NCBI GenBank assembly: GCA_050250895.1
Contig: JBFWNU010000002.1
Location: forward strand, 535,659-599,658
DNA: 64,000 bases
Reading direction: 5' to 3'
Origin: Vulcanimicrobiota bacterium
GTDB taxonomy: Bacteria; Vulcanimicrobiota; Xenobia; Xenobiales; JADMJV01
Each line of letters opens with the position of its first letter. Within the stretch, counting starts at the first letter, position 1. The notes beneath the pieces are model-generated. The model saw only the letters and a program-made list of their open reading frames with translations, did no database searches and had not been told where the DNA came from. Both the position numbers and the translations under genes were made by a program. Shown here one piece after another: positions 1 through 64,000 of this stretch.

Positions 1-2
1 TC

Positions 3-3000
3 GAGGGTCCACGGCCTCTCGCCTTCTACACCGTCAAGGAGAAAGCTTGGACCGCCTTCGCCAACTCCAGACGGCCGGACGCCCTCGAGGAGCTGCAGCG
101 GCTGGGCAAGCACCTGGTTGCCTTGAAACTCGAGGCTCAGCCGGCCGGAGCGGCCTTCGATTACTACGCCGATCACCTGAGTTCCGATGGCCGTAAATTC
201 GAAGCCTACATGCAGTTGCTCGAAGGAGGCTTTACGCCGGTCGAGGCTCAGCGGACCCAGCAACGGTGGCCCCAGACCGACCTCTCGCAGGTGGCCAGGC
301 TGGGCGCATCCAGAGCCCCCTCCGAGGTGGTCGACGCCTTCTTGAGCGCCCTCGAGCACCATCCCGCGAATCAAGAACTCAAGCCGCTGGTCGAGGCGGC
401 CGTGGGGGCCCGATTCGAGTCCAAGTCGCTACTCCAGCTCGCGAACTACTTCGAACAGGCCGGTAACGAGCCGGCCGTGACTCGAACCCTGACCCGGCTG
501 GTTGGGCATCGCCTGCCCTGCGACCAGGCTATCGCCCTGCTCGAGAAGATGCAGGCGAAGGCCGGCGCGAAAGACCTCGAGCAGCACTTGACCTGGCTCG
601 AGCAGGCGGGGGCTTTTGTTTCTGACTACGATCATCCTCGCTACCATCAGGCCGAGGCGCCTGCGCACCTTTACTCGGCGCTGTCGGGAATGCTCGAGGC
701 TGGCATTCCGGCCGGCGAGGCGACAGCGACCATCGTCTCTTGTTGGAGGACGCTGGGCAACGAGCGCAAGTGGAACGACCTGTCCACGGCCTGCGCCCAT
801 CTCGCCGCTATGGCCTCGGACCGCAAGCAGCTCGAGTCCTACCAGGCCCTTTTGTCCAATCACTTCGACGTACCCCAGGCTCGCCGGGCGGTCGAGCGAC
901 TGGGGCGTCCCGTAAAGGGCACCGACTTTTCGTTGCGTTGGCAAGACTACCAGGCACTTCAGCTGCATTCGGGGGGCAAACCTCTCAGCTATTACACGGT
1001 CAAGGATGCCTGTCTGACCGCCTACTCGGGGGCGCTCGAGGCCGGTCAAGAAAGGGCCCACACCGTGGCCCAACTGCGGCAGCTCGGCCAGGCACTCGAG
1101 GGCCGCGGGGCCAACGAAGGGCAGCAGGCTTTCGACTTCTATCCTGACTTGATGGCCCATCCGGGTCACTTCGGCACTTACGTCACGTTGCTCAAAGCGG
1201 GTTTTCCGGCCGAACGGGCCATTCAGGCCGTAGGCTCGACCTTCGACTGCGATGCGGATCGTCTGGCCACCGTCCTGACCGGTCTGGGCTCCAGAGGAGA
1301 CCACCTGACCCCCGAGCTGGTCGACAGTTTCCTTAGTGCCTTTCGGGCCACCAACCAGAGCCCGGCCCTGGCTCCGCTGGCCGAGACGGCTGCCCGCCAG
1401 AAGCTTGAGGGGCCGACTCTGGCTCGGGTGCTCGAACTCTACAGCCAACGGCTGCACTCCCAGCCCCATCCCCTCGGGGCCCTGGTGGCTTTGCTAGAGC
1501 GCGGTCAGGGCCCCCAGGCGCTCCCGGTTCTGGCCGAACTCGAGGCCAATTTGCCAGCCGGTCAATTGCTAGGTCGCATCGACCAGCTCGACCAGCTACA
1601 GGCCTTCTCTAAGGGCTACAGCTCGGCCGGCAACTACGCCACACCGGCCCAGCTCTCGAGCTGTCTCGACCGCCTGGCTGCGGCCGGCCTGAGTCCCAAA
1701 GCTCAGACCTCGACTTGCCAGGCCGTCTGCCAGAAACTGGTCGGCTCGGGCGACCGCCGCGAGGGGCTGCCCCGGGCCCTCCAACACCTGGGTAGCATCG
1801 CCGCCGAGCCGGAGCGCGTCGAAGCCTTCCAGTTGCTGCTCGACCACGATTATCACGCTTCGGGGGCGGCCCAGATCGAGTCACTACTGGCGGAACCCGG
1901 GGCCGGACTGTCGCTCAGCGAGCGGCGCTCGGCCTATGAGAAACTCGGCCTGCTCGAGGCCCCGTCGCCGCTGAGTTTCTATGCCGTGAAGATGGCCAGC
2001 TATAGAACCTGGCGCTCCGTTGCTCAGGCCCGCGATGGCCACACCGCTCTCACCCAGATCGGCAAGCTCAATCAAACGCTGCTTCAGCTCAAGCTCGGCA
2101 GCCCGGACGCCCAGGCCGCCATCGCCGGGGGCGAGAAATACCTGCTGCAGAACGACCAGATTTTTGAGGCTTACCGTGCGCTGCTCGAGGCTGGTTTTGG
2201 CGTTGACGCCTGCCAGCGCGTCCTGGACCAGGCCCATAAGGTTCCGGCCGCAACCACCGCGGCCATCCTGGCCCCCCTGGCCAAGGCGTCTGACCGGGTG
2301 GTCGCGGCCTTTCAGCAATGCGCCGAAGAGACCGCCTCGGCCGGACATGATCCTGCCACTCTCGCTTTCCTGGCGGCCGGCGTTGGGTGTCACGAAGATG
2401 CCGAGGCCGTGAGTCGGGTCAGCTTGAAGCTCTTCAAAGCCCGTCTCGCCGAGCAACCCGAGCTGGCCGAAGCTGCCGGTCGACTGTTGCAGGCCAGAGT
2501 CGGTCCGAAAGCGGTGGCCGAAATCCTGACGGTCTTCGAGTCCAACTCGGCGTCGCCGAATGAGCAATTCGAGGCCCTAGAGGCCTCGGGCGTCTTTCAC
2601 TTCGGTAGCGAGTTGGCCCCTACAATGGCTAAGGGCCTGGCCACTCTGCTGGCCCGAGGACACACCTGCTCGCAGGCGGGCAAGTTGCTGGCGACACGCT
2701 GGCAAAAGGTCAGTCGTTACCAGGACGCCGAGCGCCGCGACGCCCTCGGCTATCTGGCCAGTTCAGAGCACGAAGACCTGTTTTTTGAACTCAGAGACAA
2801 GCATTTCCATAGCCTGCCGGCCGGGCAATTCGCCGACCTGCTCGCCAAGCCCCTGGCCGGTATCGACCTCAAAGCCCGTCTGAGCGCTTTCACCGCTCTG
2901 ACCGAGGGTTCCGAGGTCGGCCGGTTTTACGCCGTCAAAGGCGCGGCCTATCGGCTCTATGCGAAGATGGTCACCGGAGGCGGTAATCCCGACCAGGTGC

Positions 3001-3251
3001 CCGGCCTGGTTCGCGACCTGCTCCACCGCATGGACAAGATGGAGCCGGCCAAAGCCCAACGCCTGCTCGACACCCTGCGCCAGCTGCCCAATACCGCTGG
3101 CGCCCTGGCCAACCTTTTGACCCTCGAAGGTGCCGAGGCGATGACCCTGGCCCTACAACAGCTGGAACTACAAGCCGGCGGCGGCAAAAAGCTGGCCATC
3201 GAAGAGGACCTGGTCAACATCGACGGCTTTGAACTAGCCGTGCGAGACTGA
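3..3251 (+). CDS. Large alpha-helical repeat protein, 5'-truncated by the window edge
   Basis: Frame is open from nt 3 (EGPRPLAFYTVK...). Motif PL[AS][FY]Y[TA]VK recurs at nt ~15, 981 and 1968, with RFYAVK at ~2919 (~320-aa period). C-terminus IEEDLVNIDGFELAVRD. Confidence 0.8.
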   Translation, partial: EGPRPLAFYTVKEKAWTAFANSRRPDALEELQRLGKHLVALKLEAQPAGAAFDYYADHLSSDGRKFEAYMQLLEGGFTPVEAQRTQQRWPQTDLSQVARLGASRAPSEVVDAFLSALEHHPANQELKPLVEAAVGARFESKSLLQLANYFEQAGNEPAVTRTLTRLVGHRLPCDQAIALLEKMQAKAGAKDLEQHLTWLEQAGAFVSDYDHPRYHQAEAPAHLYSALSGMLEAGIPAGEATATIVSCWRTLGNERKWNDLSTACAHLAAMASDRKQLESYQALLSNHFDVPQARRAVERLGRPVKGTDFSLRWQDYQALQLHSGGKPLSYYTVKDACLTAYSGALEAGQERAHTVAQLRQLGQALEGRGANEGQQAFDFYPDLMAHPGHFGTYVTLLKAGFPAERAIQAVGSTFDCDADRLATVLTGLGSRGDHLTPELVDSFLSAFRATNQSPALAPLAETAARQKLEGPTLARVLELYSQRLHSQPHPLGALVALLERGQGPQALPVLAELEANLPAGQLLGRIDQLDQLQAFSKGYSSAGNYATPAQLSSCLDRLAAAGLSPKAQTSTCQAVCQKLVGSGDRREGLPRALQHLGSIAAEPERVEAFQLLLDHDYHASGAAQIESLLAEPGAGLSLSERRSAYEKLGLLEAPSPLSFYAVKMASYRTWRSVAQARDGHTALTQIGKLNQTLLQLKLGSPDAQAAIAGGEKYLLQNDQIFEAYRALLEAGFGVDACQRVLDQAHKVPAATTAAILAPLAKASDRVVAAFQQCAEETASAGHDPATLAFLAAGVGCHEDAEAVSRVSLKLFKARLAEQPELAEAAGRLLQARVGPKAVAEILTVFESNSASPNEQFEALEASGVFHFGSELAPTMAKGLATLLARGHTCSQAGKLLATRWQKVSRYQDAERRDALGYLASSEHEDLFFELRDKHFHSLPAGQFADLLAKPLAGIDLKARLSAFTALTEGSEVGRFYAVKGAAYRLYAKMVTGGGNPDQVPGLVRDLLHRMDKMEPAKAQRLLDTLRQLPNTAGALANLLTLEGAEAMTLALQQLELQAGGGKKLAIEEDLVNIDGFELAVRD

Positions 3252-3426
3252 GCGCTCGCTGCGCTCGCGGGAAAAGGAGCGCTCGCTGCGCTCACGGGAA
3301 AGGAGCGCTCGCTGCGCTCACGGGAAAAGGAGCGAAGCTCGCTGAGTTCGCTCCTTTCTAGCGGCGTTAGCGGCTCTCCCTGTCGGCCGCAGGCCGAGGT
3401 CTCCGCGCGAAGCGCCGGCTCCTCGC
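3250..3426. repeat. REP-like modular hairpin repeat cluster 1
   Basis: Tandem GGAGC-hairpin-GGGAAA(A) units, then inverted units, between convergent genes. Same family at 44157 and 45356. Confidence 0.85.
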
Positions 3427-3921
3427 TTAGGAATTCTGGATGATGTTGCCGGTCCAGAGACCGCCGATGCCGCCGCCCAGGGCGCCCCAGAAGATGGCTC
3501 CGCCGGTCAGGGGGTCGGCCGACGCTGCCAGGGCGATTCCGGTGGCGATGCCGGCTACGGCTCCGATGCTGGGAGCGTTCTTCTTCAGGCTGGCCAGGGC
3601 GTTCGGTAGAGCCACGGGCTCGCTTTCGCCGCTGTTGGAAATCAAGTTGCCGACGATGCGGCCGCCCAGGGCGCCGCCGACCGAGCCCCAGAAATAGCTG
3701 CTACCGGTTCCGCCGGTGGTGGCGGCAAAGCCGATGCCGATGGCCGTGCCGGCCAACGAGCCGACGAAGCCGCCGTGGGCCTTGAGAAAGTTGAGAGGAC
3801 CGCCGTTGCCTGAAATCTCGACTTTGTCCTGGGGCGGCTGCGGAGCCGGGCTACCCGGGGTCGGATTGGCGGGCGTGGAGGCTTGATGGACGCGGGGTCC
3901 TTGGATGGCGGTGAGTTTCAT
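3427..3921 (-). CDS. Glycine-zipper membrane protein with Pro-rich N-terminal leader
   Basis: Two internally similar GxxxG hairpins (FWGSVGGALGG / FWGALGGGIGG). RBS AAGGAG. Confidence 0.8.
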   Translation of the reverse strand: MKLTAIQGPRVHQASTPANPTPGSPAPQPPQDKVEISGNGGPLNFLKAHGGFVGSLAGTAIGIGFAATTGGTGSSYFWGSVGGALGGRIVGNLISNSGESEPVALPNALASLKKNAPSIGAVAGIATGIALAASADPLTGGAIFWGALGGGIGGLWTGNIIQNS

Positions 3922-3948
3922 GGGTCGCTCCTTGCTGAATGTAGGTTC

Positions 3949-3981
3949 AGTCTAGAGCGGCGGCCTCAAACTATGCTGAAT
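3949..3981 (-). promoter_or_regulatory. Direct-repeat operator plus -10 (ATTCA-N6-TTTGA-N11-TAGACT)
   Basis: Same spacing as the sites upstream of fliF-like (19271-19325) and carF-like (44123-44155). Confidence 0.5.
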
Positions 3982-4156
3982 CGTCGTCGTCTTGACCCGG
4001 CTTAGGTTTGCAGAACATCGAGATGACCACCAGCGCGGCCAGGGCCAGGTAGGGGCCTCGCTGCAGAGCTATCAAACCGAGGTGGGCCCACGAGAAGGCA
4101 TAGCAGGGAGCCGCCAGCGCGCCGATCAGACCCAGGGATATCAAAATCTTCTTCAT
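3971..4156 (-). CDS. Small exported/membrane protein (61 aa)
   Basis: Signal peptide MKKILISLGLIGALAAPCYA, one TM segment, RBS GAGGAG. Confidence 0.7.
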   Translation of the reverse strand: MKKILISLGLIGALAAPCYAFSWAHLGLIALQRGPYLALAALVVISMFCKPKPGQDDDDSA

Positions 4157-4189
4157 ACCGAAATCTCCTCAAGCGTAGTGCAGTCGTTG

Positions 4190-4480
4190 TCAGCACAGTC
4201 GGGGAGGAGCTCGGCCGAGGCGGCCGCGGCCGTTCGAGGTCTGAGACTTGCGAGGTGGCGCCTCGGGTAGAACCTCGTGGGAAAAAGCACCGGCGGCCGT
4301 GAGCGTGGCCGAGGGGGGCGTGACGGCCAGAGGACCGGGGTCGAGGTCGAGGCTGCACAGCTGTCCGGTCTCGCTGTCGATGGAGGCGGTCTGGCCGTGC
4401 AGGGGAGTGAGGGTAAAACCCACCAGTAGCAAAGCTACCAGGGCGATGAGAGTGGATAGTCTCTTGCTCTTACCGGTCAC
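4190..4480 (-). CDS. Signal-peptide protein ending in RAPP (putative ribosome-arrest leader)
   Basis: Hydrophobic N-terminus and C-terminus GRLGRAPPRLC. Confidence 0.6.
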   Translation of the reverse strand: MTGKSKRLSTLIALVALLLVGFTLTPLHGQTASIDSETGQLCSLDLDPGPLAVTPPSATLTAAGAFSHEVLPEAPPRKSQTSNGRGRLGRAPPRLC

Positions 4481-4509
4481 CGCCTACGAGTATACCACAG
4501 CCGGCGCTG

Positions 4510-5823
4510 TTAGCGTAACCGCTCTTCGACCTTGCGGCGCAATTGCCCGAAGCGAGCCATCTTGGCCCGCTCCGAAAGATTGCCGGCGGCCGAGGTCACC
4601 CCGGCTACCACCAGGCCGACGATGGGGCCTCCGAACAAGCATCCGATACAGCTCAGCAGCTGCCGATTGTCTTCTGACGCATCCTGAAAATGGCAGGGGA
4701 GCCGGTAGATGTTAGAGGTGATGGCTTGGCGCAACGAGGCGGCGCTGCTGCGCAACTCTTCGAGTCGTTGGTCGAAGGCCGGGTCACGAATCACGGCGAA
4801 CTCGGAAAGGTCGGTGCGCAGCCCCTCGGCCTCGGCCAGGCAGATCAGGCCGGGCACCCCCAGGTCGAGCTGGAGCGGGTCCATCGTGACTCCGTCGATG
4901 ACGAAGCGAACCTCGCTCGGCCCCTCCAATCCCAACGGCACGGCCATGGCCTGGCGGCAGGTCAGCGGCATGCCGAGGGGCTGGCGGGGGCCCACCAGCT
5001 GGGTGCAGAAAGTGGGAAAGTTCGAATCCGCGTGGGCGGTGACCGAATGGCATTGATAATAGGCCCCGTCCTCGGGCGTGAGATGGCCGATCTCGGGACT
5101 GGCCACCGCCAGGGTCCCCTCGGCGTCAAGCTCGAGGCGTTGGCCCAGATAGAAGCTCGGGCTCAAGCCCCGGTGCCAGCGGTGCACCAGCGGGCGCGGC
5201 CAGGAGGCCTGTAACCGGTCTTCATTGAGATAGATGGGAACGGCCGAAAAACTACAGCGGGCCAGCACTTTCTGGTGCTCGGCGGCCAGGTTACGGGCCA
5301 GGTTGGTCAGAGTCGAGGGTCGCCGCATGGCGAAGCGAACCCAGCGCTGCTTGCGTCCCGTCGCCCACTCGGGACATTGCTCGAGTCGGACCAGGGCCAG
5401 GTCGTCGGGGGTGATCTCGAGGCCGTAGCCCTGCCCGCTACCCCAGGCCGCCCAGACGATCTTCTCGGGCTTCATGGCCCAGGCAGCGTTGAGGGCCACC
5501 GACAGGTGACGCAAGGCCGGGCTTTCGCCATCGGCCGACGAGAGGGACGAGACGACCTTAGGAGCCTGAAACAAGGGACTGCCTTCCGGCAGAGAACTGG
5601 TGACATCGACCGCCAGGCGATCCAGCCGGATGTCGATCTCTTCGGCCCCCGCCCGGACCAGGCCCTGGACTAGCTTGAGCAGATAAAAACAAGGCTCGGA
5701 GAGCTGGAATTGTCGCAGCTTCTCGCGAGCCTTCTGGAGGTCGACCATGAACTGGCCGCTCGAATCGAGGGTGCCCCCCTGGTCTCTCAGGCTGGATAAC
5801 AGTTGTTCGAGCGAATCGGACAC
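4510..5823 (-). CDS. Hypothetical protein with degenerate HSP90/GHKL-like N-terminus and C-terminal TM
   Basis: DSSGQFMVDLQKAREKLRQFQL...YLLKLVQ..GAEEIDI N-terminus; hydrophobic C-terminal segment. Confidence 0.6.
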   Translation of the reverse strand: MSDSLEQLLSSLRDQGGTLDSSGQFMVDLQKAREKLRQFQLSEPCFYLLKLVQGLVRAGAEEIDIRLDRLAVDVTSSLPEGSPLFQAPKVVSSLSSADGESPALRHLSVALNAAWAMKPEKIVWAAWGSGQGYGLEITPDDLALVRLEQCPEWATGRKQRWVRFAMRRPSTLTNLARNLAAEHQKVLARCSFSAVPIYLNEDRLQASWPRPLVHRWHRGLSPSFYLGQRLELDAEGTLAVASPEIGHLTPEDGAYYQCHSVTAHADSNFPTFCTQLVGPRQPLGMPLTCRQAMAVPLGLEGPSEVRFVIDGVTMDPLQLDLGVPGLICLAEAEGLRTDLSEFAVIRDPAFDQRLEELRSSAASLRQAITSNIYRLPCHFQDASEDNRQLLSCIGCLFGGPIVGLVVAGVTSAAGNLSERAKMARFGQLRRKVEERLR

Positions 5824-5848
5824 CCTCTATTTTTCGGTGTGACTGCGG

Positions 5849-7726
5849 CTAGACCTCGTCTTCTTGTTCGCCCTGGTGCATCCAGTTGGTCAGCAGCTTC
5901 GAGATCATCAGGCAGAAAAGGGCCGAGCCCATGCCACAGGCAGCGATGATGCCGAAGACGTGACCGTAGACTCCCAGCGTTTCGATGGGGGGAGGGATGG
6001 TGGCCGCCTCGGCGCCCTCGCTCACACCGGTGAAGGTGGCGATGATGCCGGCCAGCAGATTCGAGAAGGCGGTGGCCAGGAACCAGGCTCCCATCACGGT
6101 GCTGACGATGGCCTTGGGCGAGAGCTTGGTGACCATCGATAGCCCGACTGGCGACAGGCACAGCTCGCCCGTGGTGTGCAGCAGATAGGCCAGCAGCAAC
6201 CATGAGACGGCTACCATGCCCCGGGCGTCGGCGTGTTGGGCGCCGTACCACAGGGCCCCAAATCCCAGGCCGAGTTGTAGCAGACCCAGCGCGAATTTGA
6301 CCGGAGTGCTGGGCTCGACGCCCTTCTGGCCCAGAAAGGTCCAGAGGGCGCTAAAGACCAGTCCGAAGATCAGGATGAAGGTGGGGTTGGCGGCCTGGAA
6401 GAGCGAGGCCGGCAGCTCGGAGCCTCCCACGCCCATGCCGACATGTTCTTGGGTGATGGGCCACTCGACCGTCTTGTTCTCGCCCTTGCGCAGTTCATCC
6501 AGGTCGGTGAGCACGAACACCTTGTCGTTGAGCTTGTAGCCGAGCTGCTCTTGATTGGGTTCGATGGTAATGGTCTGGCCCACATCGGCCGCGGTGATCT
6601 GGCGCTCTTCGGTGACCCGGTCGATGTTGCGGTCGGTGAAGTTCGAGATGGAGCTTCCGGCCTGTTCGAAGAACGCCCAGAAGAGCATCGAGAAGAACAT
6701 CAGGATGAGCACCACGAAGAGCCGTTCGCGCTCGACCTTCTCGCAGCCAAAGGCCTGGAACAGCAACCATCCGAAGCAGACGATTCCAAACAGAGATAGA
6801 CCTGTTTTGACGATGGGCTGGTTTTGTAGCAGCATCGCGATGACGGGAATGGCGATGAGCACCCCGAGATAGATGACGTACTGAGCCGGAAAGCCGAAGA
6901 CGGGGCGATTGGGAGCCTCGGGGTCGGGGGGTTGGCCGGCCTCATCGGGCAGGCCGCCCCGGCCCAGGGCTATGAAGGCGATAACGCCGGCCGTGACGAG
7001 CGCCACCGCGATGAGGGCGTTGATGGCCAACTGGTAGGGGTTGTTCTGGAGGAAGAAGAGGCTGACTCCGGTGGCCAGAGCGCCGCCCAGGATCATCATC
7101 TGGCAGACCACGGTGGGAGCCACGAAGACGGCCAGGCCGATGAGCATGCCGATGGTGGCCAGGCCGAAGCCGTAGTGCCAGCCGTAGGTCTCGCCCACAT
7201 AGCCGCAGATGAGCGGCGACATGGCCGCACCCAGGTTGATGCCCATGTAGAAGATGGTAAATCCGCTGTCGCGACGGGTGCTTTCGGCGGAATAGAGCGA
7301 GCCCACCACCGTCGAGATGTTGGGCTTGAAGAATCCGTTGCCGACAATCAGTAGGGCCAGAGCCGTGTAGAAGGCGGTGGGCTGCTCCCAGGTCATCAAG
7401 AGGTGGCCGGCGGCCATCAGTAAGCCGCCCATGACGATGGCTCGGCGAGCGCCCAGGATGCGGTCGGCCAGCATGCCGCCGATGAACGGCGTGGCATAGA
7501 CCATGGCGGTGTAGGAGCCATAGACCCCATAAGCCTGGTTGTCGGACATGCCAAGGAAGCCCTTGATCATATAGAGCACGAGCAGGGCGCGCATGCCGTA
7601 GTAGGAGAAGCGCTCCCACATCTCGGCAAAAAACAGGGTGAAAAGGCCTACCGGATGGCCTAGAAGAGTTTGTTGTTGGGGTTCGGGACCCCGGGTGGGA
7701 CTACCGATTGCTCCCGAGTCTGACAT
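5849..7726 (-). CDS. POT/PTR2 family proton-dependent oligopeptide transporter
   Basis: EMWERFSYYG, GNGFFKPN, FYMGINLG and ELCLSPVGLS motifs. Confidence 0.95.
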   Translation of the reverse strand: MSDSGAIGSPTRGPEPQQQTLLGHPVGLFTLFFAEMWERFSYYGMRALLVLYMIKGFLGMSDNQAYGVYGSYTAMVYATPFIGGMLADRILGARRAIVMGGLLMAAGHLLMTWEQPTAFYTALALLIVGNGFFKPNISTVVGSLYSAESTRRDSGFTIFYMGINLGAAMSPLICGYVGETYGWHYGFGLATIGMLIGLAVFVAPTVVCQMMILGGALATGVSLFFLQNNPYQLAINALIAVALVTAGVIAFIALGRGGLPDEAGQPPDPEAPNRPVFGFPAQYVIYLGVLIAIPVIAMLLQNQPIVKTGLSLFGIVCFGWLLFQAFGCEKVERERLFVVLILMFFSMLFWAFFEQAGSSISNFTDRNIDRVTEERQITAADVGQTITIEPNQEQLGYKLNDKVFVLTDLDELRKGENKTVEWPITQEHVGMGVGGSELPASLFQAANPTFILIFGLVFSALWTFLGQKGVEPSTPVKFALGLLQLGLGFGALWYGAQHADARGMVAVSWLLLAYLLHTTGELCLSPVGLSMVTKLSPKAIVSTVMGAWFLATAFSNLLAGIIATFTGVSEGAEAATIPPPIETLGVYGHVFGIIAACGMGSALFCLMISKLLTNWMHQGEQEDEV

Positions 7727-7767
7727 CTTTCCTCCTGGGCTTGATCAGCCGGATCAGCCCACGGGTC

Positions 7768-7811
7768 ATCATAGGTAGTCCCTGAGTGAAGAAAATTAAC
7801 GAAGTTTGAAC
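7768..7811 (-). promoter_or_regulatory. GTTCA-N6-GTTAA direct repeat 22 nt upstream of -10 TATGAT
   Basis: CtrA-box-like repeat in an AT-rich intergenic region. Confidence 0.45.
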
Positions 7812-7812
7812 A

Positions 7813-9648
7813 TTAGGCCGCTTCACCGTGGTCAAACTGGCGGCCGAGGGCGGCCCCGGCTTTGGCCAGCACGTAGCTGCCCCCCAGCACGCCCACGGCT
7901 GTCCCCAGGGTGGCGCCGGTGACGCCTCCGGCGGCTCCCGCCAGGGCGGTGCCGATGGCCCGTCCGACAGCCGCGCCGCCCCAACCCCCCGCCACCGAGC
8001 CGACCACTCCGCCAGCGGCTGCGCCGCCGACGACTTTGGCCAGGAAGGCCTTGTCGCCTTTGGTCAGGGCCAGCGGATCGGCCTCGGCCGCGGCGCCTTT
8101 GTTTTTCCAGGCTGCATACAAACCATAGCCACCCAGTCCGACGCCAGCCCCGGCCAGACGACCCCAGAACATTCCCGCCGCCGCCCCCACGGGGCCACCC
8201 AGGGCGGTGCCGATACAGCTGCCGGCGAGGCTGCCCAGGGCCAGGCCGCCGATGGTCGAGAGCACGGCTCCCACCGGGCTGGCCGGAGCTGCCTTGAGGT
8301 CGAATCGGTAGCGGTCATCGTCGAGGTCGACTCCGGCTTTGGCCATCTCGGACTGGGCCGCGCGGCCCACCATTCCGAAGGGACCGGTGGCTAGAGCCAG
8401 GATGGTGTCGGCCTTCTGGTTGGCCTCTTCAATCGTCATGCTGCCGTTGGCTACCTGGCCGCCGAGCACGAACTGCGAGCCCGAGGCCAGCAGGGCCAGG
8501 GGAGCCCCACCGGGCACGAACAGCAGGGCTCCGCTGGCCAGGTTGAGCTTGCCTTCGAACTTCTTGACTTCGTCGTCCTGGCGCAATCCTTCGCTTAGCT
8601 GGGTCGCTCCCCGAAAGAGGGCGGCGGGTGCCAGCAGGGACCCGGCCAGCTCCAGCACGTTGCGGGCATAGGGCACGGCCCCGATGGCCTGGGCCACCGA
8701 CTTGCCAGCGCTGCGAACTGCGGGACGATCCATGGCCACATCTACCACGCCCTGTTGCTGCGAGGCGTCGATGGCCCGAAACTTGTCGGGCGCGACCTGG
8801 CGCAATCCCTCGGGATTGGTGTGGTACTCGAGATAGGACTCGGCATAGTCCTCCATGCGATTGGTGTGGGCATAGTCGCTCACGAAGGGTGTTTTGCCGA
8901 ACCCGCCCGACCACTGGCTGCGGCTGCCGATGGGGCCGAAGCCCTGGGTGAAGTCGAAGGTGTGACCGACCTCGTGGATGGTCACCTTCTCGCCCCAACC
9001 CGGGTACATCATCTCGTCACGGTCCAGGAAGATGCGACTTTGCGAGAACAGGGGAGTGGCCAGCCCGGACGCTCCCACCGCCTGCAGGCCCCGGCCTACG
9101 TCAATGGTGGCCGCGCTGGTGACGCCGCTTAAAGGCAACGAATCGAGCCCTCGATAGATGATCTCTTGCTCGGCGGCGGTGGCTCCCACGATGGTGGGAT
9201 AGAGGAACTTGGGCAGCGACTTCAAGGCCAGACCACCGGCCAGGGCCAGGTCGACCCCTCCCAGTTTGCCGGGCTTGCTGTTGGCCTCTTCGGCCGCTTT
9301 CTTGGCCGTCTTCTGGCTGAGCATGTAGGAGCCGATGGCTCCCAGGCCGCCGGCCAGAGCGGCGCCGCCGGTCAAGAGATAGAGGTTGCCGGCCTGGAGC
9401 GCGATGGGAGCCATGATGAGCGAGCCCACGGTCATCCCCACCAGTTCGCCCGCGTAGGCAGCCGAGAGATCGCGCAGGTAAGAGGTCGCCTGGACCTTGC
9501 CCTGGGCCACGAAGTGATTGATCCGCTGGCTGCGGTCGGGAGGACCGGTCTCGACCTGATCGGCCGGCTCGGCCGGAACGGACGCGGTAGCCGGAGCAGC
9601 CGGTCGAGAGCGCTGGATTTGGGTGGAAGGCAGGGCTTGGATTCTCAT
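7813..9648 (-). CDS. Zn-metallopeptidase (HExxH, anthrax-LF/zincin-like) with glycine-zipper TM regions
   Basis: HEVGH plus SDYAHTNRMEDYAESY; long Gly/Ala hydrophobic tracts; Pro/Ala-rich leader. Confidence 0.75.
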   Translation of the reverse strand: MRIQALPSTQIQRSRPAAPATASVPAEPADQVETGPPDRSQRINHFVAQGKVQATSYLRDLSAAYAGELVGMTVGSLIMAPIALQAGNLYLLTGGAALAGGLGAIGSYMLSQKTAKKAAEEANSKPGKLGGVDLALAGGLALKSLPKFLYPTIVGATAAEQEIIYRGLDSLPLSGVTSAATIDVGRGLQAVGASGLATPLFSQSRIFLDRDEMMYPGWGEKVTIHEVGHTFDFTQGFGPIGSRSQWSGGFGKTPFVSDYAHTNRMEDYAESYLEYHTNPEGLRQVAPDKFRAIDASQQQGVVDVAMDRPAVRSAGKSVAQAIGAVPYARNVLELAGSLLAPAALFRGATQLSEGLRQDDEVKKFEGKLNLASGALLFVPGGAPLALLASGSQFVLGGQVANGSMTIEEANQKADTILALATGPFGMVGRAAQSEMAKAGVDLDDDRYRFDLKAAPASPVGAVLSTIGGLALGSLAGSCIGTALGGPVGAAAGMFWGRLAGAGVGLGGYGLYAAWKNKGAAAEADPLALTKGDKAFLAKVVGGAAAGGVVGSVAGGWGGAAVGRAIGTALAGAAGGVTGATLGTAVGVLGGSYVLAKAGAALGRQFDHGEAA

Positions 9649-9657
9649 GACGTTCTC

Positions 9658-9701
9658 AAGCTAACAAGGCTGCCCGTTCGAGAACCCAACCTTTTGTTAA
9701 C
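9658..9701 (-). promoter_or_regulatory. GTTAA-N6-GTTGG repeat 22 nt upstream of -10 TAGCTT
   Basis: Same spacing as the site at 7768-7811. Confidence 0.4.
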
Positions 9702-9738
9702 TTCCAGGTTGATCCCGCAGGACGCCGAAGCCCGTTCC

Positions 9739-11871
9739 ATGCTCGAGTGGATCCCTGACCGACCGGCTTTGTGCAGCGATGCCAGTTGCACTCTTGACGT
9801 CTTAATCCGCATCACGCCGCCCCGACCCCAGCACCAGCAAGCGCGGCCCGACCTCAACCTCAATCTGGTCATCGACCGCTCGGGCTCGATGGAAGGGGCC
9901 AAGATCGACCTGACTCGCAAGGCCGCCTCGCTGGCGGTGCGTTACCTTCAGCCGAGCGACTATCTATCCATCGTGATCTTCGACGATCGCGTCGACGTGC
10001 TCATTCCCAGTCAGGCCGTCCGTCGCCCCGAGCAACTGTTGCCGCTCATCGAGGGCATCCAGGTGCGAGGCTCGACGGCCCTCTTTACTGGCTGGGCTCA
10101 GGCCGCCACCGAGGGAGGGCGCAACCTGTCCGCCACCCGCCTCAATCGCGTGGTGCTGCTCACCGATGGCCAGGCCAACGTCGGCCAGACCAACCCCGAC
10201 GTTATTTGCAACGCCGTCCACCAGGCCGCCGTCAACGGCCTGCAAACTACCACCCTGGGTTTCGGAGCCGACTACAACGAGGCGCTGCTTCGTTCCATGG
10301 CGGCCAGTGGGGGAGGCAACCACTTCTTCGTCGAGACACCCGAGCAGTTGACCCAGGTTTTCGAGGTCGAACTGGATGCCCTGGCCTCGACGGTCGGAAG
10401 CCAAACCAGGCTGCGCCTCTTGCCGCTGGCCGAGGGGGTGACCATCGAGCCCCTGGGCGAACTCGAGAGTCGCGACGGAGCCTATCTCCTTTCTGATCTG
10501 ATCGCCGACTTTCGCATCGAGCAGCTTTTCCGGCTGCATCTGCCAGCCGGCGTGGCCGCCCCCGTGACGGCCCGCCTCAGCTGGCACTCGCCCCAGGACG
10601 GCCAGGAGCACGGCCTCGACATCCCGCTCGAGTTGCCCCTGATGACCAGCGCTCAGCGCCTTGCCCTCGAGGCCCATCCCGAGGTGGAACAGAGCCTGGC
10701 CGTGGCCATGGCCGCCCGGGCCCGCCGTGAAGCCATCGCGGCCATGCAGGCCGGACGCCGCGACGACGCCTCGCGCCTGCTCGACCGGGCTCTCCGGACC
10801 CACAAGCTGCCCGAGGGTGAAAAGAGCCGTCTCGAGCGCCTCAAGGGTACCCTCGACCGCGGCGATGTCAACGTGACCAGTAAGATGGCCATGTCTCAGA
10901 GTTATAGCTACAGTCGCGGCAGCGTCAACCTGGGCGGCATCGAAGGCCACATCATCGAAGGTCTGGTGACCAGCGGCACCCTGCCTATTCGCCTGGGCGC
11001 CTTCGTGACCCGGGGCCCGGCCGCCGCGCAGCGCGGCCAGGCCCGGAGCCAGGGCATGCTGCGGGGTCTTTTCGCGGGCGCCGCGGGCAGCGAGGCCGCC
11101 GCTCTCTCGTTAGCCACCCTGCGGGCCCTGGGCTACGATACCAACCCTCTGCAGTTCAACGTGAACCTGGTCGAAACGCTGGCCAAAGCTCCGGTAGCCC
11201 AGCCCTCGGCCTCATTTCTCGAGTTCCAGGAACGCTTCCGCCAGGGGGTCAAGTGGCCCCACACGGGGGTGGCCACTCCCGATGCCGGGGCCTTGCGGCG
11301 CATCGCCCCTCTGACCTTGGGGCGCCTTCGCCAGGGAGGCGTCAAAGCGGTCGCTTTCGTGCTGCTCGGCAGCGCCCTGACTCACAACAACACCGCTTCG
11401 CTGGTGAGCTGCCTGTGGTTCTCGTCGCTGCTGTGGGAGCTGATGGCCCAGCCTTCTCCGCCGGCACCCCACCGCTATCTCGATCACTTTCACCGCCTGG
11501 TGGGCGACCTCGAGACCGACACCACCTATCGCTCCCGCGCTCCCCGCTATGACGGCTGGGAGGGCAAGCTCTCGGAGTACACCGCCCTGGTCATCCCCGA
11601 AGCCCGTGCCCGCGGCCTGACGGTAGCCCAGGCGATGGCCGAGTGGGGCTCGGACGATTACCTCCTGGCCACCGTACCCAGTCTCCTCTATCTGCTCGAG
11701 AGCCACGCCCACCAACCCCAGCGCTGCCTACTCGAGGCCGCCGCTGCCCAGGACCCGGGCACCCTGGCGGCCCTGGCCGGCGCGGTCATGGGGGCTCTGC
11801 ACGGCACGCTACCCGACTGGAAGCTGGCGCCCGGCATCAACCAGGAGATCGAAAGGGTCTGCCGCTCCTAG
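9739..11871 (+). CDS. vWA domain fused to a degenerate ADP-ribosylglycohydrolase-like domain
   Basis: MIDAS DRSGSM and LLTDGQAN; ARH-like AGALRRIAPL, LTHNN and LAGAVMGALHG. Start chosen at ATG 9739. Confidence 0.8.
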   Translation: MLEWIPDRPALCSDASCTLDVLIRITPPRPQHQQARPDLNLNLVIDRSGSMEGAKIDLTRKAASLAVRYLQPSDYLSIVIFDDRVDVLIPSQAVRRPEQLLPLIEGIQVRGSTALFTGWAQAATEGGRNLSATRLNRVVLLTDGQANVGQTNPDVICNAVHQAAVNGLQTTTLGFGADYNEALLRSMAASGGGNHFFVETPEQLTQVFEVELDALASTVGSQTRLRLLPLAEGVTIEPLGELESRDGAYLLSDLIADFRIEQLFRLHLPAGVAAPVTARLSWHSPQDGQEHGLDIPLELPLMTSAQRLALEAHPEVEQSLAVAMAARARREAIAAMQAGRRDDASRLLDRALRTHKLPEGEKSRLERLKGTLDRGDVNVTSKMAMSQSYSYSRGSVNLGGIEGHIIEGLVTSGTLPIRLGAFVTRGPAAAQRGQARSQGMLRGLFAGAAGSEAAALSLATLRALGYDTNPLQFNVNLVETLAKAPVAQPSASFLEFQERFRQGVKWPHTGVATPDAGALRRIAPLTLGRLRQGGVKAVAFVLLGSALTHNNTASLVSCLWFSSLLWELMAQPSPPAPHRYLDHFHRLVGDLETDTTYRSRAPRYDGWEGKLSEYTALVIPEARARGLTVAQAMAEWGSDDYLLATVPSLLYLLESHAHQPQRCLLEAAAAQDPGTLAALAGAVMGALHGTLPDWKLAPGINQEIERVCRS

Positions 11872-11884
11872 CGTCGGCTCGCAA

Positions 11885-12733
11885 ATGTATCGTCTAGCCC
11901 TACCTGCACCACCTCTGTCAGCGTTCATCGAGAACTACTGGTCGGTCTCGCCCGAGCCCGGTCAAGAGGTCGACTTGGTGGTGGAGGTCTATGTGGACGG
12001 CCGCGCCGACCTGATCTTCAACTTCGGAGCACCCTACCGGCGCACCCGGCTGGGTGAGAGGCCAGTCAGCCACCACCATTCCAACCTCGATGCCCAACGG
12101 ACCTATCCCATCAAAATCGAACAGAAGGGGCAAGTCGTGGTGACCGGTGTGCGCTTTCACCCGGGAGGGCTGGCTCCGTTCGTGGGCGGCTCGGTGGCGC
12201 GGTGGACCGACAATACCCCCGCCTTGAGCGAGGTGTTCGGCCCCGAGGGCCGACAACTCGAGGCCAGCCTGCGGGATTGTGAGCAGCTCGAGCAGCGCAA
12301 GCAACTCCTCGACACGTTCTTTTTGGACCGCTTGGACTTGACTGTCGGCTATCAGACCTTCAGTCAGATGTTGGTCCGCCTGCACGAGAATCCGACCCTG
12401 CCCCTCAAAACGCTAGCCGAGAGCTTTGGCCTGGCGCCGCGCACGGTCACTCGCAGCTTTCAGCAGCACCTCGGGTTGCTTCCCAGCACCTATGCCCGGG
12501 TGGTGCGTTTTCAACAGGCCATCCGCCGGCTGATGCACGGTCCCCAGGGCACGCTGGGTCAACTGGCTGCCGACTGCGGCTACTTCGATCAGGCTCACTT
12601 CGTGAAGGAATTCAAGCTCTTTGCGGGTGGAATTCCTGGTCGCTTCCGCAGCTATTTTCCGGCCCAGGGCCCCGACGACTTCGCTCCCAATCTTGTCACT
12701 TATTTACAAGACGACCGGGGCGGGCCTGGCTAG
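11885..12733 (+). CDS. AraC-family transcriptional regulator
   Basis: C-terminal LAADCGYFDQAHFVKEFK helix-turn-helix. Confidence 0.9.
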   Translation: MYRLALPAPPLSAFIENYWSVSPEPGQEVDLVVEVYVDGRADLIFNFGAPYRRTRLGERPVSHHHSNLDAQRTYPIKIEQKGQVVVTGVRFHPGGLAPFVGGSVARWTDNTPALSEVFGPEGRQLEASLRDCEQLEQRKQLLDTFFLDRLDLTVGYQTFSQMLVRLHENPTLPLKTLAESFGLAPRTVTRSFQQHLGLLPSTYARVVRFQQAIRRLMHGPQGTLGQLAADCGYFDQAHFVKEFKLFAGGIPGRFRSYFPAQGPDDFAPNLVTYLQDDRGGPG

Positions 12734-12742
12734 ACTGCTTGC

Positions 12743-13138
12743 ATGAGTAACGAAGAAGGCACCCGCGACAACCCCTGGCAGCTCAAGACCCCTCCAGGCA
12801 GCTCGGAATACACCATGTATCGCGATGGAGACCGACTGGTCTGCCAGGTCGGCAAGACCACCCTCTTCTACGACGCCCGCTGCCTCGAGGACCTACCGGC
12901 TATGTTGCGCGAAGCCGGGGATTGGGTTCTGCTCGGGAGCGCCGACGAGAACAAGCCCGCCGCCGCTGGCACGGTCGAGGCCTGGGGCCGCTCACCCGAC
13001 AATCCCATCGGGGGCTGGTATGGCCTCAAGAAAGGCCTGCGTGGCCGGTTCGCCATGTACGTGCCGCCACTGCTCGAGCGGCTCGGCCTGGTTGAACTCG
13101 AGCACCAGGCCCGCAACAATCGGGTGCGCGCACTCTAG
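12743..13138 (+). CDS. Conserved hypothetical protein (DUF6855-like)
   Basis: PWQLKTPPGSSEYTMY motif. -10 TAGACT lies 6 nt before the ATG (leaderless). Confidence 0.75.
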   Translation: MSNEEGTRDNPWQLKTPPGSSEYTMYRDGDRLVCQVGKTTLFYDARCLEDLPAMLREAGDWVLLGSADENKPAAAGTVEAWGRSPDNPIGGWYGLKKGLRGRFAMYVPPLLERLGLVELEHQARNNRVRAL

Positions 13139-13535
13139 AGGTCGATCACGATCGGCGGTCGCGTAGGGCGGTAGTCTTCGTCGCAAATGCAGGCGTTGAC
13201 AAATCGCGTCGGCCCTTCCTGCAGTTGCCCATAGCCCAGATGCACATGGCCGAAGACATGAAGTTGATGCCGTGCTTGACCCACATTTCGGCATAGCGAC
13301 GATGCTTGTAGAACGGCCAGTCGTGGTTGCCGGCGATAAAGAGCTTGTGCCGGTGAGGCTGGCGCCCGAGCCAGGCGTCGAAGGCCTTGACCTCGCCTTT
13401 GGTTCCATGGTTGCAGAGGTCTCCCGCGTGAAGCAAAATATCACCCTCGGGCACTTCCACCTGCTCGTGCAGACTATGGGTGTCAGACAGGCAGACGACT
13501 CTTGGCGAGATCGCGACTTCGTCCACGGTGGGCAT
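13135..13535 (-). pseudogene. Metallophosphoesterase (MPPED-like) with internal deletion and frameshift
   Basis: N-half has SDTH, HAGD and GNHD. The C-terminus LHVFGHVHLGYG...FVNACIC...PIVIDL* is in another frame, and the middle is missing. Confidence 0.8.
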
Positions 13536-13559
13536 CTGGCCATCTTTCCCCGCGCCGCG

Positions 13560-13900
13560 TCGGCGGGTTGCCTGGCAGCCGAGCTGCGGCGAGCCGACTT
13601 CCGCGGACCACGCTGCCGAGTGGCCAAACCCGCCGCGCCCGCCAGCGGCGCCGTCTCTTCCAGCTGGAATATGGGACCGTGGGGCAGGGCGAAGTGGCCA
13701 TTGCGACCGTGGCCAGGCGGCGGTTGCCTGGCAGCCGGGCAGAGGGCCCCCAGGTTTGCCCGGCGCGAGCCGACAACACCGCTGCGGGCGAGCCTAATTC
13801 GGCGGACCACGCTGCCGAGTGGCCAAACCCGCCGCGCCCGCCAGCACCGCCGACTCTTCCAGCTGGAAGATGGGACTCCACGGGCCCACACGTTCCAGTC
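13560..13900. repeat. Left direct-repeat flank of the HNH gene, with palindrome TTCCAGCTGGAA
   Basis: ~75-nt near-identical blocks at 13603 and 13802. Palindromes at 13658 and 13857. Confidence 0.8.
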
Positions 13901-13928
13901 GAGTGAGGCGGCCAATGCCTGGGGTCTC

Positions 13929-15167
13929 TCACGGCGAGAGCGCTCCTGGCACCAGTGGCGGGCCGGCGGCCGGCCAGGGTCCCAGGGCTGACCCGACCGC
14001 CCGGCGTTGCAGAGCGGCATCCCGGGCAGCCCGCCATTCCGGTCGATTCGCGAAGTCTTGGTCGTGCTCAGCAGCGTGGCAACCCGGACACAACAGCTCC
14101 AGGTCCTCCAGTCGATGTCGCCTGGTGTCGGACCAGGCGCGAACGTGATGCACTACCAGGTTACCTCCCGTGCACGAACAACGCTCACAACGGCCCAGAG
14201 CCCGGGCATACACCGCTCGCACCAAGCCAACCGGAAGCCCCGGCCGGGTCTTGGACCGAACCGGTTGCAGCGGCAACTGCTCGGCTTGGCCACTTCCAGC
14301 TGAGAGTCTCGTGTCGGCGCAAGCCACCACGATGCCGGGTTCTTTCATCGCCTCGTCAACGGCCTCCGGCTCGGCCGGTAAGAGTCCGCGGTCGGTATCA
14401 TAAAAGCCCTGGCCGGTCTCGGCGTTCACGTGAACGATGACCTGATGTCGCACTTTGCTGCGATTGTCGGCTGAGGCCAGCACCAATCTAGCCATCTCGG
14501 CCACCGCCGTCTCCTTGCTCACCCGCTTGCCCCGGCGGGCCTCGACCAGACGCTTCGCCTGCTCGTAGCGAGCGTATTGCTCGGGCGTCATCAACAGAGT
14601 GACCTGCCTTAACTTCGGCACTTCGGGGACCGTGGCTGGCTGGATGGTGGGGGTCGAGGCCGGCTTCGCGGGCTCATCTACCGTTAGCTCGGGCTGACTC
14701 TGGCGAGCTTCGAGCGAGGCCTTTAGGGCCTGGCCACGCTTGTGCTGCGTGGGAGTCACAGCGACGGCGCGCTCGACCGCCTGAGCCTTGTTCTTGAGAG
14801 CGAACTCCAGCATTTCGGCCTCGTTCTCAGGCGTCGTGATCCGCTTCAGCGCGCGGACCTTGCTCCAGCAGAGTCTGCCCTCGCGAAAGGCTTCTGAAAG
14901 AAGAGGCAGTTGCTCGAGAGTCTTGGCCAGACTGAGAAGTTCGCCGGCCTTTTGGGGATGCAGATTTAAATGGGTAACGGCGTAACCCACGGCACTGCCG
15001 CTGCCCAGGTGGCGATAGAGGCCGCTGCGCTCGGTGGCCAGCAGATGGGCTGCCAGTTGCCACTCGCAACCAAAGGCCCGCTGGCTCGCCTGGTGATTTC
15101 TTTGATGGAGTTCCTGGTGGGAGAGTTGTTGCAGCGATTGAGAAAACACCGATAAAGTTAAAGACAT
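13929..15167 (-). CDS. DUF222-like domain plus C-terminal HNH endonuclease
   Basis: LEQLPLLSEAFREGRLCWSKVRAL; CERC..VHHV..LLCPGCHAAEH. RBS GGAGGT before ATG 15167. Confidence 0.88.
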   Translation of the reverse strand: MSLTLSVFSQSLQQLSHQELHQRNHQASQRAFGCEWQLAAHLLATERSGLYRHLGSGSAVGYAVTHLNLHPQKAGELLSLAKTLEQLPLLSEAFREGRLCWSKVRALKRITTPENEAEMLEFALKNKAQAVERAVAVTPTQHKRGQALKASLEARQSQPELTVDEPAKPASTPTIQPATVPEVPKLRQVTLLMTPEQYARYEQAKRLVEARRGKRVSKETAVAEMARLVLASADNRSKVRHQVIVHVNAETGQGFYDTDRGLLPAEPEAVDEAMKEPGIVVACADTRLSAGSGQAEQLPLQPVRSKTRPGLPVGLVRAVYARALGRCERCSCTGGNLVVHHVRAWSDTRRHRLEDLELLCPGCHAAEHDQDFANRPEWRAARDAALQRRAVGSALGPWPAAGPPLVPGALSP

Positions 15168-15459
15168 AAGACCTCCGGTCGAAGAAGAATCAAGCAGTGA
15201 TCTCATTTTACTCAAGAAAATCACCTTGATCAACGCGTTCAAACGGCTTGGCTGCAGCGTTTTGTTGGCTCTGCGCAGGTTTGCGCGAGAAGGGCTTGCG
15301 GTGGCGAAACGACTTCGCCAGCCCTTGGTGTCGTGGGAGTGGCTGACAGCGCCGGGCAGGGGCTGCTGCGAGGAGTTTGAGGTCGGACCTGTGTTCACTA
15401 GAAAGCTCGTCTCTGCGAATGTTAAGGTTTGATAATATTGTGCGGCGGCATCGGACTCG

Positions 15460-16050
15460 CCAGGACCGCCAACTGGAAGACGGGCTTCGCAGGCCCACCC
15501 CGGCCAGCCCGAGGGCCGCGACCCGCCGGGCAAGACCAGCCAGGTGCCGACGACGGTCGCGGCGTCTGCAAGACGGCCCCGCCCCTTGCCAGCGGCGCCG
15601 GGCTCACCCGCCGCGCCGAGTCCTTCCAGCTGGAAGACGGGCTTCGCCAGCCCACCCCACCCAGGCCCGGTAATTCGGCAGCACCCACTGACGAGTTCGG
15701 CGTACCACGCTGCCGAGTGCCAATCCGCGAGCCCGCTCGCGGAGTCGCCGAGTCCACGCGACTCGCCAGCCCCGAGTACTTCCAGCTGGGGGCCCAACTC
15801 GCCGAGCCCGCCACCCGCCGAGAACACCAAGACAGGGCTCGCCTCGCGGCGCCGACTACTTCCAGCTGGAAGACGGGATACGTCAGGCCCGCCTCCCAGG
15901 CCCGACAGATTCGGCAGCCCACACTGCCGAATTCGGCGTGCCATGCTGCCAAATGGCCTACCCGTCGCCCCTCGCCAAGACCCGCCAAGCCCCCCGGGCT
16001 CGCCGAGGCCACAAAAGCTCGCCGAGGCAAGAGCTCGCCGAGCCCATCGG
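15460..16050. repeat. Right direct-repeat flank of the HNH gene, with TTCCAGCTGGAA palindromes
   Basis: Palindromes at 15624 and 15860, partial copies at 15469 and 15780. CCACGCTGCCGAGTG is shared with the left flank. Confidence 0.75.
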
Positions 16051-16067
16051 ACTCACCGCGCCCACGG

Positions 16068-17003
16068 TTAGCGCAGTGAGGCGGCTAGCGCCTCGAGGAG
16101 AGCGGGGGCGGTGGGGCGGGCGGGACGGGGGGTGAGGCAGAGTAGCTCGAGGTAGCTATCGGCCCAGGGCAGGGAGCGGACGGCGCCGCCCCATTCCTGG
16201 CCCTGCCAGAGGAACTCGGCCTGAGCGCCTTCTTGCCAGAACAGTTCGTCGGCGAGGTCTTCGAGGCGACGGGGCGAAGCGGTGCGGCGTAGCGCTAGCA
16301 GGGTTCGCCAGCCGCCGAAGGTCGGACGGGCATAGCAGTTCTCCAGGGGTGAGTCGGGCAGGGGCGAGAAGCCCTCGGGGATGGTGGCCATGAAGGCGCC
16401 GGAGTGGATGCCGCCGGTGGCGGGAGGGCAGAGCTGGAAGGCGTCCCGGAAGGTCTTGGGCAGAGCGCGCACCCGACTTAGGGGGTGAGCGGGGCAGACT
16501 TTGTCGTGGACAGCCGCATCGCACGGCTCGTAGAGGGTCGGGCGAGGAGGGTAGAGCCAGTGCTTCGGACGTTGCCAGAAGCGCGGCGGCGGAGGATAGC
16601 TGAAGCCGTAAGGGTCGGCCGGGGGTCCGGGAGCAGCTACCAGGCGCGAGCGGGGCTGGCTCTTGACTGACTCGGCCGCCATGAACGTGAATTCGAAGTG
16701 ACCTTCGGCCACCGGCACGAGCTGGTGCAGGCGATAGGCCAGGCCGTGCTCGAGGGGGTATTTGATAGCGCCCGCGAGGCCATGAGAAGTCAGTTCGCAG
16801 CTGAGCAGGCCTCCTCCCAGGGTGGCCGCCAACCAGCGCAGGTCGTGGCGATAGGTGTCCAGCAGGTCGGGAGCCAGCGAAAGGGGGAGCGGACGATAGT
16901 CAACCGCCACTCGGTCGCTGTGGCGGGTGGTCCAGCTGAGGGAAGTGGCCGTCTGCTCGACCGGCCACCAGCCAGGCGGCGCTTTGAAGTCTAGGTGCTT
17001 CAA
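16068..17003 (-). CDS. Hypothetical protein
   Basis: 311-aa ORF overlapping the stop of the upstream AAA gene by 4 nt. Confidence 0.65.
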   Translation of the reverse strand: MKHLDFKAPPGWWPVEQTATSLSWTTRHSDRVAVDYRPLPLSLAPDLLDTYRHDLRWLAATLGGGLLSCELTSHGLAGAIKYPLEHGLAYRLHQLVPVAEGHFEFTFMAAESVKSQPRSRLVAAPGPPADPYGFSYPPPPRFWQRPKHWLYPPRPTLYEPCDAAVHDKVCPAHPLSRVRALPKTFRDAFQLCPPATGGIHSGAFMATIPEGFSPLPDSPLENCYARPTFGGWRTLLALRRTASPRRLEDLADELFWQEGAQAEFLWQGQEWGGAVRSLPWADSYLELLCLTPRPARPTAPALLEALAASLR

Positions 17004-19186
17004 AGCGAGATCGTCACCTCCCGGCCGTCATAGTCCAGGCGCAAGGTGGAACCGCGAAGGCCCGGGTGGGTGACCAGAAAGCGGGCCAGCGGCGTAACCA
17101 CCGCCTCTTCCACCAGACGCTGCAGGGGGCGGGCTCCGTAGCGACGGTCGTAGCCCTGGTGGGCCAGAAAGTCGAGCAGGGCCGGCGTATAGCTCAGTCG
17201 CAAGCTGCGGCTGGCCAGTCCCTCGCGAGTGTCCAGGCGAGCCAGTTCGAGCTCGGCGATGTGGCGAACGGTGACAGGCTCGAGGGGGTCGAAGGGAATG
17301 ACCGCGTCGATGCGGTTGAAGAACTCGGGTCGAAAAAAGGCTTTGACCTCGTGCTCAGGGGGAGGCGCCGCTCGATCGGGCGTCAACCCCAGGGCCGGCC
17401 GAGGTGTGCCCAGGTTGCTGGTCATCAAGAGCAGAGCGCTGCGAAAGGTCGTGACCCGGCCCAGGCCATCGAGCAGACGACCTTGATCGAACAAACTCAA
17501 GAGCAGGTCGAAGATTTCCGGGGCGGCTTTTTCGATCTCGTCAAACAAGATCACCGAGAAAGGTTGAGTGCGCAGGCGACGCACCAGCGGTCCGGGCTTC
17601 TGCGAGCTGCCCAGCAAGCGCTCGGCAGCGCCCGGGCCGGAGAACTCGGCCATGTCCAGGCGCAGCAGTCGTTGTTCGTCACCGAAGAAGAAGCGGGCCA
17701 GGGCCTTGGCCATCTCGGTCTTGCCCACTCCCGTGGGTCCCGTGAACAGCAGTACTCCCAACGGGCGTTCAGGGTCGTTGAGGCCCGCTTTGAAGGTCAA
17801 GACCGTCGAGGTGACTCGACGGCAGGCGGCCGGCTGCCCCACCACCTGGGCCTGGAAGGTCTCGAAGACCTCGTCGGGCTCGAGGGTGAGATCATCGCGC
17901 AAGAATACCTCTTGCAGCCCGGTGATGCGCGAGAATTCGTTGACCACTCGAGGTAGGTCAGGGGCGGTGTCCTGGGCCAGCAGGGTGCGGAAGAATTCAG
18001 CGCTCGGTCCGGGAAAGGCCCGGTAGGGAAGGAAGCGCTGGTGAAGCTCGTAGATGGCCGTGACGATCTCGGGATGCACGCTGACGCGAGCACTATCGGC
18101 CATCTGCTGTAGCACGTCCAGAGCTTCCAGCCGGCGAAACTCGGGCATGGGGTGGATCTCGAACAGTTCGGTCAGCCCGGGCATCAGGCGACGGCACACC
18201 TCGAGTTGGGCAGGCGTGCTCTCGGCCACCATTCTAAGTTCACCCCGTTCGAGGTAGGGTCGAAAGAACGAGGCCAGGCTGTAGTCCGTTCCGGAGCTTC
18301 CCACCGTGATCAGGGCTAGCAGGTTGTCGAGGCATAGCCAGCCGTCGCACGCGGTGAGTTCCTCCACCAACCGCTCGCAGCGTTCTTCCCATTGGCCTAG
18401 ATAGCGCATGCCGGCGATGATGCGGGCTGCCCCGGTGTAGTGAAAGCGCGGGCGCCCGCCCCGGCTGCGCCCGATTTTGCGGGCCACTGCGGCAGCCAGA
18501 GTCGTCTTGCCGGCTCCTGGGGGCGCCACCAGCAGCACGTTGCTCTGCCGTTGCGTCAAGGCCGTAACCAGGCTTTCTTGCAGTAGCCTGCGACCATAGG
18601 CTGGGCCGAGCTGGCGACGGTATTCGGGCGAGTCGAGAGGGTCGGCCACCGCCTCTAATTGACCGGCCCTGGCCAACAACGGACCGCTCGAGGCGACCGT
18701 ATTCTTGCTCCGCAAGAAACTCAGCCATAGCTCGTCTGGCGGCAGGTAGGCTCGCAACTGGCGGGGGGTGAGATGGGTCAAGCGCTCACGAACGTAATGA
18801 CGGATCAGTTTTCGCAGCGAGCGCTTTTCTTGGAAGAAGAATTGCAGATTCAACAGGGGCAGCGAGCACAGTCCCAGGCCGGACCGATGGCGCGCGGCCA
18901 CCGCCACCACCGGCACCGGCAACTCCACTGGGTAGGGGTGGAGCCGGCCCTCTTCTTCGAATTCTGGCCGGACTTTGACCTCGAGCCGCAGCAGCTCGGC
19001 CTCGCTCAGGGTCGTGTGAGGGGGCGCCAGGTCCTCGTTCTGGCGCTCGGCCAACTGGCCACGCAGGTGGAGCATGGCCTCCTTTTCGGTCTCTCCCGCT
19101 CCAACCAGGCTGGGGTCCTCGACCAGCATGGCCAGGTGACGTTGCCGGAACTTCCAGACCAGAGTGGGAAACTGCGCGCTCGACAT
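17000..19186 (-). CDS. ClpA/ClpB-like double AAA+ ATPase with an atypical N-terminus
   Basis: APPGAGKT, GPTGVGKTE, FDEIEKA, FRPEFFNRID and YGARPL. Confidence 0.9.
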   Translation of the reverse strand: MSSAQFPTLVWKFRQRHLAMLVEDPSLVGAGETEKEAMLHLRGQLAERQNEDLAPPHTTLSEAELLRLEVKVRPEFEEEGRLHPYPVELPVPVVAVAARHRSGLGLCSLPLLNLQFFFQEKRSLRKLIRHYVRERLTHLTPRQLRAYLPPDELWLSFLRSKNTVASSGPLLARAGQLEAVADPLDSPEYRRQLGPAYGRRLLQESLVTALTQRQSNVLLVAPPGAGKTTLAAAVARKIGRSRGGRPRFHYTGAARIIAGMRYLGQWEERCERLVEELTACDGWLCLDNLLALITVGSSGTDYSLASFFRPYLERGELRMVAESTPAQLEVCRRLMPGLTELFEIHPMPEFRRLEALDVLQQMADSARVSVHPEIVTAIYELHQRFLPYRAFPGPSAEFFRTLLAQDTAPDLPRVVNEFSRITGLQEVFLRDDLTLEPDEVFETFQAQVVGQPAACRRVTSTVLTFKAGLNDPERPLGVLLFTGPTGVGKTEMAKALARFFFGDEQRLLRLDMAEFSGPGAAERLLGSSQKPGPLVRRLRTQPFSVILFDEIEKAAPEIFDLLLSLFDQGRLLDGLGRVTTFRSALLLMTSNLGTPRPALGLTPDRAAPPPEHEVKAFFRPEFFNRIDAVIPFDPLEPVTVRHIAELELARLDTREGLASRSLRLSYTPALLDFLAHQGYDRRYGARPLQRLVEEAVVTPLARFLVTHPGLRGSTLRLDYDGREVTISL

Positions 19187-19270
19187 TCGGGGGCATTCTC
19201 ACTCGAGCACGGCTTCTCCCGGGACCTTTCGGTCAAAAAAGTTAACATTGGCGAAACAAAATTGGAGCTC

Positions 19271-19325
19271 GTTTACAAGCCTTTAAGTTGCAATTCACTT
19301 CTTGTTAACACTCGCGCCCTATGCT
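19271..19325 (+). promoter_or_regulatory. Four 11-bp-phased NTTNA half-sites plus -10 TATGCT upstream of the fliF-like gene
   Basis: GTTTA 19271, TTTAA 19282, ATTCA 19293, GTTAA 19304, then 11 nt to TATGCT. Confidence 0.6.
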
Positions 19326-19398
19326 GAAAAGGCAGAGGTCGATCCCATGCGTGGCGGCGCGGGTCGACCGGGTCCACAAACGTGAGGAGTGTGCATTG

Positions 19399-20904
19399 AT
19401 GGCCACTGGTATTCATTCTGGCATTCGCAGTAGCAAGACAAACAAGACTGCCCATCCCCCCAAGACTCCCCTGAGCTGGTTGCTCGAACTCGAACCCAGG
19501 TTCAAGAAAGGGCTGTTGCTGTTGCTGGCTCTACTCTTGCTCTCGGGTGTCGCTCTCAAAGGATGGCAACAGGCCCGAAGCCCCAGGCCGCTGTTTCCTT
19601 TCGAACTCTCGGAACAGAGCCAACGCGAAGTCTCGCTCGAGCTGAGCAGGTTCGGCATCACCCACCAGATCGTTCCCGGGCAGGGTGTGGTGGTCGCTCC
19701 TGAGGATCGCGCCCAGGCCAGTTGGAAGCTCTCGCTCGAGGGCCTGCCCAGACTCCACGATCGACCCGCCGAGGCGAGTGGCTATGCCACCAGTGGCGAG
19801 CGAAAGAAGTTGGCCCTCGAGCAATTGCAATGGGATCTGTCGGCGACCTTGCGTCAGATTCCCCAGGTCGTTCAGGCTCGGGTGCAGATCGCCCGCAACG
19901 AGAGCCCGTTCGCGCGTGAGAAGCATCCCACGACCGCCTCGGTCTATGTCGAAACGCAGCCGGGGCAAGACCTCTCTGGCGAGCAGATCCGCGGCATCTT
20001 TCACCTGGTGGCCTTCTCGGTTCCCGACCTCGAACCCGGCAACGTCAGCTTGATGGGTCCCCAGGGTCCTTACGTGCTCGAAACCGAGCCGGAGCGGGTC
20101 AAGAGCGACTTTCAGAAAGAACTCACCGCCGAGACCACCCGTAAGGTGCAGGCTTTGCTCGAGCGCATCGCTCCCGGTCGCAACGCTCTGGTGGTCAACA
20201 TCGAGTTCGATCTTTCCGAAGTCGAGATCAAGCGAAAAGACTATGGCGGGCCGGGCGAATCCAAGGTGGAGGTGCTGCGCAAGGTCCAGCGTGAAAGCGC
20301 CAATCGGACCGGCAATTCTGACGAGCCGGCGACCGCTTTGAGCCACGACGGCAAGAATTGGGAGTATGAGAAGATCGGCGAGGCCACCAAGGTCATGGCC
20401 GACGAGAGTTATATCTGGACCGTTCACAAGATGCCCCGCGTCAAGCGGTTGAGTTGCGCCGTAGCCTTTGATTCGGCCTATCAGGGTCAGAGCGAGCAGC
20501 TCACCCGTCTGGTCAAGGAGGCGGTCGGATTTGACGGTGCTCGCGGCGACGGGATGGCCGTCGAGTTCGTACCCATGCCGATGACTCCCCCCCGGGCTGC
20601 TTTGCCCCCGGTCGAGCCACCGGTGGTGTCCGAGGGTTGGCTGTCGGTGCCCTCGTTGTTGTTGGGCGCGGCTCTGAGCCTGGGGCTGGGGTTGCTGTTC
20701 ATGTTCTGGTCGACGCGCCGGCCTCGGGTCGAGTTCGAACCGACCATCCTCGAATACAACGGGCCGGCCAACCTGCTCGATCTGCTGAGCACCCGCGACG
20801 GCAACGAGACTGAGACCCGCGTCAATCAGGGCGTCGAGGATCTGGCTCGTTCCGAGCCTCAGCAGGTGGCCCGTCTGATTCGTTCCACCTGGCTCGGAAA
20901 CTGA
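19399..20904 (+). CDS. fliF: FliF/YscJ-like MS-ring protein (orphan)
   Basis: Two TMs; VVQARVQIA..SPF...TASV, VAFSVPDL...VSL, KRLSCAV, AVGFDGARGD; C-terminal PQQVARLIRSTW. RBS GAGGAG. Confidence 0.8.
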   Translation: MATGIHSGIRSSKTNKTAHPPKTPLSWLLELEPRFKKGLLLLLALLLLSGVALKGWQQARSPRPLFPFELSEQSQREVSLELSRFGITHQIVPGQGVVVAPEDRAQASWKLSLEGLPRLHDRPAEASGYATSGERKKLALEQLQWDLSATLRQIPQVVQARVQIARNESPFAREKHPTTASVYVETQPGQDLSGEQIRGIFHLVAFSVPDLEPGNVSLMGPQGPYVLETEPERVKSDFQKELTAETTRKVQALLERIAPGRNALVVNIEFDLSEVEIKRKDYGGPGESKVEVLRKVQRESANRTGNSDEPATALSHDGKNWEYEKIGEATKVMADESYIWTVHKMPRVKRLSCAVAFDSAYQGQSEQLTRLVKEAVGFDGARGDGMAVEFVPMPMTPPRAALPPVEPPVVSEGWLSVPSLLLGAALSLGLGLLFMFWSTRRPRVEFEPTILEYNGPANLLDLLSTRDGNETETRVNQGVEDLARSEPQQVARLIRSTWLGN

Positions 20905-20962
20905 CCGAGGTCATTGCGAGCCAGCGCGGCTCACCTCATGATGGTTGCATGGGGTGAGCCCG

Positions 20963-22129
20963 GTGAAACAATTCTACGACGCTTTCTATACTTTCTTTGA
21001 CGGCCTACCGGTGGGGGTTGTATTACTCGATTCCCACTCCAGGATTGTGGCCGTCAATCCGGCCTATCTCGAGCTGTCGGGTTTGTCTCGCGAAGAGGTG
21101 CTCGACCGGCCGTGTGCGGCCGTTCACCACGCCTATCTGTATGGAGAGGCCGAGCAGAGCTGTGGCTGTCGAGCCGGTCAGACCCCTCCCAGTTCGCCTG
21201 TGCTGGCGCTCGATCTTTGTCGCAACAACTGCCCCTTTCGCGACCCGAGCAAGGCCGTGGTCCCGCCGACTCTGATCTGGATGCGTCACGCCGAAGGACC
21301 GCCCAGACCCTACTATCGGACTTACTCACGCTTGGAGGGGGAAGGTTTGCTGCTGTTCCTGCATCCGGTCGAACCGTTGCACGAGTTAGTGATGAAAAGC
21401 CGCGAGGAGTGCTCTCGCCTGAGTATCGAGCTGTCGGCGGCGGCTAATCTGGACCGGCACCTGGTCCCGCCGCGGCGCGACCAGAGCGAGGGATTGGAAT
21501 ACGGGATCTGTTCCTTGCCCTATCGGCCGGTGGGAGGCGACACCGCCGAGGTGATTGCACGCAAGCGAGGTTTGGTGTTTTACGTCGCCGACGTGAGCGG
21601 CAAAAGCCTGCCGGGCGCGGTGGTGCTGCCCTTGCTGCGCCAGTTGTTGCACGAACATCTCGACGGGCCCCAATCGCCTGGCGAAATCATCTCGCGGTGC
21701 AACCAGCAACTCCACCAACTCCTGCCCAGCGATCTCTTCGTGGCCGCTACCTTCCTATTCTTTCAGAACGGGCTGCTCGAGGTGGTCAACGCCGGACAGG
21801 AACCAGTGCTTCTTCGGCGCACCGACGGAAGCTGCCAGCAGCTCGATCTCTCTGGCCCAGTCCTCGGCGTTTTCGAGCAAGCCCGTTTTCCGGCCACTCC
21901 CGTCGAACTCGAGCCGGGCGAGATGGTAGCCACCTGGACCGATGGCTTCGGCGAGGCCCTCGCGGAGGAGGGGCGGTCGCCCCAGAGCCTGCTCGAAGGT
22001 CTGGTTGACCAGACGCTGTCTCTGGCCGTACCCCGCATGGTGGAAGGACTGCATCGTAGTGACGACGCGACTCTGATGGTGGTTCGCAAGCTACCTACTC
22101 ACCCTTCGGCAGCAGCAGCCGAACGGTAG
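20963..22129 (+). CDS. PAS (Cys-rich) plus PP2C/SpoIIE phosphatase
   Basis: VGGD, ADVSGK, NAGQ, WTDG and DDAT motifs. Start is uncertain (20945-20963). Confidence 0.88.
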   Translation: MKQFYDAFYTFFDGLPVGVVLLDSHSRIVAVNPAYLELSGLSREEVLDRPCAAVHHAYLYGEAEQSCGCRAGQTPPSSPVLALDLCRNNCPFRDPSKAVVPPTLIWMRHAEGPPRPYYRTYSRLEGEGLLLFLHPVEPLHELVMKSREECSRLSIELSAAANLDRHLVPPRRDQSEGLEYGICSLPYRPVGGDTAEVIARKRGLVFYVADVSGKSLPGAVVLPLLRQLLHEHLDGPQSPGEIISRCNQQLHQLLPSDLFVAATFLFFQNGLLEVVNAGQEPVLLRRTDGSCQQLDLSGPVLGVFEQARFPATPVELEPGEMVATWTDGFGEALAEEGRSPQSLLEGLVDQTLSLAVPRMVEGLHRSDDATLMVVRKLPTHPSAAAAER

Positions 22130-23975
22130 TTCCGAAGCCCTCTTCCGAGTGCACTTGCAGGTCACCGTTGTGAGCCTCGACCAACCCCATGACCTCGACC
22201 AGACCCAGGCCTCGTCGCGCTTTGCGAGTAGTGAAGAAGGGCTCGAAGGCAAGCTCCCGAGCGGCCGCGTCCATACCGTGCCCGTCGTCCTGAATATCTA
22301 ACACAATTCGACCGTGGACCTGGCTCCAGCCGGTGGTCAGGGTGACCTGACCCTGGCCGTCTACGAAGGCGTCGGCGGCATTGCGGACCAGCTCTTTGAT
22401 GACTTCGAGCAGGGCTGCAGGATCGGCTAGCACCGGCGGTAGACCCACGGCCAGATTCATGACGCAACGAGCCGGCGCGAGCATGGACTCGAGCTCGGGC
22501 AACAGCGAACTCAGGAGTTCGTTGAGGTCCAACGAGCGCGGCTCGACCAGGCCTTCGGCGGCGCTCGATACGAGCTTTCGGCACAGTTCCGTGACCCGCC
22601 CGGCGGCGCTACGGATCTCGGCCACGAGGGCGGGCCGGTCGCTGTCTGGCTGGGAAAGGACGAGCTGGTCGACCCGGGCCAGGATGGTTTGAAGGTGCTT
22701 GTTGAGGATGTGGGCCACCGCTCCGATCAGGCGGCCTTGACCGAGTCGCCGCTCGTTCACCTCGCGGGTCAGGTCCGCTCGCTGATCCAGCAACAGGCGC
22801 AGATTGGTTACGTCGCTGATGAGCACCTGGCGAGCGCCGGTAGGGTCGACCCGCAGGTCGACCAGAGCCAGAAATCCCCTTTCGGTCTCGCCGCGCTGTA
22901 GCCAGATCTCTCGCTCGCCTCCTTCACTCAGAAACGCCTTCAGCTGGGCTTGCTGCTCGAGCCCCGCCAGATCATAGAGCGAGAGGCCCTCGATTTCCTG
23001 GCGTTTGAGACCGAAGAGGCCGCAGGCGGTCAGGTTGGCGCTGGTGACGCGAGCCTCGGCGTCTACGGTCAGGTAGCCGGCCGGGGCATACTCCCAAAGG
23101 TTTCGATAACGGTCCCGTTCATGCTCGAGGGCGAGTTTGGCTTGATGGAGCTCGGTGTTGCGCATCTCGAGCATGACCTTGTGCAGGCGAAGCTCTTTCA
23201 GAGGCTCGCCGGTCTCCTGGTCAGACACCGCTGCCAGGGCCCTTTCCCGTAGCTCGCTCAGATAGCTCGGGCTCAGCTGGCCGCGCTGGGAGAATGGCTC
23301 GAGAAAGCCGGGCGGAGGCCAGGGCAGGTGAATAGCCACGACCGTGCCCTGGCCGGGCCGGCTTTCCAGCTGGCAGCGGCCGCCCAGGAGTTCGGCTCGC
23401 TCAGAAAGGCTGGCCAGACCCAGGTTGGCGCTGCTGGCCTTGACCCGCTCAGGCTCGAATCCGACACCCTGGTCTTCGACCCGCAGCACCAGTTCTCCGG
23501 GCAGGTGACCCAGCCATATCCGAGCTCGATGGATCTGGGCGTGCCGCACCACGTTGTGGACGGCTTCCTGGGTCATGCGGAAGAGATTGCCTTTGAAGAT
23601 GGGAGGCAACTCGGTATCATCGAGCTCGATCTCGAGGTCGAAGGTGACACCGCTATCGGTGCTCATGCGGTCCAGCAGATCCGACAGCATCTCGCCGAGG
23701 CCAAAGTCTTCCAGGCTGGGTGGGCGCAGCTCACCAATTAGACGACGACCTTCCACCACGGCATTCTCCAGGCGCTCCGAGGCCGTGCTCAACAGCCTCG
23801 GGTCGGGTCGGCGGCGAGCCTTGTCGACCAGCAGGCGGGCCCCGATGACGAATTGCAGCAAGCCATCGTGGAGTTCACGCGCCAGCGACAAACGTTCTTG
23901 TTCCTGGGCCTGCAGCAGCCTGTCTACCAGGGTCCTCAGGCGGTCCCTTTCGAGGCGAAGATTGTCGGTTATCAC
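22095..23975 (-). CDS. Tandem histidine kinase: HisKA_3-HATPase, PAS, HisKA-like-HATPase
   Basis: ARELHDG...NVVRHA..DQGVGF; then AHILNK...NAADA..DDGHGM..FEPFFTT..GLGL. Confidence 0.88.
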   Translation of the reverse strand: MITDNLRLERDRLRTLVDRLLQAQEQERLSLARELHDGLLQFVIGARLLVDKARRRPDPRLLSTASERLENAVVEGRRLIGELRPPSLEDFGLGEMLSDLLDRMSTDSGVTFDLEIELDDTELPPIFKGNLFRMTQEAVHNVVRHAQIHRARIWLGHLPGELVLRVEDQGVGFEPERVKASSANLGLASLSERAELLGGRCQLESRPGQGTVVAIHLPWPPPGFLEPFSQRGQLSPSYLSELRERALAAVSDQETGEPLKELRLHKVMLEMRNTELHQAKLALEHERDRYRNLWEYAPAGYLTVDAEARVTSANLTACGLFGLKRQEIEGLSLYDLAGLEQQAQLKAFLSEGGEREIWLQRGETERGFLALVDLRVDPTGARQVLISDVTNLRLLLDQRADLTREVNERRLGQGRLIGAVAHILNKHLQTILARVDQLVLSQPDSDRPALVAEIRSAAGRVTELCRKLVSSAAEGLVEPRSLDLNELLSSLLPELESMLAPARCVMNLAVGLPPVLADPAALLEVIKELVRNAADAFVDGQGQVTLTTGWSQVHGRIVLDIQDDGHGMDAAARELAFEPFFTTRKARRGLGLVEVMGLVEAHNGDLQVHSEEGFGTTVRLLLPKGE

Positions 23976-24066
23976 GTTGTTCAGTCTAGACCAGGTAGAA
24001 GTTTTTCACTATGACCCGGATCATCTCCATGCCTGACAAATTGGGGTAGACTGTGAAAGAGGAACA

Positions 24067-24726
24067 ATGATCGCAGCTACCCATTCTAACCATACGGCTC
24101 TTAGAGTCTTGCTGGTCGACGACCATCCGGTGGTCCGCAACGGCTTGATGTTGACGCTGGCTGACGAGCCAGGTATCGAGATTGCGGGCGCGGTGTCGAC
24201 CGCCGAAGAGGCGCTGCAAATCGCCGGTCAGGAGCGACCGGACGTGGTGGTCATGGATATTCGCTTGCCCGGCCGTAGTGGGCTCGAGGCCGCCCGTGAG
24301 CTGCATCATCGCTATCCGGAGCTCAAGATCGTGATGTTGACGGTGCATGGCGAGCGCATCTATCTCGCCCGCGCGCTGCAGGACGGCGCCGTAGGCTACG
24401 TGCTCAAGGATGCACCCGGCGAGATGATCGTCGAGGCCATCCGGGCCGCGGGTTTGGGCGGCAGTCTGACCCCGACCCACATGTTGCGCGAGCTGGTCAG
24501 TCAGCGAGGCCACCGGGCTCATCCTGAAGGACCGACCCTGACGGCTCGCGAGACGAGCGTGCTACAACTGCTGGCCGAGGGCTTCTCGAATCGCGAGATC
24601 GCCGACCAGATGACGCTGGCCGAGGGAACCATCAAAAAGCACGTGCAGAGTCTGATGAGCAAGCTCGAGGCTCGCAGTCGGGCTCATGTCGCCGCCCGAG
24701 CGGTGCGACTCGGCCTGGTGGATTAG
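24067..24726 (+). CDS. NarL/FixJ-family response regulator
   Basis: VDDHPVVR receiver domain plus LuxR HTH (LTARE..SNREIA). Confidence 0.95.
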   Translation: MIAATHSNHTALRVLLVDDHPVVRNGLMLTLADEPGIEIAGAVSTAEEALQIAGQERPDVVVMDIRLPGRSGLEAARELHHRYPELKIVMLTVHGERIYLARALQDGAVGYVLKDAPGEMIVEAIRAAGLGGSLTPTHMLRELVSQRGHRAHPEGPTLTARETSVLQLLAEGFSNREIADQMTLAEGTIKKHVQSLMSKLEARSRAHVAARAVRLGLVD

Positions 24727-25403
24727 CCTCCGACTACGGCCAGGGATTGGCGAATGCAATCGGGCCGCAACAGCGTCATTCGCCCGTTGTTTTCCCTGAC
24801 TAATCCGTCTTTACGCATTTCGGACAGGGCTCGTACGGTCGACTCGACGGTGGTGCCGATCAACTCGGCCAGCACCTGGCGGCTGAACGGCAGAGGAAAC
24901 TCGATACAACCTCCCTGAGCGTCGCCAAGTTTGCTGGCGATGGCCAGCAACACCCGCGCCGTTCGTTGACGCACCTTTTCCACCGCCAGCGACGCCAGCA
25001 TCTCTTGCTGCTGGCGAAACTTGGCGCAACAGGTGGCCAACCCGCAGGGCATCATCTGACCGTGCTGGTCGCAAAGTTCGATGAAGTCGGGCCAGCTGAT
25101 CTGGTCCACCCCTCCGTCGAGCATGGCGATGCAACTGGCTCCGTAGGTCTGGCCGCTCAGACCGCAGACCACACCACAGAACTCTCCTGGAAAGAGAATC
25201 TCGGTGACCATCTCCCGTCCCCCGGGGGTAGCCACCGAGACTTTGGCCCAGATGTCTCGCATCAAGAATAGGTGAGTGGGCCTATCGCCTTGAGAGAAGA
25301 GGGCCTGACCAGCCACCACCGCACGGGTCTCTAGCCGTGCCTGGAAATCACGAGCGGCGGCAGGGTCGAGTTTCCCCAGGTATGAAGTGTTAGTCCCCAG
25401 CAT
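24723..25403 (-). CDS. Crp/Fnr-family regulator (Cys-rich)
   Basis: cNMP-binding fold plus HTH SRQVLAELIGTTVESTVR; 9 Cys. Confidence 0.92.
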   Translation of the reverse strand: MLGTNTSYLGKLDPAAARDFQARLETRAVVAGQALFSQGDRPTHLFLMRDIWAKVSVATPGGREMVTEILFPGEFCGVVCGLSGQTYGASCIAMLDGGVDQISWPDFIELCDQHGQMMPCGLATCCAKFRQQQEMLASLAVEKVRQRTARVLLAIASKLGDAQGGCIEFPLPFSRQVLAELIGTTVESTVRALSEMRKDGLVRENNGRMTLLRPDCIRQSLAVVGG

Positions 25404-25558
25404 AGTGCCAATGTATCACCGGGTTTTCGCGCCTCCCAGCCTCATTCGGCCACCCAGGCGTGGCCAAACGAACCACCCCTTTCGGCCCAGGCCCGCCTGA
25501 TCAAGGTCATAGGCTCCTCGGTTCACGTCTGCTAAACTGGTAGCCGGAGGACTTCAAG

Positions 25559-26422
25559 ATGTCATACACGATACTAGTGCCCTTAGACGGCTCGATGACG
25601 GCCGAACGAGCTATCGCTCCCGCCCTAGAACTGGCCCGTCAGCATCAGGGAGCGGTGGTATTCATTCAAGTCTTTCCGGTGGGTGTCGAGCCCCCCGAAT
25701 CCGCCCGCGAGTACCTCGGCGTGCGGGTCGAATCGGCTCGCGCGGCCGGAGTAGAGGCCAGCAGCGAGACTCACGCTGGGGAAGCCCATCAGGTCATCCT
25801 CGAGCGGGCCGCCCAGGTCGACACGGTGGTGATGAGCAGCCACGGGCGCTCGGGATTCAATCGCCTGTTGCTGGGCAGCGTGACCGAGAAGGTCGTGCGC
25901 CAGGCACCCTGCCCGGTGCTGGTGGTGCGCTCGACGCAGCTCCACCTCGATCAGGTCCGGCGAATCCTTGTCCCCCTCGACGGCTCGAAGCTGTGTCGGC
26001 ACGCCTTGCCCGAAGCCGCCCGTCTGGCCACCGCCACCGGTGCCACGCTGGTGCTGGCGCGAGTGGTCGAGCCTCTGCCGATCGATCCGCTTTTCGTGAC
26101 CGTCTGTGATCGCGAGCAAGAGGAGCGGGTGGTGGAGGGGTATCTGAGCAAGTTGGCGGCCGAGCTGCATCCTTCGATTCCCGTCGAGCTGCGGCACGAG
26201 TGGGGGTCGCCGGCCCGCGTGCTTATCGAAATGGTGGAACTGCGCAACATCGACCTGGTGGTCATGACGACTCACGGCCGGAGCGGCTTTGACCGGTTCG
26301 TGTGCGGCAGCGTGGCCGAGAATATGCTGCGGGTCTGCCACGTGCCGGTCTATCTGGTCTCGGCCCGGGCCTGCCACCAGACCCCCGAAGCGGTCCTGGC
26401 CGCTCGCTCGGTGGCCGGATAG
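25559..26422 (+). CDS. Tandem universal stress protein
   Basis: Two copies of ILVPLDGS...HGRSG...GSV. Confidence 0.95.
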   Translation: MSYTILVPLDGSMTAERAIAPALELARQHQGAVVFIQVFPVGVEPPESAREYLGVRVESARAAGVEASSETHAGEAHQVILERAAQVDTVVMSSHGRSGFNRLLLGSVTEKVVRQAPCPVLVVRSTQLHLDQVRRILVPLDGSKLCRHALPEAARLATATGATLVLARVVEPLPIDPLFVTVCDREQEERVVEGYLSKLAAELHPSIPVELRHEWGSPARVLIEMVELRNIDLVVMTTHGRSGFDRFVCGSVAENMLRVCHVPVYLVSARACHQTPEAVLAARSVAG

Positions 26423-26424
26423 CG

Positions 26425-27969
26425 ATGCCGTTCATTCCTAGCCTCGTCTTGCGCAAGCTCTATCAGCGCTCCAGCCTGCGCAACACCCATCGGGGGGTCG
26501 CTTTCTCGCTCAAGAATCGGCTGGGAGAGGTCATGGTGCTCGGGGTCGAGTCGTTTCGACTCGATGGCGCGCCGGTGGCCTTGAACCGCATTCTGGCCCA
26601 GTTGCCGAAACGCTCCTTCACTCTAGACCGTCTCAACGCCGATGACGCCCTCGAACTGGCCGTGGGCGACCGCCTCTCGCTGGTGCTCGATGTCGAGCCT
26701 CTGGGGGAGGGCGAGCACACCCTTGAAATGGTCTTTGTCACCGCGCCCTTCGGCCGGCTCAGACTCAAAGTGGAAGATACCCTGGCTAGCCGTCAGCATG
26801 ATCCCACCCACATTCCCCGCAGTCTCGACGATGACTACGCTCCGGCCGTGGTGGCTCAACGACAAGGGTTCGTCGAGGAGCGTTGCGGAGTGCGACTCGA
26901 GCACGTCAAGTCGCACTCTTTCGACCCCCAGTGCGTGGCCGGCAACATCGAGAACTTCTTTGGCGTGGCTCAGGTACCGCTGGGCCTGGCCGGCCCGCTC
27001 AAAGTGGACGGTGAGCACGCTCAAGGCGACTTCTATGTGCCCATGGCCACCTCGGAGGGAACCCTGGTGGCTTCTTACGGTCGGGGTATGAAGGTCTTGC
27101 ACCGCTGCGGCGGGGCCCGCTGTTCGGTGGTGGGCGACCAGATGCAGAGAGCGCCGGTGTTTCTCTTCGGCGACGCTCGTCAGGCTCGGCTCTTCGCCGA
27201 CTGGATCAAGACTCACCAGCAGGAGATTGGGCGGGCGGCCGAGGCCACCTCACGAGTGGCCCGCCTCAAGCACATCGAGTACTACCTTGTCAGTCGGTTC
27301 GTCTATCTGCGTTTTGACTATACCACCGGCGATGCGGCCGGCCAGAACATGGTCAGTCGGGCTACCCTGGCAGCCTGCAACTGGATCCTCGAGCATTACG
27401 ACGCGGCAATCGAGGACTTCTATCTAGAATCCAATCTGGCTACCGACAAGAAGTCCTCGATGATCAACATCATCCACAGCCGGGGAAAACGCGTCACCGC
27501 CGAGGTTACCGTCGACCACGAGACCCTCTGGAGCCTGCTGCGTACCACCCCGGAACGTCTTCACCATCACAACGGCGTGGCGAATCTGGGGGCCTTTCTT
27601 TCGGGCGCCAATAACAACGGGCTCCACGCAGCCAACGGCATCACCGCTGTCTTCCTGGCCACCGGTCAGGATGTGGCCAACGTGGCCGAAGCCAGCGCTG
27701 CCATGCTTTACACCGAGATCACCAGAGAGGGCGCTCTCTATCTCTCCATCACTCTTCCCTGCCTGATCGTGGCTACCCATGGCGGCGGGACCGGCTTGCC
27801 CACCCAGCGGGAGTGCCTCGAGATGCTGGGTTGCTATGGAGTGGGCAAGGTCTACAAGTTGGCCGAGATTGTGGCTGCCACGGTATTGGCCGGCGAACTG
27901 TCACTTGCGGCCGCGATCTCGTCTGACGAATGGGTCTCGGCCCACGAAAAACTAGGTCGCCATCGCTAG
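26425..27969 (+). CDS. hmgA: Class I-like HMG-CoA reductase with an extra N-terminal domain
   Basis: ENFFG, PMATSEGTLVAS, GDAAGQNM, GGGT and GELS. Confidence 0.88.
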   Translation: MPFIPSLVLRKLYQRSSLRNTHRGVAFSLKNRLGEVMVLGVESFRLDGAPVALNRILAQLPKRSFTLDRLNADDALELAVGDRLSLVLDVEPLGEGEHTLEMVFVTAPFGRLRLKVEDTLASRQHDPTHIPRSLDDDYAPAVVAQRQGFVEERCGVRLEHVKSHSFDPQCVAGNIENFFGVAQVPLGLAGPLKVDGEHAQGDFYVPMATSEGTLVASYGRGMKVLHRCGGARCSVVGDQMQRAPVFLFGDARQARLFADWIKTHQQEIGRAAEATSRVARLKHIEYYLVSRFVYLRFDYTTGDAAGQNMVSRATLAACNWILEHYDAAIEDFYLESNLATDKKSSMINIIHSRGKRVTAEVTVDHETLWSLLRTTPERLHHHNGVANLGAFLSGANNNGLHAANGITAVFLATGQDVANVAEASAAMLYTEITREGALYLSITLPCLIVATHGGGTGLPTQRECLEMLGCYGVGKVYKLAEIVAATVLAGELSLAAAISSDEWVSAHEKLGRHR

Positions 27970-29169
27970 CTCGGCGAAAGCGCCCTCGAATTCTGCTACC
28001 AAGGCCTGGGGGTCGACGACGCCGGCGTCGCTGGCCACTCCTACCCGCACTTCGCCGGCGTAGCTGATGATGCTGACTCCCAGAGCCAACCGGCCCGATT
28101 GAGGGACCCAGAACATCAACTGGCTGACGGGAACGCCTCCCACGACGAGTCGTTGCTCGGGTCCGTGGACGTTGGTGGACACCAGGCTCGCCCGCGAACC
28201 GAACAGGCGTACCAGGGCCAGTTCCAAACTCACCGGCAGGCAACCGGCCAGGCGCAACACCCCATAGAGAATGGCCGCGTGGGGAGTGTTCTTGAGCTTG
28301 AGCAATCTACGACGGGACTCGCGCAATCGCTCCAGCGGATCGTCGATTCCGACGGGCAAGGCGGCGAAGGCCAGGCCGAATTGATTGCCCAGGGTGAGGT
28401 CGCGGGCCGGCCTCAGATCTACCGGCATGACCGCCCGCAGATTAGCCGGTAGCGATTGGCCGGTCTTTTGCAGATGGCGGCGCAGGGCCCCGGTCAAGGT
28501 GGCCAGGAGCACATCGTTGACGGTCCCCCGGACCTTCTTTTCGATGCGCTTGACCTCGCTCAGAGGGATAGGGCCAGAGACGGCGGCCAGCTTGGTTCGG
28601 CCCAACGAGCCCTTGAGATTCGAGGCCGGTTCAGGCGAGAGCAACACGCCAAAGATCAGCTCGCCCAGGGCCGACAACCATGCGCCCACGCGTCCCAGCC
28701 CCGGGCGGGGCGAGCGGCCCCGAGAGGGCGGGGGCGGGTTGTCGGCCAGGCTGGTGAGGACCTTCATCATGGCAACCCCGTCGCCCATGGCGTGATGCAC
28801 TCGGATGACCAGGGCCGTATCGGCCCCTAACCAGACCGCGTGGATCTGCCAGAGCGGACGCGACCGGTCGAGGGGTTGGCTCATCCACTGACCGACCAGG
28901 TCGAGCAGCCGCTCAGGGGTCGATTCGGTCATGACCAGATGATGGTCGAGTTCAAGCTCGGCGTCTTCGACCCAATGGGGCGGGCCCACGGTTGGATCGA
29001 CCACCTTGCAGCCAAAGCGGTCATGAGACATCAAGGGTGTCACCACGTGGCGCTCGAGCCACGGGCGATCGAGGCGACCCTCGAGCAGAAAGAGCCCGGT
29101 GATGGTCATCAGATTGCTGGGCTCTTCCATGTGCAGCCAGGCTGCGTCGGCCCGGGTGAGCGCAGTCAT
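27952..29169 (-). CDS. Wax ester synthase/diacylglycerol acyltransferase
   Basis: HHAMGDG active site, PLWQ and GTVNDV. Confidence 0.93.
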   Translation of the reverse strand: MTALTRADAAWLHMEEPSNLMTITGLFLLEGRLDRPWLERHVVTPLMSHDRFGCKVVDPTVGPPHWVEDAELELDHHLVMTESTPERLLDLVGQWMSQPLDRSRPLWQIHAVWLGADTALVIRVHHAMGDGVAMMKVLTSLADNPPPPSRGRSPRPGLGRVGAWLSALGELIFGVLLSPEPASNLKGSLGRTKLAAVSGPIPLSEVKRIEKKVRGTVNDVLLATLTGALRRHLQKTGQSLPANLRAVMPVDLRPARDLTLGNQFGLAFAALPVGIDDPLERLRESRRRLLKLKNTPHAAILYGVLRLAGCLPVSLELALVRLFGSRASLVSTNVHGPEQRLVVGGVPVSQLMFWVPQSGRLALGVSIISYAGEVRVGVASDAGVVDPQALVAEFEGAFAELAMAT

Positions 29170-30197
29170 TCCAGCACGTCACTGGCCCGCAGACGAGGGG
29201 TCGGCGGTCGCTGGACCTGAAGTGGAGGGCGGCCCATGCGCGCGACCACCTGAGGATACCCGCCGGCTCCTAGGAGTTGGACAAGCTTGGGGCGCAACTC
29301 GGGTCGTTGCAGCGGCTGGTTGAGGGTCGATGCCTGCAGGCCGTGACTGACCCCCGTCAGCAGGACGTTCTGCAGGGCTCGGCCGGCCAACAACCATTGC
29401 AGGGGGTTGTCTTCGTCGGTGAAAATGACGAACAGCAGAGCAGAGCCCCAGATGAGCTCTCGATCCTGTTCGGCATGGCCTGCTCCCAGGTCGAAGTGGC
29501 GCTCCAGGCCGGGAGAGAGCAGTGAAAACAGATTGCCTAGCCCGCGGCTATAGCCGGGGACGCCGGTGCCCTGGCGAGAGTAGTTCGTGCGCATCCACTC
29601 GGCGAACTCGTGACGATAGGCCGGGTCGGCTTCGAGTTCTCGATCGGCCTCTTCCACCAACTCGATCAACTCGACCCGATCGACGTCGTCGACCATCACC
29701 AGTCGGGCCCCCTCCTGGCTGGCCGCTCGACCCAGGTCGCGCAAGACTTCACGGCCCACCGGGTCCTCGTCGAAAGGCAGATAGCAGGTGTGTCGTTTCG
29801 GGATGCAATCGAAGAGCCGGTGCTCCTGACGCGAAGCGTGGGAAGGCACCGCCAGCGACACTCGGGCCAGTAGATCCGAGTCCGGGCCTTCGGGAAACTG
29901 CTCGACCAGGGTTCCCCAGCCGTAGTGATGCAGGGCGATCAAGAGGTTGCACAGGGCCGCCCCACAGGCTATCACCAGGTCTCGGTCCTGGGGATCGATG
30001 ACCGGTAGGGCGCGCCGCCGATCGGCGTAGAGTTCCACCGAGCCGTCCTCGAGGTGAAAGCGCCAGGGCTGGGTGTTGTGGGTAGAGGGCGCCAGAACAG
30101 CGTAGTTGAGCGCGAACTGAAGCCGCTCTTGGTGGCTGCCGTTGATGGGATAGTCGCTGGCTCGAATGTGCCAGGCTTTCAAGTTCGTCTGTGTCAT
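29166..30197 (-). CDS. Acg-family FMN-binding nitroreductase
   Basis: APSTHNTQPWRF and C-terminal TPRL. Confidence 0.9.
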   Translation of the reverse strand: MTQTNLKAWHIRASDYPINGSHQERLQFALNYAVLAPSTHNTQPWRFHLEDGSVELYADRRRALPVIDPQDRDLVIACGAALCNLLIALHHYGWGTLVEQFPEGPDSDLLARVSLAVPSHASRQEHRLFDCIPKRHTCYLPFDEDPVGREVLRDLGRAASQEGARLVMVDDVDRVELIELVEEADRELEADPAYRHEFAEWMRTNYSRQGTGVPGYSRGLGNLFSLLSPGLERHFDLGAGHAEQDRELIWGSALLFVIFTDEDNPLQWLLAGRALQNVLLTGVSHGLQASTLNQPLQRPELRPKLVQLLGAGGYPQVVARMGRPPLQVQRPPTPRLRASDVLE

Positions 30198-30302
30198 CGC
30201 TCTCAGTCTAGCAGTGGCCCGGGCGGGTGACGATGATCGGGATCATCTGGGCAGATGACCCAGGTCATCGTCCGAATTCTTGCTAGAGGCTATGCTACGG
30301 GT

Positions 30303-32099
30303 ATGACAGGGGCCAAGAAGAATATGGGCTGGTGGTATCTGGCGCTCGGGTTGCTCTTGCTCTGGGTGTGGCAGGGTGCTTTGTTGGAGCGGACCATCCA
30401 GACCTTGACCTATAGTCAGTTCAAAGAGCATGTCCGCCAGAGCCAGGTGCTCGAATGCGAGATTCAGAGCGACCAGATCGTGGGCAAGCTCAAGCCCGAG
30501 AAGCCCGATGACCATCCCACCCTGTTTCGCACCATCCGGGTCGAGGATCCCAACCTGGTGGCCGACCTCGAGAAAACCGGCACCCGGTTTGTGGGCACCA
30601 GGCCGGACGTGTTCGTCACCTTCTTCCTGACCTGGGTCTTGCCGCTCCTGCTGCTGGTGGGGCTGTGGAGCTTTCTGGGCCGCATGGCTTCGCCCGGCAG
30701 CGCCCTGGTAGGAATGGGCAAGAGTCGAGCCCGGGTGGTGGCAGACCGAGCTACCGGCGTGACTTTTGCCGATGTGGCCGGCTGCGAAGAGGCCAAGTCT
30801 GAATTGAGCGAGGTGGTCGACTTCTTGCAGCATCCCGACCGCTACCGTCGCCTGGGGGCGCATATTCCCAAAGGGGTCCTGCTGCTCGGCCCGCCCGGAA
30901 CCGGCAAGACTTTGTTGGCCCGGGCCGTGGCTGGAGAAGCGCGGGTCCCCTTTTATTCGCTCTCGGGCAGCGAGTTCGTCGAGATGTTCGTAGGCGTCGG
31001 CGCCTCGCGCGTGCGCGACCTGTTCGAACAGGCCAAGGCCAATGCGCCCTGTATCGTCTTCATCGACGAACTCGATGCGGTCGGGCGCGAACGCAGCGTG
31101 CGCATCGGGTCGGTCAACGACGAGCGCGAACAGACCCTCAATCAGCTGCTGGTCGAAATGGACGGGTTTGCCCCCAACGCAGGAGTCATCTTGCTGGCCG
31201 CGACCAACCGGCCCGAGGTGCTCGACCGAGCCTTGTTGCGGCCCGGACGGTTCGACCGGCGCGTGGTGCTCGACGCGCCCGACCTGGAGGGTCGGCTGGC
31301 CATCCTTCAGGTCCACTCCCGAGGCAAACCGCTTTCTAAAGAGGTTGATCTTCGCCAACTGGCGCGCTCTACTCCCGGCTTTTCGGGGGCTGACCTGGCC
31401 AATGCCATGAATGAAGCCGCCCTGATCGCGGCCCGCCAGCGCTGTACCGCCATCGAGCAAGCTCATCTGGAGGAGGCGGTCGAGAAGACGGTGGCCGGAC
31501 CCGAGCGAAAGTCTCGTCGCCTTTCTGAAAGCGAGAAAGAGCGGGTGGCCTATCACGAATCGGGCCACGCCCTGGTCGCCTTGCACTGCCCCCACGCCGA
31601 CCCGGTGCACAAGGTCAGCATCGTGCCGCGAGGCCTGAGCGCTCTCGGCTACACCTTGCAACTGCCCCGCGAAGATTCCTACCTGACCACCCGCTGCGAG
31701 CTGGTCGAACGCTTACGGGTTTTGCTGGCGGGACGAGCGGCCGAGGAGCTCGTCTTTGGCGAGGTCAGCACCGGCGCCGAGAACGACCTCGAGCGGGCCA
31801 CGGCGCTGGCTCGCCAGATGGTGTGTCTGTTCGGCATGAGCGATACGCTCGGCCCGGGCCAATGCGCCCGTCGCGACTCGGCTTTTCTCAATCCTGATGG
31901 CACGTTGGCTCGGGATTGTAGCGAGGCTACCGCTGCCCTGGTCGACCTCGAGGTGAAGTCCTGGTTGGTCGAAGCCAGTCGCGAGGCCCGTCATCTGCTC
32001 GAGCAGCATCGGGAGCTGCTCGACAAGCTGGCCGTTCGCCTGTTGGAAGTCGAGTCCATCGAGCAAGACGAATTGGCCGAGATTCTGCGCCAAACCTGA
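30303..32099 (+). CDS. ftsH: ATP-dependent zinc metalloprotease FtsH
   Basis: Two TMs, [17 protein letters not shown] and HESGH. Confidence 0.95.
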
Positions 32100-32329
32100 C
32101 CGGGATCAGTGCGATCTGCAGTCCTGGTGGATAGGCTGGAAGCGAGCAGGTGAGATTCGTGCCCGACCGTTACACCTGCTTCAATCGCTCGACCGGCGTC
32201 TCGGCGAACTCGAGTCGCGTGTGGTCGAGCTATCGGACTGGAGAGAATCGCACTTGCCTGCCCTGCGCTGATCAGGATCATCGCTTCAGGGGCGGCACGG
32301 GACCTAGAATGGAGACACGGAGGTATGCC

Positions 32330-32752
32330 ATGAGCTGTGAACATATGCACAACGAACATGAAATCTGGAACCAGGAGCACGATCGGTGGAACGCCGAGCT
32401 TTATCAATGGCGAAATGAGTCCGAGCGGGCGACCAGTTGCCTCAAAGAACTGATCGCGCGGATGGAGTCTCGAGCCCGCACTCTTGAGCTGCACGCTATC
32501 GCCATCGACACGCTGGTGCAGAAGATTGCAGTCCACGAGAACTCGATGGCCTGTGATTGCGGTGAGGGCGTGATGATGCTCGATGTCCACGAAGGGGTGC
32601 GCCAGGAGCATGCCCGCCAGGGCGAGCTTCACGGCGAGCTAGGCCGACGCCATCAACGGCTGATGGCCTGCTTGACCGAGCTGGAAGAGATTTTGGGCCC
32701 AGCTGGCGAACCGGTTATGCACTGTTGTGCCAAAACTGTTGGACTGCATTAA
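32330..32752 (+). CDS. His/Cys-rich coiled-coil hypothetical protein
   Basis: RBS GGAGG. The upstream box and -10 support ATG 32330. Confidence 0.75.
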   Translation: MSCEHMHNEHEIWNQEHDRWNAELYQWRNESERATSCLKELIARMESRARTLELHAIAIDTLVQKIAVHENSMACDCGEGVMMLDVHEGVRQEHARQGELHGELGRRHQRLMACLTELEEILGPAGEPVMHCCAKTVGLH

Positions 32753-32755
32753 CTA

Positions 32756-34870
32756 GTGGACCCAGATAGGCTCATCGACTATCTGGTCGACCATCACCTG
32801 GTCACTCGGACCGAGGTGGCCGTGCTGGCGGGCACCGATGCTCAGCGCGGCAAGCCGATCGAACGGGTGCTGGTCGACGAACGGCTGGTCGATGAGGAGC
32901 AGATGCTCGAGGCCATGGCCGCGGTCTATGGCCTTTCTTTGGTGAACCTGGGCCCCGACAATCTCGATCCCGAGATGGCCAGCCAGATTCCCCGAGCCCT
33001 GCTCGAGAGTTTTTGTGTCTATCCGCTCCAGCGTGAGGAAGGCTCGAGCACGCTTCTCTTAGCTACCACCGATCCTTTCGACATCACGGTAGAAGACACG
33101 TTCCGTTACATCACGGGCCTGCAGATACGCCCCGTATTGGCGCGTCGCCACGAGATCGAAGGGGCTATTTCGGGCGAACTCCTCGGCCGCGAAGGCTTTC
33201 ATCTGCTGGTCGAACAGATTCCCGCCGATTACACCCTCGAGCGGCTCCAATCGATGCTCACTCGCGAGGAGGACTACTCCTCCGAGTCGGCTACTCCCAT
33301 CATTATCCTGGTCAGCGCCATGCTGGGCGAGGCAGTGCGGATGAAGGCCTCGGACATCCACATCGAGCCTCAGGAAACCTACCTGAGGATCCGCTACCGC
33401 ATTGACGGCATCCTGCGCACTATCGTCGAGTTACCCAAGCGGGTCGAAAAGGCCTGTGTTTCCCGAGTGAAGATCATCTCGGGACTCGATATCAGCGAAT
33501 CGAGAAGGCCTCAGGACGGTCGCACCAGCTTGCGGGTGGGCACCAGCCAGGTGGACATGCGGGTGAGCGTGATCCCTACCTTTTTTGGAGAGAAGGTGGT
33601 CTTGCGCATTCTCGACCGCAGCGCCGTCTTGCTCGAACTCGAACAGCTCGGGCTCAGCTCACAGGACTACCAAACCCTGCACGGTTTTTTGCAGTCGAGC
33701 CATGGCATGATTTTGAACACCGGTCCCACCGGCTCGGGCAAGACTTCGACCCTCTACGCAGCTCTTCGCATCCTCAACACGATCGATGTCAACATCATGA
33801 CCGTCGAGGATCCGGTCGAGTATCAGGTGGCTGGAATCAGCCAGGTGCAGGTCCATCCCAAGGCGGGCGTAACCTTCGCTTCGGCTCTGCGCTCGTTTTT
33901 GCGTCAGGACCCGGACATCATCATGGTCGGAGAGATCCGCGACCTGGAGACCGCCGAGATCGCCGTTCAAGCCGCCCAGACCGGGCATCTCGTGTTTTCG
34001 ACTCTCCACACCAACGACTCTCCCACGACGCTCACTCGCCTGATTCTCATGGGACTCGAGCCGCACATGGTCGCTGGCTCGTTGTTGTGCGTGGTGGCCC
34101 AACGCCTGGTTCGGCGGCTTTGTCGCCATTGTCGCCAGGCCACTGAGCTTAGCGAGGATCAGGCCAGACTGCTGGGTCTGTCCTACGAACAGGTGGTGCC
34201 GAAAAGGCTGTTCAAAGCAGTGGGATGCGAACACTGCGATCAGCGTGGCTATCGTGGTCGGCTGGGTTTGTTCGAGTTGTTGCCGGTAACGGCCGCCGTG
34301 CGCCAGCAAATGCTCGAGGATCCCTCCGAGGAGTTGCTCTGGAGGGTGGCCCGCAGCGAAGGGATGCGCACTCTGCTCGAGGATGGCATCGTCAAGGTCG
34401 AGGCGGGTGACACCAGTCTCGATGAACTGTTGCGTGTGGTGACGGTGCGCCGGGCTCGCAATCTTGAAGGCGCCGCCCCGGCTTTGCTCACGTCGGCCCA
34501 ATGCGTGGCCGATGTCATGACCACAGAGGTGGTGTCGATCGACTCCGATACGGCCCTGCCCGAGATCGTCGAGCGTTTTCTTGAGCATAACATCAGCGGG
34601 GCTCCGGTGATCGATAGCCAGGGCAGCGTGGTCGGCGTGGTATCATTCAACGACCTGGCCGTCTACAGTCTGGCTCCGCCGGTCCTGGGGGGGCTGCATC
34701 TCAAAGCCGAAGACGTCATGAGCCGCACCACCATCAAGTTGAGCCCTCACGACTCTCTCGACAAGGCGGCCCAGTCCTTTCAGCGGCACAAGGTGCACCG
34801 GCTACTGGTCGAAGAGCGGGGCGCGCTCGTGGGCGTGGTCACGCCCCTCGATCTGCTTTCGGCGAAATGA
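32756..34870 (+). CDS. GspE/PilB-family ATPase fused to a C-terminal CBS pair
   Basis: ASDIHIEP, GPTGSGKT, LRQDPD, STLHTND and tetra-Cys; CBS pair DVMT...GAPVID / DVMS...HRLLV. Confidence 0.92.
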   Translation: MDPDRLIDYLVDHHLVTRTEVAVLAGTDAQRGKPIERVLVDERLVDEEQMLEAMAAVYGLSLVNLGPDNLDPEMASQIPRALLESFCVYPLQREEGSSTLLLATTDPFDITVEDTFRYITGLQIRPVLARRHEIEGAISGELLGREGFHLLVEQIPADYTLERLQSMLTREEDYSSESATPIIILVSAMLGEAVRMKASDIHIEPQETYLRIRYRIDGILRTIVELPKRVEKACVSRVKIISGLDISESRRPQDGRTSLRVGTSQVDMRVSVIPTFFGEKVVLRILDRSAVLLELEQLGLSSQDYQTLHGFLQSSHGMILNTGPTGSGKTSTLYAALRILNTIDVNIMTVEDPVEYQVAGISQVQVHPKAGVTFASALRSFLRQDPDIIMVGEIRDLETAEIAVQAAQTGHLVFSTLHTNDSPTTLTRLILMGLEPHMVAGSLLCVVAQRLVRRLCRHCRQATELSEDQARLLGLSYEQVVPKRLFKAVGCEHCDQRGYRGRLGLFELLPVTAAVRQQMLEDPSEELLWRVARSEGMRTLLEDGIVKVEAGDTSLDELLRVVTVRRARNLEGAAPALLTSAQCVADVMTTEVVSIDSDTALPEIVERFLEHNISGAPVIDSQGSVVGVVSFNDLAVYSLAPPVLGGLHLKAEDVMSRTTIKLSPHDSLDKAAQSFQRHKVHRLLVEERGALVGVVTPLDLLSAK

Positions 34871-34928
34871 TCCCGGTCATCGCGAGACTCTGGGGCTTGT
34901 TCTAAGTTGTACCTAAGAGGAGGTGCTT

Positions 34929-36449
34929 ATGATCACGACCTGCCAAAGTTTGAACATCGACCGTCTTCAGGTTCCCGAAGCCACAGGGCCCCTTGAAGTG
35001 GTCGAGACTCACATCTCCTGGGTGGTGCTGACCGGCGACTATGCTTACAAGCTCAAAAAGCCCCTGGCCCTGGGCTTTCTCGATTTCTCTAGCCTCGATA
35101 AGCGCCTGTTCTTCTGCCAGGAAGAGCTGCGTTTGAATTCTCGCCTGGCTCCTCACATCTATCTGGACGTGGTGCCGGTCACCGGCACCCCCGACCAGCC
35201 CGTGTTGGAGGGCGAAGGTCCGGTCATCGACTATGCCGTCAAGATGCGGCAATTCGAGCAGAGCGGGCTGCTCGATCGCGAGATCGCCGAGGATCGGGTC
35301 ACGCCTGAGCAGATCGACGCCATCGCAGAGATCGCCGCCGACTTCCATGCCCGCATCGCCCGGGCGGGTCCTCAAAGCGAGCACGGCTTGCCTGAGAACA
35401 TCCAGGCTCCGGCCATCGAGAATTTCGACGAGACCCTGGAGTTGATCGGCGACCATCCGGCCCGAGCGCGTTTGGAGGCCCTCCGGGGTTGGACCGAAGA
35501 GACCTTCGCTCGCCTTCGCCCGTTGATGGCGCAGCGCCACGACGAGGGCTTTGTGCGCGAGTGCCACGGCGACATGCATCTGGGCAATATGGTGCACCTG
35601 GGTGGTGGCCAGTTGCTGATCTTCGACGGCATCGAGTTCAACGACAACTTGCGCTGGATCGATGTGCTCAACGAGATAGCCTTTCTCTTTATGGATCTCG
35701 AGCATCGGGGCCGTCCCGACTTCGCCTGGCGCGCTCTCAATCGCTACCTCGAGGTTACCGGCGACTATCAGGCAATGCCTTTACTCGACTACTATCTGGT
35801 CTATCGGGTGATGGTCCGAGCCAAGGTGGCGGCCATTCGCCTGGCGCAGTCCCACGACCCCGCCCTCGAAGAAGAGTTGCTGGCCTTTCTAGCTCAGGCT
35901 GAGCGCTATGCCGCCAGCCACCAACCGCGCTTGATGCTGACCCACGGACTGTCGGGCTCAGGCAAGACTTACTTCAGTCAGCTGGTGCTCGAACGGCTCG
36001 GTGCCGTCCGTCTGCGCTCGGATCTCGAACGCAAACGCCTGCACGGTCTGGCGGCTGACCAGAGTTCGGGCTCTGGGGTCAACCAGGGCATCTACACCCG
36101 CGAGGCATCCAAGCGCACCTATGACCACCTGGTGGCTCAGGCCAAAACCATGCTGGCGGCCCATCATCACGTGCTCGTCGATGCCGCTTTCTTGCACGCT
36201 TCCCAGCGCGAGCAGTTTCGACGCCTGGCCGAAGAAGTGGGGGCCGAGTTCACGATACTCGACCTTCAGACCGCGCCGGAGGTGTGTCGTCGACGCCTGG
36301 AACAGCGCCAGGGCGATGCCTCGGAGGCGGACCTGGCTGTGCTCGAGAATCAGCTGTCCGGCGAGCATCGACTCGACCCCGACGAGCAGGGTCAGGTCGT
36401 GGCCGTGGGCGACGACCTGGAACAGGCTCTGGCTCGGATGTTGGACTAG
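34929..36449 (+). CDS. Bifunctional phosphotransferase/P-loop kinase (Rv2004c-like)
   Basis: ETHISWV, ECHGDMHLGN, FDGIEFN and GLSGSGKT. Confidence 0.92.
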   Translation: MITTCQSLNIDRLQVPEATGPLEVVETHISWVVLTGDYAYKLKKPLALGFLDFSSLDKRLFFCQEELRLNSRLAPHIYLDVVPVTGTPDQPVLEGEGPVIDYAVKMRQFEQSGLLDREIAEDRVTPEQIDAIAEIAADFHARIARAGPQSEHGLPENIQAPAIENFDETLELIGDHPARARLEALRGWTEETFARLRPLMAQRHDEGFVRECHGDMHLGNMVHLGGGQLLIFDGIEFNDNLRWIDVLNEIAFLFMDLEHRGRPDFAWRALNRYLEVTGDYQAMPLLDYYLVYRVMVRAKVAAIRLAQSHDPALEEELLAFLAQAERYAASHQPRLMLTHGLSGSGKTYFSQLVLERLGAVRLRSDLERKRLHGLAADQSSGSGVNQGIYTREASKRTYDHLVAQAKTMLAAHHHVLVDAAFLHASQREQFRRLAEEVGAEFTILDLQTAPEVCRRRLEQRQGDASEADLAVLENQLSGEHRLDPDEQGQVVAVGDDLEQALARMLD

Positions 36450-37291
36450 CTGGCAGGGACCAGTAGCACCGGGCAGAGCGAGCCCCGGACTACATTCTCG
36501 GCCACGCTGCCCCACCAGGCTCGGGCTAGCCCGCTGCGCTGGTGGGTGGCCATGACTACCAGGTCGATGGCCTGGTGCTGGGCCAGGTGGAGGATGCCAC
36601 GAGGAATCGAGCCGGACCAGGTCAGGGTCTCGCTGGGAATGTCCTCGGGAGTGGTCGCTCGGATGTGGGCGAGGTATTCGCGAGCCTCGGATTCTTCGCG
36701 CTGGCGCTCAGGGTGGTCGGGCTCGAGGTCGCCGTAGGTGACCCGACAAAAGACGACCGAGGCGCCCGTGAGACGGGCCATCTGATAGGCGGTGGGTAAG
36801 GCCCTGGCGGCCAGGCTGGTCCCATCCAGGGGAACCAGGATGCGTTTGACCTGGGCCAGGCGCACCGGTTGAGAGCGCAACACCAGCACCGGCAGGTCGG
36901 CTCGTCGCACCACCTCCTCGGTGGTACTGCCCAAAAGCAAACGTTCGAAGCCCGAACGGCCGTGGCTGGTCATCAGCAAAAGATCGACCTGATCCGATTG
37001 GGCGGCCAGTTCCAGGGCAACCGAGCCCTCCCTGGCCATCACCTCGACCTGGCACCCGGCCTGACGCAACTGGTCGGCCTGCCGGTCGAGATACTCCTCC
37101 ACTTCACGCCGGTCGTCGGCAGTGGGAGTAAACCGCAACAGGTCTTTATCCTGGGCGATGCTGACCACCGTGGGCAGGACCCGCACCAACACGATTTTGC
37201 CGTTTTGCAGGCGGGCTAGATCGAGAGCGGGGCGCAACGCCCGTTCGGCAAGCAACGACCCATCCAGGGCCACCATCACTGTATAACTCAT
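36446..37291 (-). CDS. Tandem universal stress protein
   Basis: Two USP domains; paralog of 25559-26422. Confidence 0.93.
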   Translation of the reverse strand: MSYTVMVALDGSLLAERALRPALDLARLQNGKIVLVRVLPTVVSIAQDKDLLRFTPTADDRREVEEYLDRQADQLRQAGCQVEVMAREGSVALELAAQSDQVDLLLMTSHGRSGFERLLLGSTTEEVVRRADLPVLVLRSQPVRLAQVKRILVPLDGTSLAARALPTAYQMARLTGASVVFCRVTYGDLEPDHPERQREESEAREYLAHIRATTPEDIPSETLTWSGSIPRGILHLAQHQAIDLVVMATHQRSGLARAWWGSVAENVVRGSLCPVLLVPAS

Positions 37292-37425
37292 AACCTGAGC
37301 TTAGCCGTGCACCGGCTGCCTGGGTATGACCTGGGTCAGTCAATACTGCTCTAACACGACGCAAGTGTGGCTCCTATCGGCCGATTCTAAGATAGGATGT
37401 GAATCGAACCAAAGGAGATTAGCCA

Positions 37426-39588
37426 GTGCAGATTCGAGCGCACCCCTACGTTGCCGTGCGCAACGGCGTATTCTTTCCCGGCTCCGGAACCGTCTTGACG
37501 GTCGGACGCCCGGCCTCGATGGCGGCCGTAGAAGCAGCCGCCCAGAGCGCCGACAAGCTGTTGGTCTTGCTCACCCAACGCCGTCCCGAGATCGACGAAC
37601 CGAGCCTGGATGACCTGCATGAGGTGGGCGTGCGAGCCGTCGTTCATCGGGTCGAACGGCTTGACGGCACCATCGAGTTGGTGGTTGAAGGGCGTGACCG
37701 CGTTCGCTTGCGAGACCTCGGACAGCAGCCCTTTCCGGTGGCGCAGGTGGAACTGCTGGCGGCCCAGTCGGGCGCAAGCGAGACCGAAGAAGAGCTTCAC
37801 GAGGAATTGATCGAGCAGTCCGGCCGTCTTTTTGAACTGGCCGGCGAGGCCGGTCACACCGCCGCCCGGTTGGCCTCGAGGATGACCAACCCCGGGGAAC
37901 TGGTCAGCTTTCTGGCCAGCGCCTTGACCCTTTCCACCGACGAGGGAATGGCCGTGTTGGGAGCCGAGCGGTTGGAGGATGCCCAGCGCTTGACCCTGGA
38001 GTATCTCTTCGACCGCATCGAGTTGCTCGAGAACGGTGGCGAGGTGCCGGTGGGCAGGCTCGACTGGAACGACGACGAGGTCGATGTCGAGGTCGACCGA
38101 TCGATTGCCGTGGCGCTATTGAGGGACCGGCTGGCCGAGTGCCAGGCCCCCGAGGATGTGGCAGCGGCCGTCCATCAAGAGATCGATAAACTCGAGCGAT
38201 TCGAGCCCGAGTCGGTGGAGTATCAGAACGTGCTCACCGGCCTCGAGCTCTTTCTCGAATTGCCCTGGACCAAAGCCACCACCGACTGTACCGACCTCGA
38301 AGCGGTGCGCCAGCACCTCGACCAACAGGTCGACGGGTTGGATGGGGTCAAGGCCAGGTTGTTGGATCGCCTGGCTCTTCCCGGTTCAAAGCTGCTCTGT
38401 TTTTGCGGGCCCCCCGGCACCGGCAAGCAGACCCTGGCCCTGGCCCTGGCCGAAGCTCTGGGCCGAGAGTTCGATCAGCTCGATTTAAGCGGAGTTGATT
38501 GCGAGAGCTGGCTCTGCGGCACTCCCTGGAACGCCCCCGGAGCCAGCCTCGGTCAACTTTACCAGGCCCTGCGACGGGCGCGCACCCTCAATCCCGTGCT
38601 GGTCTTTCAGGCCGACCGCCTGGACGAAACCACCGCTCGCTGCCTGCTGGCCCTGGGAGAGCGCTGTCGGGATCGCTACCTGGGATTGCCCTTCGACCTG
38701 TCGGGCGTGATGCCGGTGGTGCTGACCCACTCGGTCGAGGAGTTGCCCGTCAGCCTGCGCTCGAAGCTCGAGCTGATCGAGTTGCCTGGCTATCCCCGCC
38801 AGGCGAAGATCGAACTGGCGCTGGGCCGTCTGTTGCCTGAGGATGTCCTTCTGCCAGAGCAGCTGATCGGTGACCTGATCGACGGCTACACCAACGAAGC
38901 CGGAGTCGAACAACTAGCTGGTCTCTTGCACCGGATAGCGGCCCGGTCCAAGCGATTGAAACAAACCCCCGATGGCGCCCTCCTCGCGCAATGGCTCGGG
39001 CCGGCCGCTCACCGCCTGCCGCTGGCTGGAGTGGGTCTGGCCCAGTCAGCCATAGCCACCAGCCAGGGAGTTTCGCTGGTGCCCTTCGAGGCGCTGCAAC
39101 TGCCCCACCAGGACGACTTGCTCTTGACCGGCTCCCCGGCTTTGCATGAAGTCGCCCTCATGGCTCGCAGCTTGCTGATGGCGCGTGGGCTAGCTCAGGG
39201 CGGCTTCCATCTCCACCTTCCCGAGATCGTGGCGAGCGACCGGGCTGCCGCCGGCCTGGCGGTACTGGCGTCCGTCGCTTCGGCAGCCAGCGGTCTCGAG
39301 CTACCGGCCGAGGTCGGCCTGATTGGTTGCTTGAGCCTGACCGGGCAGTTGCGAGCCGTTTCGACTCTGGCCGACAGGCTGCTGGCCGCCCAGCGGGCCG
39401 GCCTTCGACAACTGATCCTGCCGGCCGCCAACGCCAAGGAGCTGGCCCTTTTGCCAGAATCCGTTCGCGGGGGCCTCGAGTTGCGACTGGTCGAGACCAT
39501 CGATGATGCTCTGACGGCCGCGCTGCCACAGCTGCTTCCCCATCTAAACTTGATCCGCGTCATCTCGCCCAGGCCTCGGGCAAGCTAG
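37426..39588 (+). CDS. Degenerate Lon protease-like protein
   Basis: Lon N-domain, GPPGTGK and S16-like C-domain, but Walker B and the Ser-Lys dyad are absent. Confidence 0.82.
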   Translation: MQIRAHPYVAVRNGVFFPGSGTVLTVGRPASMAAVEAAAQSADKLLVLLTQRRPEIDEPSLDDLHEVGVRAVVHRVERLDGTIELVVEGRDRVRLRDLGQQPFPVAQVELLAAQSGASETEEELHEELIEQSGRLFELAGEAGHTAARLASRMTNPGELVSFLASALTLSTDEGMAVLGAERLEDAQRLTLEYLFDRIELLENGGEVPVGRLDWNDDEVDVEVDRSIAVALLRDRLAECQAPEDVAAAVHQEIDKLERFEPESVEYQNVLTGLELFLELPWTKATTDCTDLEAVRQHLDQQVDGLDGVKARLLDRLALPGSKLLCFCGPPGTGKQTLALALAEALGREFDQLDLSGVDCESWLCGTPWNAPGASLGQLYQALRRARTLNPVLVFQADRLDETTARCLLALGERCRDRYLGLPFDLSGVMPVVLTHSVEELPVSLRSKLELIELPGYPRQAKIELALGRLLPEDVLLPEQLIGDLIDGYTNEAGVEQLAGLLHRIAARSKRLKQTPDGALLAQWLGPAAHRLPLAGVGLAQSAIATSQGVSLVPFEALQLPHQDDLLLTGSPALHEVALMARSLLMARGLAQGGFHLHLPEIVASDRAAAGLAVLASVASAASGLELPAEVGLIGCLSLTGQLRAVSTLADRLLAAQRAGLRQLILPAANAKELALLPESVRGGLELRLVETIDDALTAALPQLLPHLNLIRVISPRPRAS

Positions 39589-39597
39589 ACTAAGGAC

Positions 39598-40257
39598 ATG
39601 ATCTATCAGGACCGTCGTCAGGCGGGAGCCGAACTCGCGAAGGCGCTGTCTCACTACCGCGGCAGCGTCGACCTCGTGCTGGGCTTGCCCCGGGGTGGAG
39701 TGCCCGTGGCGCGCGAGGTGGCTCGCTTGCTCGAGGCTCCTCTGGATGCACTGGTGGTCCGCAAAGTGGGCTATCCTCACCATCCCGAGGTGGCTCTGGG
39801 AGCCGTCACCGCCAGTGGCGTCTGGGTCGCCAACCCTGAAACGGCGGGGCGGCTGCCTCGCGACCGAGGGACGATCCAACGTCTGATCTCGGTCCAGCTG
39901 CGCGAGGCGAGACGCGTGGAACGACGCTTTCGTCCGGGACTTCCACCGCTGGAGGTGGCCGGCAAGCGTGTGATCTTGGTAGACGATGGGCTGGCCACCG
40001 GCTCCACCATGCTCTGCGCCTTGATGGCACTGCGCCCGCAGCATCCGCAGCGGTTGGTGGTGGCGGTGCCGGTCGCTCCGCCCGAGACGGTGGAGTATCT
40101 ATCCCACCAGGCCGACGAAGTGGTCTGTCCCCTGCAGCCCAAAAACTTTGGCTATGTCGGTCAATTCTATAAGGACTTTCGCCCGGCGGCCTCGGTCCCC
40201 GAACCGGATGATCTGCATCATTTCGCCCGGCCCCAGGCTAAGGCACAATCGCGGTAG
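39598..40257 (+). CDS. Phosphoribosyltransferase (Rv0571c/Rv2030c-N-like)
   Basis: GLPRGGVPVA and VILVDDGLATGST. Confidence 0.92.
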   Translation: MIYQDRRQAGAELAKALSHYRGSVDLVLGLPRGGVPVAREVARLLEAPLDALVVRKVGYPHHPEVALGAVTASGVWVANPETAGRLPRDRGTIQRLISVQLREARRVERRFRPGLPPLEVAGKRVILVDDGLATGSTMLCALMALRPQHPQRLVVAVPVAPPETVEYLSHQADEVVCPLQPKNFGYVGQFYKDFRPAASVPEPDDLHHFARPQAKAQSR

Positions 40258-40283
40258 CTCCTGGAGCGTTTAGGAGGTACCCT

Positions 40284-40724
40284 ATGAACAGACCTGTAGA
40301 GATTCATTTTCATGATGTCGAGCCCAGCGAAGGACTCGAAGAGCACATCCGCCAGGCGGCCAATCGCCTGGAGCGCCGCTACCACAACATCACCGCTTGC
40401 GTGGTGCACCTCGAACAGCCTCATCGGCACCGGACGACCCACGTTGGCTATCGAGTGGTGCTCGAGGTCATGGTGCCGGGTCGGGGGGAGGTCACGGTGA
40501 CCAAGTCCTCGGACGAACACGAGGCCCACGACAACGCCTACAAAGTTCTCGATGAGGCTTTTGGAGCGATGGCTCGGCGCCTGCAGAAGTTATCCGACCA
40601 GGAACGGGGCCACGTCAAACACCACAACGGAGTGGCAGCCGAGCCCGAGGTCGAGGAGGAACCTGAGGCTTCCGAGTCCGAGTCCGAATCCGATCCGGTG
40701 GCCGGCGAGCCGAGAAAGGCCTGA
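40284..40724 (+). CDS. hpf: HPF/RaiA-family ribosome hibernation factor
   Basis: EIHFHDVEPSEGLEEHIRQ...DEAFGAMARRL; acidic tail. Confidence 0.85.
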   Translation: MNRPVEIHFHDVEPSEGLEEHIRQAANRLERRYHNITACVVHLEQPHRHRTTHVGYRVVLEVMVPGRGEVTVTKSSDEHEAHDNAYKVLDEAFGAMARRLQKLSDQERGHVKHHNGVAAEPEVEEEPEASESESESDPVAGEPRKA

Positions 40725-40729
40725 CAACC

Positions 40730-41191
40730 GTGCTGGCATCTGATTGCATGACCCGCGAGGTCACCACCGTTTCTCCTGACATGCATCTCGAGGAACTGGT
40801 CGAACTGCTGACCATCAAAGGCGTCTCGGGGGCGCCGGTGGTCAATGACCAGGGCACTCTGATCGGGGTCGTGTCGCTATCGGACGTAGCTCAGTCGGCG
40901 GTTCACCGGGCCCCCCACGGACGCTATGCTGATTTCGCCCATGACCTCTGGTGTGCCGAGTTAGTCGCCGACCTCGAGCCCGTCGACCTGAGGCTTCAGG
41001 TCGAGGACATCATGAACGAGAACCCCATTGATGTCGAGGCCGATTCGCCCCTCAGCGAAGTGGTGGCCCTGATCCTCCAGTTGCGGGTTCACCGGGTGAT
41101 CGTGGTCGACCAGCGGCGCCAGGTCGTAGGCTTGATCAGCACCATCGACCTGGTTCGCTTGCTGCCCGATCTCCTGACGCAGAAGGTCTAG
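40730..41191 (+). CDS. CBS-domain protein
   Basis: A single CBS pair. Confidence 0.9.
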   Translation: MLASDCMTREVTTVSPDMHLEELVELLTIKGVSGAPVVNDQGTLIGVVSLSDVAQSAVHRAPHGRYADFAHDLWCAELVADLEPVDLRLQVEDIMNENPIDVEADSPLSEVVALILQLRVHRVIVVDQRRQVVGLISTIDLVRLLPDLLTQKV

Positions 41192-41712
41192 TTGGCCGTC
41201 GCCATCAGGGTTTGAGCGATTTCGCAAGCCCAGGCCCCGATGGCCGTCCAATCGCGATAATCGGCGTGCTCGAGGCGCATCTCGCGCTGGAGGCACCAGT
41301 CGTCAAGATGGACACGGTCGGCGTCGAATTTGCCCGAGAAGACCTTGATGTCGTGGGGGCGCAAGCGCGTCGCTACCGATTCGAGGTTCTCGGGTAACTT
41401 CCAGCCGCCCAGCAGAGCGGCCGGGCTGCCCTCTTGCACCGGCCCGCTCGAAAACAGCCACAGGTCCTTGCCTTGAAGCTGGTCTTCGTGGTCGGTCAAG
41501 AGGTGACGAGCCGAGTCGAGCCAGTGGCCCTCATAGATGGCGCTGCCGAGCACGATGGCCCGATAGCTCGGCAGGTCTTGGACCTGCCCGGCTTCACACA
41601 GGTCGACCCGGCCGTCTTGCAGTTCGCGAAGTTGCTCGGCAATGCACTCGGCGATCTCGTGAGTCGAACCGTAGCGGCTGGAGTAGGCTACCAGAATCTT
41701 GTCGATGTTCAT
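41188..41712 (-). CDS. Flavodoxin-domain protein (HemG-like)
   Basis: AYSSRYGSTHEIA, GSAIY, FSSGP and DYRDW. Confidence 0.88.
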   Translation of the reverse strand: MNIDKILVAYSSRYGSTHEIAECIAEQLRELQDGRVDLCEAGQVQDLPSYRAIVLGSAIYEGHWLDSARHLLTDHEDQLQGKDLWLFSSGPVQEGSPAALLGGWKLPENLESVATRLRPHDIKVFSGKFDADRVHLDDWCLQREMRLEHADYRDWTAIGAWACEIAQTLMATAN

Positions 41713-41756
41713 GGCTTCATGCTGCCACGGCCGCTAGCCGGCCGCGATGATCAAGA

Positions 41757-43133
41757 TCATCGCCCGACCAGACCGACCCGATGGTGAACGGCCGCATCAT
41801 AGTCCCCGATATAGACCCACCAGTTGGTCAGCGGTTTGCCCCCAAAGACCAGCCCGTTCTCGGCGCCCGGCATGCTTTGCATCCAATAGATGAACCAGCG
41901 CAGGCTATCGCCGCCCCACCGGTCGCAGTTGAGGCGCTTCATCTGACCTTTGCCCTCAGGCCTCCAATCCTCGATGTCTGACTGGACATACTCCTGGTTG
42001 GCCCAGTCGTAGTCGTGGCGGCCGTTGGGCGGGAAGTGGCAATTCCCGCATCGCCAGGCTCCCGGCTTGCCCACGAAGCGAGCCCATAGGTCGTGCCCAT
42101 AGTGGTCCATCAGGGCTTCGATCTGGTGGATGTGATCGTGCACCGCTTCCGAGGTTTCGCGTTGGTAGTTGTAGTGAAAGACCGTGTAGGAGCGGGGCAA
42201 GATCGGCAGGTCGGCGGGGTCGCGATCGCTGTTGGAGATGTCACCGTGAACGCTGGCCAGGTCCGACTCCCAGGGCGCTAGTTGGGGCGAGTGATAACCC
42301 CAGATCCAGACCTCTTTGACCCCTTTCTTCATGACGTAGTCGCGGATGTTGGCCCGCTCGAGGATCTTGTGATAGTCGGAGTAGCCTGGTTTTTTGGGGT
42401 CGTGGGGGACCGGTTCGAGCACCTCCAGGGTGTCGACGATCACGTAGTCGAGACTGGGCTTAGCCTTCGGGTTCTTGTAGGCCCGAAAACGACTGCCCTC
42501 TTCCAGGGCCTGGGCGGTCTCTCGCGTCAAGCGGTCGCACTTTTTGCGGACCACTTCGAGGGAGTCACCCACGTTGGAAGTGACCGCCAGGTCCAGCGTC
42601 TGGCCGTCGGCGGCCAGCGGAAAATAGCGAATTTCGAGCACCGGTACTTTCCAGGGAGGCCCGCTCAAGCGGGGAGGCGGCTGTAGTCGTATCTGCGCCA
42701 GGTTGCGATTGTCAGCCAGTTCCTCGTCTTGCATCCCGGCCACGCGGTGATAGAACACGGCCGCTCGGTGAGGATCGCTGGACTTGATCAGGTCGCCGGC
42801 TCGCAAGTAGCAAGCCGCTTTGACGAAGCGAAACCGGGGGTATTTGCGGGGCCAGTAAGAGAGCTTCTCGACTGCTTTGGCGGGGTCTTTCTCCCAGCCG
42901 GCTAGAATGTCGAGAATGTAGCCATGCATCGGCGCGTTCTTGAGGATGACGTCCGAATGATGAAGCGAGCGCCCCTGGTCGACATCGCCGTAGAGGTGAC
43001 GCAACTCGTTGTGCAACTCGAAGTCGAAATGCTGGCTTTTGGCCACCTTGGCCTCGAGCTCTTTGATTCTCTCGGTGGGTGGTTCGGCCCAGGCCAACAG
43101 ACTCAGCAGAAAAAGAAAGAAGACAAGACGCAT
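41757..43133 (-). CDS. Secreted protein, TPR-like plus putative metallopeptidase domain
   Basis: Signal peptide MRLVFFLFLLSLLAWA; EAVHDHIHQIE; CGNCHFPPN. Confidence 0.7.
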   Translation of the reverse strand: MRLVFFLFLLSLLAWAEPPTERIKELEAKVAKSQHFDFELHNELRHLYGDVDQGRSLHHSDVILKNAPMHGYILDILAGWEKDPAKAVEKLSYWPRKYPRFRFVKAACYLRAGDLIKSSDPHRAAVFYHRVAGMQDEELADNRNLAQIRLQPPPRLSGPPWKVPVLEIRYFPLAADGQTLDLAVTSNVGDSLEVVRKKCDRLTRETAQALEEGSRFRAYKNPKAKPSLDYVIVDTLEVLEPVPHDPKKPGYSDYHKILERANIRDYVMKKGVKEVWIWGYHSPQLAPWESDLASVHGDISNSDRDPADLPILPRSYTVFHYNYQRETSEAVHDHIHQIEALMDHYGHDLWARFVGKPGAWRCGNCHFPPNGRHDYDWANQEYVQSDIEDWRPEGKGQMKRLNCDRWGGDSLRWFIYWMQSMPGAENGLVFGGKPLTNWWVYIGDYDAAVHHRVGLVGR

Positions 43134-43176
43134 CGTCTTGTCTTCGTTATTCGTCGCCCGAATTCCGTCGAGCAGG

Positions 43177-44091
43177 CTAGGCTTTGGACCAGCGCTGGAT
43201 GGTTCCGTCTTCTTTGATTTTCTCGATGAAGGCTTTGCGGTTCTCGTCACGGTGGGCCAGGAACTCCTCGTGGGTGATCTCGCCCAGGGCCAGCGACTTG
43301 ACGCTGGGATCCTTCCAGGAGTTTGGCTCGGCCCCGGTCACCTTCTGGATGCCGACCTCCCATTTGCGCCAGAAGTCATTCTTGGCCAGGGTTTCGTTCC
43401 ACATGCCGTTGACGATGCAGTAGTTCTGATCCCACGGCGGACGATGGTGGGTGTTGTGATTCTCGGGGGTCTGGGCCAGGCCGACCTTCTGCAGCACTTT
43501 GGCCAGGGCCGGGGGATTGTCCATGTGGGCCCAGCGGTGGAAGCCCTGAGCCATGAACCCGGCGCTCAAAAAGGCCAGACCGGCCGAGGCCACGGCATAG
43601 TGCGGGTTGGCCAGCGCCATGGCTCCCATCGGAGCCCACAAGAAGCGACCTGCGTTCCACAGGTTCGAGGTCAGGCTGACCTCTTCCATGTCGTGGGCAT
43701 GGTAGTGGTGATGGATGAACTCGCGAGCCATCTTGCCCACCATGCCCGGTTTGTCGGGGTTGGGATAGTTGTCGACCCAGTGGTGGAAGATCCCACTGCC
43801 GAAGTCGGCAGCCACATAACCTGCGGCTGCTCCGCCGAGAGCCATCGCTCCGGCTGCCACTTTGGCGCCGATGCCCGGCTGGGCGGCGATCTGAGAGAGG
43901 ACGTTGTAACTGACCCAGGCCCCCGTGCCAACCACGGCCGCGGCCGCGAGCTTGTGCATGAGCGGGGTCTTGTAATCAGGGTTCTTGGGCGTGAAACTGT
44001 CTTGAGGGGCAGCCGTCTCGGGCTGTTTGCTAGAAACGGTGGGGGCGGGCGCGCTGGGGTAGGCGCCTCGGGATAAAGTGTTGACCTGCAC
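43177..44091 (-). CDS. CarF/TMEM189/FAD4-family lipid desaturase with a Pro/Ser-rich leader
   Basis: DFGSGIFHHWVDNY, FIHHH, HRWAH, HNTHH and NYCIVNGMWN. Confidence 0.88.
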   Translation of the reverse strand: MQVNTLSRGAYPSAPAPTVSSKQPETAAPQDSFTPKNPDYKTPLMHKLAAAAVVGTGAWVSYNVLSQIAAQPGIGAKVAAGAMALGGAAAGYVAADFGSGIFHHWVDNYPNPDKPGMVGKMAREFIHHHYHAHDMEEVSLTSNLWNAGRFLWAPMGAMALANPHYAVASAGLAFLSAGFMAQGFHRWAHMDNPPALAKVLQKVGLAQTPENHNTHHRPPWDQNYCIVNGMWNETLAKNDFWRKWEVGIQKVTGAEPNSWKDPSVKSLALGEITHEEFLAHRDENRKAFIEKIKEDGTIQRWSKA

Positions 44092-44122
44092 GATTTTCTC
44101 CTGCCGGTCACTCGCTGATTGT

Positions 44123-44155
44123 AGATTAGCATCCGGGTCTGAAAGAAAGCTGAAC
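44123..44155 (-). promoter_or_regulatory. GTTCA-N6-TTTCA-N11-TAATCT promoter/operator
   Basis: Same spacing as the fliF-like promoter. Confidence 0.5.
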
Positions 44156-44156
44156 G

Positions 44157-44527
44157 GGGAGCGCTCGCCGCGCTCCCGGGGAAAGGAGCGCTCGCTTCGC
44201 TCGCGGGAAAAGGAGCGGCCTTCGGCCGGGAAAAGGAGCGAAGCTCGCTGAGCTCGCTTCGGGAAAGGAGCTCTCGCTGCGCTCGAGGGAGAAGGAGCGC
44301 TTGCTTCGCTCGCGGGAAAAGGAGCGGCCCTGCGGGCCGGGATAAGGGGCGAAGCTCGCTGAGCTCGCTTCGGGAAAGGAATCTCAGCCGCAGGCTGCTC
44401 CCCGTCGGCCGGAGGCCGAAACGGCTCCTTTCCCGCCGACGCAGTCGGCGCTCCCTGTCGACGCGCAGCGTCGAAATCTCAGCCGCAGGCTGCTCCCCGT
44501 CGGCCGGAGGCCGAAACGGCTCCCTGT
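44157..44527. repeat. REP-like modular hairpin repeat cluster 2
   Basis: About 8 GGAGC-hairpin-GGGAAAA units followed by inverted units. Confidence 0.88.
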
Positions 44528-45355
44528 CTAGGGAGCGTTGGTTTCGACGAACTCCAGCAACTCTTGCAGGGGAACGGCTCGCGGGGGGTAGAGGACGACC
44601 CGGTCTACGCCCATCGCGGCATAGCGTTCCAGGTCGCCCTCAGCCAGTTCGCGCGGGGTGACGGTGATTTCCAGTTTACCCAGTTCAGGGGGACGCTGGT
44701 AGCGGTCGGCGGCTTCTTTTAGGCCCTCGAGATGTTTGACCAGCTTTTCGGGAGTCATGGCAAAGCCGTACCAACTGCGGGCCATCTGCACGCTGCGACG
44801 GTAAGTGGCCCGATGATAGCCGCCCATCACTAGCGGCAGCGGGCGTTGGTCGGGTCGAGGACTGGCGCTCACCCCCGAGAAGCTGACGAAGTCAGATTCG
44901 AAGCTGGCCGGTGCCTGGGTCCAGATGGCCTGCATGGCACCCAGATAGTCGTCGGTGCGGCGGGCTCGTTCGGCCAGGGTAACCCCCAAAGCCTTGAACT
45001 CCGGTTCGAGGTAGCCGACCCCGATGCCCACCAGCAGACGACCCTTGGAGAGCACGTCGAGGCTGGCCAACTGTTTGGCCAAGACCAGAGGCTGGCGCTG
45101 GGGCAGGATGATCACGCCGGTGCCCAGGAGCAGCCGCTCGGTGACGGCGGCTGCGAAGGTGAGGGCCACTACTGGCTCCAGCAACCGTTCCTCGGGCTTG
45201 AGGGGGGCAGGGGCTTGCCAGGGATCGGGCAAGACGATGTGGTCGCCGGCCCAGAGCGACTCATAGCCAAGCTCTTCGGCCCGCCGGGCGACCGCTCGAA
45301 TACCGTCGGGATAGCTACAGGCGTCGTGATTGAGAGAGAACAGTCCGAACTTCAT
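44528..45355 (-). CDS. LLM-class (luciferase-like, probably F420-dependent) oxidoreductase
   Basis: AEELGYESLWAGDH and LAKQLASLDVLSKGR. Confidence 0.92.
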   Translation of the reverse strand: MKFGLFSLNHDACSYPDGIRAVARRAEELGYESLWAGDHIVLPDPWQAPAPLKPEERLLEPVVALTFAAAVTERLLLGTGVIILPQRQPLVLAKQLASLDVLSKGRLLVGIGVGYLEPEFKALGVTLAERARRTDDYLGAMQAIWTQAPASFESDFVSFSGVSASPRPDQRPLPLVMGGYHRATYRRSVQMARSWYGFAMTPEKLVKHLEGLKEAADRYQRPPELGKLEITVTPRELAEGDLERYAAMGVDRVVLYPPRAVPLQELLEFVETNAP

Positions 45356-45731
45356 AGGCCGGCCTTCGGCCGCGTTAAGGAGCGGCCCTGCGGGCGAGGA
45401 GCGCTCGCTTCGCTCACGGGCAGCGCTCGCTTCGCTCACGGGAGAAGGAGCTCTCGCTGCGCTTGAGGGAAAAGGAGCGGCCCTGCGGGCCGGGATAAGG
45501 GGCGAAGCTCGCTGAGCTCGCTTCGAGAGATGGAGAGCGGCCGTTCTTTCCCGCCGACGCAGTCGGCGCTCCCTGTCGACGCGCAGCGTCGAAATCTCAG
45601 CCGCAGGCTGCTCCCTGTCGGCCGCAGGCCGAAACGGCTCCTTCTCCCGGCGGCGGCACGCCGCCGCTCCCTGTCGACGCGCAGCGTCGAAATCTCAGCC
45701 GCAGGCTGCTCCCCGTCGGCCGCAGGCCGAG
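45356..45731. repeat. REP-like modular hairpin repeat cluster 3
   Basis: Long blocks near-identical to cluster 2, in the same orientation. Confidence 0.88.
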
Positions 45732-45757
45732 CAGGGGTGGGACCCGAAGGCGACGGC

Positions 45758-46759
45758 ATGCGATTTGGAGCTTTTACCCCCCAGGGTTGGCGTCTCGACC
45801 TGGTCGACGTCGAGCCGGGGTTTCCTCAGTACGTTCGGATGCGCGAGGTCGCCCTCGAGGCCGAGCGCCTCGGTTATGACAGCGTCTGGCTGTATGATCA
45901 CTTTCATACGGTGCCCGAAGCCTTGCCCGAGGCCACCTTCGAGGTATGGACGGCCACGGCCGCCCTGGCTGAAGCCACTTCGACCATCCGGCTGGGTCAG
46001 ATGTGTGGCTGCAACATTTATCGCCCTCCGGCCCTGCTGGCCAAGATCACGGCCAATATCGACGTCATCTCGAACGGCCGGCTGGACCTGGGCCTGGGGG
46101 CCGGGTGGTATCAGCACGAGACCGTCGCTTACGGCTATCCGTTCGAGAAGCCGGCGGTCCGCATCGGGCAGCTCGATGAGGCCGCTCAGATCCTCAAAGG
46201 CATGTGGACTCAGGACCATTTTGCCTTCGAGGGCAAGTACTACACGGTCGGCAAAGGCCAGGTCAAGGATTACCGCGGCCAACCCGCCGAGTTGAAGGGG
46301 GCCATCAACCATCCCAAACCGGTGCAAAATCCTCATCCTCCCATGTGGCTGGCTGGTGGGGGAGAGCAGTTGACCTTGCGCACGGTGGCCCGCTACGCCG
46401 ACTACTCGAACTATAGCGGCAGCATCGGGGACGTGCAGCACAAAAATCAGGTACTCGACCGCCACTGCGAGCAGCAACAGCGCGACCCCGCCGCCATCAC
46501 GCGCACCATGAACATCAATGTCATGCTGGCTTCAGAGCACGAGATCACGAGTCTGCTCGAGGCCAGTGGTCGCGGTCCCAGGGATATCGCCGCCATGAAG
46601 AAGATGCTGTATCCCACCGAGCCTCAGGCCCTTATCGACTGTTTGGCCGAGTATCGTGACCTGGCTCGCATCGACTACATCATCGTCTATTTTCCCGACG
46701 CAGGTCGCGGGCCTTCCCTGGAGCGATTCGCTAAAGAGGTGGCTCCGGCTCTGCGATAG
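45758..46759 (+). CDS. LLM-class (probably F420-dependent) oxidoreductase
   Basis: GYDSVWLYDHFH, LAKITANIDVISNGR and AGGGEQLTL. Confidence 0.92.
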   Translation: MRFGAFTPQGWRLDLVDVEPGFPQYVRMREVALEAERLGYDSVWLYDHFHTVPEALPEATFEVWTATAALAEATSTIRLGQMCGCNIYRPPALLAKITANIDVISNGRLDLGLGAGWYQHETVAYGYPFEKPAVRIGQLDEAAQILKGMWTQDHFAFEGKYYTVGKGQVKDYRGQPAELKGAINHPKPVQNPHPPMWLAGGGEQLTLRTVARYADYSNYSGSIGDVQHKNQVLDRHCEQQQRDPAAITRTMNINVMLASEHEITSLLEASGRGPRDIAAMKKMLYPTEPQALIDCLAEYRDLARIDYIIVYFPDAGRGPSLERFAKEVAPALR

Positions 46760-47570
46760 GCCGCCTGGTGTTGGTGCTGTGCAGCTGTTTTAGGACGTCT
46801 TGCAGGCGGCTGGTCACCCGAGCACTGATCGAGCCGCGCGAGGGAGCGCGCTGCTCGGGCCCGCGGGTAGCCTCTTGATAGGCGTCGGCCAGGCTGGCCA
46901 GCACAGCCATGCCTAGAAAGCGACCGCGGGCCAGAAAATACCGCACCTGCCTCTCGCTGGCCTCGCGACTGAGGCGCCGCAGAGTGTAGGTGTGCAAGCC
47001 CAGCACCTGGCTGGCGCTGTAGTTCCGCTGAGCAAGCTGGCCAGCCAGCTGGTTTGAGGCCACCGTATCCGAGATGTGCTTGGTCGAGAGGTAGTCTTCA
47101 TAGAGTTTGGCCACATCGGGATCGGGCTCACTCTGCTGGGTGTCGTCGACCAGGGTGCTCAGTTGGCCCAGTTCGACATTTAGATCCAGAAACACCGAGT
47201 CGGCTTTGCGAGCCAGGGCATAAGTGAGCGCACGACCCAGGCTTTCGGGGGAGAGTTTTGTCTTCTCGAGAAAATCCTGGGCGCCGGCATGGATGCAGGC
47301 CATGCCCAATTCTTCGTCGCCGGTGGCCGTGAGCACGATGATCGGGGTGGCAAAGGCATGGGCGTGGACGCGGGCGACGGTCTCGAGGCCGCTGCTGTCG
47401 GGGAGACCCAGATCGAGCATGATGACGTCAAAATCGGTCTTGCCCAGAGCTGACAGGGCCGCCTCGAGGGTCTCGACGTGTTGAACCTGGGCCTGCGAGT
47501 CCCCTAGTTGCAGATAACATTCGACGATAACGGCTTGTTCGGCGGCGTCTTCCACCAGGAGCGCGTGCAT
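46731..47570 (-). CDS. Response regulator receiver with a helical C-terminal domain
   Basis: LLVED, LDLGLPDSSG and AGAQDFLEK. Confidence 0.85.
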   Translation of the reverse strand: MHALLVEDAAEQAVIVECYLQLGDSQAQVQHVETLEAALSALGKTDFDVIMLDLGLPDSSGLETVARVHAHAFATPIIVLTATGDEELGMACIHAGAQDFLEKTKLSPESLGRALTYALARKADSVFLDLNVELGQLSTLVDDTQQSEPDPDVAKLYEDYLSTKHISDTVASNQLAGQLAQRNYSASQVLGLHTYTLRRLSREASERQVRYFLARGRFLGMAVLASLADAYQEATRGPEQRAPSRGSISARVTSRLQDVLKQLHSTNTRRPIAEPEPPL

Positions 47571-47606
47571 GGGGAAACCCTTCTGAACCCGACGGGAGAG
47601 TCCCCG

Positions 47607-48119
47607 CTAGCGCGGGACCCTAAGACGAGCCGCTTGCGCGACTTCGGTCAACTGGTGCCAACCATTAATGGGAGTGGCCTCGGTATTGGGGTGTGTACTG
47701 TAATAGATGGTCTCGCCCTGAGAAAGCAGGTTGAAGGCGCCCTCGGGCTTGCAGTTTTGCAGCATTTCGGGATCGCCAGCTTTGAGATAGCCCAGTTCGT
47801 CGAGGGTGCGTAATTCGCCCCGCATGGCGTCTTGCTTCCACTCGGGAAGCGGTGCCTGGCCGGGGGTATAGTGGAACAGTTCTGCCATTTTTCCTTCTGC
47901 GGGCATCGCACCCAGGGCGGTTCGCTCGGTTTGGGCCAGCCAGGGCTGGCCGCTGGGCCTGGCCACCACCGGCGGCGGGGCGCTGTTGAGCACGGCGCTC
48001 TCGGTAGGCACCGACTCTGCGGCGGGTAGGGTGGGCGCCGCCGAAGCAGGGGCCGACTCGGCCTTCGCGACGGGTTTGAAGGCCGAGATCGTCTGGGTTA
48101 TGAGCGAGCGAATCTGCAT
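47607..48119 (-). CDS. Hypothetical protein with a Pro/Ala-rich leader, coupled to the upstream giant gene
   Basis: TGATG stop/start overlap at 48117-48121. Confidence 0.75.
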   Translation of the reverse strand: MQIRSLITQTISAFKPVAKAESAPASAAPTLPAAESVPTESAVLNSAPPPVVARPSGQPWLAQTERTALGAMPAEGKMAELFHYTPGQAPLPEWKQDAMRGELRTLDELGYLKAGDPEMLQNCKPEGAFNLLSQGETIYYSTHPNTEATPINGWHQLTEVAQAARLRVPR

Positions 48120-51100
48120 CAGGCGATAAACTTCGTGCCGAAGTCAGGCACCCCGTAGGGCTTCATGAATTCGTCTAGTTCTTTGACCATGGCTTGCATT
48201 TCCCCTGCCGATGGGTTTCCGCTCCATAAGGTCTTGCGGATGTCGAGCATCTTGGCCCGGAAGGCATCCATGGCTTCCATCTCTTGACCCTTCGGAAAAC
48301 GGACCTCGGGATAGGCTCGCTGGAAACGATCCAATCCGACATCCTTGATTTCGCCGATGTGAGCCATGTTATTTTCGATGTTCTCTATCCGAGCCAGCAT
48401 CAGGTCGGTCGGTCGGGCCTCGTGCCGATAAGAGTAAAGCCGATCATAGAACACGTCCTTGGCGATGCGGGAGCGGCCTTCTTTGTCGAGGACCTGCCGG
48501 ACGGGAGCGTTCTTGGTGGTCTGGCCCACATCGTCGGCGCCCCACGGGTTACGGATGTAGACAAAGTCGTCGTCGACCCGCTCGATGTTGACGGCGTGCA
48601 GGCCGCCGTCGGGGTCGCCCTTGAACCAGTCCAGGGTGGCATGGATAGGCTCTCCCCGTTCTTCGGCCTGGCGAACGAGTTGCTCGAAATCGGAGCGGTG
48701 CTTAGCCCCGTTCGAGTAGCCGTGGTCGACGATTTTTCGGCCTCCCACATCTTCGAGGATCTGGCGAGCGTGCTTGTCGGACAGACCACCGTAGTCGAGG
48801 CTGCCGTCGTCCTTGAGGTGGCCACCCACGCCACCCTTGGAGCCGGTGACGTTGTTGTCGTAGCGGCGGCTGACGTGGTCCATGGCGGTCGACTGATAGA
48901 TGCGGTCGGCGCTGCGCCGGGTGCTGTTGTCGGCGGCCACGCCCGATTCGTTGCGGTAGAAGCGCCTGCCGGTCTTGAGGGTGACCTCACCCGATTCTTC
49001 ACCCAGCCCGGTCATCACCCGCACATAGTCGGCCGGGTCAGACTTGGCGTGCACGTACTGGCAGCTGCTGCCCGAGCACGTGCCGCGATTGCCCTGACGA
49101 ATCGTGCCCGGCGTGGTCACCGTTTCGAGCACTTCGTCAAAGTACTGGCCGCGGTTGAGTGAGGCGATCAGGGGGGCGTTGTCGAGTTCGACCAGATTGT
49201 CGAGCAGCGTCTGCCCCCGATGGTCGAGCTGGTTCAGCTTGCCCTCGCGAGCCAGACGGGCCAGGTTGCCTTCGACCCGGTTCGGCTTGGCGGTGCCGAA
49301 GATGCCGTCGAAGAATCCGGCCTCGGGCTTGTGCTTGTTGGCCAGTTCCAGCACCTTGAGCTGCTGGTCGGGCGCCATTTCGCGGAACTTGTCGATGTTG
49401 CGAAAGCGGCCCAACATGGGCTGGTCGGCAAAGCCGGCCACCTGGTCGGCCACCGTTCGCACCGGGGGTAGGGGAGGCGGGACGGGAACGTCCTTGAGCA
49501 CCGGCGGTGGAGCCCCGCCGCCGTCGAGCATTCCTTTGAGCTTGCCCAGAGCTGCCTGGTCGAGTTCGCGCGACTTCTGCCACAAGGCTCGGGCCTGGCC
49601 GGTCAGGCCGCTGCCGTCACCGGTCTTGAAGGCCCCCTTGAGCTTGTCGAGAGCCTGGCCGTCGAGTTCACGGGCTTTGCCGAGCCAACCGTTGACGGTG
49701 TCGCCCATCTGGCCCAGACGACCCCCCTCGCCGCCTCCACCCAGCATGCCTTTCAGCTTGTCGAGAGCGGCCGCGTCCATCTCGCGCGATTTCTGCCACA
49801 GGGCTTTGGCCTGGCCGGTCAGGTTGCTACCGTCGCCGGTGCGAAAAGCTCCCTTGAGCTTGTCCAAGGCCTGGCCGTCGAGGGCTTTGGCCTTGTCAAC
49901 CCAGCCGCGCACGGTGTCGCCCATCTGGCCCAGACGACCTCCCTCGCCGCCGCCACCCAGCATTCCCTTGAGCTTGTCGAGCGCAGCCCCGTCCATCTCG
50001 CGTGACTTCTGCCACAGGGCCCTGGCCTGGCCGGTCAGGCCACTGCCGTCGCCACTCTTGAAGGCGCCTTTGAGCTGGTCTAAAGCGCGCCGGTCCAGGG
50101 CCGTCGCCTTGTCGAACCAGCCTTTGACGGTGTCGCCCATTTGGCCCAGTCGACCCCCCTCGCCGCCTCCACCCATCAGGCCTTTGAGCTTGTCCAGAGC
50201 GGCTCCGTCAAGTTCGCGCGACTTCTGCCACAGGGCCTTGGCCTGACCGGTCAGACCACTGCCGTCGCCGGTGCGAAAGGCTCCTTTGAGTTTGTCGAGA
50301 GCGGCTCCGTCCAATTCGCGGGCCCTGGCATACCAGTTCTTGGCGGTCTCGCCCAATTGGCCCATGCGACCCTCGCCGCCCCCGCCCATCAAGCCCTTGA
50401 CTTTGTCGAAGGCCGCGTGATCGAGGTCGCGCGACTTTTGCCACAAGCCCTTGAGCTTGTCCAGAGCCGCGTGGTCGAGTTCGCGCGACTTCTGCCACAG
50501 AGCCTTGGCGTGTCCGGTCAAGCCGGTGCCATCGCCCGAATTTAGGGCTCGGCGCAAGGCCTGGCGGCTACCCGCGTCGAGTTCGCGAATCTGGCCCCAG
50601 ACCACCCTGGCTTTTTCGCCAGCCCGGCTGGCCAGATCGCCGCCCATCTCCATGGCCCTGCGTCCGCCGGCTGCCATCTTATCCCAACCCTGGCGGGTGT
50701 TGCGTACCAGGGCCGGCGCTCCGCCGATGGCGGCAGCCATCCCGCCGCCGGCCACGGCGCCAAGACTGGCCCCCATGCCGGTGGCCATACCGACCCGTTG
50801 CAGGCCGGCGCCAAATCCGTTGTCCCAGGTCCCATCGCGCAAAGCCTCGGCCCCGCCGGCCGACATGGCTCCGCCGATCATACCGTCGACCGCTCCCTCG
50901 GTGGCCAGCATGGCCACCCGGCTGCCGGCTAGAGCCGACTCGCTGGCCCGCAATCCGGCCACGGCCGCTTTGCCCGCGCCCATGCCGGCCACGGTAGCCA
51001 GGCCATCCACGGCGCCGATGGCGGCGTCGGTGCCCATGTCGCCTACGCCGTAAGAGCCGCCTTTGACGGCCGCCGAGGCGACCACTCGCGTGCCGGCACC

Positions 51101-53137
51101 AGCGCCGGCGGCCAGCGCGGCCGCCACCAGGGGAGTGGCCGTGCCGGCGGTGCCTACCACCACGGCTACCGAGGCGGCTGTGGCGGCCACCGTGCCAATG
51201 GCTTCGCCAGCGCTATCCTCGGCCTTGCGATAGGTTTCGACATCGGCATCCGAGTAGCCGAGCAGCTGGTTGAGTCGCTGCTTTTCGAGCTGGGCGTCTT
51301 CGCTGCGGCCCTCGCGCAGGGCCTGCTGATAACGCTCGTACTGCTCGTTGGCCCGGTCGGTGTTGGCATCGAGCAGCTTACCCTTGTCGGTGAAGGTGTC
51401 CATGATGGCCCGACTGGCCAGGTTGGAAAGCCCCTTGCGCTCATAGTCACGCCGCTCGTTGGCCTGCTCGAGCGCTTCTTCCACCGACTCGGCCTTGCCC
51501 TTGAGGGCCATGGTTGCGTCGAACTCGTCGCGGCCCGACAGTTCGCCTTTGAGGTCTTTGTCTAAATCGCGACCGGTCTCGGCCTGGTAATCTTGGCGCA
51601 GAGCTGCGATCTCGTCTTTAGTCTTGCCTTCAAGGACCTTCTTGATGGCCTCCTCATCGGTGCCCCAGCCGTCCATGGCGTATTTGAGCTTGGCCGCGTC
51701 GCTGACGTCGCCCTCACTCAGCAAACGGTTGGCCTTCTCGAGGTCGTTGCCGCCCATTTCGTCTTTGAAAGCGTCCTTGAGGTCAACCTTGTATTTGTCC
51801 TTATAGGCCGCCAGGATGGCGTCGCGCTCTTCTTTTGACTTGCCTTCGAGGGTCTGGAAGATCTCCTTTTCGTTGGTTCCCCAGCCGTCCATGGCATCGT
51901 GCAGCCGGGCGGCGTCCGCCTCGGCGGTCTTGCCGTCGAGCAGGCCTTCGGCCCGGGCGCGCTCGTCCTGGTTGAGTCGCTCTCCCATGCGCGAGCGCAG
52001 GGAATGACCCGTCAACTTCTGGTACTCGTCCTCGATGGCCGCCCGTTCTTCCTTGCTCTTGCCTTCGAGGGTCTTGTAGACGGCCTCTTCGTCGTCGCCG
52101 AAGATTCCCGACATGGCGTCCTGCAGTTTGGCCGCATCGGCTTTGGCGTCGTCGCCTTCGAGCAAGGAGAGAGCTTGACTCTGCTCGTTCTTGTTGAACC
52201 GTTCCTTGATGCGTTTGTCGAGGTCTTTACCGGTGAGCTTCTTATACTCTTCTTTGATTTCGGCACGTTGCTCGGCGGTCTTGCCTTTGAGGGTCTCGTA
52301 GACGGCCTCTTCGTCGTCGGTCAACCCGCTCATGGCGTCGCGGATCTTCATGGCGTCGGCCTTGGTGTCGTCGCCCTTCATGAGCGACTCGGCCCGTTGA
52401 AAGTCCTTGGTGCCGAGCTCTTCCTTGAGGTCTTTCATCAGGTCGCGGCCGTAGTGGTCGCGATAGTTCTCTTTGAGGGCCTTCATCTCTTCGGGCGACT
52501 TGCCCTTGAGGGCCTTGAAAACGGCGTCTTCGTCGGTACCCCAGCCGGTCAGGCCGCCTTTCATCGCCTCGTAGAGGTCGGTGGCGTCCCTGGTCGGGTT
52601 GTAGTTGGCCGTCTGCGTCTTGGGGTGGTCCTTGGGGGAAACGGTCTGCGGCCGCGGGGCCGGCGGTCCCTGGCGCTGTTCCTGGGGTTGGCGTTGCTCT
52701 TGCGGTTGGGGACGGGTGGGGCGTTCTTGAACCTGAGGACGTTGCCACTGCTGGGGCGGCACCCAGGGGCCAAAGAACTCTTCGTCGGGACTCTGCGGAT
52801 AAAATCCGCCGGGCATGCCGGGTTGGCCCTGCGGTTGCTGGCCTCGGGGCGGCTGGAAGAAGTAAGGAAGATCGTTGAAGGGTTGATAGAACCCGGTCTG
52901 GCCGTGGCAGGGGCATTGCCATCCCCCCTGGGCCATGCCGCTCTGCATGAAGTTCATCAGCATCTGCGAGAGCATCATGGCGTTGAAGTCGAAACCGAAA
53001 CAGGGCCCCATGGGAGGCGCGAACATGGGCGGACCCAGCAGCATCGAGGCTCCCTGATTGATTCCGCCATTCCAAGAACAGCCGCCCGCCGGACCGGCGT
53101 AGAAATTGAAATTAAGGCCGCCAGTGACCTGTTGCAT
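48119..53137 (-). CDS. 1672-aa protein: annexin repeats, hydrophobic region, 72-aa repeats, papain-like Cys peptidase
   Basis: Five AMxG(W)GTDE-type annexin repeats; QGNRGTC...LHAVN...IRNPWG triad. Confidence 0.85.
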   Translation of the reverse strand: MQQVTGGLNFNFYAGPAGGCSWNGGINQGASMLLGPPMFAPPMGPCFGFDFNAMMLSQMLMNFMQSGMAQGGWQCPCHGQTGFYQPFNDLPYFFQPPRGQQPQGQPGMPGGFYPQSPDEEFFGPWVPPQQWQRPQVQERPTRPQPQEQRQPQEQRQGPPAPRPQTVSPKDHPKTQTANYNPTRDATDLYEAMKGGLTGWGTDEDAVFKALKGKSPEEMKALKENYRDHYGRDLMKDLKEELGTKDFQRAESLMKGDDTKADAMKIRDAMSGLTDDEEAVYETLKGKTAEQRAEIKEEYKKLTGKDLDKRIKERFNKNEQSQALSLLEGDDAKADAAKLQDAMSGIFGDDEEAVYKTLEGKSKEERAAIEDEYQKLTGHSLRSRMGERLNQDERARAEGLLDGKTAEADAARLHDAMDGWGTNEKEIFQTLEGKSKEERDAILAAYKDKYKVDLKDAFKDEMGGNDLEKANRLLSEGDVSDAAKLKYAMDGWGTDEEAIKKVLEGKTKDEIAALRQDYQAETGRDLDKDLKGELSGRDEFDATMALKGKAESVEEALEQANERRDYERKGLSNLASRAIMDTFTDKGKLLDANTDRANEQYERYQQALREGRSEDAQLEKQRLNQLLGYSDADVETYRKAEDSAGEAIGTVAATAASVAVVVGTAGTATPLVAAALAAGAGAGTRVVASAAVKGGSYGVGDMGTDAAIGAVDGLATVAGMGAGKAAVAGLRASESALAGSRVAMLATEGAVDGMIGGAMSAGGAEALRDGTWDNGFGAGLQRVGMATGMGASLGAVAGGGMAAAIGGAPALVRNTRQGWDKMAAGGRRAMEMGGDLASRAGEKARVVWGQIRELDAGSRQALRRALNSGDGTGLTGHAKALWQKSRELDHAALDKLKGLWQKSRDLDHAAFDKVKGLMGGGGEGRMGQLGETAKNWYARARELDGAALDKLKGAFRTGDGSGLTGQAKALWQKSRELDGAALDKLKGLMGGGGEGGRLGQMGDTVKGWFDKATALDRRALDQLKGAFKSGDGSGLTGQARALWQKSREMDGAALDKLKGMLGGGGEGGRLGQMGDTVRGWVDKAKALDGQALDKLKGAFRTGDGSNLTGQAKALWQKSREMDAAALDKLKGMLGGGGEGGRLGQMGDTVNGWLGKARELDGQALDKLKGAFKTGDGSGLTGQARALWQKSRELDQAALGKLKGMLDGGGAPPPVLKDVPVPPPLPPVRTVADQVAGFADQPMLGRFRNIDKFREMAPDQQLKVLELANKHKPEAGFFDGIFGTAKPNRVEGNLARLAREGKLNQLDHRGQTLLDNLVELDNAPLIASLNRGQYFDEVLETVTTPGTIRQGNRGTCSGSSCQYVHAKSDPADYVRVMTGLGEESGEVTLKTGRRFYRNESGVAADNSTRRSADRIYQSTAMDHVSRRYDNNVTGSKGGVGGHLKDDGSLDYGGLSDKHARQILEDVGGRKIVDHGYSNGAKHRSDFEQLVRQAEERGEPIHATLDWFKGDPDGGLHAVNIERVDDDFVYIRNPWGADDVGQTTKNAPVRQVLDKEGRSRIAKDVFYDRLYSYRHEARPTDLMLARIENIENNMAHIGEIKDVGLDRFQRAYPEVRFPKGQEMEAMDAFRAKMLDIRKTLWSGNPSAGEMQAMVKELDEFMKPYGVPDFGTKFIA
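49520..50600 (-). repeat. 216-bp (72-aa) intragenic tandem repeat, about 4-5 copies
   Basis: GTGTCGCCCAT recurs at 49698, 49914 and 50130. Confidence 0.9.
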
Positions 53138-53232
53138 GCACCCCTCCTACTTCACTCCTCCCCCTATCACGCGCTACCCCGCGCCGGTCAAGACAGTTTA
53201 GCAAAATCTTTTCAAAAATGTAAACAGATAGC

Positions 53233-53892
53233 TCAAGTCTGGCGCCGGCGCCTGAGCACGCCCCCCAGAATGCGGGCGAAGTCCTGCCGAGCGTCGCCTT
53301 CGGTGATACCCTGGTTGGTTCGGTGGATCCGGCGTCGCACCAGCACCTGGTCCACCATCGTCACCGTAGCTCCCGCCTCTTGAGCCCGGGCATACCAATC
53401 GATAAATTCGCCCACCTTCCAACCGGTGGCGAAGGGTCCCACCCGCTCGAATAGCCTGCGCCGCGCCAGCAGAGTAGAAGGCAGTTTGCCGGGCATCGGC
53501 TCGGTGCGCACTAAATAGGGATGGTTCGGATCGAGTTCTGGGCTCAAGAATTCCTCTACCAGGGTGAAGACCAGTTCGACCTCGGGCCCCAGACTGGACA
53601 GCTGCAGCTCGAGTTTGTCCGGCAGCCAGAGGTCGTCGGCGTCGAGAAAGGCTACCAGAGGATGGTGACTCAGTTCGAGGCCCCGATTCCTGGCCGCGGC
53701 CGCTCCCGATTGGGACTGGCAGTGATAGTGCACGGGGAATTGGGCCGCCACCTGGGCGGTGCCATCGGTCGAACCGTCGTCGATGACCCAGATGTCGTCA
53801 GGCCGATGGCTCTGCGCCAGCAGGCTGCTCAGGGCTTCGGCCAGATATCGCTCTCCGTTGTGCACGGGTAGGATGACGTCGATCTTACTCAA
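53233..53892 (-). CDS. GT2 glycosyltransferase
   Basis: VILPVHNGE, DDGSTD and FLDADD. Confidence 0.93.
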   Translation of the reverse strand: MSKIDVILPVHNGERYLAEALSSLLAQSHRPDDIWVIDDGSTDGTAQVAAQFPVHYHCQSQSGAAAARNRGLELSHHPLVAFLDADDLWLPDKLELQLSSLGPEVELVFTLVEEFLSPELDPNHPYLVRTEPMPGKLPSTLLARRRLFERVGPFATGWKVGEFIDWYARAQEAGATVTMVDQVLVRRRIHRTNQGITEGDARQDFARILGGVLRRRRQT

Positions 53893-54871
53893 GGAGTTCT
53901 CTCAGCTTCTCGGCGCCGCCCGCTCGCGTGGCAAGCTCCAGGCGGTAGCAAGGCAACCGGCGCGAGAGTCGAGCCAGAGCGGCAAAGGTCGCCTGGCTGT
54001 CTCCAGGCAGTTGGAAGACCGTGCTCGGGGCCAGAGCCAGCAGAGCTTGGGCGGGCGTTACCGGGGTGAGAACGTCCTTTTGGCCCAATTGCGGCATCAC
54101 GATGGCTCGCAGACCGAGTCCGTCCGCCAATCGGTGGCCCTGGGAGCGGGCCAGGAAGGTCACGGCTTTGGGCTCCTGGTCGGAATTCATCGGCTCAAAC
54201 CACGGAAAGTGAGGCAAATCGTGACGATGCAGCTTGGCGGAGCAATACAGACCGTGCACCAGTAGTTGCTCGATGTCGACCAGGCAATAATCCTCGCCCA
54301 CGAACTCGAGGCCCGCCTCGAGGCTGGCCAGGGCCAGATTGGATTTGCCCGAGCCGCCTCGACCGGGCAGCAAGACGGCCACCCCGGCCCGGCCCACCGC
54401 CGCCGCATGCAGCATGCACTTCGAGCGGCTGCCTAGCAGCCGACTAAAGATCACTCGAAAGGGCGCGGCCAGCTCGTAATAAGGAAGGCGTTCGGCGGCC
54501 GGAGCCCAGTAAAAACCGTGACCGGTTTCCAGGTCTATCATCCGCAGCAATTGTTCTTCCCCCTCGAACACGGTCAAGAACCGGGCATCCGACATGTCCT
54601 CGATCCGGGCGCGCGGCCCAAAGGACTGGGGCCTCCAAGGCGGCGAGGGCAGAGGCGCCTGGGCGCCGTGCCAGGCGAAGATAGTGAAGTCAGCCTGTGC
54701 GCCCCCGCTAGCATGGTGGGCCAGGGCCGGCAGGAGCTTTGCGGTGAGGGGCTCGGCCAGAGCCAGTTCGACGGTCAGGTTGGCGATGACCAGGCGATGA
54801 CGGGTCAGGGCCAGCTCGGCCAGCACCTCACGACAATCTTCGGCGAACCGTTCGGCCAGACTGACTACCAA
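53885..54871 (-). CDS. HPr-kinase-related P-loop kinase
   Basis: LHAAAV, GRGGSGKS and VGEDY. Confidence 0.85.
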   Translation of the reverse strand: MVVSLAERFAEDCREVLAELALTRHRLVIANLTVELALAEPLTAKLLPALAHHASGGAQADFTIFAWHGAQAPLPSPPWRPQSFGPRARIEDMSDARFLTVFEGEEQLLRMIDLETGHGFYWAPAAERLPYYELAAPFRVIFSRLLGSRSKCMLHAAAVGRAGVAVLLPGRGGSGKSNLALASLEAGLEFVGEDYCLVDIEQLLVHGLYCSAKLHRHDLPHFPWFEPMNSDQEPKAVTFLARSQGHRLADGLGLRAIVMPQLGQKDVLTPVTPAQALLALAPSTVFQLPGDSQATFAALARLSRRLPCYRLELATRAGGAEKLRELLE

Positions 54872-55767
54872 CGGCTGACCACCCGTCGCCAGAGATACCC
54901 GGGCAAGCCCACCAGGATATCAGCCCAACGACTCGGACAGCCGCGCAGGTACTCGCGCACGAACCCCAGCCTGAATCGCACGGCCCATTCCCCCAGTTGC
55001 TCGAAGAGATCCGGGTCGAGGGAGAGCGGCGGGTTACAGGACCAGGGGGCCAGCCTCTGCAGACCGGTCCGCACCTGGCTGGCCACCCGGCGCCGCCGCG
55101 CTTCGCAGGCCAGCAGCTCCCAGTCAATCGGGTGGCGGCGGTTCAGTTGCACCGCATCCACTCCCCACCAGGGCTCTTCCTGGCGCACCAGACTGAGCAG
55201 CAGGGCATCGCTGGGGCATGGCCGCCACAGCGGCCGGCCCAGCCAATGAAAGCTCTCGGCTCGCTCGAGCAAGCCCCGGTCGGCCTCGCTCCACCGGCAT
55301 TCAGTGAGTGCGTGCCAGCGCAGCACGAGCGGCGTTTGGCCCCGTTGATAAAGACAGCTCGAGCCTTCCTCGGGGCGGGCCACCGGCGGGCCGCCGCTCC
55401 AACCTCGTTGCTCGAGCAAGCGAGCGCAATGCCAGCGTTGCTCGGGTGTTATCAACACCGAGAGATAGAGACAGGGCCGCCAGGACTCGTCGGAATAGGC
55501 CTGGGTCATCAGGGCCGCGTCTCCGGTCGCCAGCCAGCGCACCGCGGCGAACAGCTCGGCGACCTCTTCGAGGTCTTGCTTGACCAGTTGGGTTCGGGTG
55601 AAATAGTAGCGGCGCAAGCCCGTTAGGCGCGGATGCTCGTGTTGTTCGCGAATGGCCAGCATGGGCAAAAGGGAATGCAGGCGTGGGTCGAGTTCGTCGA
55701 GCCAATCGAGAGGACCGGGTTGCGCCGGCCCGAGCAGTCTATGCCAGAGGGTTTCGAGCTCACTCAC
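54865..55767 (-). CDS. Nucleotidyltransferase-5-like protein (degenerate)
   Basis: Paralog of 58327-59349, but KG becomes TG and RPMSDID becomes RPCLYLS. Confidence 0.7.
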   Translation of the reverse strand: MSELETLWHRLLGPAQPGPLDWLDELDPRLHSLLPMLAIREQHEHPRLTGLRRYYFTRTQLVKQDLEEVAELFAAVRWLATGDAALMTQAYSDESWRPCLYLSVLITPEQRWHCARLLEQRGWSGGPPVARPEEGSSCLYQRGQTPLVLRWHALTECRWSEADRGLLERAESFHWLGRPLWRPCPSDALLLSLVRQEEPWWGVDAVQLNRRHPIDWELLACEARRRRVASQVRTGLQRLAPWSCNPPLSLDPDLFEQLGEWAVRFRLGFVREYLRGCPSRWADILVGLPGYLWRRVVSRW

Positions 55768-56494
55768 CGACGTGACGCTCTTCCAAGAACCGTCGCACCT
55801 CGGCGTCCTGGGCGACCAGGCTCAACCTGGGTAAGGATTCGGCTTTGCCCCGACGGCGGCGACGGTCGAGCGAGTGCTTCAAGGCGCGAGCCAGATGCTG
55901 CCCGCTGAGATAAGAGTCGGCCGTCATGTTGTCGGGATGACGTCGATAGTGCAGGGCGATCCGGCTAGAGATCTCGAAGCGCCGCCCTTGCTCGCGGATT
56001 CGCATGAACCAGTCGACATCTTCGGACATGGGCAGCTCCTCGTCGATGAGCCCCACTGCCTCGAAGAGGCTTCGCCGGCACACAGCCGCCCCGAATTGAA
56101 AACCGACCACCGGCTCGCTAAACTGCTTGAGCCCTTCCCATCGAATGCGGCCCAGCACCAACTCGAGGGTAGGGTCGGCCAGCAGCCGGCCCACCTGCCA
56201 GTCGAGCTTGCCAGGGGGCCACAGGTCGTCATCGTCGATAAAAGCGACCAACTCGCCCGACGAGGCTTTAATGCCACGATTGCGGGCGGCCGAGGGCCCC
56301 TGATTGGCCTGGCTCAAGTAGACCACCTGGGGACAAGCCTCGGCCACCTGCCGGGTGTCATCGGTCGAACCGTCGTCGACCACCACGATCTCCAGGGGAT
56401 GATAGTTTTGAGCCAGCACGGATTCCAGCGCCTGGGCAAGAGTCGCCTCGCCGTTAAAGACAGGCACAATCACGCTTAAGCTCGGTCCGGTCAC
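55760..56494 (-). CDS. GT2 glycosyltransferase
   Basis: VIVPVFNGE, DDGSTD and FIDDDD. Confidence 0.93.
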   Translation of the reverse strand: MTGPSLSVIVPVFNGEATLAQALESVLAQNYHPLEIVVVDDGSTDDTRQVAEACPQVVYLSQANQGPSAARNRGIKASSGELVAFIDDDDLWPPGKLDWQVGRLLADPTLELVLGRIRWEGLKQFSEPVVGFQFGAAVCRRSLFEAVGLIDEELPMSEDVDWFMRIREQGRRFEISSRIALHYRRHPDNMTADSYLSGQHLARALKHSLDRRRRRGKAESLPRLSLVAQDAEVRRFLEERHVGE

Positions 56495-56548
56495 GGCGCG
56501 TTTATTCGTTGGGAGGCATCCCGGAACCCTGGTAGAAGGTCCCCTTTT

Positions 56549-58330
56549 TTGGGCGCAGAACCTTTGACCGTGCGGCGTTACCTGGCCACTCTGCTAGAGC
56601 CCGGTTCGGCTCGAGGGTTGTTCGGGCTGTTGGTGCTGACCGTCTTCACCTCGGTGCTCGAACTGGTCAGTCTGGGGGCCGTTTTGCCCTTTATGGGTCT
56701 GGTAGTCCAGCCCGACCTGCTGTCCAAGTTTCCGACCCTCGAGGACTTCCTGGCTCGCCACCAGTTGAGTCACCACGAGCTGTTGGTGGCGGTCGGTTCG
56801 GGCATGGTGGTAGCCGTCATCTTGACCAACATCATGGCGGTGGTGATGGCCAACCGGGCCCAGCGGTTCACCGCCGACCTGCATCTGAGGCTGGTCACTC
56901 GTTTGTTGCAGGGGTTCCTGAGCCAACCCTACAGCTGGTTTCTCAACCGCAATACAGCCGAATTGGCTCGCCACGTCGAGGCTGTCGAAGCGGTGACCCG
57001 GGGGGTCTTCGAACCGGCCCTGCGGCTGGCCACCCGGGTCGGCAGCATGGTGCTGGTGATGTTGATGCTGCTACTTTACGATCCGTTGCTGTTGCTTTTG
57101 ATGGGGTTGGTGCTGGGCGGTCTCTACGCCGGCGCCTATGTTTATTGCCGTCACCGGGTGCAGGCCCTGGGTCAGCAGACCTGGGCCGCCCAACGCGAAG
57201 TCAAGCTGGCCACTCACCGGGCCCTCGAAAGCGCGCGAGAAGCGCGGCTTGGGGGCTTCGAAGAGTTCTTCGTAGGGCGCGTGTTGGACCCGGTGGAGCG
57301 AGTTCAAACCATGGGTGTGGTGCGCTCGACCCTGGAAGCCGTGGCTACCTATCTGACTCGCACGATGGTGATTCTTGGTTTCTTGCTGACCACGCTCTAT
57401 CTGGTCGTCCGCTATCCCGCGCCCGAGCACGTCATTCCTTTGTTGGGGCTCTACGCCCTGGCCGGTTACCGTCTGATGCCGACCCTGCAGTTGGCCTTTC
57501 AGAGCTTCACGCTAATTCGTTCGAACCTGACGGTGACGCGGGTGCTGGCTGAGGACCTGGAACAATCGCCGCCCCAGGTCGGGGGTCCGCAGTTGGCCGG
57601 ACTGGCTTTGACCGAGGGGGTCGCCCTCGAAGAGGTGGTCTTTGGCTACGGAGAGGAACCTTGGCTGGATGTCTCGTTGCGCATCCAGGCCGGCACCCGG
57701 GTCGGTCTGGTGGGGCCTACCGGCGCCGGAAAATCCACCCTGGTGGCTCTGCTGTGCGGTCTGCTCACGCCCACCCGGGGTCGACTCCTCCACGACGGAG
57801 AGCCTCTCGAAGGGCAGCGGCTGCGGCGCTATCAAAAGAGCATCGGGTTGGTTCCTCAACATATCTATCTGCTCGACGACACCCTGGCTCGCAATATCGC
57901 CTTTGGGGTGGCCGACCACGAGATCGACGAGCAGCGGTTGTGGGAAGTGCTGGCTCTCACTCAACTCGAGGAATTCGTGCGCACCCTACCCGATGGGTTG
58001 CACACCTCCCTGGGTGAGCGAGGGGTGCGCTTTTCGGGGGGGCAGCGCCAACGCGTGGGGATCGCCCGGGCCCTGTACCCAAAACCGCAGATTCTGATTT
58101 TCGACGAGGCTACGAGCAGTCTCGACCACCGCACCGAAGGGCAGGTCACTTCGGCCATGGCGCGGGCCACCCGCGACTGCACGGCGGTGGTGGTGGCCCA
58201 TCGTCTGGCCACGGTCAAGGATTGCGACCTCATTCATGTCATCGAGAACGGTCGCCTGACCGCCTCGGGAACCTATGCCGAGTTGGCCGATCGCTCGCAA
58301 GCTTTTCGAGAGATGGCCGGGTTGGCATGA
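56549..58330 (+). CDS. ABC exporter (TMD+NBD)
   Basis: TM helices, GPTGAGKS, FSGGQRQR and FDEATS. Confidence 0.95.
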   Translation: MGAEPLTVRRYLATLLEPGSARGLFGLLVLTVFTSVLELVSLGAVLPFMGLVVQPDLLSKFPTLEDFLARHQLSHHELLVAVGSGMVVAVILTNIMAVVMANRAQRFTADLHLRLVTRLLQGFLSQPYSWFLNRNTAELARHVEAVEAVTRGVFEPALRLATRVGSMVLVMLMLLLYDPLLLLLMGLVLGGLYAGAYVYCRHRVQALGQQTWAAQREVKLATHRALESAREARLGGFEEFFVGRVLDPVERVQTMGVVRSTLEAVATYLTRTMVILGFLLTTLYLVVRYPAPEHVIPLLGLYALAGYRLMPTLQLAFQSFTLIRSNLTVTRVLAEDLEQSPPQVGGPQLAGLALTEGVALEEVVFGYGEEPWLDVSLRIQAGTRVGLVGPTGAGKSTLVALLCGLLTPTRGRLLHDGEPLEGQRLRRYQKSIGLVPQHIYLLDDTLARNIAFGVADHEIDEQRLWEVLALTQLEEFVRTLPDGLHTSLGERGVRFSGGQRQRVGIARALYPKPQILIFDEATSSLDHRTEGQVTSAMARATRDCTAVVVAHRLATVKDCDLIHVIENGRLTASGTYAELADRSQAFREMAGLA

Positions 58331-59349
58331 GCGACCACCCCTTGCTTTTGCAGGCGGCCTTCGCCAGCGAGCCAGAACTGGCGCGGCAGAGCTGGGAGCA
58401 GTGGCTCGAACTGTTCGGCCATCAGGTGCTCGACAGCGATCAGACGCGATTGTTGCCGCTGCTCTATCGTCGCCTCGGCGCTCAGGTGCCGGGCGCTGGC
58501 GTGCTCAAACACTGCTACCGCCACGCCTGGTCGCGCTCGCGCCAATTGCGCCGCCAGACGGTGGAACTGGTGACCGAACTCAACCAGGTGGGGGTGGTGC
58601 CGATCTTGCTCAAAGGCGCTGCCCTGGCCAATTTCGTCTATCCCGACCCGGCTCTGCGGCCTATGAGCGACATCGATCTCTTGATCGCCCCGGCCGATTG
58701 GGAAGTTGCCTGGCAGCGCCTCGAGCAGCTGGGCTGGCGCTATTGGGGCTGGGCTAGCCATACTTACACTTTCAGTGATTCCGAGGGCCATGAACTGGAT
58801 GTGCACCGTTACTCGGTGCCAGAGTGTGTCTGGCCCGAAGCCGACCGCGAGTTTTGGCGACGCAGCCGCGAGGTCGATCTCGAGGGGGCGCGGGCTCGCA
58901 TTCTGGGCCCCGAGGACCAGCTGCTGCACCTGACCCTTCACGCCGTGCGTTCGCCGGGGCGCTGCCTGGTGGCTGACGCCCTCACCCTGCTCGGGAACCA
59001 TTGGCTCGACTGGGATGCCTTCTACGCTGAGGCACGGGCCCGCCGGGTGTTGGGCCAGGCGGTGGAAGGGGTCCAGCAGCTGGGGCACTGGCATGCCTGC
59101 CCCGCCGCGCCAAGGCTGAGCTGGCGCGAGCAACTCGAACACCGTCTGGCGGTGCGGGCCCGCAGCTGGGTTCCAGCCAACTACCTCTGGCAGTATCTGC
59201 TCTATTGCCGGGGCCACCGCCGGCGCGGCTCGCTACGGCTCTTCTTGCGCGAGCTCTGGGGGGTTCGCCCCGAGCAGACCCTGGTCGCGAGGTTGGTCGA
59301 GAAAATCATCGCGCGAGGAGGCCGGTCCTCGGGAGCGAAGCGAGGTTGA
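58327..59349 (+). CDS. Nucleotidyltransferase family 5 protein
   Basis: LLKGAAL, RPMSDIDLL and ELDVH. Confidence 0.88.
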   Translation: MSDHPLLLQAAFASEPELARQSWEQWLELFGHQVLDSDQTRLLPLLYRRLGAQVPGAGVLKHCYRHAWSRSRQLRRQTVELVTELNQVGVVPILLKGAALANFVYPDPALRPMSDIDLLIAPADWEVAWQRLEQLGWRYWGWASHTYTFSDSEGHELDVHRYSVPECVWPEADREFWRRSREVDLEGARARILGPEDQLLHLTLHAVRSPGRCLVADALTLLGNHWLDWDAFYAEARARRVLGQAVEGVQQLGHWHACPAAPRLSWREQLEHRLAVRARSWVPANYLWQYLLYCRGHRRRGSLRLFLRELWGVRPEQTLVARLVEKIIARGGRSSGAKRG

Positions 59350-59780
59350 TGACCGAGTTGAGTTATGAGTTGAGACGTCCGGATGTCGTGAGTGAAGAGA
59401 TCGAGGGCGAAGTCGTGGTGGTCCATCTGGTGAAAGGCCTGTATTACAGTCTTCAGGGCAGTGCCGCTGCCATCTGGGAGCAGCTGCTGCTCGGGGTGCC
59501 GGTGCGTGAAGTCAGCGAGCGTCTGGCGCCTCGCTATTCCGTCGAGCGGCCGCTCCTGGAACAGGCCGTGGTGGCGTTCGCCGAGCAGGTCCTCTCGGAA
59601 GGGCTGCTGGTCGCGCGCACCGCTCCCCCCAGCTTGCCTCCGGCCCGTCACCATGGGCGGGCCGAGGATTTCCAGGCCCCCGTGCTCGAGCGCTTTGACG
59701 ACATGCAAGAACTGCTGGTGCTCGACCCGATCCACGAGGTCGATGAGTCGGCCGGGTGGCCCCATCGCCGGGCTGTTTGA
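59349..59780 (+). CDS. PqqD/RRE domain fused to a C-terminal leader/core-like peptide
   Basis: EEIEGEVVVVHL..GLYYSLQGSAAAIWEQL RRE; tail FQAPVLERFDDMQELLVLDPIHEVDESAGWP. Confidence 0.88.
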   Translation: MTELSYELRRPDVVSEEIEGEVVVVHLVKGLYYSLQGSAAAIWEQLLLGVPVREVSERLAPRYSVERPLLEQAVVAFAEQVLSEGLLVARTAPPSLPPARHHGRAEDFQAPVLERFDDMQELLVLDPIHEVDESAGWPHRRAV

Positions 59781-60639
59781 TCTTTTAGCCCGCGCCGAGC
59801 AGTTTTGGTCGAGCCAGCGCGAGTTGGTCTGGCGACACTTTTCCGTCGCTGGCGAGCACCTGCGCGTCGGCAGTCCCGACAGCGAGCTGCTAGAGCGGCT
59901 GACCTGGGCGCTGGGTCCCGCCGAGCCTGGCCCGAGCGGCCTCGAGGTCAGACTCTGGTCCGGATCGCCCGAGCTGGTCCTGGAAGAGAGCTGGCGCCAG
60001 GCCCGCGGCGATTGTCCCGACTTTGGGCCGGGCCGGCTGACCCAGTGCGGGCCCGAGGCGCCGGTCTGTCTGTGGCAAGAGTCGCTCGCCTACTATTGGG
60101 TCCCGGGCCGGCTCTCGGACCACGAGCTGGGAGCTCCCTTGCGCACGGCCATCTATCTGTGGCTGGCCCGACAGCAGCGCCAACTGGTGCATGCGGCCGC
60201 CGTCAGTCGCGATGGACGAGCGGTGCTCATCGGGGGTCGGGGCGGCAGCGGCAAGAGTTTTCTCTGCCGGCACCTGGAAGGCTGGTCTTGCCTGGGCGAT
60301 GACTATGTGGGGCTGGGCCCGGGCGCGGTTTACCCGGTTTATCGTTCGCTCAAGCTCGATGGCCAGCTCGAGCGCCTCGAGCCTGCGGCCCCGGCCACCC
60401 TGGTGGGAGGTTTGCTGTTGGGGGCGGACGAGGGTCCGGCGCCGGTTTCGCGGCTGGCGCGGACGATCGGAGCCAGCACCCTGCTGCTGTTGCCGTGGTC
60501 GGACGCTGGCGACCTGGCCCGCATCGGCTCGGCTTTGAACGGGTTGCCCTGCTGGGGTTTGCCGGTCCGTCCCTCGGTCAAGGTGGTCCACCGCTGGTTG
60601 GCTCGGTTCTTTGACGCTTGCGGTCCAGCGAACGTTTGA
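59743..60639 (+). CDS. HPr-kinase-related P-loop kinase
   Basis: VHAAAV, GRGGSGKS and LGDDY. Start is uncertain. Confidence 0.8.
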   Translation: MSRPGGPIAGLFDLLARAEQFWSSQRELVWRHFSVAGEHLRVGSPDSELLERLTWALGPAEPGPSGLEVRLWSGSPELVLEESWRQARGDCPDFGPGRLTQCGPEAPVCLWQESLAYYWVPGRLSDHELGAPLRTAIYLWLARQQRQLVHAAAVSRDGRAVLIGGRGGSGKSFLCRHLEGWSCLGDDYVGLGPGAVYPVYRSLKLDGQLERLEPAAPATLVGGLLLGADEGPAPVSRLARTIGASTLLLLPWSDAGDLARIGSALNGLPCWGLPVRPSVKVVHRWLARFFDACGPANV

Positions 60640-61273
60640 GCACGGTGGCCAGCAGACGATTGTGCTCGACCATCGAGGTGTTGTCAGAGTGAACGCGTTT
60701 GTCGACCACCACGGCGTCGAGCATGACCCCTTCGACCCCCAGGTCACCGGCCCGAGCGAACCAGTCGACGTCGTGGGCGTTGGGATAGGCCGGGTCGAGC
60801 AGGCCCACTCGCTCGAAGGCGCTGCGATGAGCCAAGAGGGTCTCCATGATCTTGCCCGGATGCTCGCCCACCAGGAGCTTGGGGCGAAAGCCCGCGGGAG
60901 TCTGGCTGCCTTCCAGAAAGAAGCGAACCTTTCCAGTGGCAAACAGGCAATCCGGGCGGGCCCGCAGGGCCGCTAGCTGGTCGGCCAGCTTGTCGGGGCG
61001 ATAGAGGTCGTCGTGGGACAAAAACGCGATCCACTCGCCTCGAGCCTGGTGGATGCCGGTGTTGTAGGCGTCGGGGAGAGTGTCACCATGTTGGGGCATC
61101 CAGCGACAAAGCGAGGACTGCTCGGCAATCTGGCGCGAGCCGTCGGTCGATCCGCCGTCGACCACGAGGACCTCGAGAGGGCGATGGGTCTGGGCCTGGA
61201 TGCTGGCCAGGGCCTGGCCGAGGAAAGCCTCACCGTTCTTCACACAGACCACCACCGAAATCAGCTCGCTCAT
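60578..61273 (-). CDS. GT2 glycosyltransferase
   Basis: VCVKNGE, DGGSTD and FLSHDD. Confidence 0.9.
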   Translation of the reverse strand: MSELISVVVCVKNGEAFLGQALASIQAQTHRPLEVLVVDGGSTDGSRQIAEQSSLCRWMPQHGDTLPDAYNTGIHQARGEWIAFLSHDDLYRPDKLADQLAALRARPDCLFATGKVRFFLEGSQTPAGFRPKLLVGEHPGKIMETLLAHRSAFERVGLLDPAYPNAHDVDWFARAGDLGVEGVMLDAVVVDKRVHSDNTSMVEHNRLLATVLKRSLDRKRQRTEPTSGGPP

Positions 61274-62130
61274 CGCCGCAACCATCGCTTCCAGAAGCCG
61301 GCGCGGCAGCTGTGGCGCGGCTCCCAACCCAGCAATGCAGAGGCCTTGCGGTTGCTAAACCAGGCCTGATAGCCCTGCGGCGGGGGCTGAAAGGTGTCCA
61401 GCCAGCCCGGCAGGCCCCGTTCGAAGAGAGCGCGCGTTTCGACCGAAGCGGTGGTGTCGCTGGCCAGCAAGTAGACGGCGGAAAACGATGGAGGAGCGGC
61501 CAGGGAGAGGTAATCTTCGCAGGCTCGATGCAGGTCGCGCAAATCGAGATAGTGCCACGGGTCGATCAGGTATCCCTCGCGCAGTTGGCCAGGACCGCGG
61601 TGGGGGAGGTAGGAGTCGGTCCGCTCGGGCTCCCAGACGGCGGCCAGACGCAGACACAACACCGACATCGAGGTCTCTTGCGAGAATTGCTCGAGGAATT
61701 TTTCGCAACCGAGCTTACTGCGGCCATAGTCGTCCTCGGCGTGGCAGTCGTCGCTTTCGTCGAAGGGCAGCCGCCGAGGCTTGAACAGGCGGGGGTAGGG
61801 CTGGTACTCGCCCTGCCCCTGGACGTTGATAGTGCTGGCCAGAACGAACCGCTCGACACCCGCCTCGGCGGCCGCCCGGGCCAGGTTCTCGGTGCTGACC
61901 AGATTGTTGGCGTAGGTGTCGGGCCCCGGGTGGGGCGTGCCCGCAAAGTGAAACACCGCCTCGGTGCCGGCCACTGCCCGGGCGCAAAACCCTGGTTCGC
62001 TCAGGTCTCCCACCAGTCGCTGGGTCGGCCCGGGACGCCGATCGGCGCAGACCACCCGGTGATTACGCTCTAACAGCGGACGCAGCCTCAAGCCGATCCG
62101 TCCCGCATCCCCGGTGAACAGCAACTTCAT
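61270..62130 (-). CDS. NAD-dependent epimerase/dehydratase
   Basis: TGDAGRIG and YGRSK. Confidence 0.9.
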   Translation of the reverse strand: MKLLFTGDAGRIGLRLRPLLERNHRVVCADRRPGPTQRLVGDLSEPGFCARAVAGTEAVFHFAGTPHPGPDTYANNLVSTENLARAAAEAGVERFVLASTINVQGQGEYQPYPRLFKPRRLPFDESDDCHAEDDYGRSKLGCEKFLEQFSQETSMSVLCLRLAAVWEPERTDSYLPHRGPGQLREGYLIDPWHYLDLRDLHRACEDYLSLAAPPSFSAVYLLASDTTASVETRALFERGLPGWLDTFQPPPQGYQAWFSNRKASALLGWEPRHSCRAGFWKRWLRR

Positions 62131-62144
62131 CGCCGACGCTTCCT

Positions 62145-63548
62145 CTAAGAGGCGCTCTGAACCTGTTCCTGGGCCTGCTGGAGCCGGCGGGCCCCCCGTA
62201 AGAGTAGCGACAGGCCACGCTCGAGCGAGAGGTCTTGAGGCACTTCCACCTGGGCCAGGGTCTGCACCGCCAGTTCGAGATCATCGAGAGCGCCCAGATA
62301 GAGCCGGCCTTCGCTGGGCGCCTCGTCGGCGGGCACCAGCTGGCGGGCCTTGGAGATGGCCGCCTGAAACTGGCTCAAGCGCTCGGTCAACAGCGACAGC
62401 GGAGAAGTGCCCTGCTGAAAGCCCAGGCAGGCCTGGCGCAGCTTGAGGATGTTCTCATATTCCGTGCCCTCCTGTTCATCCTCGGACAGGTCCAGCAGGT
62501 GCCGGTCGGCGCCTTGAATGGCCGGCAGCTTGACGGTACAGTGGGAACACAGGCGCCGGTGGAGAGCGTTGAGGTAGCCGCAAGAGGGGCAGGGGGCCGT
62601 CCCTTCGCGGGCGGCGACTTCTTGCAGGTGGGCCATCTGAGCATCGAGTCGATTCTTCAAGTCGCGCACCGGGCCGGCCAGATCGACCTCTTCGGCCTCT
62701 TCGACCGCTTCGGCGATAGCCAGCATCGTCTCGTCGAATTCGGCCAGGGTGTCGCCGATGGCGGCGCTGATTTCGCGAGTCTGGTGCCAGGCTTCGGCGG
62801 CCGCCGCCGTCATCTCGAAGCGTGAGGCCAGCCGGCGTACCTCGAGCAGCGCTCCCTCGACGGCCAGCAGGATGACCTCGGGGTCGGTCTGGGCCTCGAG
62901 CGTCTCGAGCAGACGGCTCACTCCCCACAGCCCCCCCTCGCGGACCCACTCGGCCGCCACCTCCGCGGTGGCGGCCAAGCGCTGGAAGGCCTGTTCCAGT
63001 TCGAGCCCGCCCAGGTCGGTGGCACCTCTGGCCCAGTCCTGCAGCGCTCGCAGTGCCTCGACCAGGCGAGCGGCCGAAGGCGGCCCTCCCTGACCGGACA
63101 GCCTTGCCTCCAATTCTCGCAAGTGGTGGTCGAGCAGTTGGCTCAGTCCGAATTCGAGGCTGGCGCCGCCCAGATAGCGACGGCCCGATTCGAGAATGCG
63201 ATTGACCCAGGCGATGGGGGTGGGGCCGTGGGCCTCCCACATGGCATCGCGAAAGGCCAGCGCCCATTGATTGACTTCGGCGTGGACCTGGCGTAGCTCG
63301 AGCAGGGCCTGGCGTGGAGATTCGGACTCGACGGCCGCCTCGGCCAGATCCTGGCAGCGGTCGAGGCGCGAGGTGATCTCTTCGAGATAGGGCTGCATGG
63401 CTTCGACCATCTCCTCGGGGTGGGGCTCGAGGGCGGTCTCGAACTGGCCCAACCACTGGCCCAGCCCATCCACGAACGCCTCGAGCAGGGGGCGGGCTTC
63501 GGCTTCGCCCTTGAGAACGCGCTCTAATTGAGCCTCGAAAGGATTCAT
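62145..63548 (-). CDS. Helical hypothetical protein with a zinc ribbon
   Basis: CPSC...CSHC. Start MNPFEAQ. Confidence 0.75.
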   Translation of the reverse strand: MNPFEAQLERVLKGEAEARPLLEAFVDGLGQWLGQFETALEPHPEEMVEAMQPYLEEITSRLDRCQDLAEAAVESESPRQALLELRQVHAEVNQWALAFRDAMWEAHGPTPIAWVNRILESGRRYLGGASLEFGLSQLLDHHLRELEARLSGQGGPPSAARLVEALRALQDWARGATDLGGLELEQAFQRLAATAEVAAEWVREGGLWGVSRLLETLEAQTDPEVILLAVEGALLEVRRLASRFEMTAAAAEAWHQTREISAAIGDTLAEFDETMLAIAEAVEEAEEVDLAGPVRDLKNRLDAQMAHLQEVAAREGTAPCPSCGYLNALHRRLCSHCTVKLPAIQGADRHLLDLSEDEQEGTEYENILKLRQACLGFQQGTSPLSLLTERLSQFQAAISKARQLVPADEAPSEGRLYLGALDDLELAVQTLAQVEVPQDLSLERGLSLLLRGARRLQQAQEQVQSAS

Positions 63549-63624
63549 ACCCGCTGCGAGGGTTCGGGATAGGGCCTTGTTCGCCTTCCAGGAGGCCTCG
63601 GGACTCACAGCAAAGAGGAGCAGC

Positions 63625-63984
63625 ATGCAGCAACTGATCGAGGAACTCAAGGCTCTGCACGAGGGCGTGCTGGGCCAGCCCCTGGTGGAGGAGCGTGAGC
63701 CAGAAAGGGTGTTGGCCCGACTGCGGGCCGGCGAGTCTGACTTTCCGCTCGCCTTGCGCTGGGATGACCAGCCCCACTCGGTGGTGGTCGAGTCGTTACG
63801 TTCTGAGCGGGTGTTTTTCTTCAACCCGATGCAGGCCGAGGATGTCCAGCCGGGCACTTTGCTCGGCGGGACCCGGGACGGGCCCCGTCGTCGCTCTGAA
63901 GAAGACGGCCTCGAGAGCGTTGCAGTGGAAGACTTTCGAGCGCTTTTTAGTCAGCGTCAGGCGGTTTGCCTGGTGCCCGGCTAG
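63625..63984 (+). CDS. Hypothetical protein
   Basis: RBS GAGGAG before ATG 63625. Confidence 0.7.
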   Translation: MQQLIEELKALHEGVLGQPLVEEREPERVLARLRAGESDFPLALRWDDQPHSVVVESLRSERVFFFNPMQAEDVQPGTLLGGTRDGPRRRSEEDGLESVAVEDFRALFSQRQAVCLVPG

Positions 63985-64000
63985 GCGACTTGCGGCCGCC

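Follow-up and report, generated by a model that had tools for sequence, protein, structure and literature searches.

Type III export signals are not normally conserved in sequence. The chlamydial Inc proteins form a large family in which an N-terminal type III signal of around 30–40 residues, itself not conserved in sequence, is followed by paired hydrophobic segments; they use an injectisome and are inserted into the membrane of the host vacuole. FlgM is a short, disordered protein exported through the flagellar gate, and some FlgM proteins start with M-K-I and contain strings similar to D-K-V-E-I-S. The cargos of T6SS and eCIS have N-terminal marker or packing domains (MIX/RIX, PVC leaders).

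Early substrates of the flagellar T3SS, among them the rod and hook subunits FlgD and FlgE, have export signals that are N-terminal, disordered and uncleaved by Sec. Bryant et al. (2022, eLife, PMC8983047) describe such a signal as small non-polar residues 3–7 from the N-terminus together with a motif, recognised by the gate, that lies 30 residues or more into the protein; the minimum separation of the two is 19 residues and the optimum 24–30. Non-flagellar proteins can use the same route: the flagellar T3SS of Lysobacter enzymogenes OH11 is described as exporting a protease, a glucanase and other non-flagellar proteins, and that of Campylobacter and Yersinia as exporting the Cia/Fed proteins and YplA, respectively. 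As described, these are hydrolases and toxins that have an N-terminal signal and no Sec signal, and in this they resemble the proteins discussed here. They differ in that the accounts concern a handful of substrates and describe no common motif, whereas the leader discussed here is defined by its sequence and is carried by about 1% of the genes of its genome.

The genome (9.5 Mb, 63% G+C, 99.6% complete) comes from an uncultured bacterium of the class Xenobia, phylum Eremiobacterota. The window, which is the whole stretch of DNA analysed (64,000 nucleotides), contains four ORFs for which the initial annotation had proposed a shared non-Sec leader and export by a type III-like system. All four are present on the minus strand with the N-termini quoted there (Table 1).

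Table 1 Leader-bearing ORFs of the window and associated features. Positions are those of the window.
Feature	Position	Strand	Description or basis
ORF1	3427..3921	minus	164 aa; leader, then two Gly/Ala-rich 'glycine-zipper' repeats
ORF1 leader, residues 1–37 (MKLTAIQ ... PQDKVEIS)	3811..3921	minus	Translation; HMM alignment from residue 1
Promoter-like element 5' of ORF1, ATTCAG-N5-TTTGAG-N9-CTAGACT	3949..3981	minus	Sequence; recurring motif family
ORF2	7813..9648	minus	611 aa; leader, Gly/Ala-rich hydrophobic segments, HEVGH metallopeptidase motif, Gly-rich C-terminus
ORF2 leader, residues 1–35 (MRIQALP ... PADQVETG)	9544..9648	minus	Translation; leader HMM
ORF3	43177..44091	minus	304 aa, GTG start; leader and CarF/FAD4-type lipid desaturase domain
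ORF3 leader, residues 1–35 (MQVNTLS ... PQDSFTP)	43987..44091	minus	Translation; leader HMM
ORF4	47607..48119	minus	170 aa; start codon overlaps stop of upstream 1672-aa annexin-repeat gene
ORF4 long leader-like N-terminus, residues 1–46	47982..48119	minus	Marginal family member

The leader is 30–40 residues long. It has an M-x-I-x-x-[LIFV] tip, then a linker without acidic residues and rich in Pro, Ala, Ser, Thr and Gln, which is a composition of the disordered type, and around 25 residues downstream a second motif, [DE]-x-[VF]-x-[LTP]-[SG]. When the pattern of the initial annotation was taken literally, as a regular expression, it proved weak: 351,657 candidate-start peptides yielded matches in 31 distinct ORFs, while composition-shuffled decoys yielded 21 and reversed decoys 16, so that the genome stood at only 1.5–2 times the decoy level. 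A profile HMM, built up iteratively from 12 seed leaders and accepting only alignments that begin at residue 1, was decisive. It identified 56 distinct ORFs in the genome at E ≤ 1e-3, 80 at E ≤ 0.3 and 85 at E ≤ 1; at the same thresholds the shuffled decoys gave 0, 0 and 1 matches and the reversed decoys none. An earlier, tighter model had found 31 ORFs at E ≤ 1e-3, and none in either set of decoys. The leader is therefore found on about 80 ORFs, far more than the four originally noted.

With the final model, ORF1 (E 3e-4), ORF2 (E 2e-5) and ORF3 (E 3e-4) are members of the family. ORF4 scored 24.8 bits (E 4.5e-4) with an intermediate model and 3.0 bits with the final one, and is therefore treated as a marginal, longer variant. 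The cargo assignments made earlier mostly stand. ORF3 is a lipid desaturase (Pfam Lipid_desat, 2.2e-38), and 11 of the 12 database homologues viewed have a leader-like N-terminus. The HEVGH motif is present in the translation of ORF2, which has no Pfam family above the cut-off and a weak PDB match to SlyB (E 0.035) that is a lead only; a Pfam search of ORF4 gave no family, in agreement with its description as an unknown. For ORF1, the match to Gly-zipper_Omp is below threshold (E 0.42). The 5' UTR of ORF1 extends for around 20 nt after the promoter-like element, and includes AGGAG.

The 83 retained leaders were compared with 2000 control N-termini. Position 3 is I, L or V in 68 of them, and the remaining 15 have one of these residues at position 2; position 6 is mostly L, F, I, V or A. 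The second motif is present in 56 of the 83, with its acidic residue at a median position of 29 (range 24–38). The first acidic residue of the protein comes at a median position of 25, compared with 11 in the controls, and the leaders are rich in Pro (16.6% vs 6.6%) and poor in Leu (4.5% vs 12.6%). None of the 83 contains, within its first 35 residues, an 11-residue stretch with a hydropathy of at least 1.8, and the description of the leader as non-Sec therefore holds. The shared leader on unrelated cargos is genuine.

In two groups of hydrolases, the leader is found where homologues have a Sec or lipoprotein signal. Subtilase homologues from Xenobia have the leader directly before the pro-domain (...EGEVLVKL), and the four outgroup subtilases viewed (Nomurabacteria, Flavobacteriales, Cloacimonadota, Streptomyces) all have a classic signal peptide in its place. 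A clear signal peptide is found in none of the 16 close S8 paralogues of the genome, two of which have doubtful starts, while three distant S8 genes do carry one. Among the best 120 homologues of GHL10, a leader scored by the HMM is found in 16, none of which has a hydrophobic stretch, and another 17 look leader-like by eye. In 72, a hydrophobic signal of the Sec or lipoprotein kind stands just before the same mature start (..V.H.RELRGAWVA), and these include sequences of 66% and 60% identity. Overall, homologues of leader proteins with 50–66% identity have such signals at exactly the position of the leader. The leader thus shares its place in the protein with Sec and lipoprotein signals, and is exchanged for them among close homologues, but differs from them in having no hydrophobic core (83/83) and no terminal A-x-A or lipobox.

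On the basis of this exchange in subtilases and GHL10, the leader is very probably an export signal, and we consider a non-Sec export signal a well-founded description as far as sequence comparison allows. As judged from these alignments, it has replaced Sec and lipoprotein signal peptides on secreted hydrolases, and it appears also at the head of many Gly/Ala-rich proteins predicted to be membrane-active.

The cargos fall into several types. Hydrophobic Gly/Ala-rich segments follow soon after the leader in 35 of the 83 members, a layout matching that of the Inc proteins. In three of these 35 there is a lipobox-like signal after the leader, implying that these three are processed by Sec and Lgt; the arrangement of a leader ahead of a complete lipoprotein signal is reminiscent of ESPR. 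Four cargos are polytopic lipid desaturases. Cargos of a secreted type include 16 pro-subtilase paralogues (with secretion-type pro-domains and MAM-like domains), clostripains, M4/M36 peptidases, lipases and GHL10, the last being annotated in source records as a YddW-type lipoprotein. There are also enzymes of normally cytoplasmic type, namely RNB, ADP_PFK_GK, Flavin_Reduct, DJ-1/PfpI, DAO/GlpD-type, Amino_oxidase, PHB_depo_C and a PlsC-type acyltransferase. An NlpC/P60 gene that occupies the flgJ position resembles the leader genes by eye, but its score is only 4.5 bits.

Several known signals were considered and rejected. A Sec or lipoprotein signal is excluded by the absence of a hydrophobic h-region from all 83 leaders, and a Tat signal by the absence of both RR in the consensus and an h-region. 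A double-glycine leader with a C39-peptidase ABC exporter does not fit, there being no GG in the consensus and a single C39 match in a 233-aa frame. T6SS and eCIS tags are similar in being a common N-terminal tag on polymorphic effector-like cargos (lipases, peptidases, nucleases, pore-formers), but are ruled out by the lack of a contractile sheath homologue: PF04984 and PF05943 (phage sheath, VipB) each have no match in the 99.6% complete genome. The likeness to FlgM suggested in the initial annotation fell away. A PF04316 search of the four proteins gave no hit at E ≤ 1, and genome-wide the family matches the true FlgM (1.6e-15) and two weak sites at E around 0.4. The true FlgM starts MTVSGSS and has no leader. 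The leader is short and disordered, as FlgM is, but the proteins that carry it lack the sigma-28-binding domain.

The type III export gates that the earlier proposal called for are present in the genome, in two complete sets: there are two full FlhA, two FlhB with NPTH and two FliP, plus FliQ/R/I/H/J. One fliE-to-flhA operon encodes FliF/G/H/I/J/M/N/O/P/Q/R, and the second flagellar set encodes FliI/FliK/FlgD/FlgE/FliP. The leader matches the early flagellar signals of Bryant et al. (2022) in its N-terminal location, disordered composition and lack of Sec cleavage, in having small non-polar residues 3–7 from the N-terminus, and in its two parts, spaced by about 25 residues as compared with about 19–30 in their account. 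It differs in the second motif, which is F-x-x-x-hydrophobic in the flagellar substrates and [DE]-x-[VF]-x-[LTP] here, and in showing sequence conservation along its whole length, on about 80 cargos that are unrelated to one another. None of the genome's own flagellar substrates (flagellin, FlgD, rod and hook proteins) carries the leader. Its flagellin starts MGFRINQN. Its FlgD, which the leader model scores at 0.8 bits, has the same plan, with a hydrophobic start, a Ser/Ala/Thr linker and QDFLNLL at about residue 29; unlike the leader, FlgD, FlgE and FlgG have F-x-x-[LI]-hydrophobic. The suggestion of a predatory bacterium accords with the proposal of predation for relatives of this lineage (Paoli 2022).

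By analogy with these signals, we suggest tentatively that the export route may be type III. A flagellar-type export gate would recognise the leader in the cytoplasm, much as it recognises the early subunits of the rod and hook. Docking at the gate would fall to the downstream motif, and the hydrophobic N-terminus, kept at a set distance from that motif, would enter the gate and open it. The reading as a whole, of a lineage-specific Xenobia leader recognised by a flagellar-type gate, is the one we favour, with considerable reserve.

That reserve has several grounds. No direct link between the leader and the gate emerged, the flagellar substrates of the genome lack the leader, its rod and hook proteins have a different second motif, and type III signals do not normally show such conservation. 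Cargos with hydrophobic segments or a lipobox-like signal after the leader, and those of normally cytoplasmic type, also count against the route. A further ground is the distribution. The HMM finds leaders in five families of the class Xenobia, and S8 orthologues from two other genera have leaders in diverged form (7 of the 10 loci viewed), but none was found in the 77 genomes sampled from other classes. Of 121 genomes sampled across the phylum, 116 have FlhA. The presence of the gate therefore does not predict that of the leader, and the two do not co-vary. This is one of the points in favour of a non-flagellar machine, be it an undescribed inner-membrane translocon or targeting factor, or a type IV filament (T2SS/T4P-like) system, which could translocate soluble domains and also release hydrophobic segments into the membrane. 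Signal swapping is equally compatible with such a machine, in that it shows export and not its route, and the many cargos with hydrophobic segments right after the leader, and the polytopic desaturases, would suit it well. So would the families of the periplasm and outer membrane: GHL10 and SlyB-like proteins (the latter a weak match) are normally located there, and a protein expelled by way of a flagellar channel would not reach those sites. The genome does have 66 GspF/PilC-like paralogues, but these are not enriched near leader genes (10 of the 66 lie within 6 kb, where roughly 8 are expected), and the type II and type IV pilus systems that are known depend on Sec for the export of their substrates. 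Nor did the promoter motif of the leader genes lead to a candidate, since of 36 genes with this motif 12 have a Pfam family and none of these is transport-related. We regard a non-flagellar machine as rather unlikely. Much the same applies to the more specific idea that Xenobia have their own undescribed export or sorting pathway, which bypasses the flagellar gate and handles soluble hydrolases as well as proteins that insert into membranes, its signal being a non-hydrophobic two-motif leader that has displaced Sec and lipoprotein signals on about 1% of the proteome; this too we consider unlikely.

It is also conceivable, though improbable, that the leader is a cytoplasmic N-terminal tail, serving in docking, localisation, regulation or degradation and not in secretion. 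Membrane cargos would then follow the usual route of insertion, N-in, and soluble ones would stay in the cytoplasm. The enzymes of cytoplasmic type listed above, from RNB to the acyltransferase, would be at home there, many of the membrane-protein cargos could have a cytoplasmic N-terminus, and the few members with a complete lipoprotein signal behind the leader fit as well. However, this would leave the pro-subtilases stranded in the cytoplasm with their secretion-type pro-domains and MAM-like domains, and likewise the clostripains, M4/M36 peptidases, lipases and GHL10, and it sits badly with the Sec and lipoprotein signals that take exactly the leader's position in homologues. An artefact of composition or gene calling among the Pro/Ala-rich N-termini of a 63% G+C genome might be suspected from the poor margin of the regular expression over its decoys, and from the marginal status of ORF4. 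This is so improbable that we treat it as refuted: the HMM finds 80 ORFs and no decoys at E ≤ 0.3, the leader begins at the annotated Met of independently called database proteins, and orthologues from different genera and families, including the S8 orthologues of other genera, have it as well.

To our knowledge, secretion signals that can be recognised from sequence are rare outside Sec, Tat and C-terminal sorting tags, and we know of type III signals as not normally readable from sequence. The repeated replacement of Sec and lipoprotein signals among homologues of 50–66% identity is in itself an unusual evolutionary event. If the proposal is true, the approximately 80 marked cargos per genome would represent the first directly readable secretome of an uncultured and possibly predatory class. 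The leader would also offer a natural system for studying, along the lines of the published two-signal model of early flagellar export, how a non-hydrophobic N-terminal signal is recognised, through its hydrophobic tip, spacer length and docking motif, and might provide a portable export tag.

The leader pattern as literally given in the initial annotation is weak evidence, being found in 31 distinct ORFs among 351,657 candidate-start peptides, when shuffled decoys give 21 and reversed ones 16. A profile is decisive. A leader HMM was iterated from 12 seed leaders, accepting only matches that align from residue 1, and finds 56 distinct ORFs in the genome at E≤1e-3, rising to 80 at E≤0.3 and to 85 at E≤1; the corresponding decoy matches are none, none and at most one. 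The gene caller used is crude, and missed ORF2, and family counts are therefore based on candidate-start peptides rather than gene calls. The counts imply that the leader is carried by roughly 1% of the genes of this 9.5 Mb genome (63% G+C, 17 contigs), and not just by four. Two ORFs with a negative coding score were removed, and the remaining 83 were taken forward.

The four ORFs from which the leader was originally described (ORF1 to ORF4) are all present in the window, on the minus strand, and translation gives the N-termini quoted for them. The common leader seen there is confirmed, and the set carrying it greatly enlarged. ORF1, ORF2 and ORF3 are members under the final profile. ORF4 scored 24.8 bits with an intermediate model and only 3.0 bits with the final one, and for this reason is regarded as a marginal, longer variant. 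A search for loci related to ORF2 found no relative. The start of ORF4 overlaps the stop of the annexin-repeat gene, whose product also has long repeats of Gly/Ala-rich and KALWQKSRELD type, while its C-terminal region matches no family.

Features in the window and elsewhere in the same genome (C1, C2 and so on are its contigs)
Feature	Location	Strand	Description
Repeat-rich protein	window 123-3251, open past window start	+	>1040 aa, no Pfam match
ORF1	window 3427-3921	-	164 aa; glycine-zipper family match below Pfam cut-off only
Promoter-like element	window 3949-3981	-	upstream of ORF1
ORF2	window 7813-9648	-	611 aa; no Pfam family above cut-off; HEVGH metallopeptidase motif
Domain fusion	window 9730-11868	+	von Willebrand A and ADP-ribosylglycohydrolase
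HNH protein	window 13932-15944	-	671 aa
Orphan YscJ/FliF-family protein	window 19321-20901	+	527 aa, away from flagellar clusters
T2SS-E ATPase	window 32756-34867	+	example of type IV filament expansion
ORF3	window 43177-44091	-	304 aa, GTG start; Pfam Lipid_desat (CarF/FAD4-type) 2.2e-38
ORF4	window 47607-48119	-	170 aa; without Pfam family
Annexin-repeat protein	window 48119-53137	-	1672 aa, four or more repeats, Pfam Annexin 2.1e-52
Two flagellar basal-body/export sets	C1: 118-136 kb, 555-596 kb, 1290-1296 kb, 1459-1476 kb
Peptidoglycan hydrolase in flagellar set	C1:564942-565796	+	without Sec signal
Peptidoglycan hydrolase in flagellar set	C1:1468404-1469048	-	without Sec signal
Stand-alone FlhA-C proteins	C6:529401-530381, C1:2013982, C1:2475431, C7:121919, C7:117253, C1:1126976, C1:2008860, C8:31716
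356-426-aa family	C11:101702, C1:3910912, C2:108819, C2:343834, C3:183591, C3:640396
Leader with Cys-rich insert	C1:2256977-2259259

The leader has a two-part layout. After the initial Met, 68 of the 83 have I/L/V at position 3 (in 59 it is Ile); in the remaining 15 the hydrophobic residue is at position 2 instead. Position 6 is L/F/I/V/A in most. The linker that follows is rich in Pro/Ala/Thr/Ser/Gln. Compared with 2000 control N-termini, Pro (16.6% vs 6.6%) and Ala (17.9% vs 9.9%) are enriched, and Leu (4.5% vs 12.6%) and Gly (2.9% vs 8.0%) are depleted, while the first acidic residue is at a median position of 25 (quartiles 23-27) rather than 11. Further along, 56 of the 83 show a second motif, [DE]-x-[VFIL]-x-[LIVTP], whose acidic residue is at a median position of 29 (range 24-38). 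None of the 83 has a hydrophobic core within the first 35 residues (hydropathy 1.8 over 11 residues). In some leaders, including three Xenobia subtilase loci (L176-L178), the linker contains a Cys-rich insert of the type C-x-C-x-x-C-x-x-C, and this may point to a metal site or to disulfides within an otherwise unstructured tag.

A Pfam family (E≤1e-4) could be assigned to 36 of the 83 proteins, leaving 47 without one. Many cargos are of secreted type: peptidases (six subtilases with a fervidolysin-type pro-domain and a MAM-like domain, two clostripains, M4/M36, M48 and M28/M42), glycosidases and other hydrolases (GHL10, GH32/43/68 and an MGH1-like hydrolase), GDSL and alpha/beta lipases, LysM, a PQQ-type propeller and three large MAM-domain proteins. 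There are also four lipid desaturases, which are membrane enzymes, and a set of normally cytoplasmic enzymes: RNB, ADP_PFK_GK, Flavin_Reduct, DJ-1/PfpI, DAO plus DAO_C, Amino_oxidase, PAD_porph, a PlsC-type acyltransferase and PHB_depo_C. Beyond the leader, 28 of the 83 have no hydrophobic segment and 20 only distant ones, while in the other 35 Gly/Ala-rich hydrophobic segments follow within 50 residues; three of these 35 have a lipobox-like string. Cargos that combine the leader with a hydrophobic pair are reminiscent of the chlamydial Inc proteins. Proteins of one family (356-426 aa) are encoded repeatedly no more than four genes away from leader genes; by eye these look like HNH/DUF222-type mobile-element proteins, and the only Pfam HNH match here is to a separate ORF in the window.

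On visual inspection, roughly one leader gene in four is preceded by an element TTTCAG-N5-TTT(C/G)AG-N~10-CTAG(A/G)CT, with the start codon usually only 5-9 nt past it, which would imply leaderless mRNAs. A permissive form of the pattern occurs at 98 sites genome-wide, 78 of them with a coding ORF just downstream. A leader score of at least 10 bits is reached by 10 of these 78, compared with 23 of 2000 control genes (approximately 10-fold enrichment), and many more appear leader-like by eye. The element is not exclusive to leader genes, the 36 other genes examined being diverse. It may mark the regulon of some activator or sigma factor.

The closest homologues of the subtilases are in Candidatus Xenobia, Eremiobacteraeota and Vulcanimicrobiota. 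The leader profile matches at least 14 of 31 close relatives (E≤0.01) and, in a sample of the phylum, at least 19 of 121 genomes (E≤0.001), all 19 in the same class; in 77 genomes of other families there was no match. Since scoring covered only 63-150 candidates per genome, these counts are minimum values. An apparent absence from a related genus (0/8) proved to be a failure of sensitivity, since its subtilase orthologues have a diverged leader. Diverged leaders were seen on subtilase orthologues at 7 of 10 loci viewed, one of them in a different family, in a genome of 2.4 Mb. The parts of the literature consulted, papers on Eremiobacterota included, contain no description of such a leader, and the excerpts of Paoli 2022 suggest a predatory lifestyle for a sister family, with which the predatory or host-associated habit tentatively put forward in the initial annotation would agree.

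That the leader is a non-Sec export signal, as originally proposed, is well supported by the way in which it appears to be exchanged for conventional signals. In the Xenobia subtilases it sits directly before the pro-domain (...EGEVLVKL); in all four outgroup homologues viewed, its place is taken by a classic hydrophobic signal peptide. Among 16 close S8 paralogues in the genome none showed a signal peptide (two have doubtful starts), and three distant S8 genes have one. N-termini were also classified for the best 120 of 7,963 GHL10 homologues: in 16 the HMM scores a leader and there is no hydrophobic stretch, another 17 resemble the leader by eye, and 72 have a Sec or lipoprotein signal right before the shared mature start (..V.H.RELRGAWVA), with nine unclear or truncated in the signal and six too short. 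Within the top 36, two homologues (P0012, 66% identity, and P0038, 60%) carry a lipoprotein signal and all others the leader. Ordinary Sec signals are normally used in this genome, for example by FlgH, FlgI and FlgA.

The initial annotation looked to a type III-like system, and the gates for one are clearly present. The genome encodes two full-length FlhA, two FliP and two FlhB with the NPTH site. There is a complete flgB-to-flhA operon (FliE/F/G/H/I/J, SLT lytic transglycosylase, FliK-like, hook-like, FliM/N/N/O/P/Q/R), and a second set at two loci with FliI, FliK, FlgD, FlgE, FliP and FlgF/G/A/H/I. Flagellin, FlgL and FlgK were each found once only, so that one set may be without a filament. 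Both sets encode a peptidoglycan hydrolase that lacks a Sec signal: in one it is an NlpC/P60 protein, its gene following flgI, and in the other an SLT transglycosylase encoded between fliJ and the fliK-like gene. The former, in the flgJ position, is leader-like by eye, and at 4.5 bits is not a significant match. There are in addition eight stand-alone proteins that correspond to the cytoplasmic C-terminal domain of FlhA only (FHIPEP positions ~320-656), some fused to an HTH and others to a large region that is membrane and FliG-like. Every one of the 31 relatives searched has paralogues of this kind (between 2 and 19 FHIPEP matches in each genome), also where few leaders are detectable, so that no co-variation with the leader was seen. 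The orphan FliF-like gene of the window adjoins genes for a SpoIIE-type phosphatase, a histidine kinase and a response regulator.

Type IV filament (T2SS/T4P-like) genes are also much expanded, the GspF/PilC-like paralogues numbering 66, next to at least 17 prepilin-like proteins (600-750 aa) and a further 16 pseudopilin-like ones of smaller size (blastp, crude gene set); one GspF/PilC-like paralogue was confirmed as Pfam T2SSF. T2SS-F and pseudopilin-like genes are found among the neighbours of the 83 leader genes, and the 10 of 66 GspF genes within 6 kb are near expectation. A double-glycine/C39 leader was rejected, there being just one small C39 peptidase match, as was a T6SS/eCIS tag, contractile-sheath systems being absent from the genome.

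In the excerpts of Bryant 2022 (PMC8983047), early flagellar substrates have small non-polar residues 3-7 from the N-terminus and a gate-recognition motif 30 or more residues in, with a spacing of at least 19 and an optimum of 24-30. The layout of the leader agrees with this model, and the FlgD of the genome follows the same plan. This two-part signal would be a better analogy than the FlgM-type signal originally suggested, which is not supported, since FlgM here starts MTVSGSS and itself has no leader. Export of hydrolases through a flagellar gate has a reported precedent. On this analogy type III export is a real possibility, and we propose it only tentatively because of several points against it. 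Flagellin (MGFRINQN) and FlgD (0.8 bits) also have no leader; the rod and hook proteins have an F-x-x-[LI]-hydrophobic motif, unlike the second motif of the leader; FlhA is found in 116 of the 121 phylum genomes, whereas the leader is confined to one class; a few members have a full lipoprotein signal beyond the leader; some cargo families normally act in the periplasm; and the NlpC/P60 gene at the flgJ position resembles a leader gene by eye only. A predicted complex of FlhB-C (both gates) with the leader alignment, run with no controls, scored 0.00 and has no weight either way.

The phylum-wide FlhA and the cargo families that normally act in the periplasm would also fit a leader that served another machine, which we consider somewhat less likely than the type III route; the 36 further genes with the promoter-like motif include no transport machinery. 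The few members with a full lipoprotein signal past the leader could instead indicate a cytoplasmic tail with no role in export, and this seems improbable. An artefact is scarcely credible, given that the HMM finds 80 ORFs at a threshold where decoys give none. As regards function, the simplest reading, and a very probable one, is that the leader stands in for a signal peptide and uses a different route.

Follow-up and report, generated by a model that had tools for sequence, protein, structure and literature searches.

The gene cluster at positions 53233-62130 of the analysed stretch of DNA (64 kb, referred to as the window) is one copy of a cassette that is spread over many bacterial phyla. 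A preliminary description of this DNA had listed ten genes, and all of them were recovered at their positions by ORF listing, Pfam and NCBIfam: three glycosyltransferases (GT2), two each of HprK-like P-loop kinases and NTP_transf_5 proteins (NTases), plus one MsbA/PglK-like ABC exporter, one SDR epimerase and one PqqD/RRE protein. We tentatively propose that the C-terminal tail of the RRE protein replaces a precursor as the substrate or primer of phospho-glycosylation, so that a lasso-B1-type RRE would carry the peptide itself. Gene content, conservation, domain fusions, folds and a leader-type motif were observed and are detailed below.

The RRE-tail protein (143 aa; 59349..59780, forward strand; PF05402, E 1.7e-11) has a lasso-B1-type RRE (residues ~1-90) that a variable linker joins to a conserved tail (family alignment A1). 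Its RRE matches TbiB1 in sequence (E 5e-8) and in fold (TM 0.87). The closest solved structures are TbiB1 (5v1v/5v1u) and TfuB1 (6jx3), with TM 0.85-0.87 and 30-32% identity. Lasso B1 RREs bind YxxPxL leaders (a motif cited in the available text of PMC13381572), and the RRE-tail protein contains a motif of the same kind ([FYW]xxPxL, lasso/LPP type) in cis, F108-Q-A-P111-V-L113-E-R-F116 (59670..59696, forward strand). While the leader is a separate chain for TbiB1 and TfuB1, it is modelled within the same polypeptide here. The aromatic position is F, Y or W in 112 of 116 relatives, and P+2 is L in 103 of them. AF2 predicts a strand at residues 112-116, in a block with pLDDT 88-93, and the motif is modelled, on the basis of secondary structure and pLDDT, as folding back on its own RRE as an extra strand. 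Relatives with tandem RREs have an own FxxP motif after each RRE.

The 55-residue C-terminal extension is the best-conserved region of the protein in the family alignment. After the leader-type motif, it continues as a conserved free tail, D117-D-M-Q-E-L-L-V-L-D126-P-I-H129-E-V-D-E-S-A-G136-W-P138 plus HRRAV (59697..59777, forward strand). The family consensus is DMQELLLLDPIHEVDExGWP (in a broader form, [FY][TS]DMx[DE]LLLLDPIH[ED]VDxxGWP); beyond GWP, the sequence closes with a short hydrophilic stretch that varies. Residues D126, P127, H129, G136, W137 and P138 are invariant (alignment A1), and the full tail motif occurs in 137 of 147 representatives. The AF2 pLDDT is ~50 over tail residues 121-143. 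At P+6, directly after the leader strand, Thr/Ser is found in 114 of the 137 representatives (83%) and another residue in 23, including Asp/Glu in 12; in the set of closer relatives, 41 of 116 have a residue other than Thr/Ser. The window protein has Asp117 at this position, and Ser, Thr and Tyr are all absent after GWP. The tail is internal in 8 of the 137 representatives, with more than 40 residues following it, which makes release and export of the tail improbable for these proteins.

A separate precursor gene was not found, neither in the window nor in 80 homologous loci. There is only one tail motif in the window, and every one of the 80 loci has exactly one, invariably within the RRE gene. 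In the 80 loci, neither the region upstream of the RRE gene nor the cassette itself yielded a conserved small ORF; judging from example sequences, those small-ORF clusters that are conserved seem to be shadows of large genes, in another frame or antisense. A lasso cyclase (Asn_synthase), a transglutaminase-type B2 peptidase and an S24/S26 (signal) peptidase were not found by Pfam among the 11 cluster ORFs and the 36 ORFs of window positions 1-53146, so that the reported absence of a lasso cyclase and a leader peptidase holds within the 64-kb window. Likewise, Pfam scans of 12 homologous loci showed no cyclase, B2 peptidase or signal peptidase I, and no protease was found in the cassette (cluster ORFs and these 12 loci). 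The earlier idea that the RRE protein itself is the modified species is strengthened by its leader-type motif, its highly conserved tail and the lack of a separate precursor in these searches.

The RRE-tail profile retrieves 1439 clusters (50% identity) at E<=1e-30, and the tail pattern has at least 599 matches in species genomes, of which at least 530 are relatives confirmed by tblastn. The cluster is not unique; it belongs to a very widespread cassette. The 80 retained loci represent a dozen phyla or more according to their record titles. A neighbourhood analysis of homologs of the RRE-tail protein had been suggested, and it returned the same neighbours (HprK-like kinase, NTP_transf_5 and GT2, all within 9 kb of the RRE gene) in 30 of the 35 context-rich loci, for which reason the grouping is more than chance. 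The genes are usually arranged as RRE-tail > HprK > GT2 > GT2 > NTase (> ABC). Parts of the cassette are also linked by fusions: HprK-GT2 in seven loci, an ABC exporter behind an NTP_transf_5 domain (NTase-ABC) in locus L033, and RRE-tail-RRE-RRE-HprK in P0043, P0047 and P0052, among others.

In the window, the reported overlap of start and stop codons, and with it translational coupling, was confirmed in the sequence for most junctions, and the remaining gaps are below 100 bp. Direct reading gives ATGA between the ABC exporter and the second NTase (58327-58330), TGATG between this NTase and the RRE gene (59347-59351) and ATGA between GT2c and the SDR gene (61270-61273), where the GT2c start codon (ATG 61273) lies on the SDR stop codon. 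Overlaps of 7-8 nt (55760-55767, 54865-54871 and 53885-53892) assume the longest-ORF starts, and an overlap of 38 nt between the RRE gene and the gene for HprK-like kinase 2 holds if the latter starts at ATG 59743.

HprK-like kinase 1 (328 aa; 53885..54871, reverse strand) is the copy that comes closest to the kinase found singly in most related loci, and its relatives were detected in 66 of the 80 loci (tblastn). Its PF07475 match (19 bits) is below the gathering score. HprK-like kinase 2 (298 aa from the inferred start at ATG 59743; 59743..60639, forward strand) matches no Pfam family at gathering score and is a divergent paralog (26% identity to kinase 1). Kinase 1 has conserved residues H155, G173/G175/K176/S177 (P-loop) and D193/D194 in a 52-sequence alignment (A2), and kinase 2 likewise has the H, the P-loop and the DD that are invariant in A2. 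A complex model of kinase 1 with the RRE-tail protein scored 0.79, compared to 0.01 for the best control. This mark is attained by 116 of 157 solved complexes and by 2 of 215 mismatched pairs, counts that are only approximate because the alignments of this analysis were used. Three runs share at least 73% of the contacts, and the partner pLDDT is at least 79. The modelled interface takes in P-loop residue 171 on the kinase side and residues 116, 118-120 and 122-124 on the tail side. The kinase is thus modelled as docking on the RRE and on the beginning of its tail; the model speaks to docking likelihood, with catalysis outside its reach.

Of the two NTP_transf_5 proteins, the second (340 aa; 58327..59349, forward strand; PF14907, E 6e-39) is PsmN-like and has intact DxD and DVH motifs in the family alignment. 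Its AF2 model (pLDDT 90) matches MenT1, LnuA and ANT(2'')-Ia in Foldseek, and its fold matches include PDB entries named for PsmN in the available text of PMC6993621. In the first (300 aa; 54865..55767, reverse strand; PF14907, E 4.7e-10), LYLSVL replaces the family SDIDLL (DxD) and LVLRW replaces LDVHR, so that it is probably catalytically dead. Both reported NTase genes are present, but one copy is degenerate. The window copy of the cassette is atypical: its P+6 residue is Asp, it has two kinases, and of its two NTases one is intact and the other degenerate.

The three GT2 enzymes are GT2a (219 aa; 53233..53892, reverse strand; PF00535, E 8.5e-27), GT2b (244 aa; 55760..56494, reverse strand; PF00535, E 4.5e-33) and GT2c (60578..61273, reverse strand; PF00535, E 7e-24). 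Among the 67 loci with GT2 matches, the best match is of the GT2a type in 52, the GT2b type in 46 and the GT2c type in 24, so that GT2a is the type most often retained. The ABC exporter (593 aa; 56549..58330, forward strand; PF00005, E 4e-31; PF00664, E 7.6e-8) is a fused TMD-NBD protein devoid of a peptidase domain. Its best NCBIfam matches (PglK, NHLP exporter, MsbA and HepA) are each below cut-off, and relatives occur in 32 of the 80 loci (tblastn). The NAD-dependent SDR epimerase/dehydratase (286 aa; 61270..62130, reverse strand; PF01370, E 8e-16) is an accessory member, with relatives in 4 of the 80 loci (tblastn) and Pfam epimerases in L027, L019 and L068.

If the RRE tail is the substrate, the [FYW]xxPxL motif would fold back and add a strand to the RRE, followed by the flexible, nearly invariant tail. 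The HprK-like kinase would then dock on the RRE sheet and the tail start and phosphorylate the tail, most likely at the Thr/Ser of P+6. The PsmN-like NTase would add a sugar or nucleotide to the tail phosphate, two or three small GT2 enzymes would extend this to a short, conserved glycan, and the ABC exporter, where encoded, would carry the product or the released glycan out of the cytoplasm. The chemistry of every step is inferred by analogy to the homologous paeninodin, pseudomycoidin and LPP systems, as are the acceptor residue and the identity of what is exported. Both a linear phospho- or glycopeptide and a peptide-primed glycan, as initially suggested, are still compatible with the evidence, with their chemistry resting on these analogies.

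Several observations speak against the tail as a substrate. The tail lacks a hydroxyl residue common to all relatives, and the window protein has Asp117 at P+6, yet there are two kinases with intact catalytic residues. No protease was found in the cassette (cluster ORFs and 12 loci), and searches of the 35 context-rich loci revealed an MsbA-type exporter in only 18. RiPP cores are usually far less conserved than this tail, and such a conservation pattern suits a docking motif. In addition, the LPP NTase LppN was inactive in a heterologous system, as stated in the available text of PMC13381572.

It is less probable, though worth serious attention, that the RRE-tail protein is a permanently leader-loaded RRE rather than a substrate, with an invariant tail that brings the kinase, NTase and GT2 enzymes to the exporter and activates them there. 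These enzymes would assemble and cap a lipid-linked or free surface glycan, in what would essentially be a polysaccharide pathway with borrowed RiPP-type recognition parts. The tail is conserved as an interaction motif would be, lacks a universal acceptor residue and is internal in the multi-RRE-HprK fusions, and the HprK-GT2 and NTase-ABC fusions suggest a single assembled machine. Glycan-type accessory genes, which also count against the tail as a substrate, occur in some loci (Pfam, 12 loci): GT4, epimerase, sulfotransferase and acyltransferase (AT3-SGNH) genes, and Wzm/Wzt (with Wzt_C in L052) or a Polysacc_synt flippase in place of an MsbA-type exporter. Related LPP and paeninodin clusters lie within capsule loci (according to the text available from PMC13381572). 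However, an initiating phosphoglycosyltransferase, a polymerase and a chain-length gene were not found by Pfam in the cluster and the 12 loci, and the few GT2s are orthologs from one phylum to another, whereas surface-glycan loci are variable. The characterized relatives of the kinase and NTase all act on RRE-bound peptides, as far as covered by the available text of PMC13381572 and PMC6993621. An adaptor role also leaves the prevalence of Thr/Ser at P+6, adjoining the modelled P-loop contact, without explanation.

A precursor (lasso, LPP or other) encoded elsewhere in the genome, with the cluster as a tailoring and export island and a tail that only modulates binding, appears improbable. In its favour, the RRE belongs with those of lasso B1 proteins, and kinase, NTase and exporter correspond to the paeninodin/LPP tailoring set; moreover, 64 kb cover only a portion of the genome, and BLAST easily misses short precursors. 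On the other hand, the RRE groove is filled by the protein's own motif in the model, and the 12 Pfam-scanned loci lack the processing enzymes, just as the 80 loci lack a conserved small ORF and a second tail-like motif. That an ordinary GT/ABC polysaccharide cluster merely adjoins unrelated RRE, kinase and NTase genes is hardly credible: GT2, ABC and epimerase genes are ubiquitous and their NCBIfam matches generic and all below cut-off, but this is contradicted by the neighbours conserved across many phyla, the interleaved and translationally coupled genes, and the kinase-GT2 and NTase-ABC fusions.

The closest known systems are the Bacillota LPPs and pseudomycoidin tailoring, and the cassette is read here as a further, distinct system of this type. 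LPP clusters combine an RRE, an HprK kinase, an NTP-transferase plus an exporter resembling MsbA and, like the window cluster, have no cyclase (Popov et al., Nat Commun 2026, PMC13381572, available text). With their publication, a cyclase-less RRE/kinase/NTase pathway is less novel than had been supposed. The same text gives a recognition motif ([Y/W]xxPx[V/L]) of the type found in the tail protein and, as for the cassette, a location among sugar-pathway genes; it characterizes the LPP product only as far as phosphorylation. LPPs differ by a signal-peptidase-I-like leader peptidase (none found in the window or the 12 loci) and a separate precursor of 35-200 aa (YxxPxVLxHQxIxFETxxS; none found here), whereas the cassette has the motif fused to the RRE, followed by the invariant DPIHEVD..GWP tail, and GT2 genes as core members. 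LPPs are described there as restricted to Bacillota, while only one of the 80 loci is titled Clostridia. LppB resembles the window RRE only weakly (9x8z, E 0.61, compared to 5e-8 for TbiB1).

The background on HprK/NTase tailoring that had been invoked is in print (PMC6993621, available text): HprK-type kinases phosphorylate Ser, and the NTase PsmN is required for a hexose on the phospho-Ser phosphate. PsmK (HprK family) and PsmN belong to the same families as the cluster kinases and NTases, and the proposed modification of the RRE tail shares the paeninodin/pseudomycoidin logic of phosphate first and hexose on phosphate second. Their substrate is, however, a cyclase-made lasso precursor with the phosphate on the C-terminal Ser, while the window cluster lacks a cyclase, a B2 peptidase and a separate precursor, and its tail lacks a C-terminal hydroxyl residue. 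ABC-dependent glycan pathways (PglK, MsbA, Wzm/Wzt) share the exporter type and small soluble GT2s with the cassette, but their initiating transferase and lipid-carrier enzyme are absent from it, and they have no counterparts of its RRE, kinase and NTase.

HPr kinase/phosphorylase shares the His, the P-loop (GxxGxGKS) and the DD of its C-terminal domain with the cluster kinases. It has marginal sequence similarity (1knx, E 0.18) and differs in N-terminal domain and substrate; the cluster has no PTS context. Ser46 of HPr lies at a helix start and is followed by hydrophobic Ile-Met, and the tail [TS]-D-M, with which a short predicted helix begins, presumably resembles this site, which may serve as a lead. 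The best NCBIfam matches of the cluster kinases are to the 'HPr-rel-A system' (TIGR04352, TIGR04353, TIGR04355), families not mentioned in the papers found within the literature searched. TIGR04352 matches kinase 1 with E 4e-13 and kinase 2 with E 1e-8, and HPr-rel-A scores are far below cut-off (49 bits for kinase 1, and further scores of 35 and 28 bits, where the cut-off is 200; 26.7 where it is 35). The RRE of one relative (L076) has a weak TIGR04353 match.

The cluster (53233-62130) consists of ten genes in three transcription blocks. The first minus-strand block encodes the glycosyltransferase GT2b (55760-56494), NTP_transf_5 copy 1 (54865-55767), the kinase HprK-like 1 (53885-54871) and GT2a (53233-53892). 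Divergent from it across a 55-bp gap, the plus-strand block encodes an ABC exporter (56549-58330), NTP_transf_5 copy 2 (58327-59349), the PqqD/RRE protein (59349-59780) and a second kinase, HprK-like 2 (59743-60639). A convergent minus-strand block holds an SDR epimerase (61270-62130) and GT2c (60578-61273). All ten assignments are backed by Pfam and NCBIfam. This gene content and the overlapping start and stop codons had been proposed in the preliminary description, and both are confirmed by ORFs, Pfam/NCBIfam and reading of the sequence (ATGA at 58327-58330, TGATG at 59347-59351, ATGA at 61270-61273). Every junction in the cluster is overlapping or shorter than 100 bp, and the GC content is that of the remaining window.

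A scan for promoters and terminators returned 5 terminator-like sites, fewer than in shuffled sequences (mean 14). A promoter-like site (53224-53195, minus strand) between GT2a and the downstream annexin gene hints that the latter is a separate unit with its own promoter. The annexin giant and the flanking 170-aa and 570-aa proteins were considered as members of the cassette (RRE protein, HprK-like kinase, NTP_transf_5 protein, GT2 and, in part, ABC exporter) and were left out because tblastn found relatives of them in none of 80 homologous loci. A hairpin followed by a T-run (59753-59779, plus strand) lies over the last RRE codons and the region in which HprK-like 2 is proposed to start. It may be due to chance, given that terminator-like sites are rarer than in shuffles, or it could reduce read-through into the second kinase.

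The PqqD/RRE protein has 143 residues, and the Pfam match spans residues 21-87 only. The RRE fold is followed by a variable linker and a C-terminal extension (the tail), hence RRE-tail protein. In an alignment with 42 close relatives, all of 130-162 aa, the extension is better conserved than the RRE: P111, D126, P127, H129, G136, W137 and P138 are invariant, and residues ~90-107 are variable. The consensus of the extension in 116 unique relatives is [FYW]-x-x-P-x-L-x-x-[YF]-[TSD]-D-M-x-[DE]-L-L-L-L-D-P-I-H-[ED]-V-D-x-x-G-W-P, with 2-20 variable hydrophilic residues after GWP. The full tail motif occurs in 137 of the best 147 new representatives from a profile search. Its first six positions are of the type [Y/W]xxPx[L/V], the leader motif bound by the RREs of lasso peptides and of the linear polyphosphorylated peptides (LPP) of Bacillota (PMC13381572).

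A B1-type RRE, as in lasso clusters, is recognizable (NF033536 lasso_PqqD_Bac, E 2.8e-10, below cut-off). The nearest solved RREs are the lasso B1 proteins TbiB1 and TfuB1 (fold TM 0.85-0.87 by Foldseek; for TbiB1, sequence E 5e-8 and TM 0.87). AlphaFold2, given the family alignment, models the protein with a mean pLDDT of 86 and confidently through residue 120; residues 112-116 (VLERF) form a beta-strand, and residues 121-143 are at a pLDDT of ~50. We infer from this model that the leader-type motif would bind its own RRE in cis, leaving the invariant DPIHEVD..GWP tail free.

The sixth residue after the proline of this motif (P+6) is Thr/Ser in 114 of 137 representatives (Asp/Glu in 12, other residues in 11) and in 75 of the closer set of 116 (Asp in 21); the window protein has Asp. 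P+6 was rejected as a universal phosphosite because Thr/Ser is not found in all relatives. It is most likely the phosphosite in the majority of them. Further towards the C-terminus, 57 of the 116 relatives have Lys as the third residue past GWP. The end of the tail is duplicated as GWPMPKSETAA-WPTPKSETAA in one homologous locus (L034, 4423-4887) and repeated as GWPN..DKK.WPTRNPD in two others (L026 and L027, from 10001). Judged from these sequences, WPxxK could be a second functional unit of the tail.

We tentatively favor, at somewhat under an even chance, the reading that the tail of the RRE protein is itself the peptide acted upon. The kinase would phosphorylate it near the leader strand, the NTP_transf_5 nucleotidyltransferase (NTase) would add a phosphate-linked sugar, the GT2s would extend this sugar, and the product would be exported where an ABC exporter is present. 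We infer all of the chemistry in this and in the other readings, and both structural statements are models.

Both window kinases are recognized through weak matches only (TIGR04352 with 49 and 34 bits, where the cut-off is 200; PF07475 below the gathering score). Membership in the HPr-rel-A system (TIGR04352/04353/04355) was rejected on account of these scores, and the window RRE has no TIGR04353 match. NCBIfam returned nothing above cut-off for the RRE-tail proteins, kinases and NTases of the window and of four homologous loci (L049, L007, L076, L027). The features of the HPr kinase/phosphorylase superfamily are nevertheless all present, namely the catalytic His, the P-loop GxxGxGKS and Asp-Asp, and the alignment with 1knx/1ko7 spans this stretch. 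Among 52 sequences (both window kinases and 50 relatives), H155, G173, G175, K176, S177 and D194 do not vary, D193 is kept in at least 90%, and a C-terminal stretch (ALAPST..QLPG) is conserved as well. HprK-like 2 shares 26% identity with HprK-like 1 and retains the catalytic residues.

A model of the complex between HprK-like 1 and the RRE-tail protein scored 0.79 (median of three runs), with the best control at 0.01. This mark is attained by 116 of 157 solved complexes and by 2 of 215 mismatched pairs, counts that are only a rough benchmark because own alignments were used for the complex model. Contacts agree to at least 73% between runs, and the pLDDT of the partners is at least 79. On the kinase side, the modelled interface comprises residues 272-304, 86-87 and the P-loop residue 171; on the RRE side, it comprises strands 10-34 and tail residues 116, 118-120 and 122-124, so that residue 117 (P+6) is flanked by contacts. 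The model supports a probable binding of HprK-like 1 to the RRE-tail protein. We know of no solved RRE-kinase complex, and the similarity of the window kinase to solved HPrK/P is marginal (E 0.18); a pass through a memorised structure therefore seems unlikely.

One kinase, from Novosphingobium (L007, 10417-11442), has a weak match to FomB, a family of phosphonate-monophosphate kinases (E 1e-7; 31 bits, with the cut-off at 400). FomB phosphorylates an already present phosphate or phosphonate. Such a reaction is reminiscent of the polyphosphorylation reported for LppK, the LPP kinase, and for PsmK, the HprK-family kinase tailoring the lasso peptide pseudomycoidin.

Two NTase-5 proteins had been described for the cluster. 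Both genes exist; copy 1, however, has lost the DxD (metal site) and DVH motifs kept by the family and is probably inactive. Copy 2 (PF14907, E 6e-39) has the SDIDLL motif and thus the DxD metal site, together with a pol-beta-type NTase fold. Its sole match in a PDB sequence search was 1npb, at chance level (E 0.12), and a fold search was therefore used. The model (pLDDT 90) matches MenT1, LnuA and ANT(2'')-Ia in Foldseek, and the matches include 5cfs and 4xje. The pseudomycoidin authors cite the latter two structures for the NTase PsmN; in their work, PsmN is needed to add one or two hexoses to a phosphorylated serine, and a D134A/D136A mutant is inactive (PMC6993621). In the window, the DxD-less second NTase (54865-55767, minus strand) and the divergent second kinase (59743-60639, plus strand) stand alongside Asp at P+6.

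The family is large. Among 1.84 billion representatives at 50% identity, 24,343 proteins match its profile at E<=1e-3, of which 1439 pass E<=1e-30. Contigs from one genome per species were searched by pattern, followed by confirmation as relatives; at least 530 of the 599 pattern matches listed were confirmed. According to the record titles, the 80 loci kept stem from Acidobacteriota, Chloroflexota, Cyanobacteria, Nitrospirota, Gemmatimonadota, Pseudomonadota, Desulfobacterota-type bacteria, Actinomycetota, Verrucomicrobiota, Planctomycetota, Bacteroidota, Abditibacteriota and others, with Clostridia represented once. The family is also present in cultured strains, among them Oscillatoria sp. 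PCC 10802, Scytonema hofmanni UTEX 2349 and Novosphingobium sediminis NBRC 106119. The highest identity to the window RRE-tail protein among the 80 loci is 46%.

When searched by tblastn with the window proteins, the 80 loci, many of them truncated, contain GT2 in 67 cases, HprK-like 1 in 66, NTase copy 2 in 56, the ABC exporter in 32 and the SDR epimerase in 4. The 35 context-rich loci (at least 6 kb on both sides) contain GT2 in 34, HprK in 32, NTase in 30 and an MsbA-type ABC exporter in 18 cases; tblastn and HMM matches were merged for these counts because the greedy ORF caller mislabels genes in high-GC loci. Kinase, NTase and GT2 occur together in 30 of the 35 (exceptions: L032, L036, L048, L065, L066). 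The most frequent gene order is RRE-tail > HprK > GT2 > GT2 > NTase (> ABC). Since most loci carry one kinase and one NTase, the duplication of both in the window is unusual. Three types of orthologous GT2 can be distinguished (a in 52, b in 46 and c in 24 of 67 loci), usually in the sets a+b, a+c or a+b+c. A Pfam scan of 12 related loci (143 of 155 ORFs, those below 85 aa being left out) revealed accessory genes for GT4, epimerase, methyltransferase, sulfotransferase, AT3-SGNH acyltransferase and a SPASM protein, and other exporters or flippases (Wzm/Wzt in L052 and L019, a Polysacc_synt flippase in L056).

Several of these components are fused. HprK-GT2 fusions of ~600 aa occur in seven loci (L015, L017, L022, L027, L028, L033, L073; L027 confirmed). 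L033 also has a complete NTase-ABC fusion, in which the NTase occupies what we take to be the place held by peptidase domains in peptide exporters. Proteins of ~780-850 aa (P0043, P0047, P0052) combine RRE-tail, two further RREs and a kinase. In shorter proteins (270-400 aa) there are two or three RREs, every one with an FxxP motif of its own behind it, and a single full tail. The tail is internal, with more than 40 residues following it, in 8 of 137 representatives. A 1426-aa ORF in L038 (NTase-ABC-HprK-GT2) was not counted, as it may be an assembly artefact with truncated matches (ABC_tran 1-80/137, GT2 1-93/168).

The reported absence of a lasso cyclase and a leader peptidase holds for the 11 cluster ORFs and 36 further ORFs across 1-53146. 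In these and in the 143 ORFs of the 12 loci, Pfam detected no Asn_synthase-like lasso cyclase, no transglutaminase-type B2 leader peptidase and no S24/S26 or signal-peptidase-I-like peptidase. The window has a single copy of the tail motif, and so does each of the 80 loci, in every case within the RRE gene. An all-against-all BLAST of 10,675 ORFs of 20-130 aa from the 80 loci and the window, a test of low sensitivity for short divergent peptides, yielded no conserved precursor-like small ORF; judged from example sequences, the clusters resemble other-frame or antisense shadows of the GT2, kinase, RRE and ABC genes. Among 206 same-strand ORFs ending at most 450 bp upstream of, or at most 30 bp into, the RRE gene, [YWF]xxPx[LVIFM] occurs in 3, none apparently conserved. 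A short-protein search with residues 100-143, of low sensitivity as it requires exact shared words, returned no stand-alone tail peptides. Motif count, small-ORF clustering and junctions agree that a separate precursor is probably absent near the cassette.

The LPP family is the closest described system (PMC13381572). It comprises an RRE, the kinase LppK (which polyphosphorylates core Ser3), the NTase LppN (for which no activity was seen), an MsbA-like pump, a leader peptidase resembling signal peptidase I, and a precursor encoded separately, is located within capsule loci, and is stated there to be restricted to Bacillota (PMC13381572). The cassette shares with it an HprK-like kinase, an NTP-transferase, an MsbA-like exporter and the motif type, a likeness at the level of families. 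In contrast to LPP, the cassette is devoid of peptidase and separate precursor, has the motif fused to the RRE with an invariant tail added, includes GT2s as core members and is found in many phyla. Of the LPP precursor motif YxxPxVLxHQxIxFETxxS, the cassette tail shares only [FYW]xxPxL and, in some relatives, H-Q/T at P+5/P+6. Its RRE is also not a discrete LppB-clade RRE, having a 55-residue extension and matching LppB (9x8z) at E 0.61 versus 5e-8 for TbiB1 in pairwise comparison. Because of these differences, we consider the cassette as likely working in analogy to LPP and pseudomycoidin tailoring, and as a member of neither family. Lasso clusters differ by their C cyclase, B2 peptidase and separate YxxPxL-leader precursor with core, none of which was found for the window cassette. 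Loci for ABC-dependent surface polysaccharides encode initiating and lipid-linked assembly genes; Pfam gave no match to an initiating phosphoglycosyltransferase or lipid-linked assembly gene in the scanned window ORFs or the 12 loci, although such a gene may reside elsewhere. RREs fused to GT2 domains have been noted, in the accessible part of that article without the cassette (PMC12710340; mSystems 2025). No description of the RRE-tail family was found in literature covering few subscription journals, and the LPP supplements may list non-Bacillota or fused forms.

The main rival to a modified tail, which we consider rather unlikely, is that the RRE-tail protein, loaded with its own leader, serves a glycan pathway as an adaptor. 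This role would fit a tail that is extremely conserved and, in some representatives, internal, and a cassette that has no protease but does have accessory genes and exporters of glycan type. It would also fit the lack of a universal acceptor residue and the Asp at P+6 in the window itself; Thr/Ser in most relatives accords with the tail as substrate. It is tempting to speculate, at odds that are clearly poor, that the protein is a dedicated primer or carrier on which glycans are assembled, much like undecaprenyl phosphate but soluble. The kinase would then phosphorylate the residue right after the self-bound leader strand (possibly giving an acyl phosphate where this is Asp, as in the window), the NTase-fold enzyme would attach the first sugar via the phosphate, and the GT2s would assemble a short conserved oligosaccharide. 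The phosphodiester-linked glycan would be passed to the ABC exporter and the carrier reused. A precursor encoded elsewhere in the genome, beyond the 64-kb window, is more doubtful still; the scans near the cassette speak only to its surroundings. A chance neighbourhood is contradicted by conservation and fusions and is hardly credible.

Ribosomal peptide pathways of any class are mined by way of their RREs, with a separately encoded precursor being assumed. The RRE family described here is large, spans many phyla, has the recognition motif built in along with an invariant tail, and is accompanied by a kinase, an NTase of the PsmN type and a small set of orthologous GT2s. If the tail is the substrate, the newly described Bacillota-only linear phosphopeptides would be extended to a pan-bacterial system, the unexplained PsmN/LppN enzymes would gain a defined, always co-encoded acceptor, and the recurrent, unexplained association of RiPP-type genes with sugar and capsule loci may gain a concrete chemistry, phosphate-linked glycosylation. 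If it is an adaptor, this would be a natural case of a cis-fused leader switching RiPP-type enzymes to a non-peptide job. A carrier would imply a pan-bacterial pathway in which phosphoglycans are primed on a protein and which has taken its recognition parts from RiPPs.

Some other genes of the window deserve mention. Directly downstream of GT2a, on the same strand, a 1672-aa protein (48119-53137, minus strand) contains four or more annexin repeats (PF00191, E 2e-52), which are rare in bacteria. It has a Pro/Gln/Gly-rich N-terminus, an Ala/Gly-rich middle, about six 'GQAKALWQKSRELDxAALDKLKG' repeats and a C-terminal 426 aa with no Pfam match. On the other flank, an ORF of at most 570 aa (62145-63857, minus strand; its true start probably shortens it) stops 14 nt before the SDR gene begins. 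It has a zinc-ribbon-like stretch (CxxC...CxxC), no Pfam/NCBIfam family and no relative in the 80 loci. A 912-aa ORF (9133-11871, plus strand) with von Willebrand A and ADP-ribosylglycohydrolase domains overlaps an opposite-strand 615-aa ORF (7813-9660) with high GC3 and no family. A T2SSE/MshE-type secretion ATPase with a C-terminal CBS pair (32753-34870, plus strand) and an apparently lone YscJ/FliF-family ring protein (19309-20904, plus strand) are surrounded by two tandem-Usp proteins, HMG-CoA reductase, wax-ester synthase, FtsH and a Lon-like protease. A pair of ORFs for luciferase-like monooxygenases, one on each strand (44528-45694, minus; 45467-46759, plus), shares ~230 nt when called from stop to stop; the true starts probably lie further in.

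Follow-up and report, generated by a model that had tools for sequence, protein, structure and literature searches.

The 64-kb stretch of DNA that we analysed, called the window here and used for all positions below, contains a forward-strand gene (59349..59780; ATG at 59349, TGA at 59778-59780) for a 143-aa PqqD-tail protein, the tailed RRE. Its ATG overlaps by 1 base the stop codon of the NTP_transf_5 gene upstream (TGATG). The protein begins with an RRE/PqqD winged-helix domain (residues 5-90; 59361..59618), located by Pfam, PDB profile, AF2 and Foldseek, and continues into an Ala/Pro/Ser-rich linker (residues 91-107; 59619..59669), RTAPPSLPPARHHGRAED, 4 of whose 18 residues are Pro and which the homologue alignment marks as variable, with lengths of 4-30 aa (median 18) across the family. 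There follow a leader-like strand, FQAPVLERF (residues 108-116; 59670..59696), recognised by AF2 and covariation and having the family consensus [FYW]xxPVLE[KR][YF]; a conserved segment, DDMQELLVL (residues 117-125; 59697..59723), picked out by the alignment and the complex model; and a distal arm, DPIHEVDESAGWP (residues 126-138; 59724..59762), delimited by the alignment and AF2, whose D126 lies 15 residues past the motif Pro. All of these features are on the forward strand. The earlier note had described an RRE of about 90 aa, a Pro-rich linker and then an FxAPxL tail, and the 143-aa frame and residues 108-138, FQAPVLERFDDMQELLVLDPIHEVDESAGWP, agree with the letters that it quoted.

Upstream on the same strand lie the NTP_transf_5 nucleotidyltransferase-like gene NTP5_a (58327..59349; Pfam PF14907, E 4.2e-39), which is the orthologue of a gene conserved in related operons (median 92 bits to 57 loci), and an MsbA/PglK-like ABC exporter of 593 aa without a peptidase domain (56549..58330). 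Downstream, the gene for a divergent HprK-like P-loop protein, HprKl_a (59743..60639, forward strand), has a likely ATG preceded by GAGG that overlaps the last 38 nt of the tailed RRE gene. The reverse strand carries the HprK-like kinase HprKl_b (53885..54871), a second, divergent NTP_transf_5 gene, NTP5_b (54865..55767; Pfam and orthologue comparison), and three glycosyltransferases assigned by Pfam/NCBIfam, GT2_a (55760..56494), GT2_b (53233..53892) and GT2_c (60578..61327), as well as a peripheral gene of the NAD-dependent sugar epimerase/dehydratase family (61270..62130), which has counterparts in 3 of 55 related loci. Pfam and NCBIfam scans of the 11 ORFs over 53233-63857 found no peptidase domain, and the paper listed by a literature search on PF14907/NTP_transf_5 was unrelated.

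In most related loci the tailed RRE is followed by a kinase gene whose orthologue here is HprKl_b; its median score against the related-locus kinases is 132 bits, versus 52 for HprKl_a. Both window kinases fell below the cut-off of 200 for TIGR04352 (HPr-rel-A; 34.7 and 49.0), the tailed RRE did not match TIGR04353 (HPr-rel-A) at E<=0.01, and we found no literature on the HprK-related kinases of these two models. Within the kinase family (53 sequences), the invariant residues are H155, G173, G175, K176, S177 and D194, with D193 nearly invariant; we take H155 and D193/D194 to be the equivalents of HprK/P H140 and D178/D179, and the P-loop region matches HprK/P (1JB1, E 2.7e-6). Retention of this HprK/P-type catalytic set suggests a hydroxyl acceptor. 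Profile-profile comparison of the two families, kinase and RRE, gave no sign of an RRE-like N-domain in the former (probability 0.85%).

Across the 55 related loci having at least 7 kb downstream, HprK-like genes were present in 50, GT2 genes in 52 (two or more in 48), NTP_transf_5 genes in 43 and ABC genes in 25, and the kinase was the next gene after the tailed RRE in 34. The operon that the tailed RRE heads is widespread; besides the HprK-like kinase and NTP_transf_5 it contains two or three GT2, and an ABC exporter is a frequent addition. Fusions of the kinase with GT2 are also present among the operon parts, and clustering the ORFs of 80 related loci by BLAST, which can miss hypervariable short ORFs, revealed no further conserved family. 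One locus, with a PqqD-tail gene and two GT2, was considered as a complete minimal system and rejected, its genome having a kinase orthologue elsewhere (E 1.4e-97).

Family conservation and the search for a separate precursor

Relatives of the tailed RRE are spread over many phyla and hundreds of bacterial species; Novosphingobium sediminis NBRC 106119 and Oscillatoria sp. PCC 10802 are among those that carry the operon. They form 4133 clusters (50% identity) at E<=1e-3 and 2103 at E<=1e-10, and at least 530 of the 599 pattern matches listed, on contigs from one genome per species, encode such a relative. Databases label the family members only as 'PqqD family protein', and we found no description of the family or of a cis leader fused to an RRE, although the supplementary data of PMC13381572 and PMC12710340 could mention such forms.

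Aligning homologues, which the earlier note had proposed as a check on its tail, gave a pattern far from chance. Among 146 homologues of the tailed RRE, information content per column came to 2.03 bits in the RRE, 0.85 in the linker and 2.98 in the tail, the tail being conserved more strongly than the RRE, and all 146 share D126, P127, H129, W137 and P138. The residue 12 past the motif Pro is Leu, Ile or Val in 143 of these sequences. The alignment contains no conserved Ser, Thr or Tyr position in the tail, and 14 of 223 homologues are without any Ser after the RRE. The Ser that the earlier note had counted among the His/Ser/Asp residues of an acidic tail did not hold up: the S134 column is filled in 48 of 146 sequences, with Ser in 10 of those. 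Position 15 after the motif Pro is Asp in all 146 homologues, but the genome also encodes a paralogous tailed RRE with Ser at this place (2 of 2 sequences); of this type we found 2 proteins, and it is present in 2 of 401 genomes. Plain tail-less RREs of the same genome adjoin Asn-synthase-like genes. In some RRE-kinase fusion homologues the tail is internal, in the arrangement RRE-tail-RRE-kinase, and in tandem RRE proteins an [FY]xxP-like strand is present in every RRE and DP[IV]H..GWP in one copy only.

That no standalone precursor is evident nearby, as the earlier note had remarked, was borne out by the lack of gaps longer than about 100 nt across 53233-62130 and by HMM searches. A tail HMM run against 195,671 six-frame segments of the genome matched only the tailed RRE (E 1.9e-20) and the tail of one paralogue (E 0.004), and it gave exactly one strong match per locus in 80 of 80 related loci; a leader HMM found no other leader-bearing ORF in the genome or the 80 loci. 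A word-based search of low sensitivity detected no short standalone proteins (30-77 aa) with the tail, and language-model and structure searches that took the isolated tail as query and left PqqD clusters out produced no usable match to a tail-like non-PqqD protein.

Predicted docking of the leader-like strand and the kinase

The Pfam model PqqD (PF05402) covers residues 21-87 of the tailed RRE at 45.6 bits (gathering cut-off 23.4), and a profile search against the PDB matched TbiB1 (E 2.5e-18) and also PbaB1 (9x90) and LppB (9x8z); the NCBIfam lasso B1 models stayed under their cut-offs (NF033536, 41.2 versus 80; NF033530, 26.4 versus 70). In the AF2 model, strands at 13-18, 21-26 and 31-36 are followed by helices at 37-47, 52-59 and 67-83, the three strands and then three helices of a winged helix, with pLDDT of 88-97 over the domain. 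Foldseek aligned the RRE of this model with TbiB1 (5v1v_A; TM 0.88 by target, E 4e-6), and the modelled fold is nearest to those of the lasso B1 proteins TbiB1 and TfuB1.

Beyond the domain, the AF2 monomer built from the 146-sequence alignment (mean pLDDT 87) had pLDDT values of 86, 94 and 88 in ten-residue blocks over 91-120 and of 53, 50 and 49 over 121-143. Structure prediction, another check proposed in the earlier note, docked the FQAPVL segment on the RRE cleft: the leader strand at 108-116 was modelled with pLDDT 88-94 and forms a strand at 114-116, and bridges are seen at 63-64 and 106-107. By our own numbering map, the modelled strand and bridges coincide with the leader sites of the PbaB1 and LppB crystal structures, in which PbaA E-9..L-7 pairs with PbaB1 Y38-N40 and leader K-18 with D68/E70.

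Covariation was scored as shuffle z-scores for 2924 tail-by-RRE pairs in 223 sequences; mutual information with APC was dropped because gappy, high-entropy linker columns dominated its scores. The best of the 2924 pairs joins tail 108 (F/Y) to RRE 73 (A/S/G versus D) with a z of 12.0, and tail 114 covaries with RRE 36. D73 accompanies Tyr108 in 13 of 27 sequences and Phe108 in 1 of 183; Fisher's test, without phylogenetic correction, gives a p of 1.5e-12. When Y108 sequences were each paired with their nearest F108 neighbour the split was 13 to 1 (p 0.0018), and mutual identity among the Y-with-D sequences (median 0.376) does not exceed background (0.385); a phylogeny-aware independent-pairs test of 108/73 (treekit) retained 4-6 pairs on supported branches, with p of 0.5 to 1. 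RRE residue 73 corresponds to D70 of LppB, a residue hydrogen-bonded to the leader Tyr (PMC13381572). The 108/73 covariation suggests that the cleft co-evolves with the fused strand, and on its own it fits cis binding or binding between two copies. Judged from model and alignment together, the F/YxxPxL strand very probably docks in cis in its own RRE cleft, though AF2 and ESMFold2 may be repeating memorised RRE-leader and HprK/P-HPr geometry. Conservation of the tail, its contact with the modelled cleft and the failure to find a separate precursor are each the reverse of what the earlier note had named as speaking against its idea. Of its interpretation, cis binding is well supported by the AF2 docking and the 108/73 covariation; the proposal that the acidic tail would be the substrate meets the contrary evidence given below.

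We modelled the tailed RRE in complex with HprKl_b. Median ipSAE over three runs was 0.76, as against 0.00 for the best of 3 controls; solved complexes attained that ipSAE mark in 116 of 157 cases and mismatched pairs in 2 of 215, counts that apply only roughly to models built, like these, on our own alignments. Between runs, at least 76% of contacts are shared, and partner pLDDT is at least 78. The predicted interface comprises RRE residues 11-36, tail residues 116 and 118-123, and kinase residues 86-87, 171 and 272-304; the near-invariant E21, G30, Y32 and S34 of the RRE fall within it, as do kinase L277, A281, P282, S283 and Q287. If these models are right, the RRE sheet face and tail 116-123 probably dock on the conserved C-terminal motif of the kinase. 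The arm is absent (126-138) from the confident contacts of this complex and floppy, with low confidence, in the monomer (121-143). AF2 prediction of a natural fusion, P0076 (block alignment, 118 rows), modelled RRE1 and the kinase well and left the arm (123-159) and second RRE below pLDDT 50, which speaks neither for nor against contact of arm and kinase.

Possible roles of the distal arm

We favour a reading in which the protein is a self-leadered, lasso-B1-type RRE, with its own C-terminal [F/Y]xxPxL strand occupying the cleft in cis, and would itself serve as precursor or carrier, as if the LppB-LppA pair from the pathway for linear polyphosphorylated peptides (LPP) had been fused into one protein. 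The exposed beta-sheet face of the RRE and tail 116-123 would form one surface docking on the kinase C-terminal motif (ALAPS..QLPG); the flexible, invariant arm, DP[IV]HxV..GWP, would thereby stay accessible to the kinase, NTP_transf_5 and two or three GT2, which would modify it before export of the product by the ABC transporter. Taken whole, with the protein as its own substrate, this explanation is plausible but somewhat short of probable, and we infer both the arm as acceptor and the nature of the chemistry.

That no other candidate leader-bearing ORF was found argues for the protein as its own substrate, and several observations argue against it. The arm is invariant, unlike typical RiPP cores; in fusions it is internal and covalently tied to the kinase, which would be odd for a consumable substrate; the conserved operon has no peptidase; and the tail has no conserved Ser, Thr or Tyr, while LppK, as described, accepts only Ser, leaving S3T and S3Y variants unphosphorylated (PMC13381572). 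For PsmK and PadeK the acceptor described is a C-terminal Ser, the HprK/P-type catalytic set of the kinase family speaks for a hydroxyl group as acceptor, and the arm lies outside the confident contacts of the complex model. In favour, on the other hand, is the register: the polyphosphorylated Ser3 of LppA lies 15 residues past the motif Pro (PMC13381572), at the place taken here by D126 and in the paralogous tailed RRE by Ser. A more specific proposal makes the tailed RRE a proteinaceous glycan carrier, in which the kinase would phosphorylate the carboxylate of Asp126 to an acyl phosphate, NTP_transf_5 would add a hexose and three GT2 would extend it; we regard this as highly improbable. Asp126 stands in the register of the polyphosphorylated Ser of LppA, and the product would be a high-energy, protein-borne analogue of an undecaprenyl-pyrophosphate-linked oligosaccharide, to be exported or passed to another acceptor. 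Kinases of the LPP type are able to extend a phosphate by further phosphates.

The fused leader may instead permanently complete and stabilise the RRE as a constitutive 'leader-on' adaptor, a possibility that we take seriously while leaning against it. RRE and tail would then only dock or activate the kinase, NTP_transf_5 and GT2, which would act on another acceptor, one without a leader-peptide gene (for example a lipid carrier, a glycan or a protein with its gene elsewhere), and the invariant arm would be an enzyme-binding or active-site-completing motif, not an acceptor. Such a motif is suited by the invariance of the arm and its lack of conserved Ser, Thr or Tyr, and it is RREs rather than substrates that usually become fused to a kinase. 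Tandem proteins point the same way, all their RREs keeping the strand with the DP[IV]H..GWP motif confined to one, as does the complex model, which puts the RRE face and 116-123 on the kinase and not the arm. LppB is insoluble in the absence of its leader (PMC13381572), and a fused leader would therefore be stabilising. Together, the epimerase, the PglK/MsbA-like exporter and the conserved set of GT2 have the look of glycan assembly, and LPP clusters are located in capsule loci (PMC13381572). Against an adaptor stands the absence of a candidate for the alternative acceptor, which would have to be universal given a cassette that is self-contained across many phyla; furthermore, in LPP the enzymes modify what follows the RRE-bound motif (PMC13381572).

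A role for the cis strand as an autoinhibitory cap, displaced by a true precursor too remote or too variable to detect and leaving the RRE to act in trans, is unlikely. Conservation of the cleft residues matches that seen in trans-acting RREs, hypervariable short ORFs slip past BLAST clustering, and the kinase orthologue found elsewhere on the chromosome in the genome of the rejected two-GT2 locus means that a precursor could also be remote; but leader and tail HMMs match no other ORF in the genome or the 80 loci, the 108/73 covariation ties the cleft to the fused strand itself, the tethered strand would have a very high local concentration, and a cap leaves the invariance of the distal arm unexplained. 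We also think it quite unlikely that the tail is purely structural, or that its strand is swapped between two copies in a dimer, the arm having no direct role in the enzymology. Covariation does not separate cis from domain-swapped trans binding and the distal arm is unplaced in all models, yet five invariant residues in a segment modelled as flexible point to a specific partner or chemistry over fold stability.

Known systems and significance

The closest known system is the LPP family, whose clusters in Bacillota comprise LppA, B, K, N, D and S (Popov et al., Nat Commun 2026, PMC13381572). Both systems combine a stand-alone RRE with an HprK-like kinase, along with an NTP-transferase and also an MsbA-like exporter, in glycosyltransferase-rich surroundings, and in LPP a [Y/W]xxPx[V/L] strand occupies the RRE cleft with the downstream part free for the enzymes, as predicted here (PMC13381572). 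In LPP the motif stands on a separate LppA (35-200 aa, variable C-terminus), whereas here it is fused to the RRE C-terminus; the SpI-like (SipW-type) leader peptidase described there has no counterpart here; and the acceptor there is Ser3, where the tailed RRE has an invariant Asp at that register (PMC13381572). No separate ORF with the LppA N-terminal motif, YxxPxVLxHQxIxFETxxS (PMC13381572), was found here. LPP is reported as restricted to Bacillota (PMC13381572), in contrast to the many phyla of the tailed RRE, whose operon also differs in holding two or three GT2 within its conserved core.

The paeninodin and pseudomycoidin lasso clusters resemble the tailed RRE in their B1-type RRE and YxxPxL leader logic (Zyubko et al., Chem Sci 2019, PMC6993621). 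The pseudomycoidin tailoring pair is likewise an HprK-like kinase, which phosphorylates the peptide, and an NTP-transferase-like enzyme, with PsmN needed for hexose on the phosphorylated form (PMC6993621). Unlike lasso clusters, the tailed RRE has no separate precursor and no C-terminal Ser, and it carries Leu, Ile or Val at the penultimate-Thr position of lasso leaders. Genes for an Asn-synthase-like lasso cyclase and a Transglut_core3 B2 protease were absent from the 11 cluster ORFs, and 0 of 12 PF00733 and 0 of 4 PF13471 matches in the genome lie on the window's contig. Paeninodin itself was reportedly the subject of work by Zhu et al. in 2016. The tailed RRE is like TbiB1 (5V1U, 5V1V), TfuB1 (6JX3) and PbaB1 (9X90) in fold (TM 0.84-0.88 by target), in cleft residues and in the modelled binding of aromatic-xx-Pro-x-Leu, but lasso B1 proteins have about 85-100 aa and take their leader in trans, whereas the tailed RRE has 143 aa and its own strand.

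Substrate segments attached to folded domains occur in the enzyme-core fusions of the borosin OphMA type and in the protein-like leaders of NHLP/Nif11 precursors. To our knowledge, none of these uses an RRE as the fused domain, and their cores are variable or cleaved off. PqqD-PqqA and MftB-MftA each comprise an RRE and a separate peptide and serve radical-SAM chemistry without the kinase, NTP-transferase and GT2 set; since each product is a single defined molecule, the modified residues of PqqA and MftA do not vary. The tailed RRE is comparable to these systems in that its RRE would work with an invariant peptide segment.

RREs are usually treated as trans-acting readers of leaders, and genome mining presumes a separate precursor gene; in the tailed RRE family the leader is built into the RRE and a separate precursor was not found. 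If the arm is the acceptor, the family would be a natural RRE-precursor fusion and a new route to a phospho- or glyco-modified small protein. If the protein is an adaptor, it would be a natural counterpart of the engineered fusions of leader and enzyme in which tailoring enzymes have lost their dependence on a leader. The family offers a compact, soluble system for RRE-leader engagement of HprK-like kinases and of the enigmatic PF14907 'NTP-transferases', and either reading would extend the recently described LPP chemistry far beyond Bacillota.

Probable docking of the leader-like strand in its own RRE

The tailed RRE gene (59349–59780, + strand) is a 143-aa ORF whose ATG shares one base with the stop of the upstream gene, and its last 38 nt are covered by the downstream gene, the likely start of which is an ATG at 59743 preceded by GAGG. 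By these overlaps it is translationally coupled to both neighbours. Pfam PqqD (PF05402) scored 45.6 bits over residues 21–87 (cut-off 23.4), and NCBIfam held no model for the family, every match falling under its cut-off. The domain is followed by the linker RTAPPSLPPARHHGRAED and then by residues 108–138, FQAPVLERFDDMQELLVLDPIHEVDESAGWP, which in the ORF translation agree letter for letter with the tail quoted in the earlier note. RRE profiles matched TbiB1 (E 2.5e-18), PbaB1 (9X90, 2.3e-13), TfuB1 (3.9e-9), and LppB (9X8Z, 1.9e-6), the RRE of the linear polyphosphorylated peptide (LPP) family; as judged by these profiles, the window RRE is closest to lasso B1 proteins.

Profile alignments, combined with residue numbers from Popov et al. 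2026 (PMC13381572), gave the numbering map tailed-RRE residue = PbaB1 − 6 = LppB + 3. The published cleft residues thereby map to Y32, Y33, L35, I42, L59, Y63, F77, L81, and L86, which are among the best-conserved RRE positions. The earlier note had proposed that the RRE binds the leader-like strand in cis and expected a structure prediction to dock it there, and AF2 (146-sequence alignment; mean pLDDT 87, pTM 0.78) did place FQAPVLERF, which spans the blocks of pLDDT 94 and 88, in its own RRE, with a strand at 114–116. Successive ten-residue pLDDT blocks of 88, 96, 95, 97, 97, 95, 97, 97, 97, 86, 94, 88, 53, 50, and 49 indicate that the linker and FQAPVLERF are confidently placed and that residues 121–143 are not. 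In the PbaB1–leader crystal the leader pairs through E-9 to L-7 with Y38–N40 and through the K-18 backbone with D68/E70 (PMC13381572); with F108 set as W-15, these pairings correspond to tailed-RRE residues 114–116 with 32–34 and about 105–107 with 62/64. DSSP assigned the model strand to 114–116 and bridges to 63–64 and 106–107, at the mapped crystal positions, so the canonical binding mode is reproduced. Foldseek confirmed the fold (5v1v_A, TM 0.88 by target).

Covariation within the family lends further support to the cis-docking idea. Mutual information was compared with shuffles for 2924 tail-by-RRE column pairs across 223 non-identical sequences (146 plus 80 locus proteins), and the top pair was 108 with 73 (z 12.0), followed by 117 with 23 and 114 with 36. 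Residue 73 had been named among four candidate contact positions ahead of the test and is the equivalent of LppB D70, which is reported to hydrogen-bond the leader Tyr, as in actinobacterial lasso complexes (PMC13381572). Of 183 sequences with Phe108, 139 have Ala, Ser, or Gly at residue 73 and 1 has Asp; of 27 with Tyr108, 13 have Asp there. The association gave a Fisher p of 1.5e-12, which ignores relatedness, and a comparison of each Tyr108 sequence with its nearest Phe108 neighbour gave 13 to 1 (p 0.0018); a stricter tree-based test, with only 4–6 usable pairs, gave no significance. Sequences carrying Tyr108 and Asp73 were not more alike than background (median identity 0.376 vs 0.385). 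RRE residues 23–37, the beta2–beta3 hairpin, occurred in 17 of the top 30 pairs against about 5 expected. This covariation is compatible with binding within one chain and between two copies alike.

Conservation and genomic context of the tailed RREs

That no standalone precursor is evident nearby, as first noted from the sequence, holds: the intergenic gaps from 53233 to 62130 reach ~100 nt at most, and each of the 80 related loci contained exactly one strong tail by tail HMM (residues 105–141). Run on the whole 9.5-Mb genome as 195,671 segments in six frames, the same HMM revealed no separate precursor: its only matches were the tailed RRE itself (E 1.9e-20) and a paralogous RRE on contig C4, whose tail scored E 0.004. 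With an HMM restricted to the leader-like part, the best match outside tailed RREs reached E 2.3. A search of low sensitivity found no short standalone proteins with the tail, and querying by language model and by structure, again with just the tail, returned no look-alike outside PqqD.

Aligning homologues bore out the expectation that the tail is conserved: D126, P127, H129, W137, and P138 are invariant in an alignment of 146 sequences, and P111, D118, V131, and G136 nearly so. Mean information per column in this alignment was 2.98 bits in the tail, compared with 2.03 in the RRE and 0.85 in the linker, which, together with the invariant residues, indicates that the tail is more tightly constrained than its own domain. 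The family consensus is [FYW]xxPVLE[KR][YF]x-DMQ[ED]LLLL-DP[IV]HEVD-x(2-3)-GWP, followed by 2–17 variable residues. A word-based search found 42 full-length homologues of 130–162 aa; searching 1.84 billion cluster representatives exhaustively with HMMER yielded 4133 matches at E ≤ 1e-3, of which 2103 reached E ≤ 1e-10, and at least 530 of the 599 pattern matches listed from a one-genome-per-species collection encode a relative. Judged by record title, the 80 kept loci come among others from Acidobacteriota, Chloroflexota, Cyanobacteria, Verrucomicrobiota, Planctomycetota, Nitrospirota, Gemmatimonadota, Actinomycetota, Bacteroidota, Proteobacteria, and Clostridia.

Closer to the host the distribution was patchy. 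The family profile (E ≤ 1e-15) matched 8/15 genomes of the host's own family, some of these matches spanning the RRE part alone, and 0/25 genomes searched from sister families within the order and class. The tailed RREs of two cyanobacteria, Crinalium epipsammum PCC 9333 (L093, NC_019735.1, 5896–6360) and Scytonema hofmanni UTEX 2349 (L068:9983–10435), are near-identical by eye, and one of the two copies lies on a mobilizable (MOBP) plasmid beside a group II intron, which suggests that the cassette has spread horizontally in recent times. RefSeq annotates one copy, on C. epipsammum plasmid pCRI9333.04, under the generic names PqqD family protein, nucleotidyltransferase family protein, HPr kinase, FkbM methyltransferase, and glycosyltransferase family A.

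The window cluster (53233–62130) contains three GT2 genes, two HprK-like P-loop kinases, two PF14907 (NTP_transf_5) genes, an MsbA/PglK-like ABC exporter, and an epimerase. Across the 80 loci the commonest order is tailed RRE, HprK-like kinase, two to three GT2, NTP_transf_5, and ABC. Among the 55 loci having at least 7 kb downstream, we detected the kinase in 50, GT2 in 52 (two or more in 48), and NTP_transf_5 in 43, the same 43 that hold all three enzyme types; the ABC exporter was present in 25 and the epimerase in 3. The next same-strand gene after the tailed RRE was a kinase in 34 of these loci, GT2 in 12, and NTP_transf_5 in 5. The window orthologues of the conserved enzymes are the kinase HprKl_b (53885–54871, −) and NTP5_a (58327–59349, +), with HprKl_a and NTP5_b being divergent additional copies. 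ORF clustering of the 80 loci produced no other widely conserved family, the biggest cluster beyond core families and shadow ORFs reaching 19 loci.

Two further ORFs flank the window cluster. A 1672-aa ORF (48119–53137, −), on the same strand as the glycosyltransferase gene GT2_b and 96 nt downstream of it, carries five Annexin repeats (PF00191, E 2e-52), which seem unusual in a bacterium, along with a Gly/Ala-rich stretch, about six repeats resembling 'ALWQKSRELD..ALDKLKG', and a C-terminal region containing Cys and His motifs; this ORF is not kept beside the system at other loci. A 570-aa ORF (62145–63857, −) directly precedes the epimerase gene, which shares its strand, and drew no match from Pfam or NCBIfam (E ≤ 0.01).

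The genome encodes three tailed RREs, all with HprK-like genes and glycosyltransferases: the window copy, one at C4:127872–128231 (L089; tail YTRPELMIYRDMGDLLALDPPAPRLEQITWTPS), and one at C5:244065–244358 (L090; tail YAPPVLRKYSQLDSLAAYSPDKL). The C4 cluster further holds NTP_transf_5, an ABC gene, a sulfotransferase, and GT4s, and the C5 cluster GT4s and an epimerase; NTP_transf_5, present at the window and C4 clusters, was not found in the scanned C5 region. Both tails retain [Y]xxPxL..Y and differ in their distal parts, that of C4 being DMGDLLALDPPAP...W and that of C5 ...AAYSPDKL, with Ser in place of D126 of the window copy. By contrast, five matches, one of them C1:275164, are plain, tail-less RREs, and the four covered by the comparison lie within ~2 kb of Asn-synthase-like genes (C9:232290, C1:2165897, C1:3416121, and C1:3477137), C9:232290 being adjoined by a B2 protease as well.

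Predicted kinase docking and the possible role of the arm

Complex models, built from alignments of 53 rows for HprKl_b and 146 for the tailed RRE, support binding between the two. The ipSAE was 0.76 (median of 0.74, 0.77, and 0.76) against 0.00 for the best of three controls, a mark met by 116/157 solved complexes and 2/215 mismatched pairs, counts that are only rough here because custom alignments were used. At least 76% of contacts were common to the runs, with partner pLDDT of at least 78. Confident contacts in the model involve the exposed sheet face of the RRE (11, 14, 16, 18–23, 25, 27–28, 30, 32, 34, and 36), including the near-invariant E21, G30, Y32, and S34, and tail residues 116, 118–120, and 122–123. 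On the predicted kinase side they involve 86–87, 171, directly before the P-loop (173–177), and 272–304, a stretch holding the family-conserved L277, A281-P282-S283, and Q287. The invariant arm (126–138) is absent from the confident contacts. A PDB sequence search found no RRE–kinase complex of this kind and only HprK/P itself, including 1KKL and 1KKM, which we take to be HprK/P–HPr complexes; part of the complex-model pass could come from likeness to such entries.

Natural fusions link the enzymes functionally. RRE-tail-RRE(-RRE)-kinase proteins of 617–849 aa (P0076, P0087, P0103, P0104, and P0163) and tandem RRE proteins (P0043, P0044, and P0152) carry an [FY]xxP-like strand after each RRE and the full DP[IV]H..GWP arm on one copy only, the N-terminal RRE in kinase fusions and the last in most tandem proteins. 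Kinase–GT2 fusions of 593–612 aa occur in seven loci (L015, L017, L022, L027, L028, L033, and L073), and one of these, L033, also encodes a 944-aa NTP_transf_5–ABC fusion (L033:8929–11760). In the AF2 model of the fusion P0076, the arm and second RRE had pLDDT below 50.

The earlier note took the acidic tail to be the substrate, and we tentatively suggest that the tailed RRE may be its own substrate or carrier. It is the sole leader-bearing polypeptide in a self-contained cassette that crosses phyla, and its arm is flexible in the model, like a core peptide, and comes after the RRE-bound strand, as does the LppA core. The phospho-Ser of the LPP precursor LppA lies 15 residues after the motif Pro, where the tailed RRE has the invariant D126; P111 to D126 is free of indels in 146/146 sequences, and both the C4-type tail and the DPPLP-type tail of P0152 likewise carry Asp there, the C5-type tail Ser (2/2 sequences). 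This register match may be coincidence, since 5 of ~28 post-Pro positions are invariant.

Several observations argue against the own-substrate reading, to which a constitutive leader-on adaptor serving another acceptor is a possible alternative. No hydroxyl position is conserved in the tail: position 117 is Thr, Asp, or Ser and looks like a helix cap, and 14/223 sequences have no Ser after the RRE, though none lacks both Ser and Thr. LppK, the LPP kinase, took neither Thr nor Tyr for Ser3 (PMC13381572). The kinase family, moreover, retains an HprK/P-like catalytic set, the arm is invariant and internal in fusion proteins, and there is no conserved peptidase. On balance of these points, the own-substrate or carrier reading is plausible at somewhat below an even chance and the adaptor possible but a little more doubtful; that the tail is instead an autoinhibitory cap, or serves structure alone, is rather improbable even when the two are taken jointly.

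Relation to described systems

Among described systems the LPP family comes closest; it is located in Bacillota capsule loci and has a core of the precursor LppA, discrete RRE LppB, HprK-like LppK, NTP-transferase LppN, MsbA-like exporter LppD, and SpI-like peptidase LppS (PMC13381572). The LppA N-terminal motif is YxxPxVLxHQxIxFETxxS, Ser3 receives 1–4 phosphates from LppK, S3T and S3Y variants stay unphosphorylated, and leaderless LppB is insoluble (PMC13381572). In pseudomycoidin, a kinase phosphorylates the C-terminal Ser, and addition of hexose onto the phosphorylated forms needs the PF14907-like PsmN (PMC6993621). Our searches on RRE-fused and cis-leader forms, HPr-rel-A, and PF14907 found no description of the tailed family; the only remark in the accessible text of an RRE survey (mSystems 2025, PMC12710340) is that 21% of PF05402 proteins are above discrete-RRE size and have no other annotation.

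The tailed RRE system shares its enzyme logic with LPP and pseudomycoidin but differs in that two or three GT2 form part of the conserved core, that it has no peptidase, and that its leader motif is fused to the RRE. Unlike lasso systems it is without a cyclase or B2 protease, and none of the genome's 12 Asn-synthase and 4 Transglut_core3 matches is on the window's contig. The tailed RRE family is best filed as tailoring machinery of the LPP and paeninodin type, with the leader built into the RRE.
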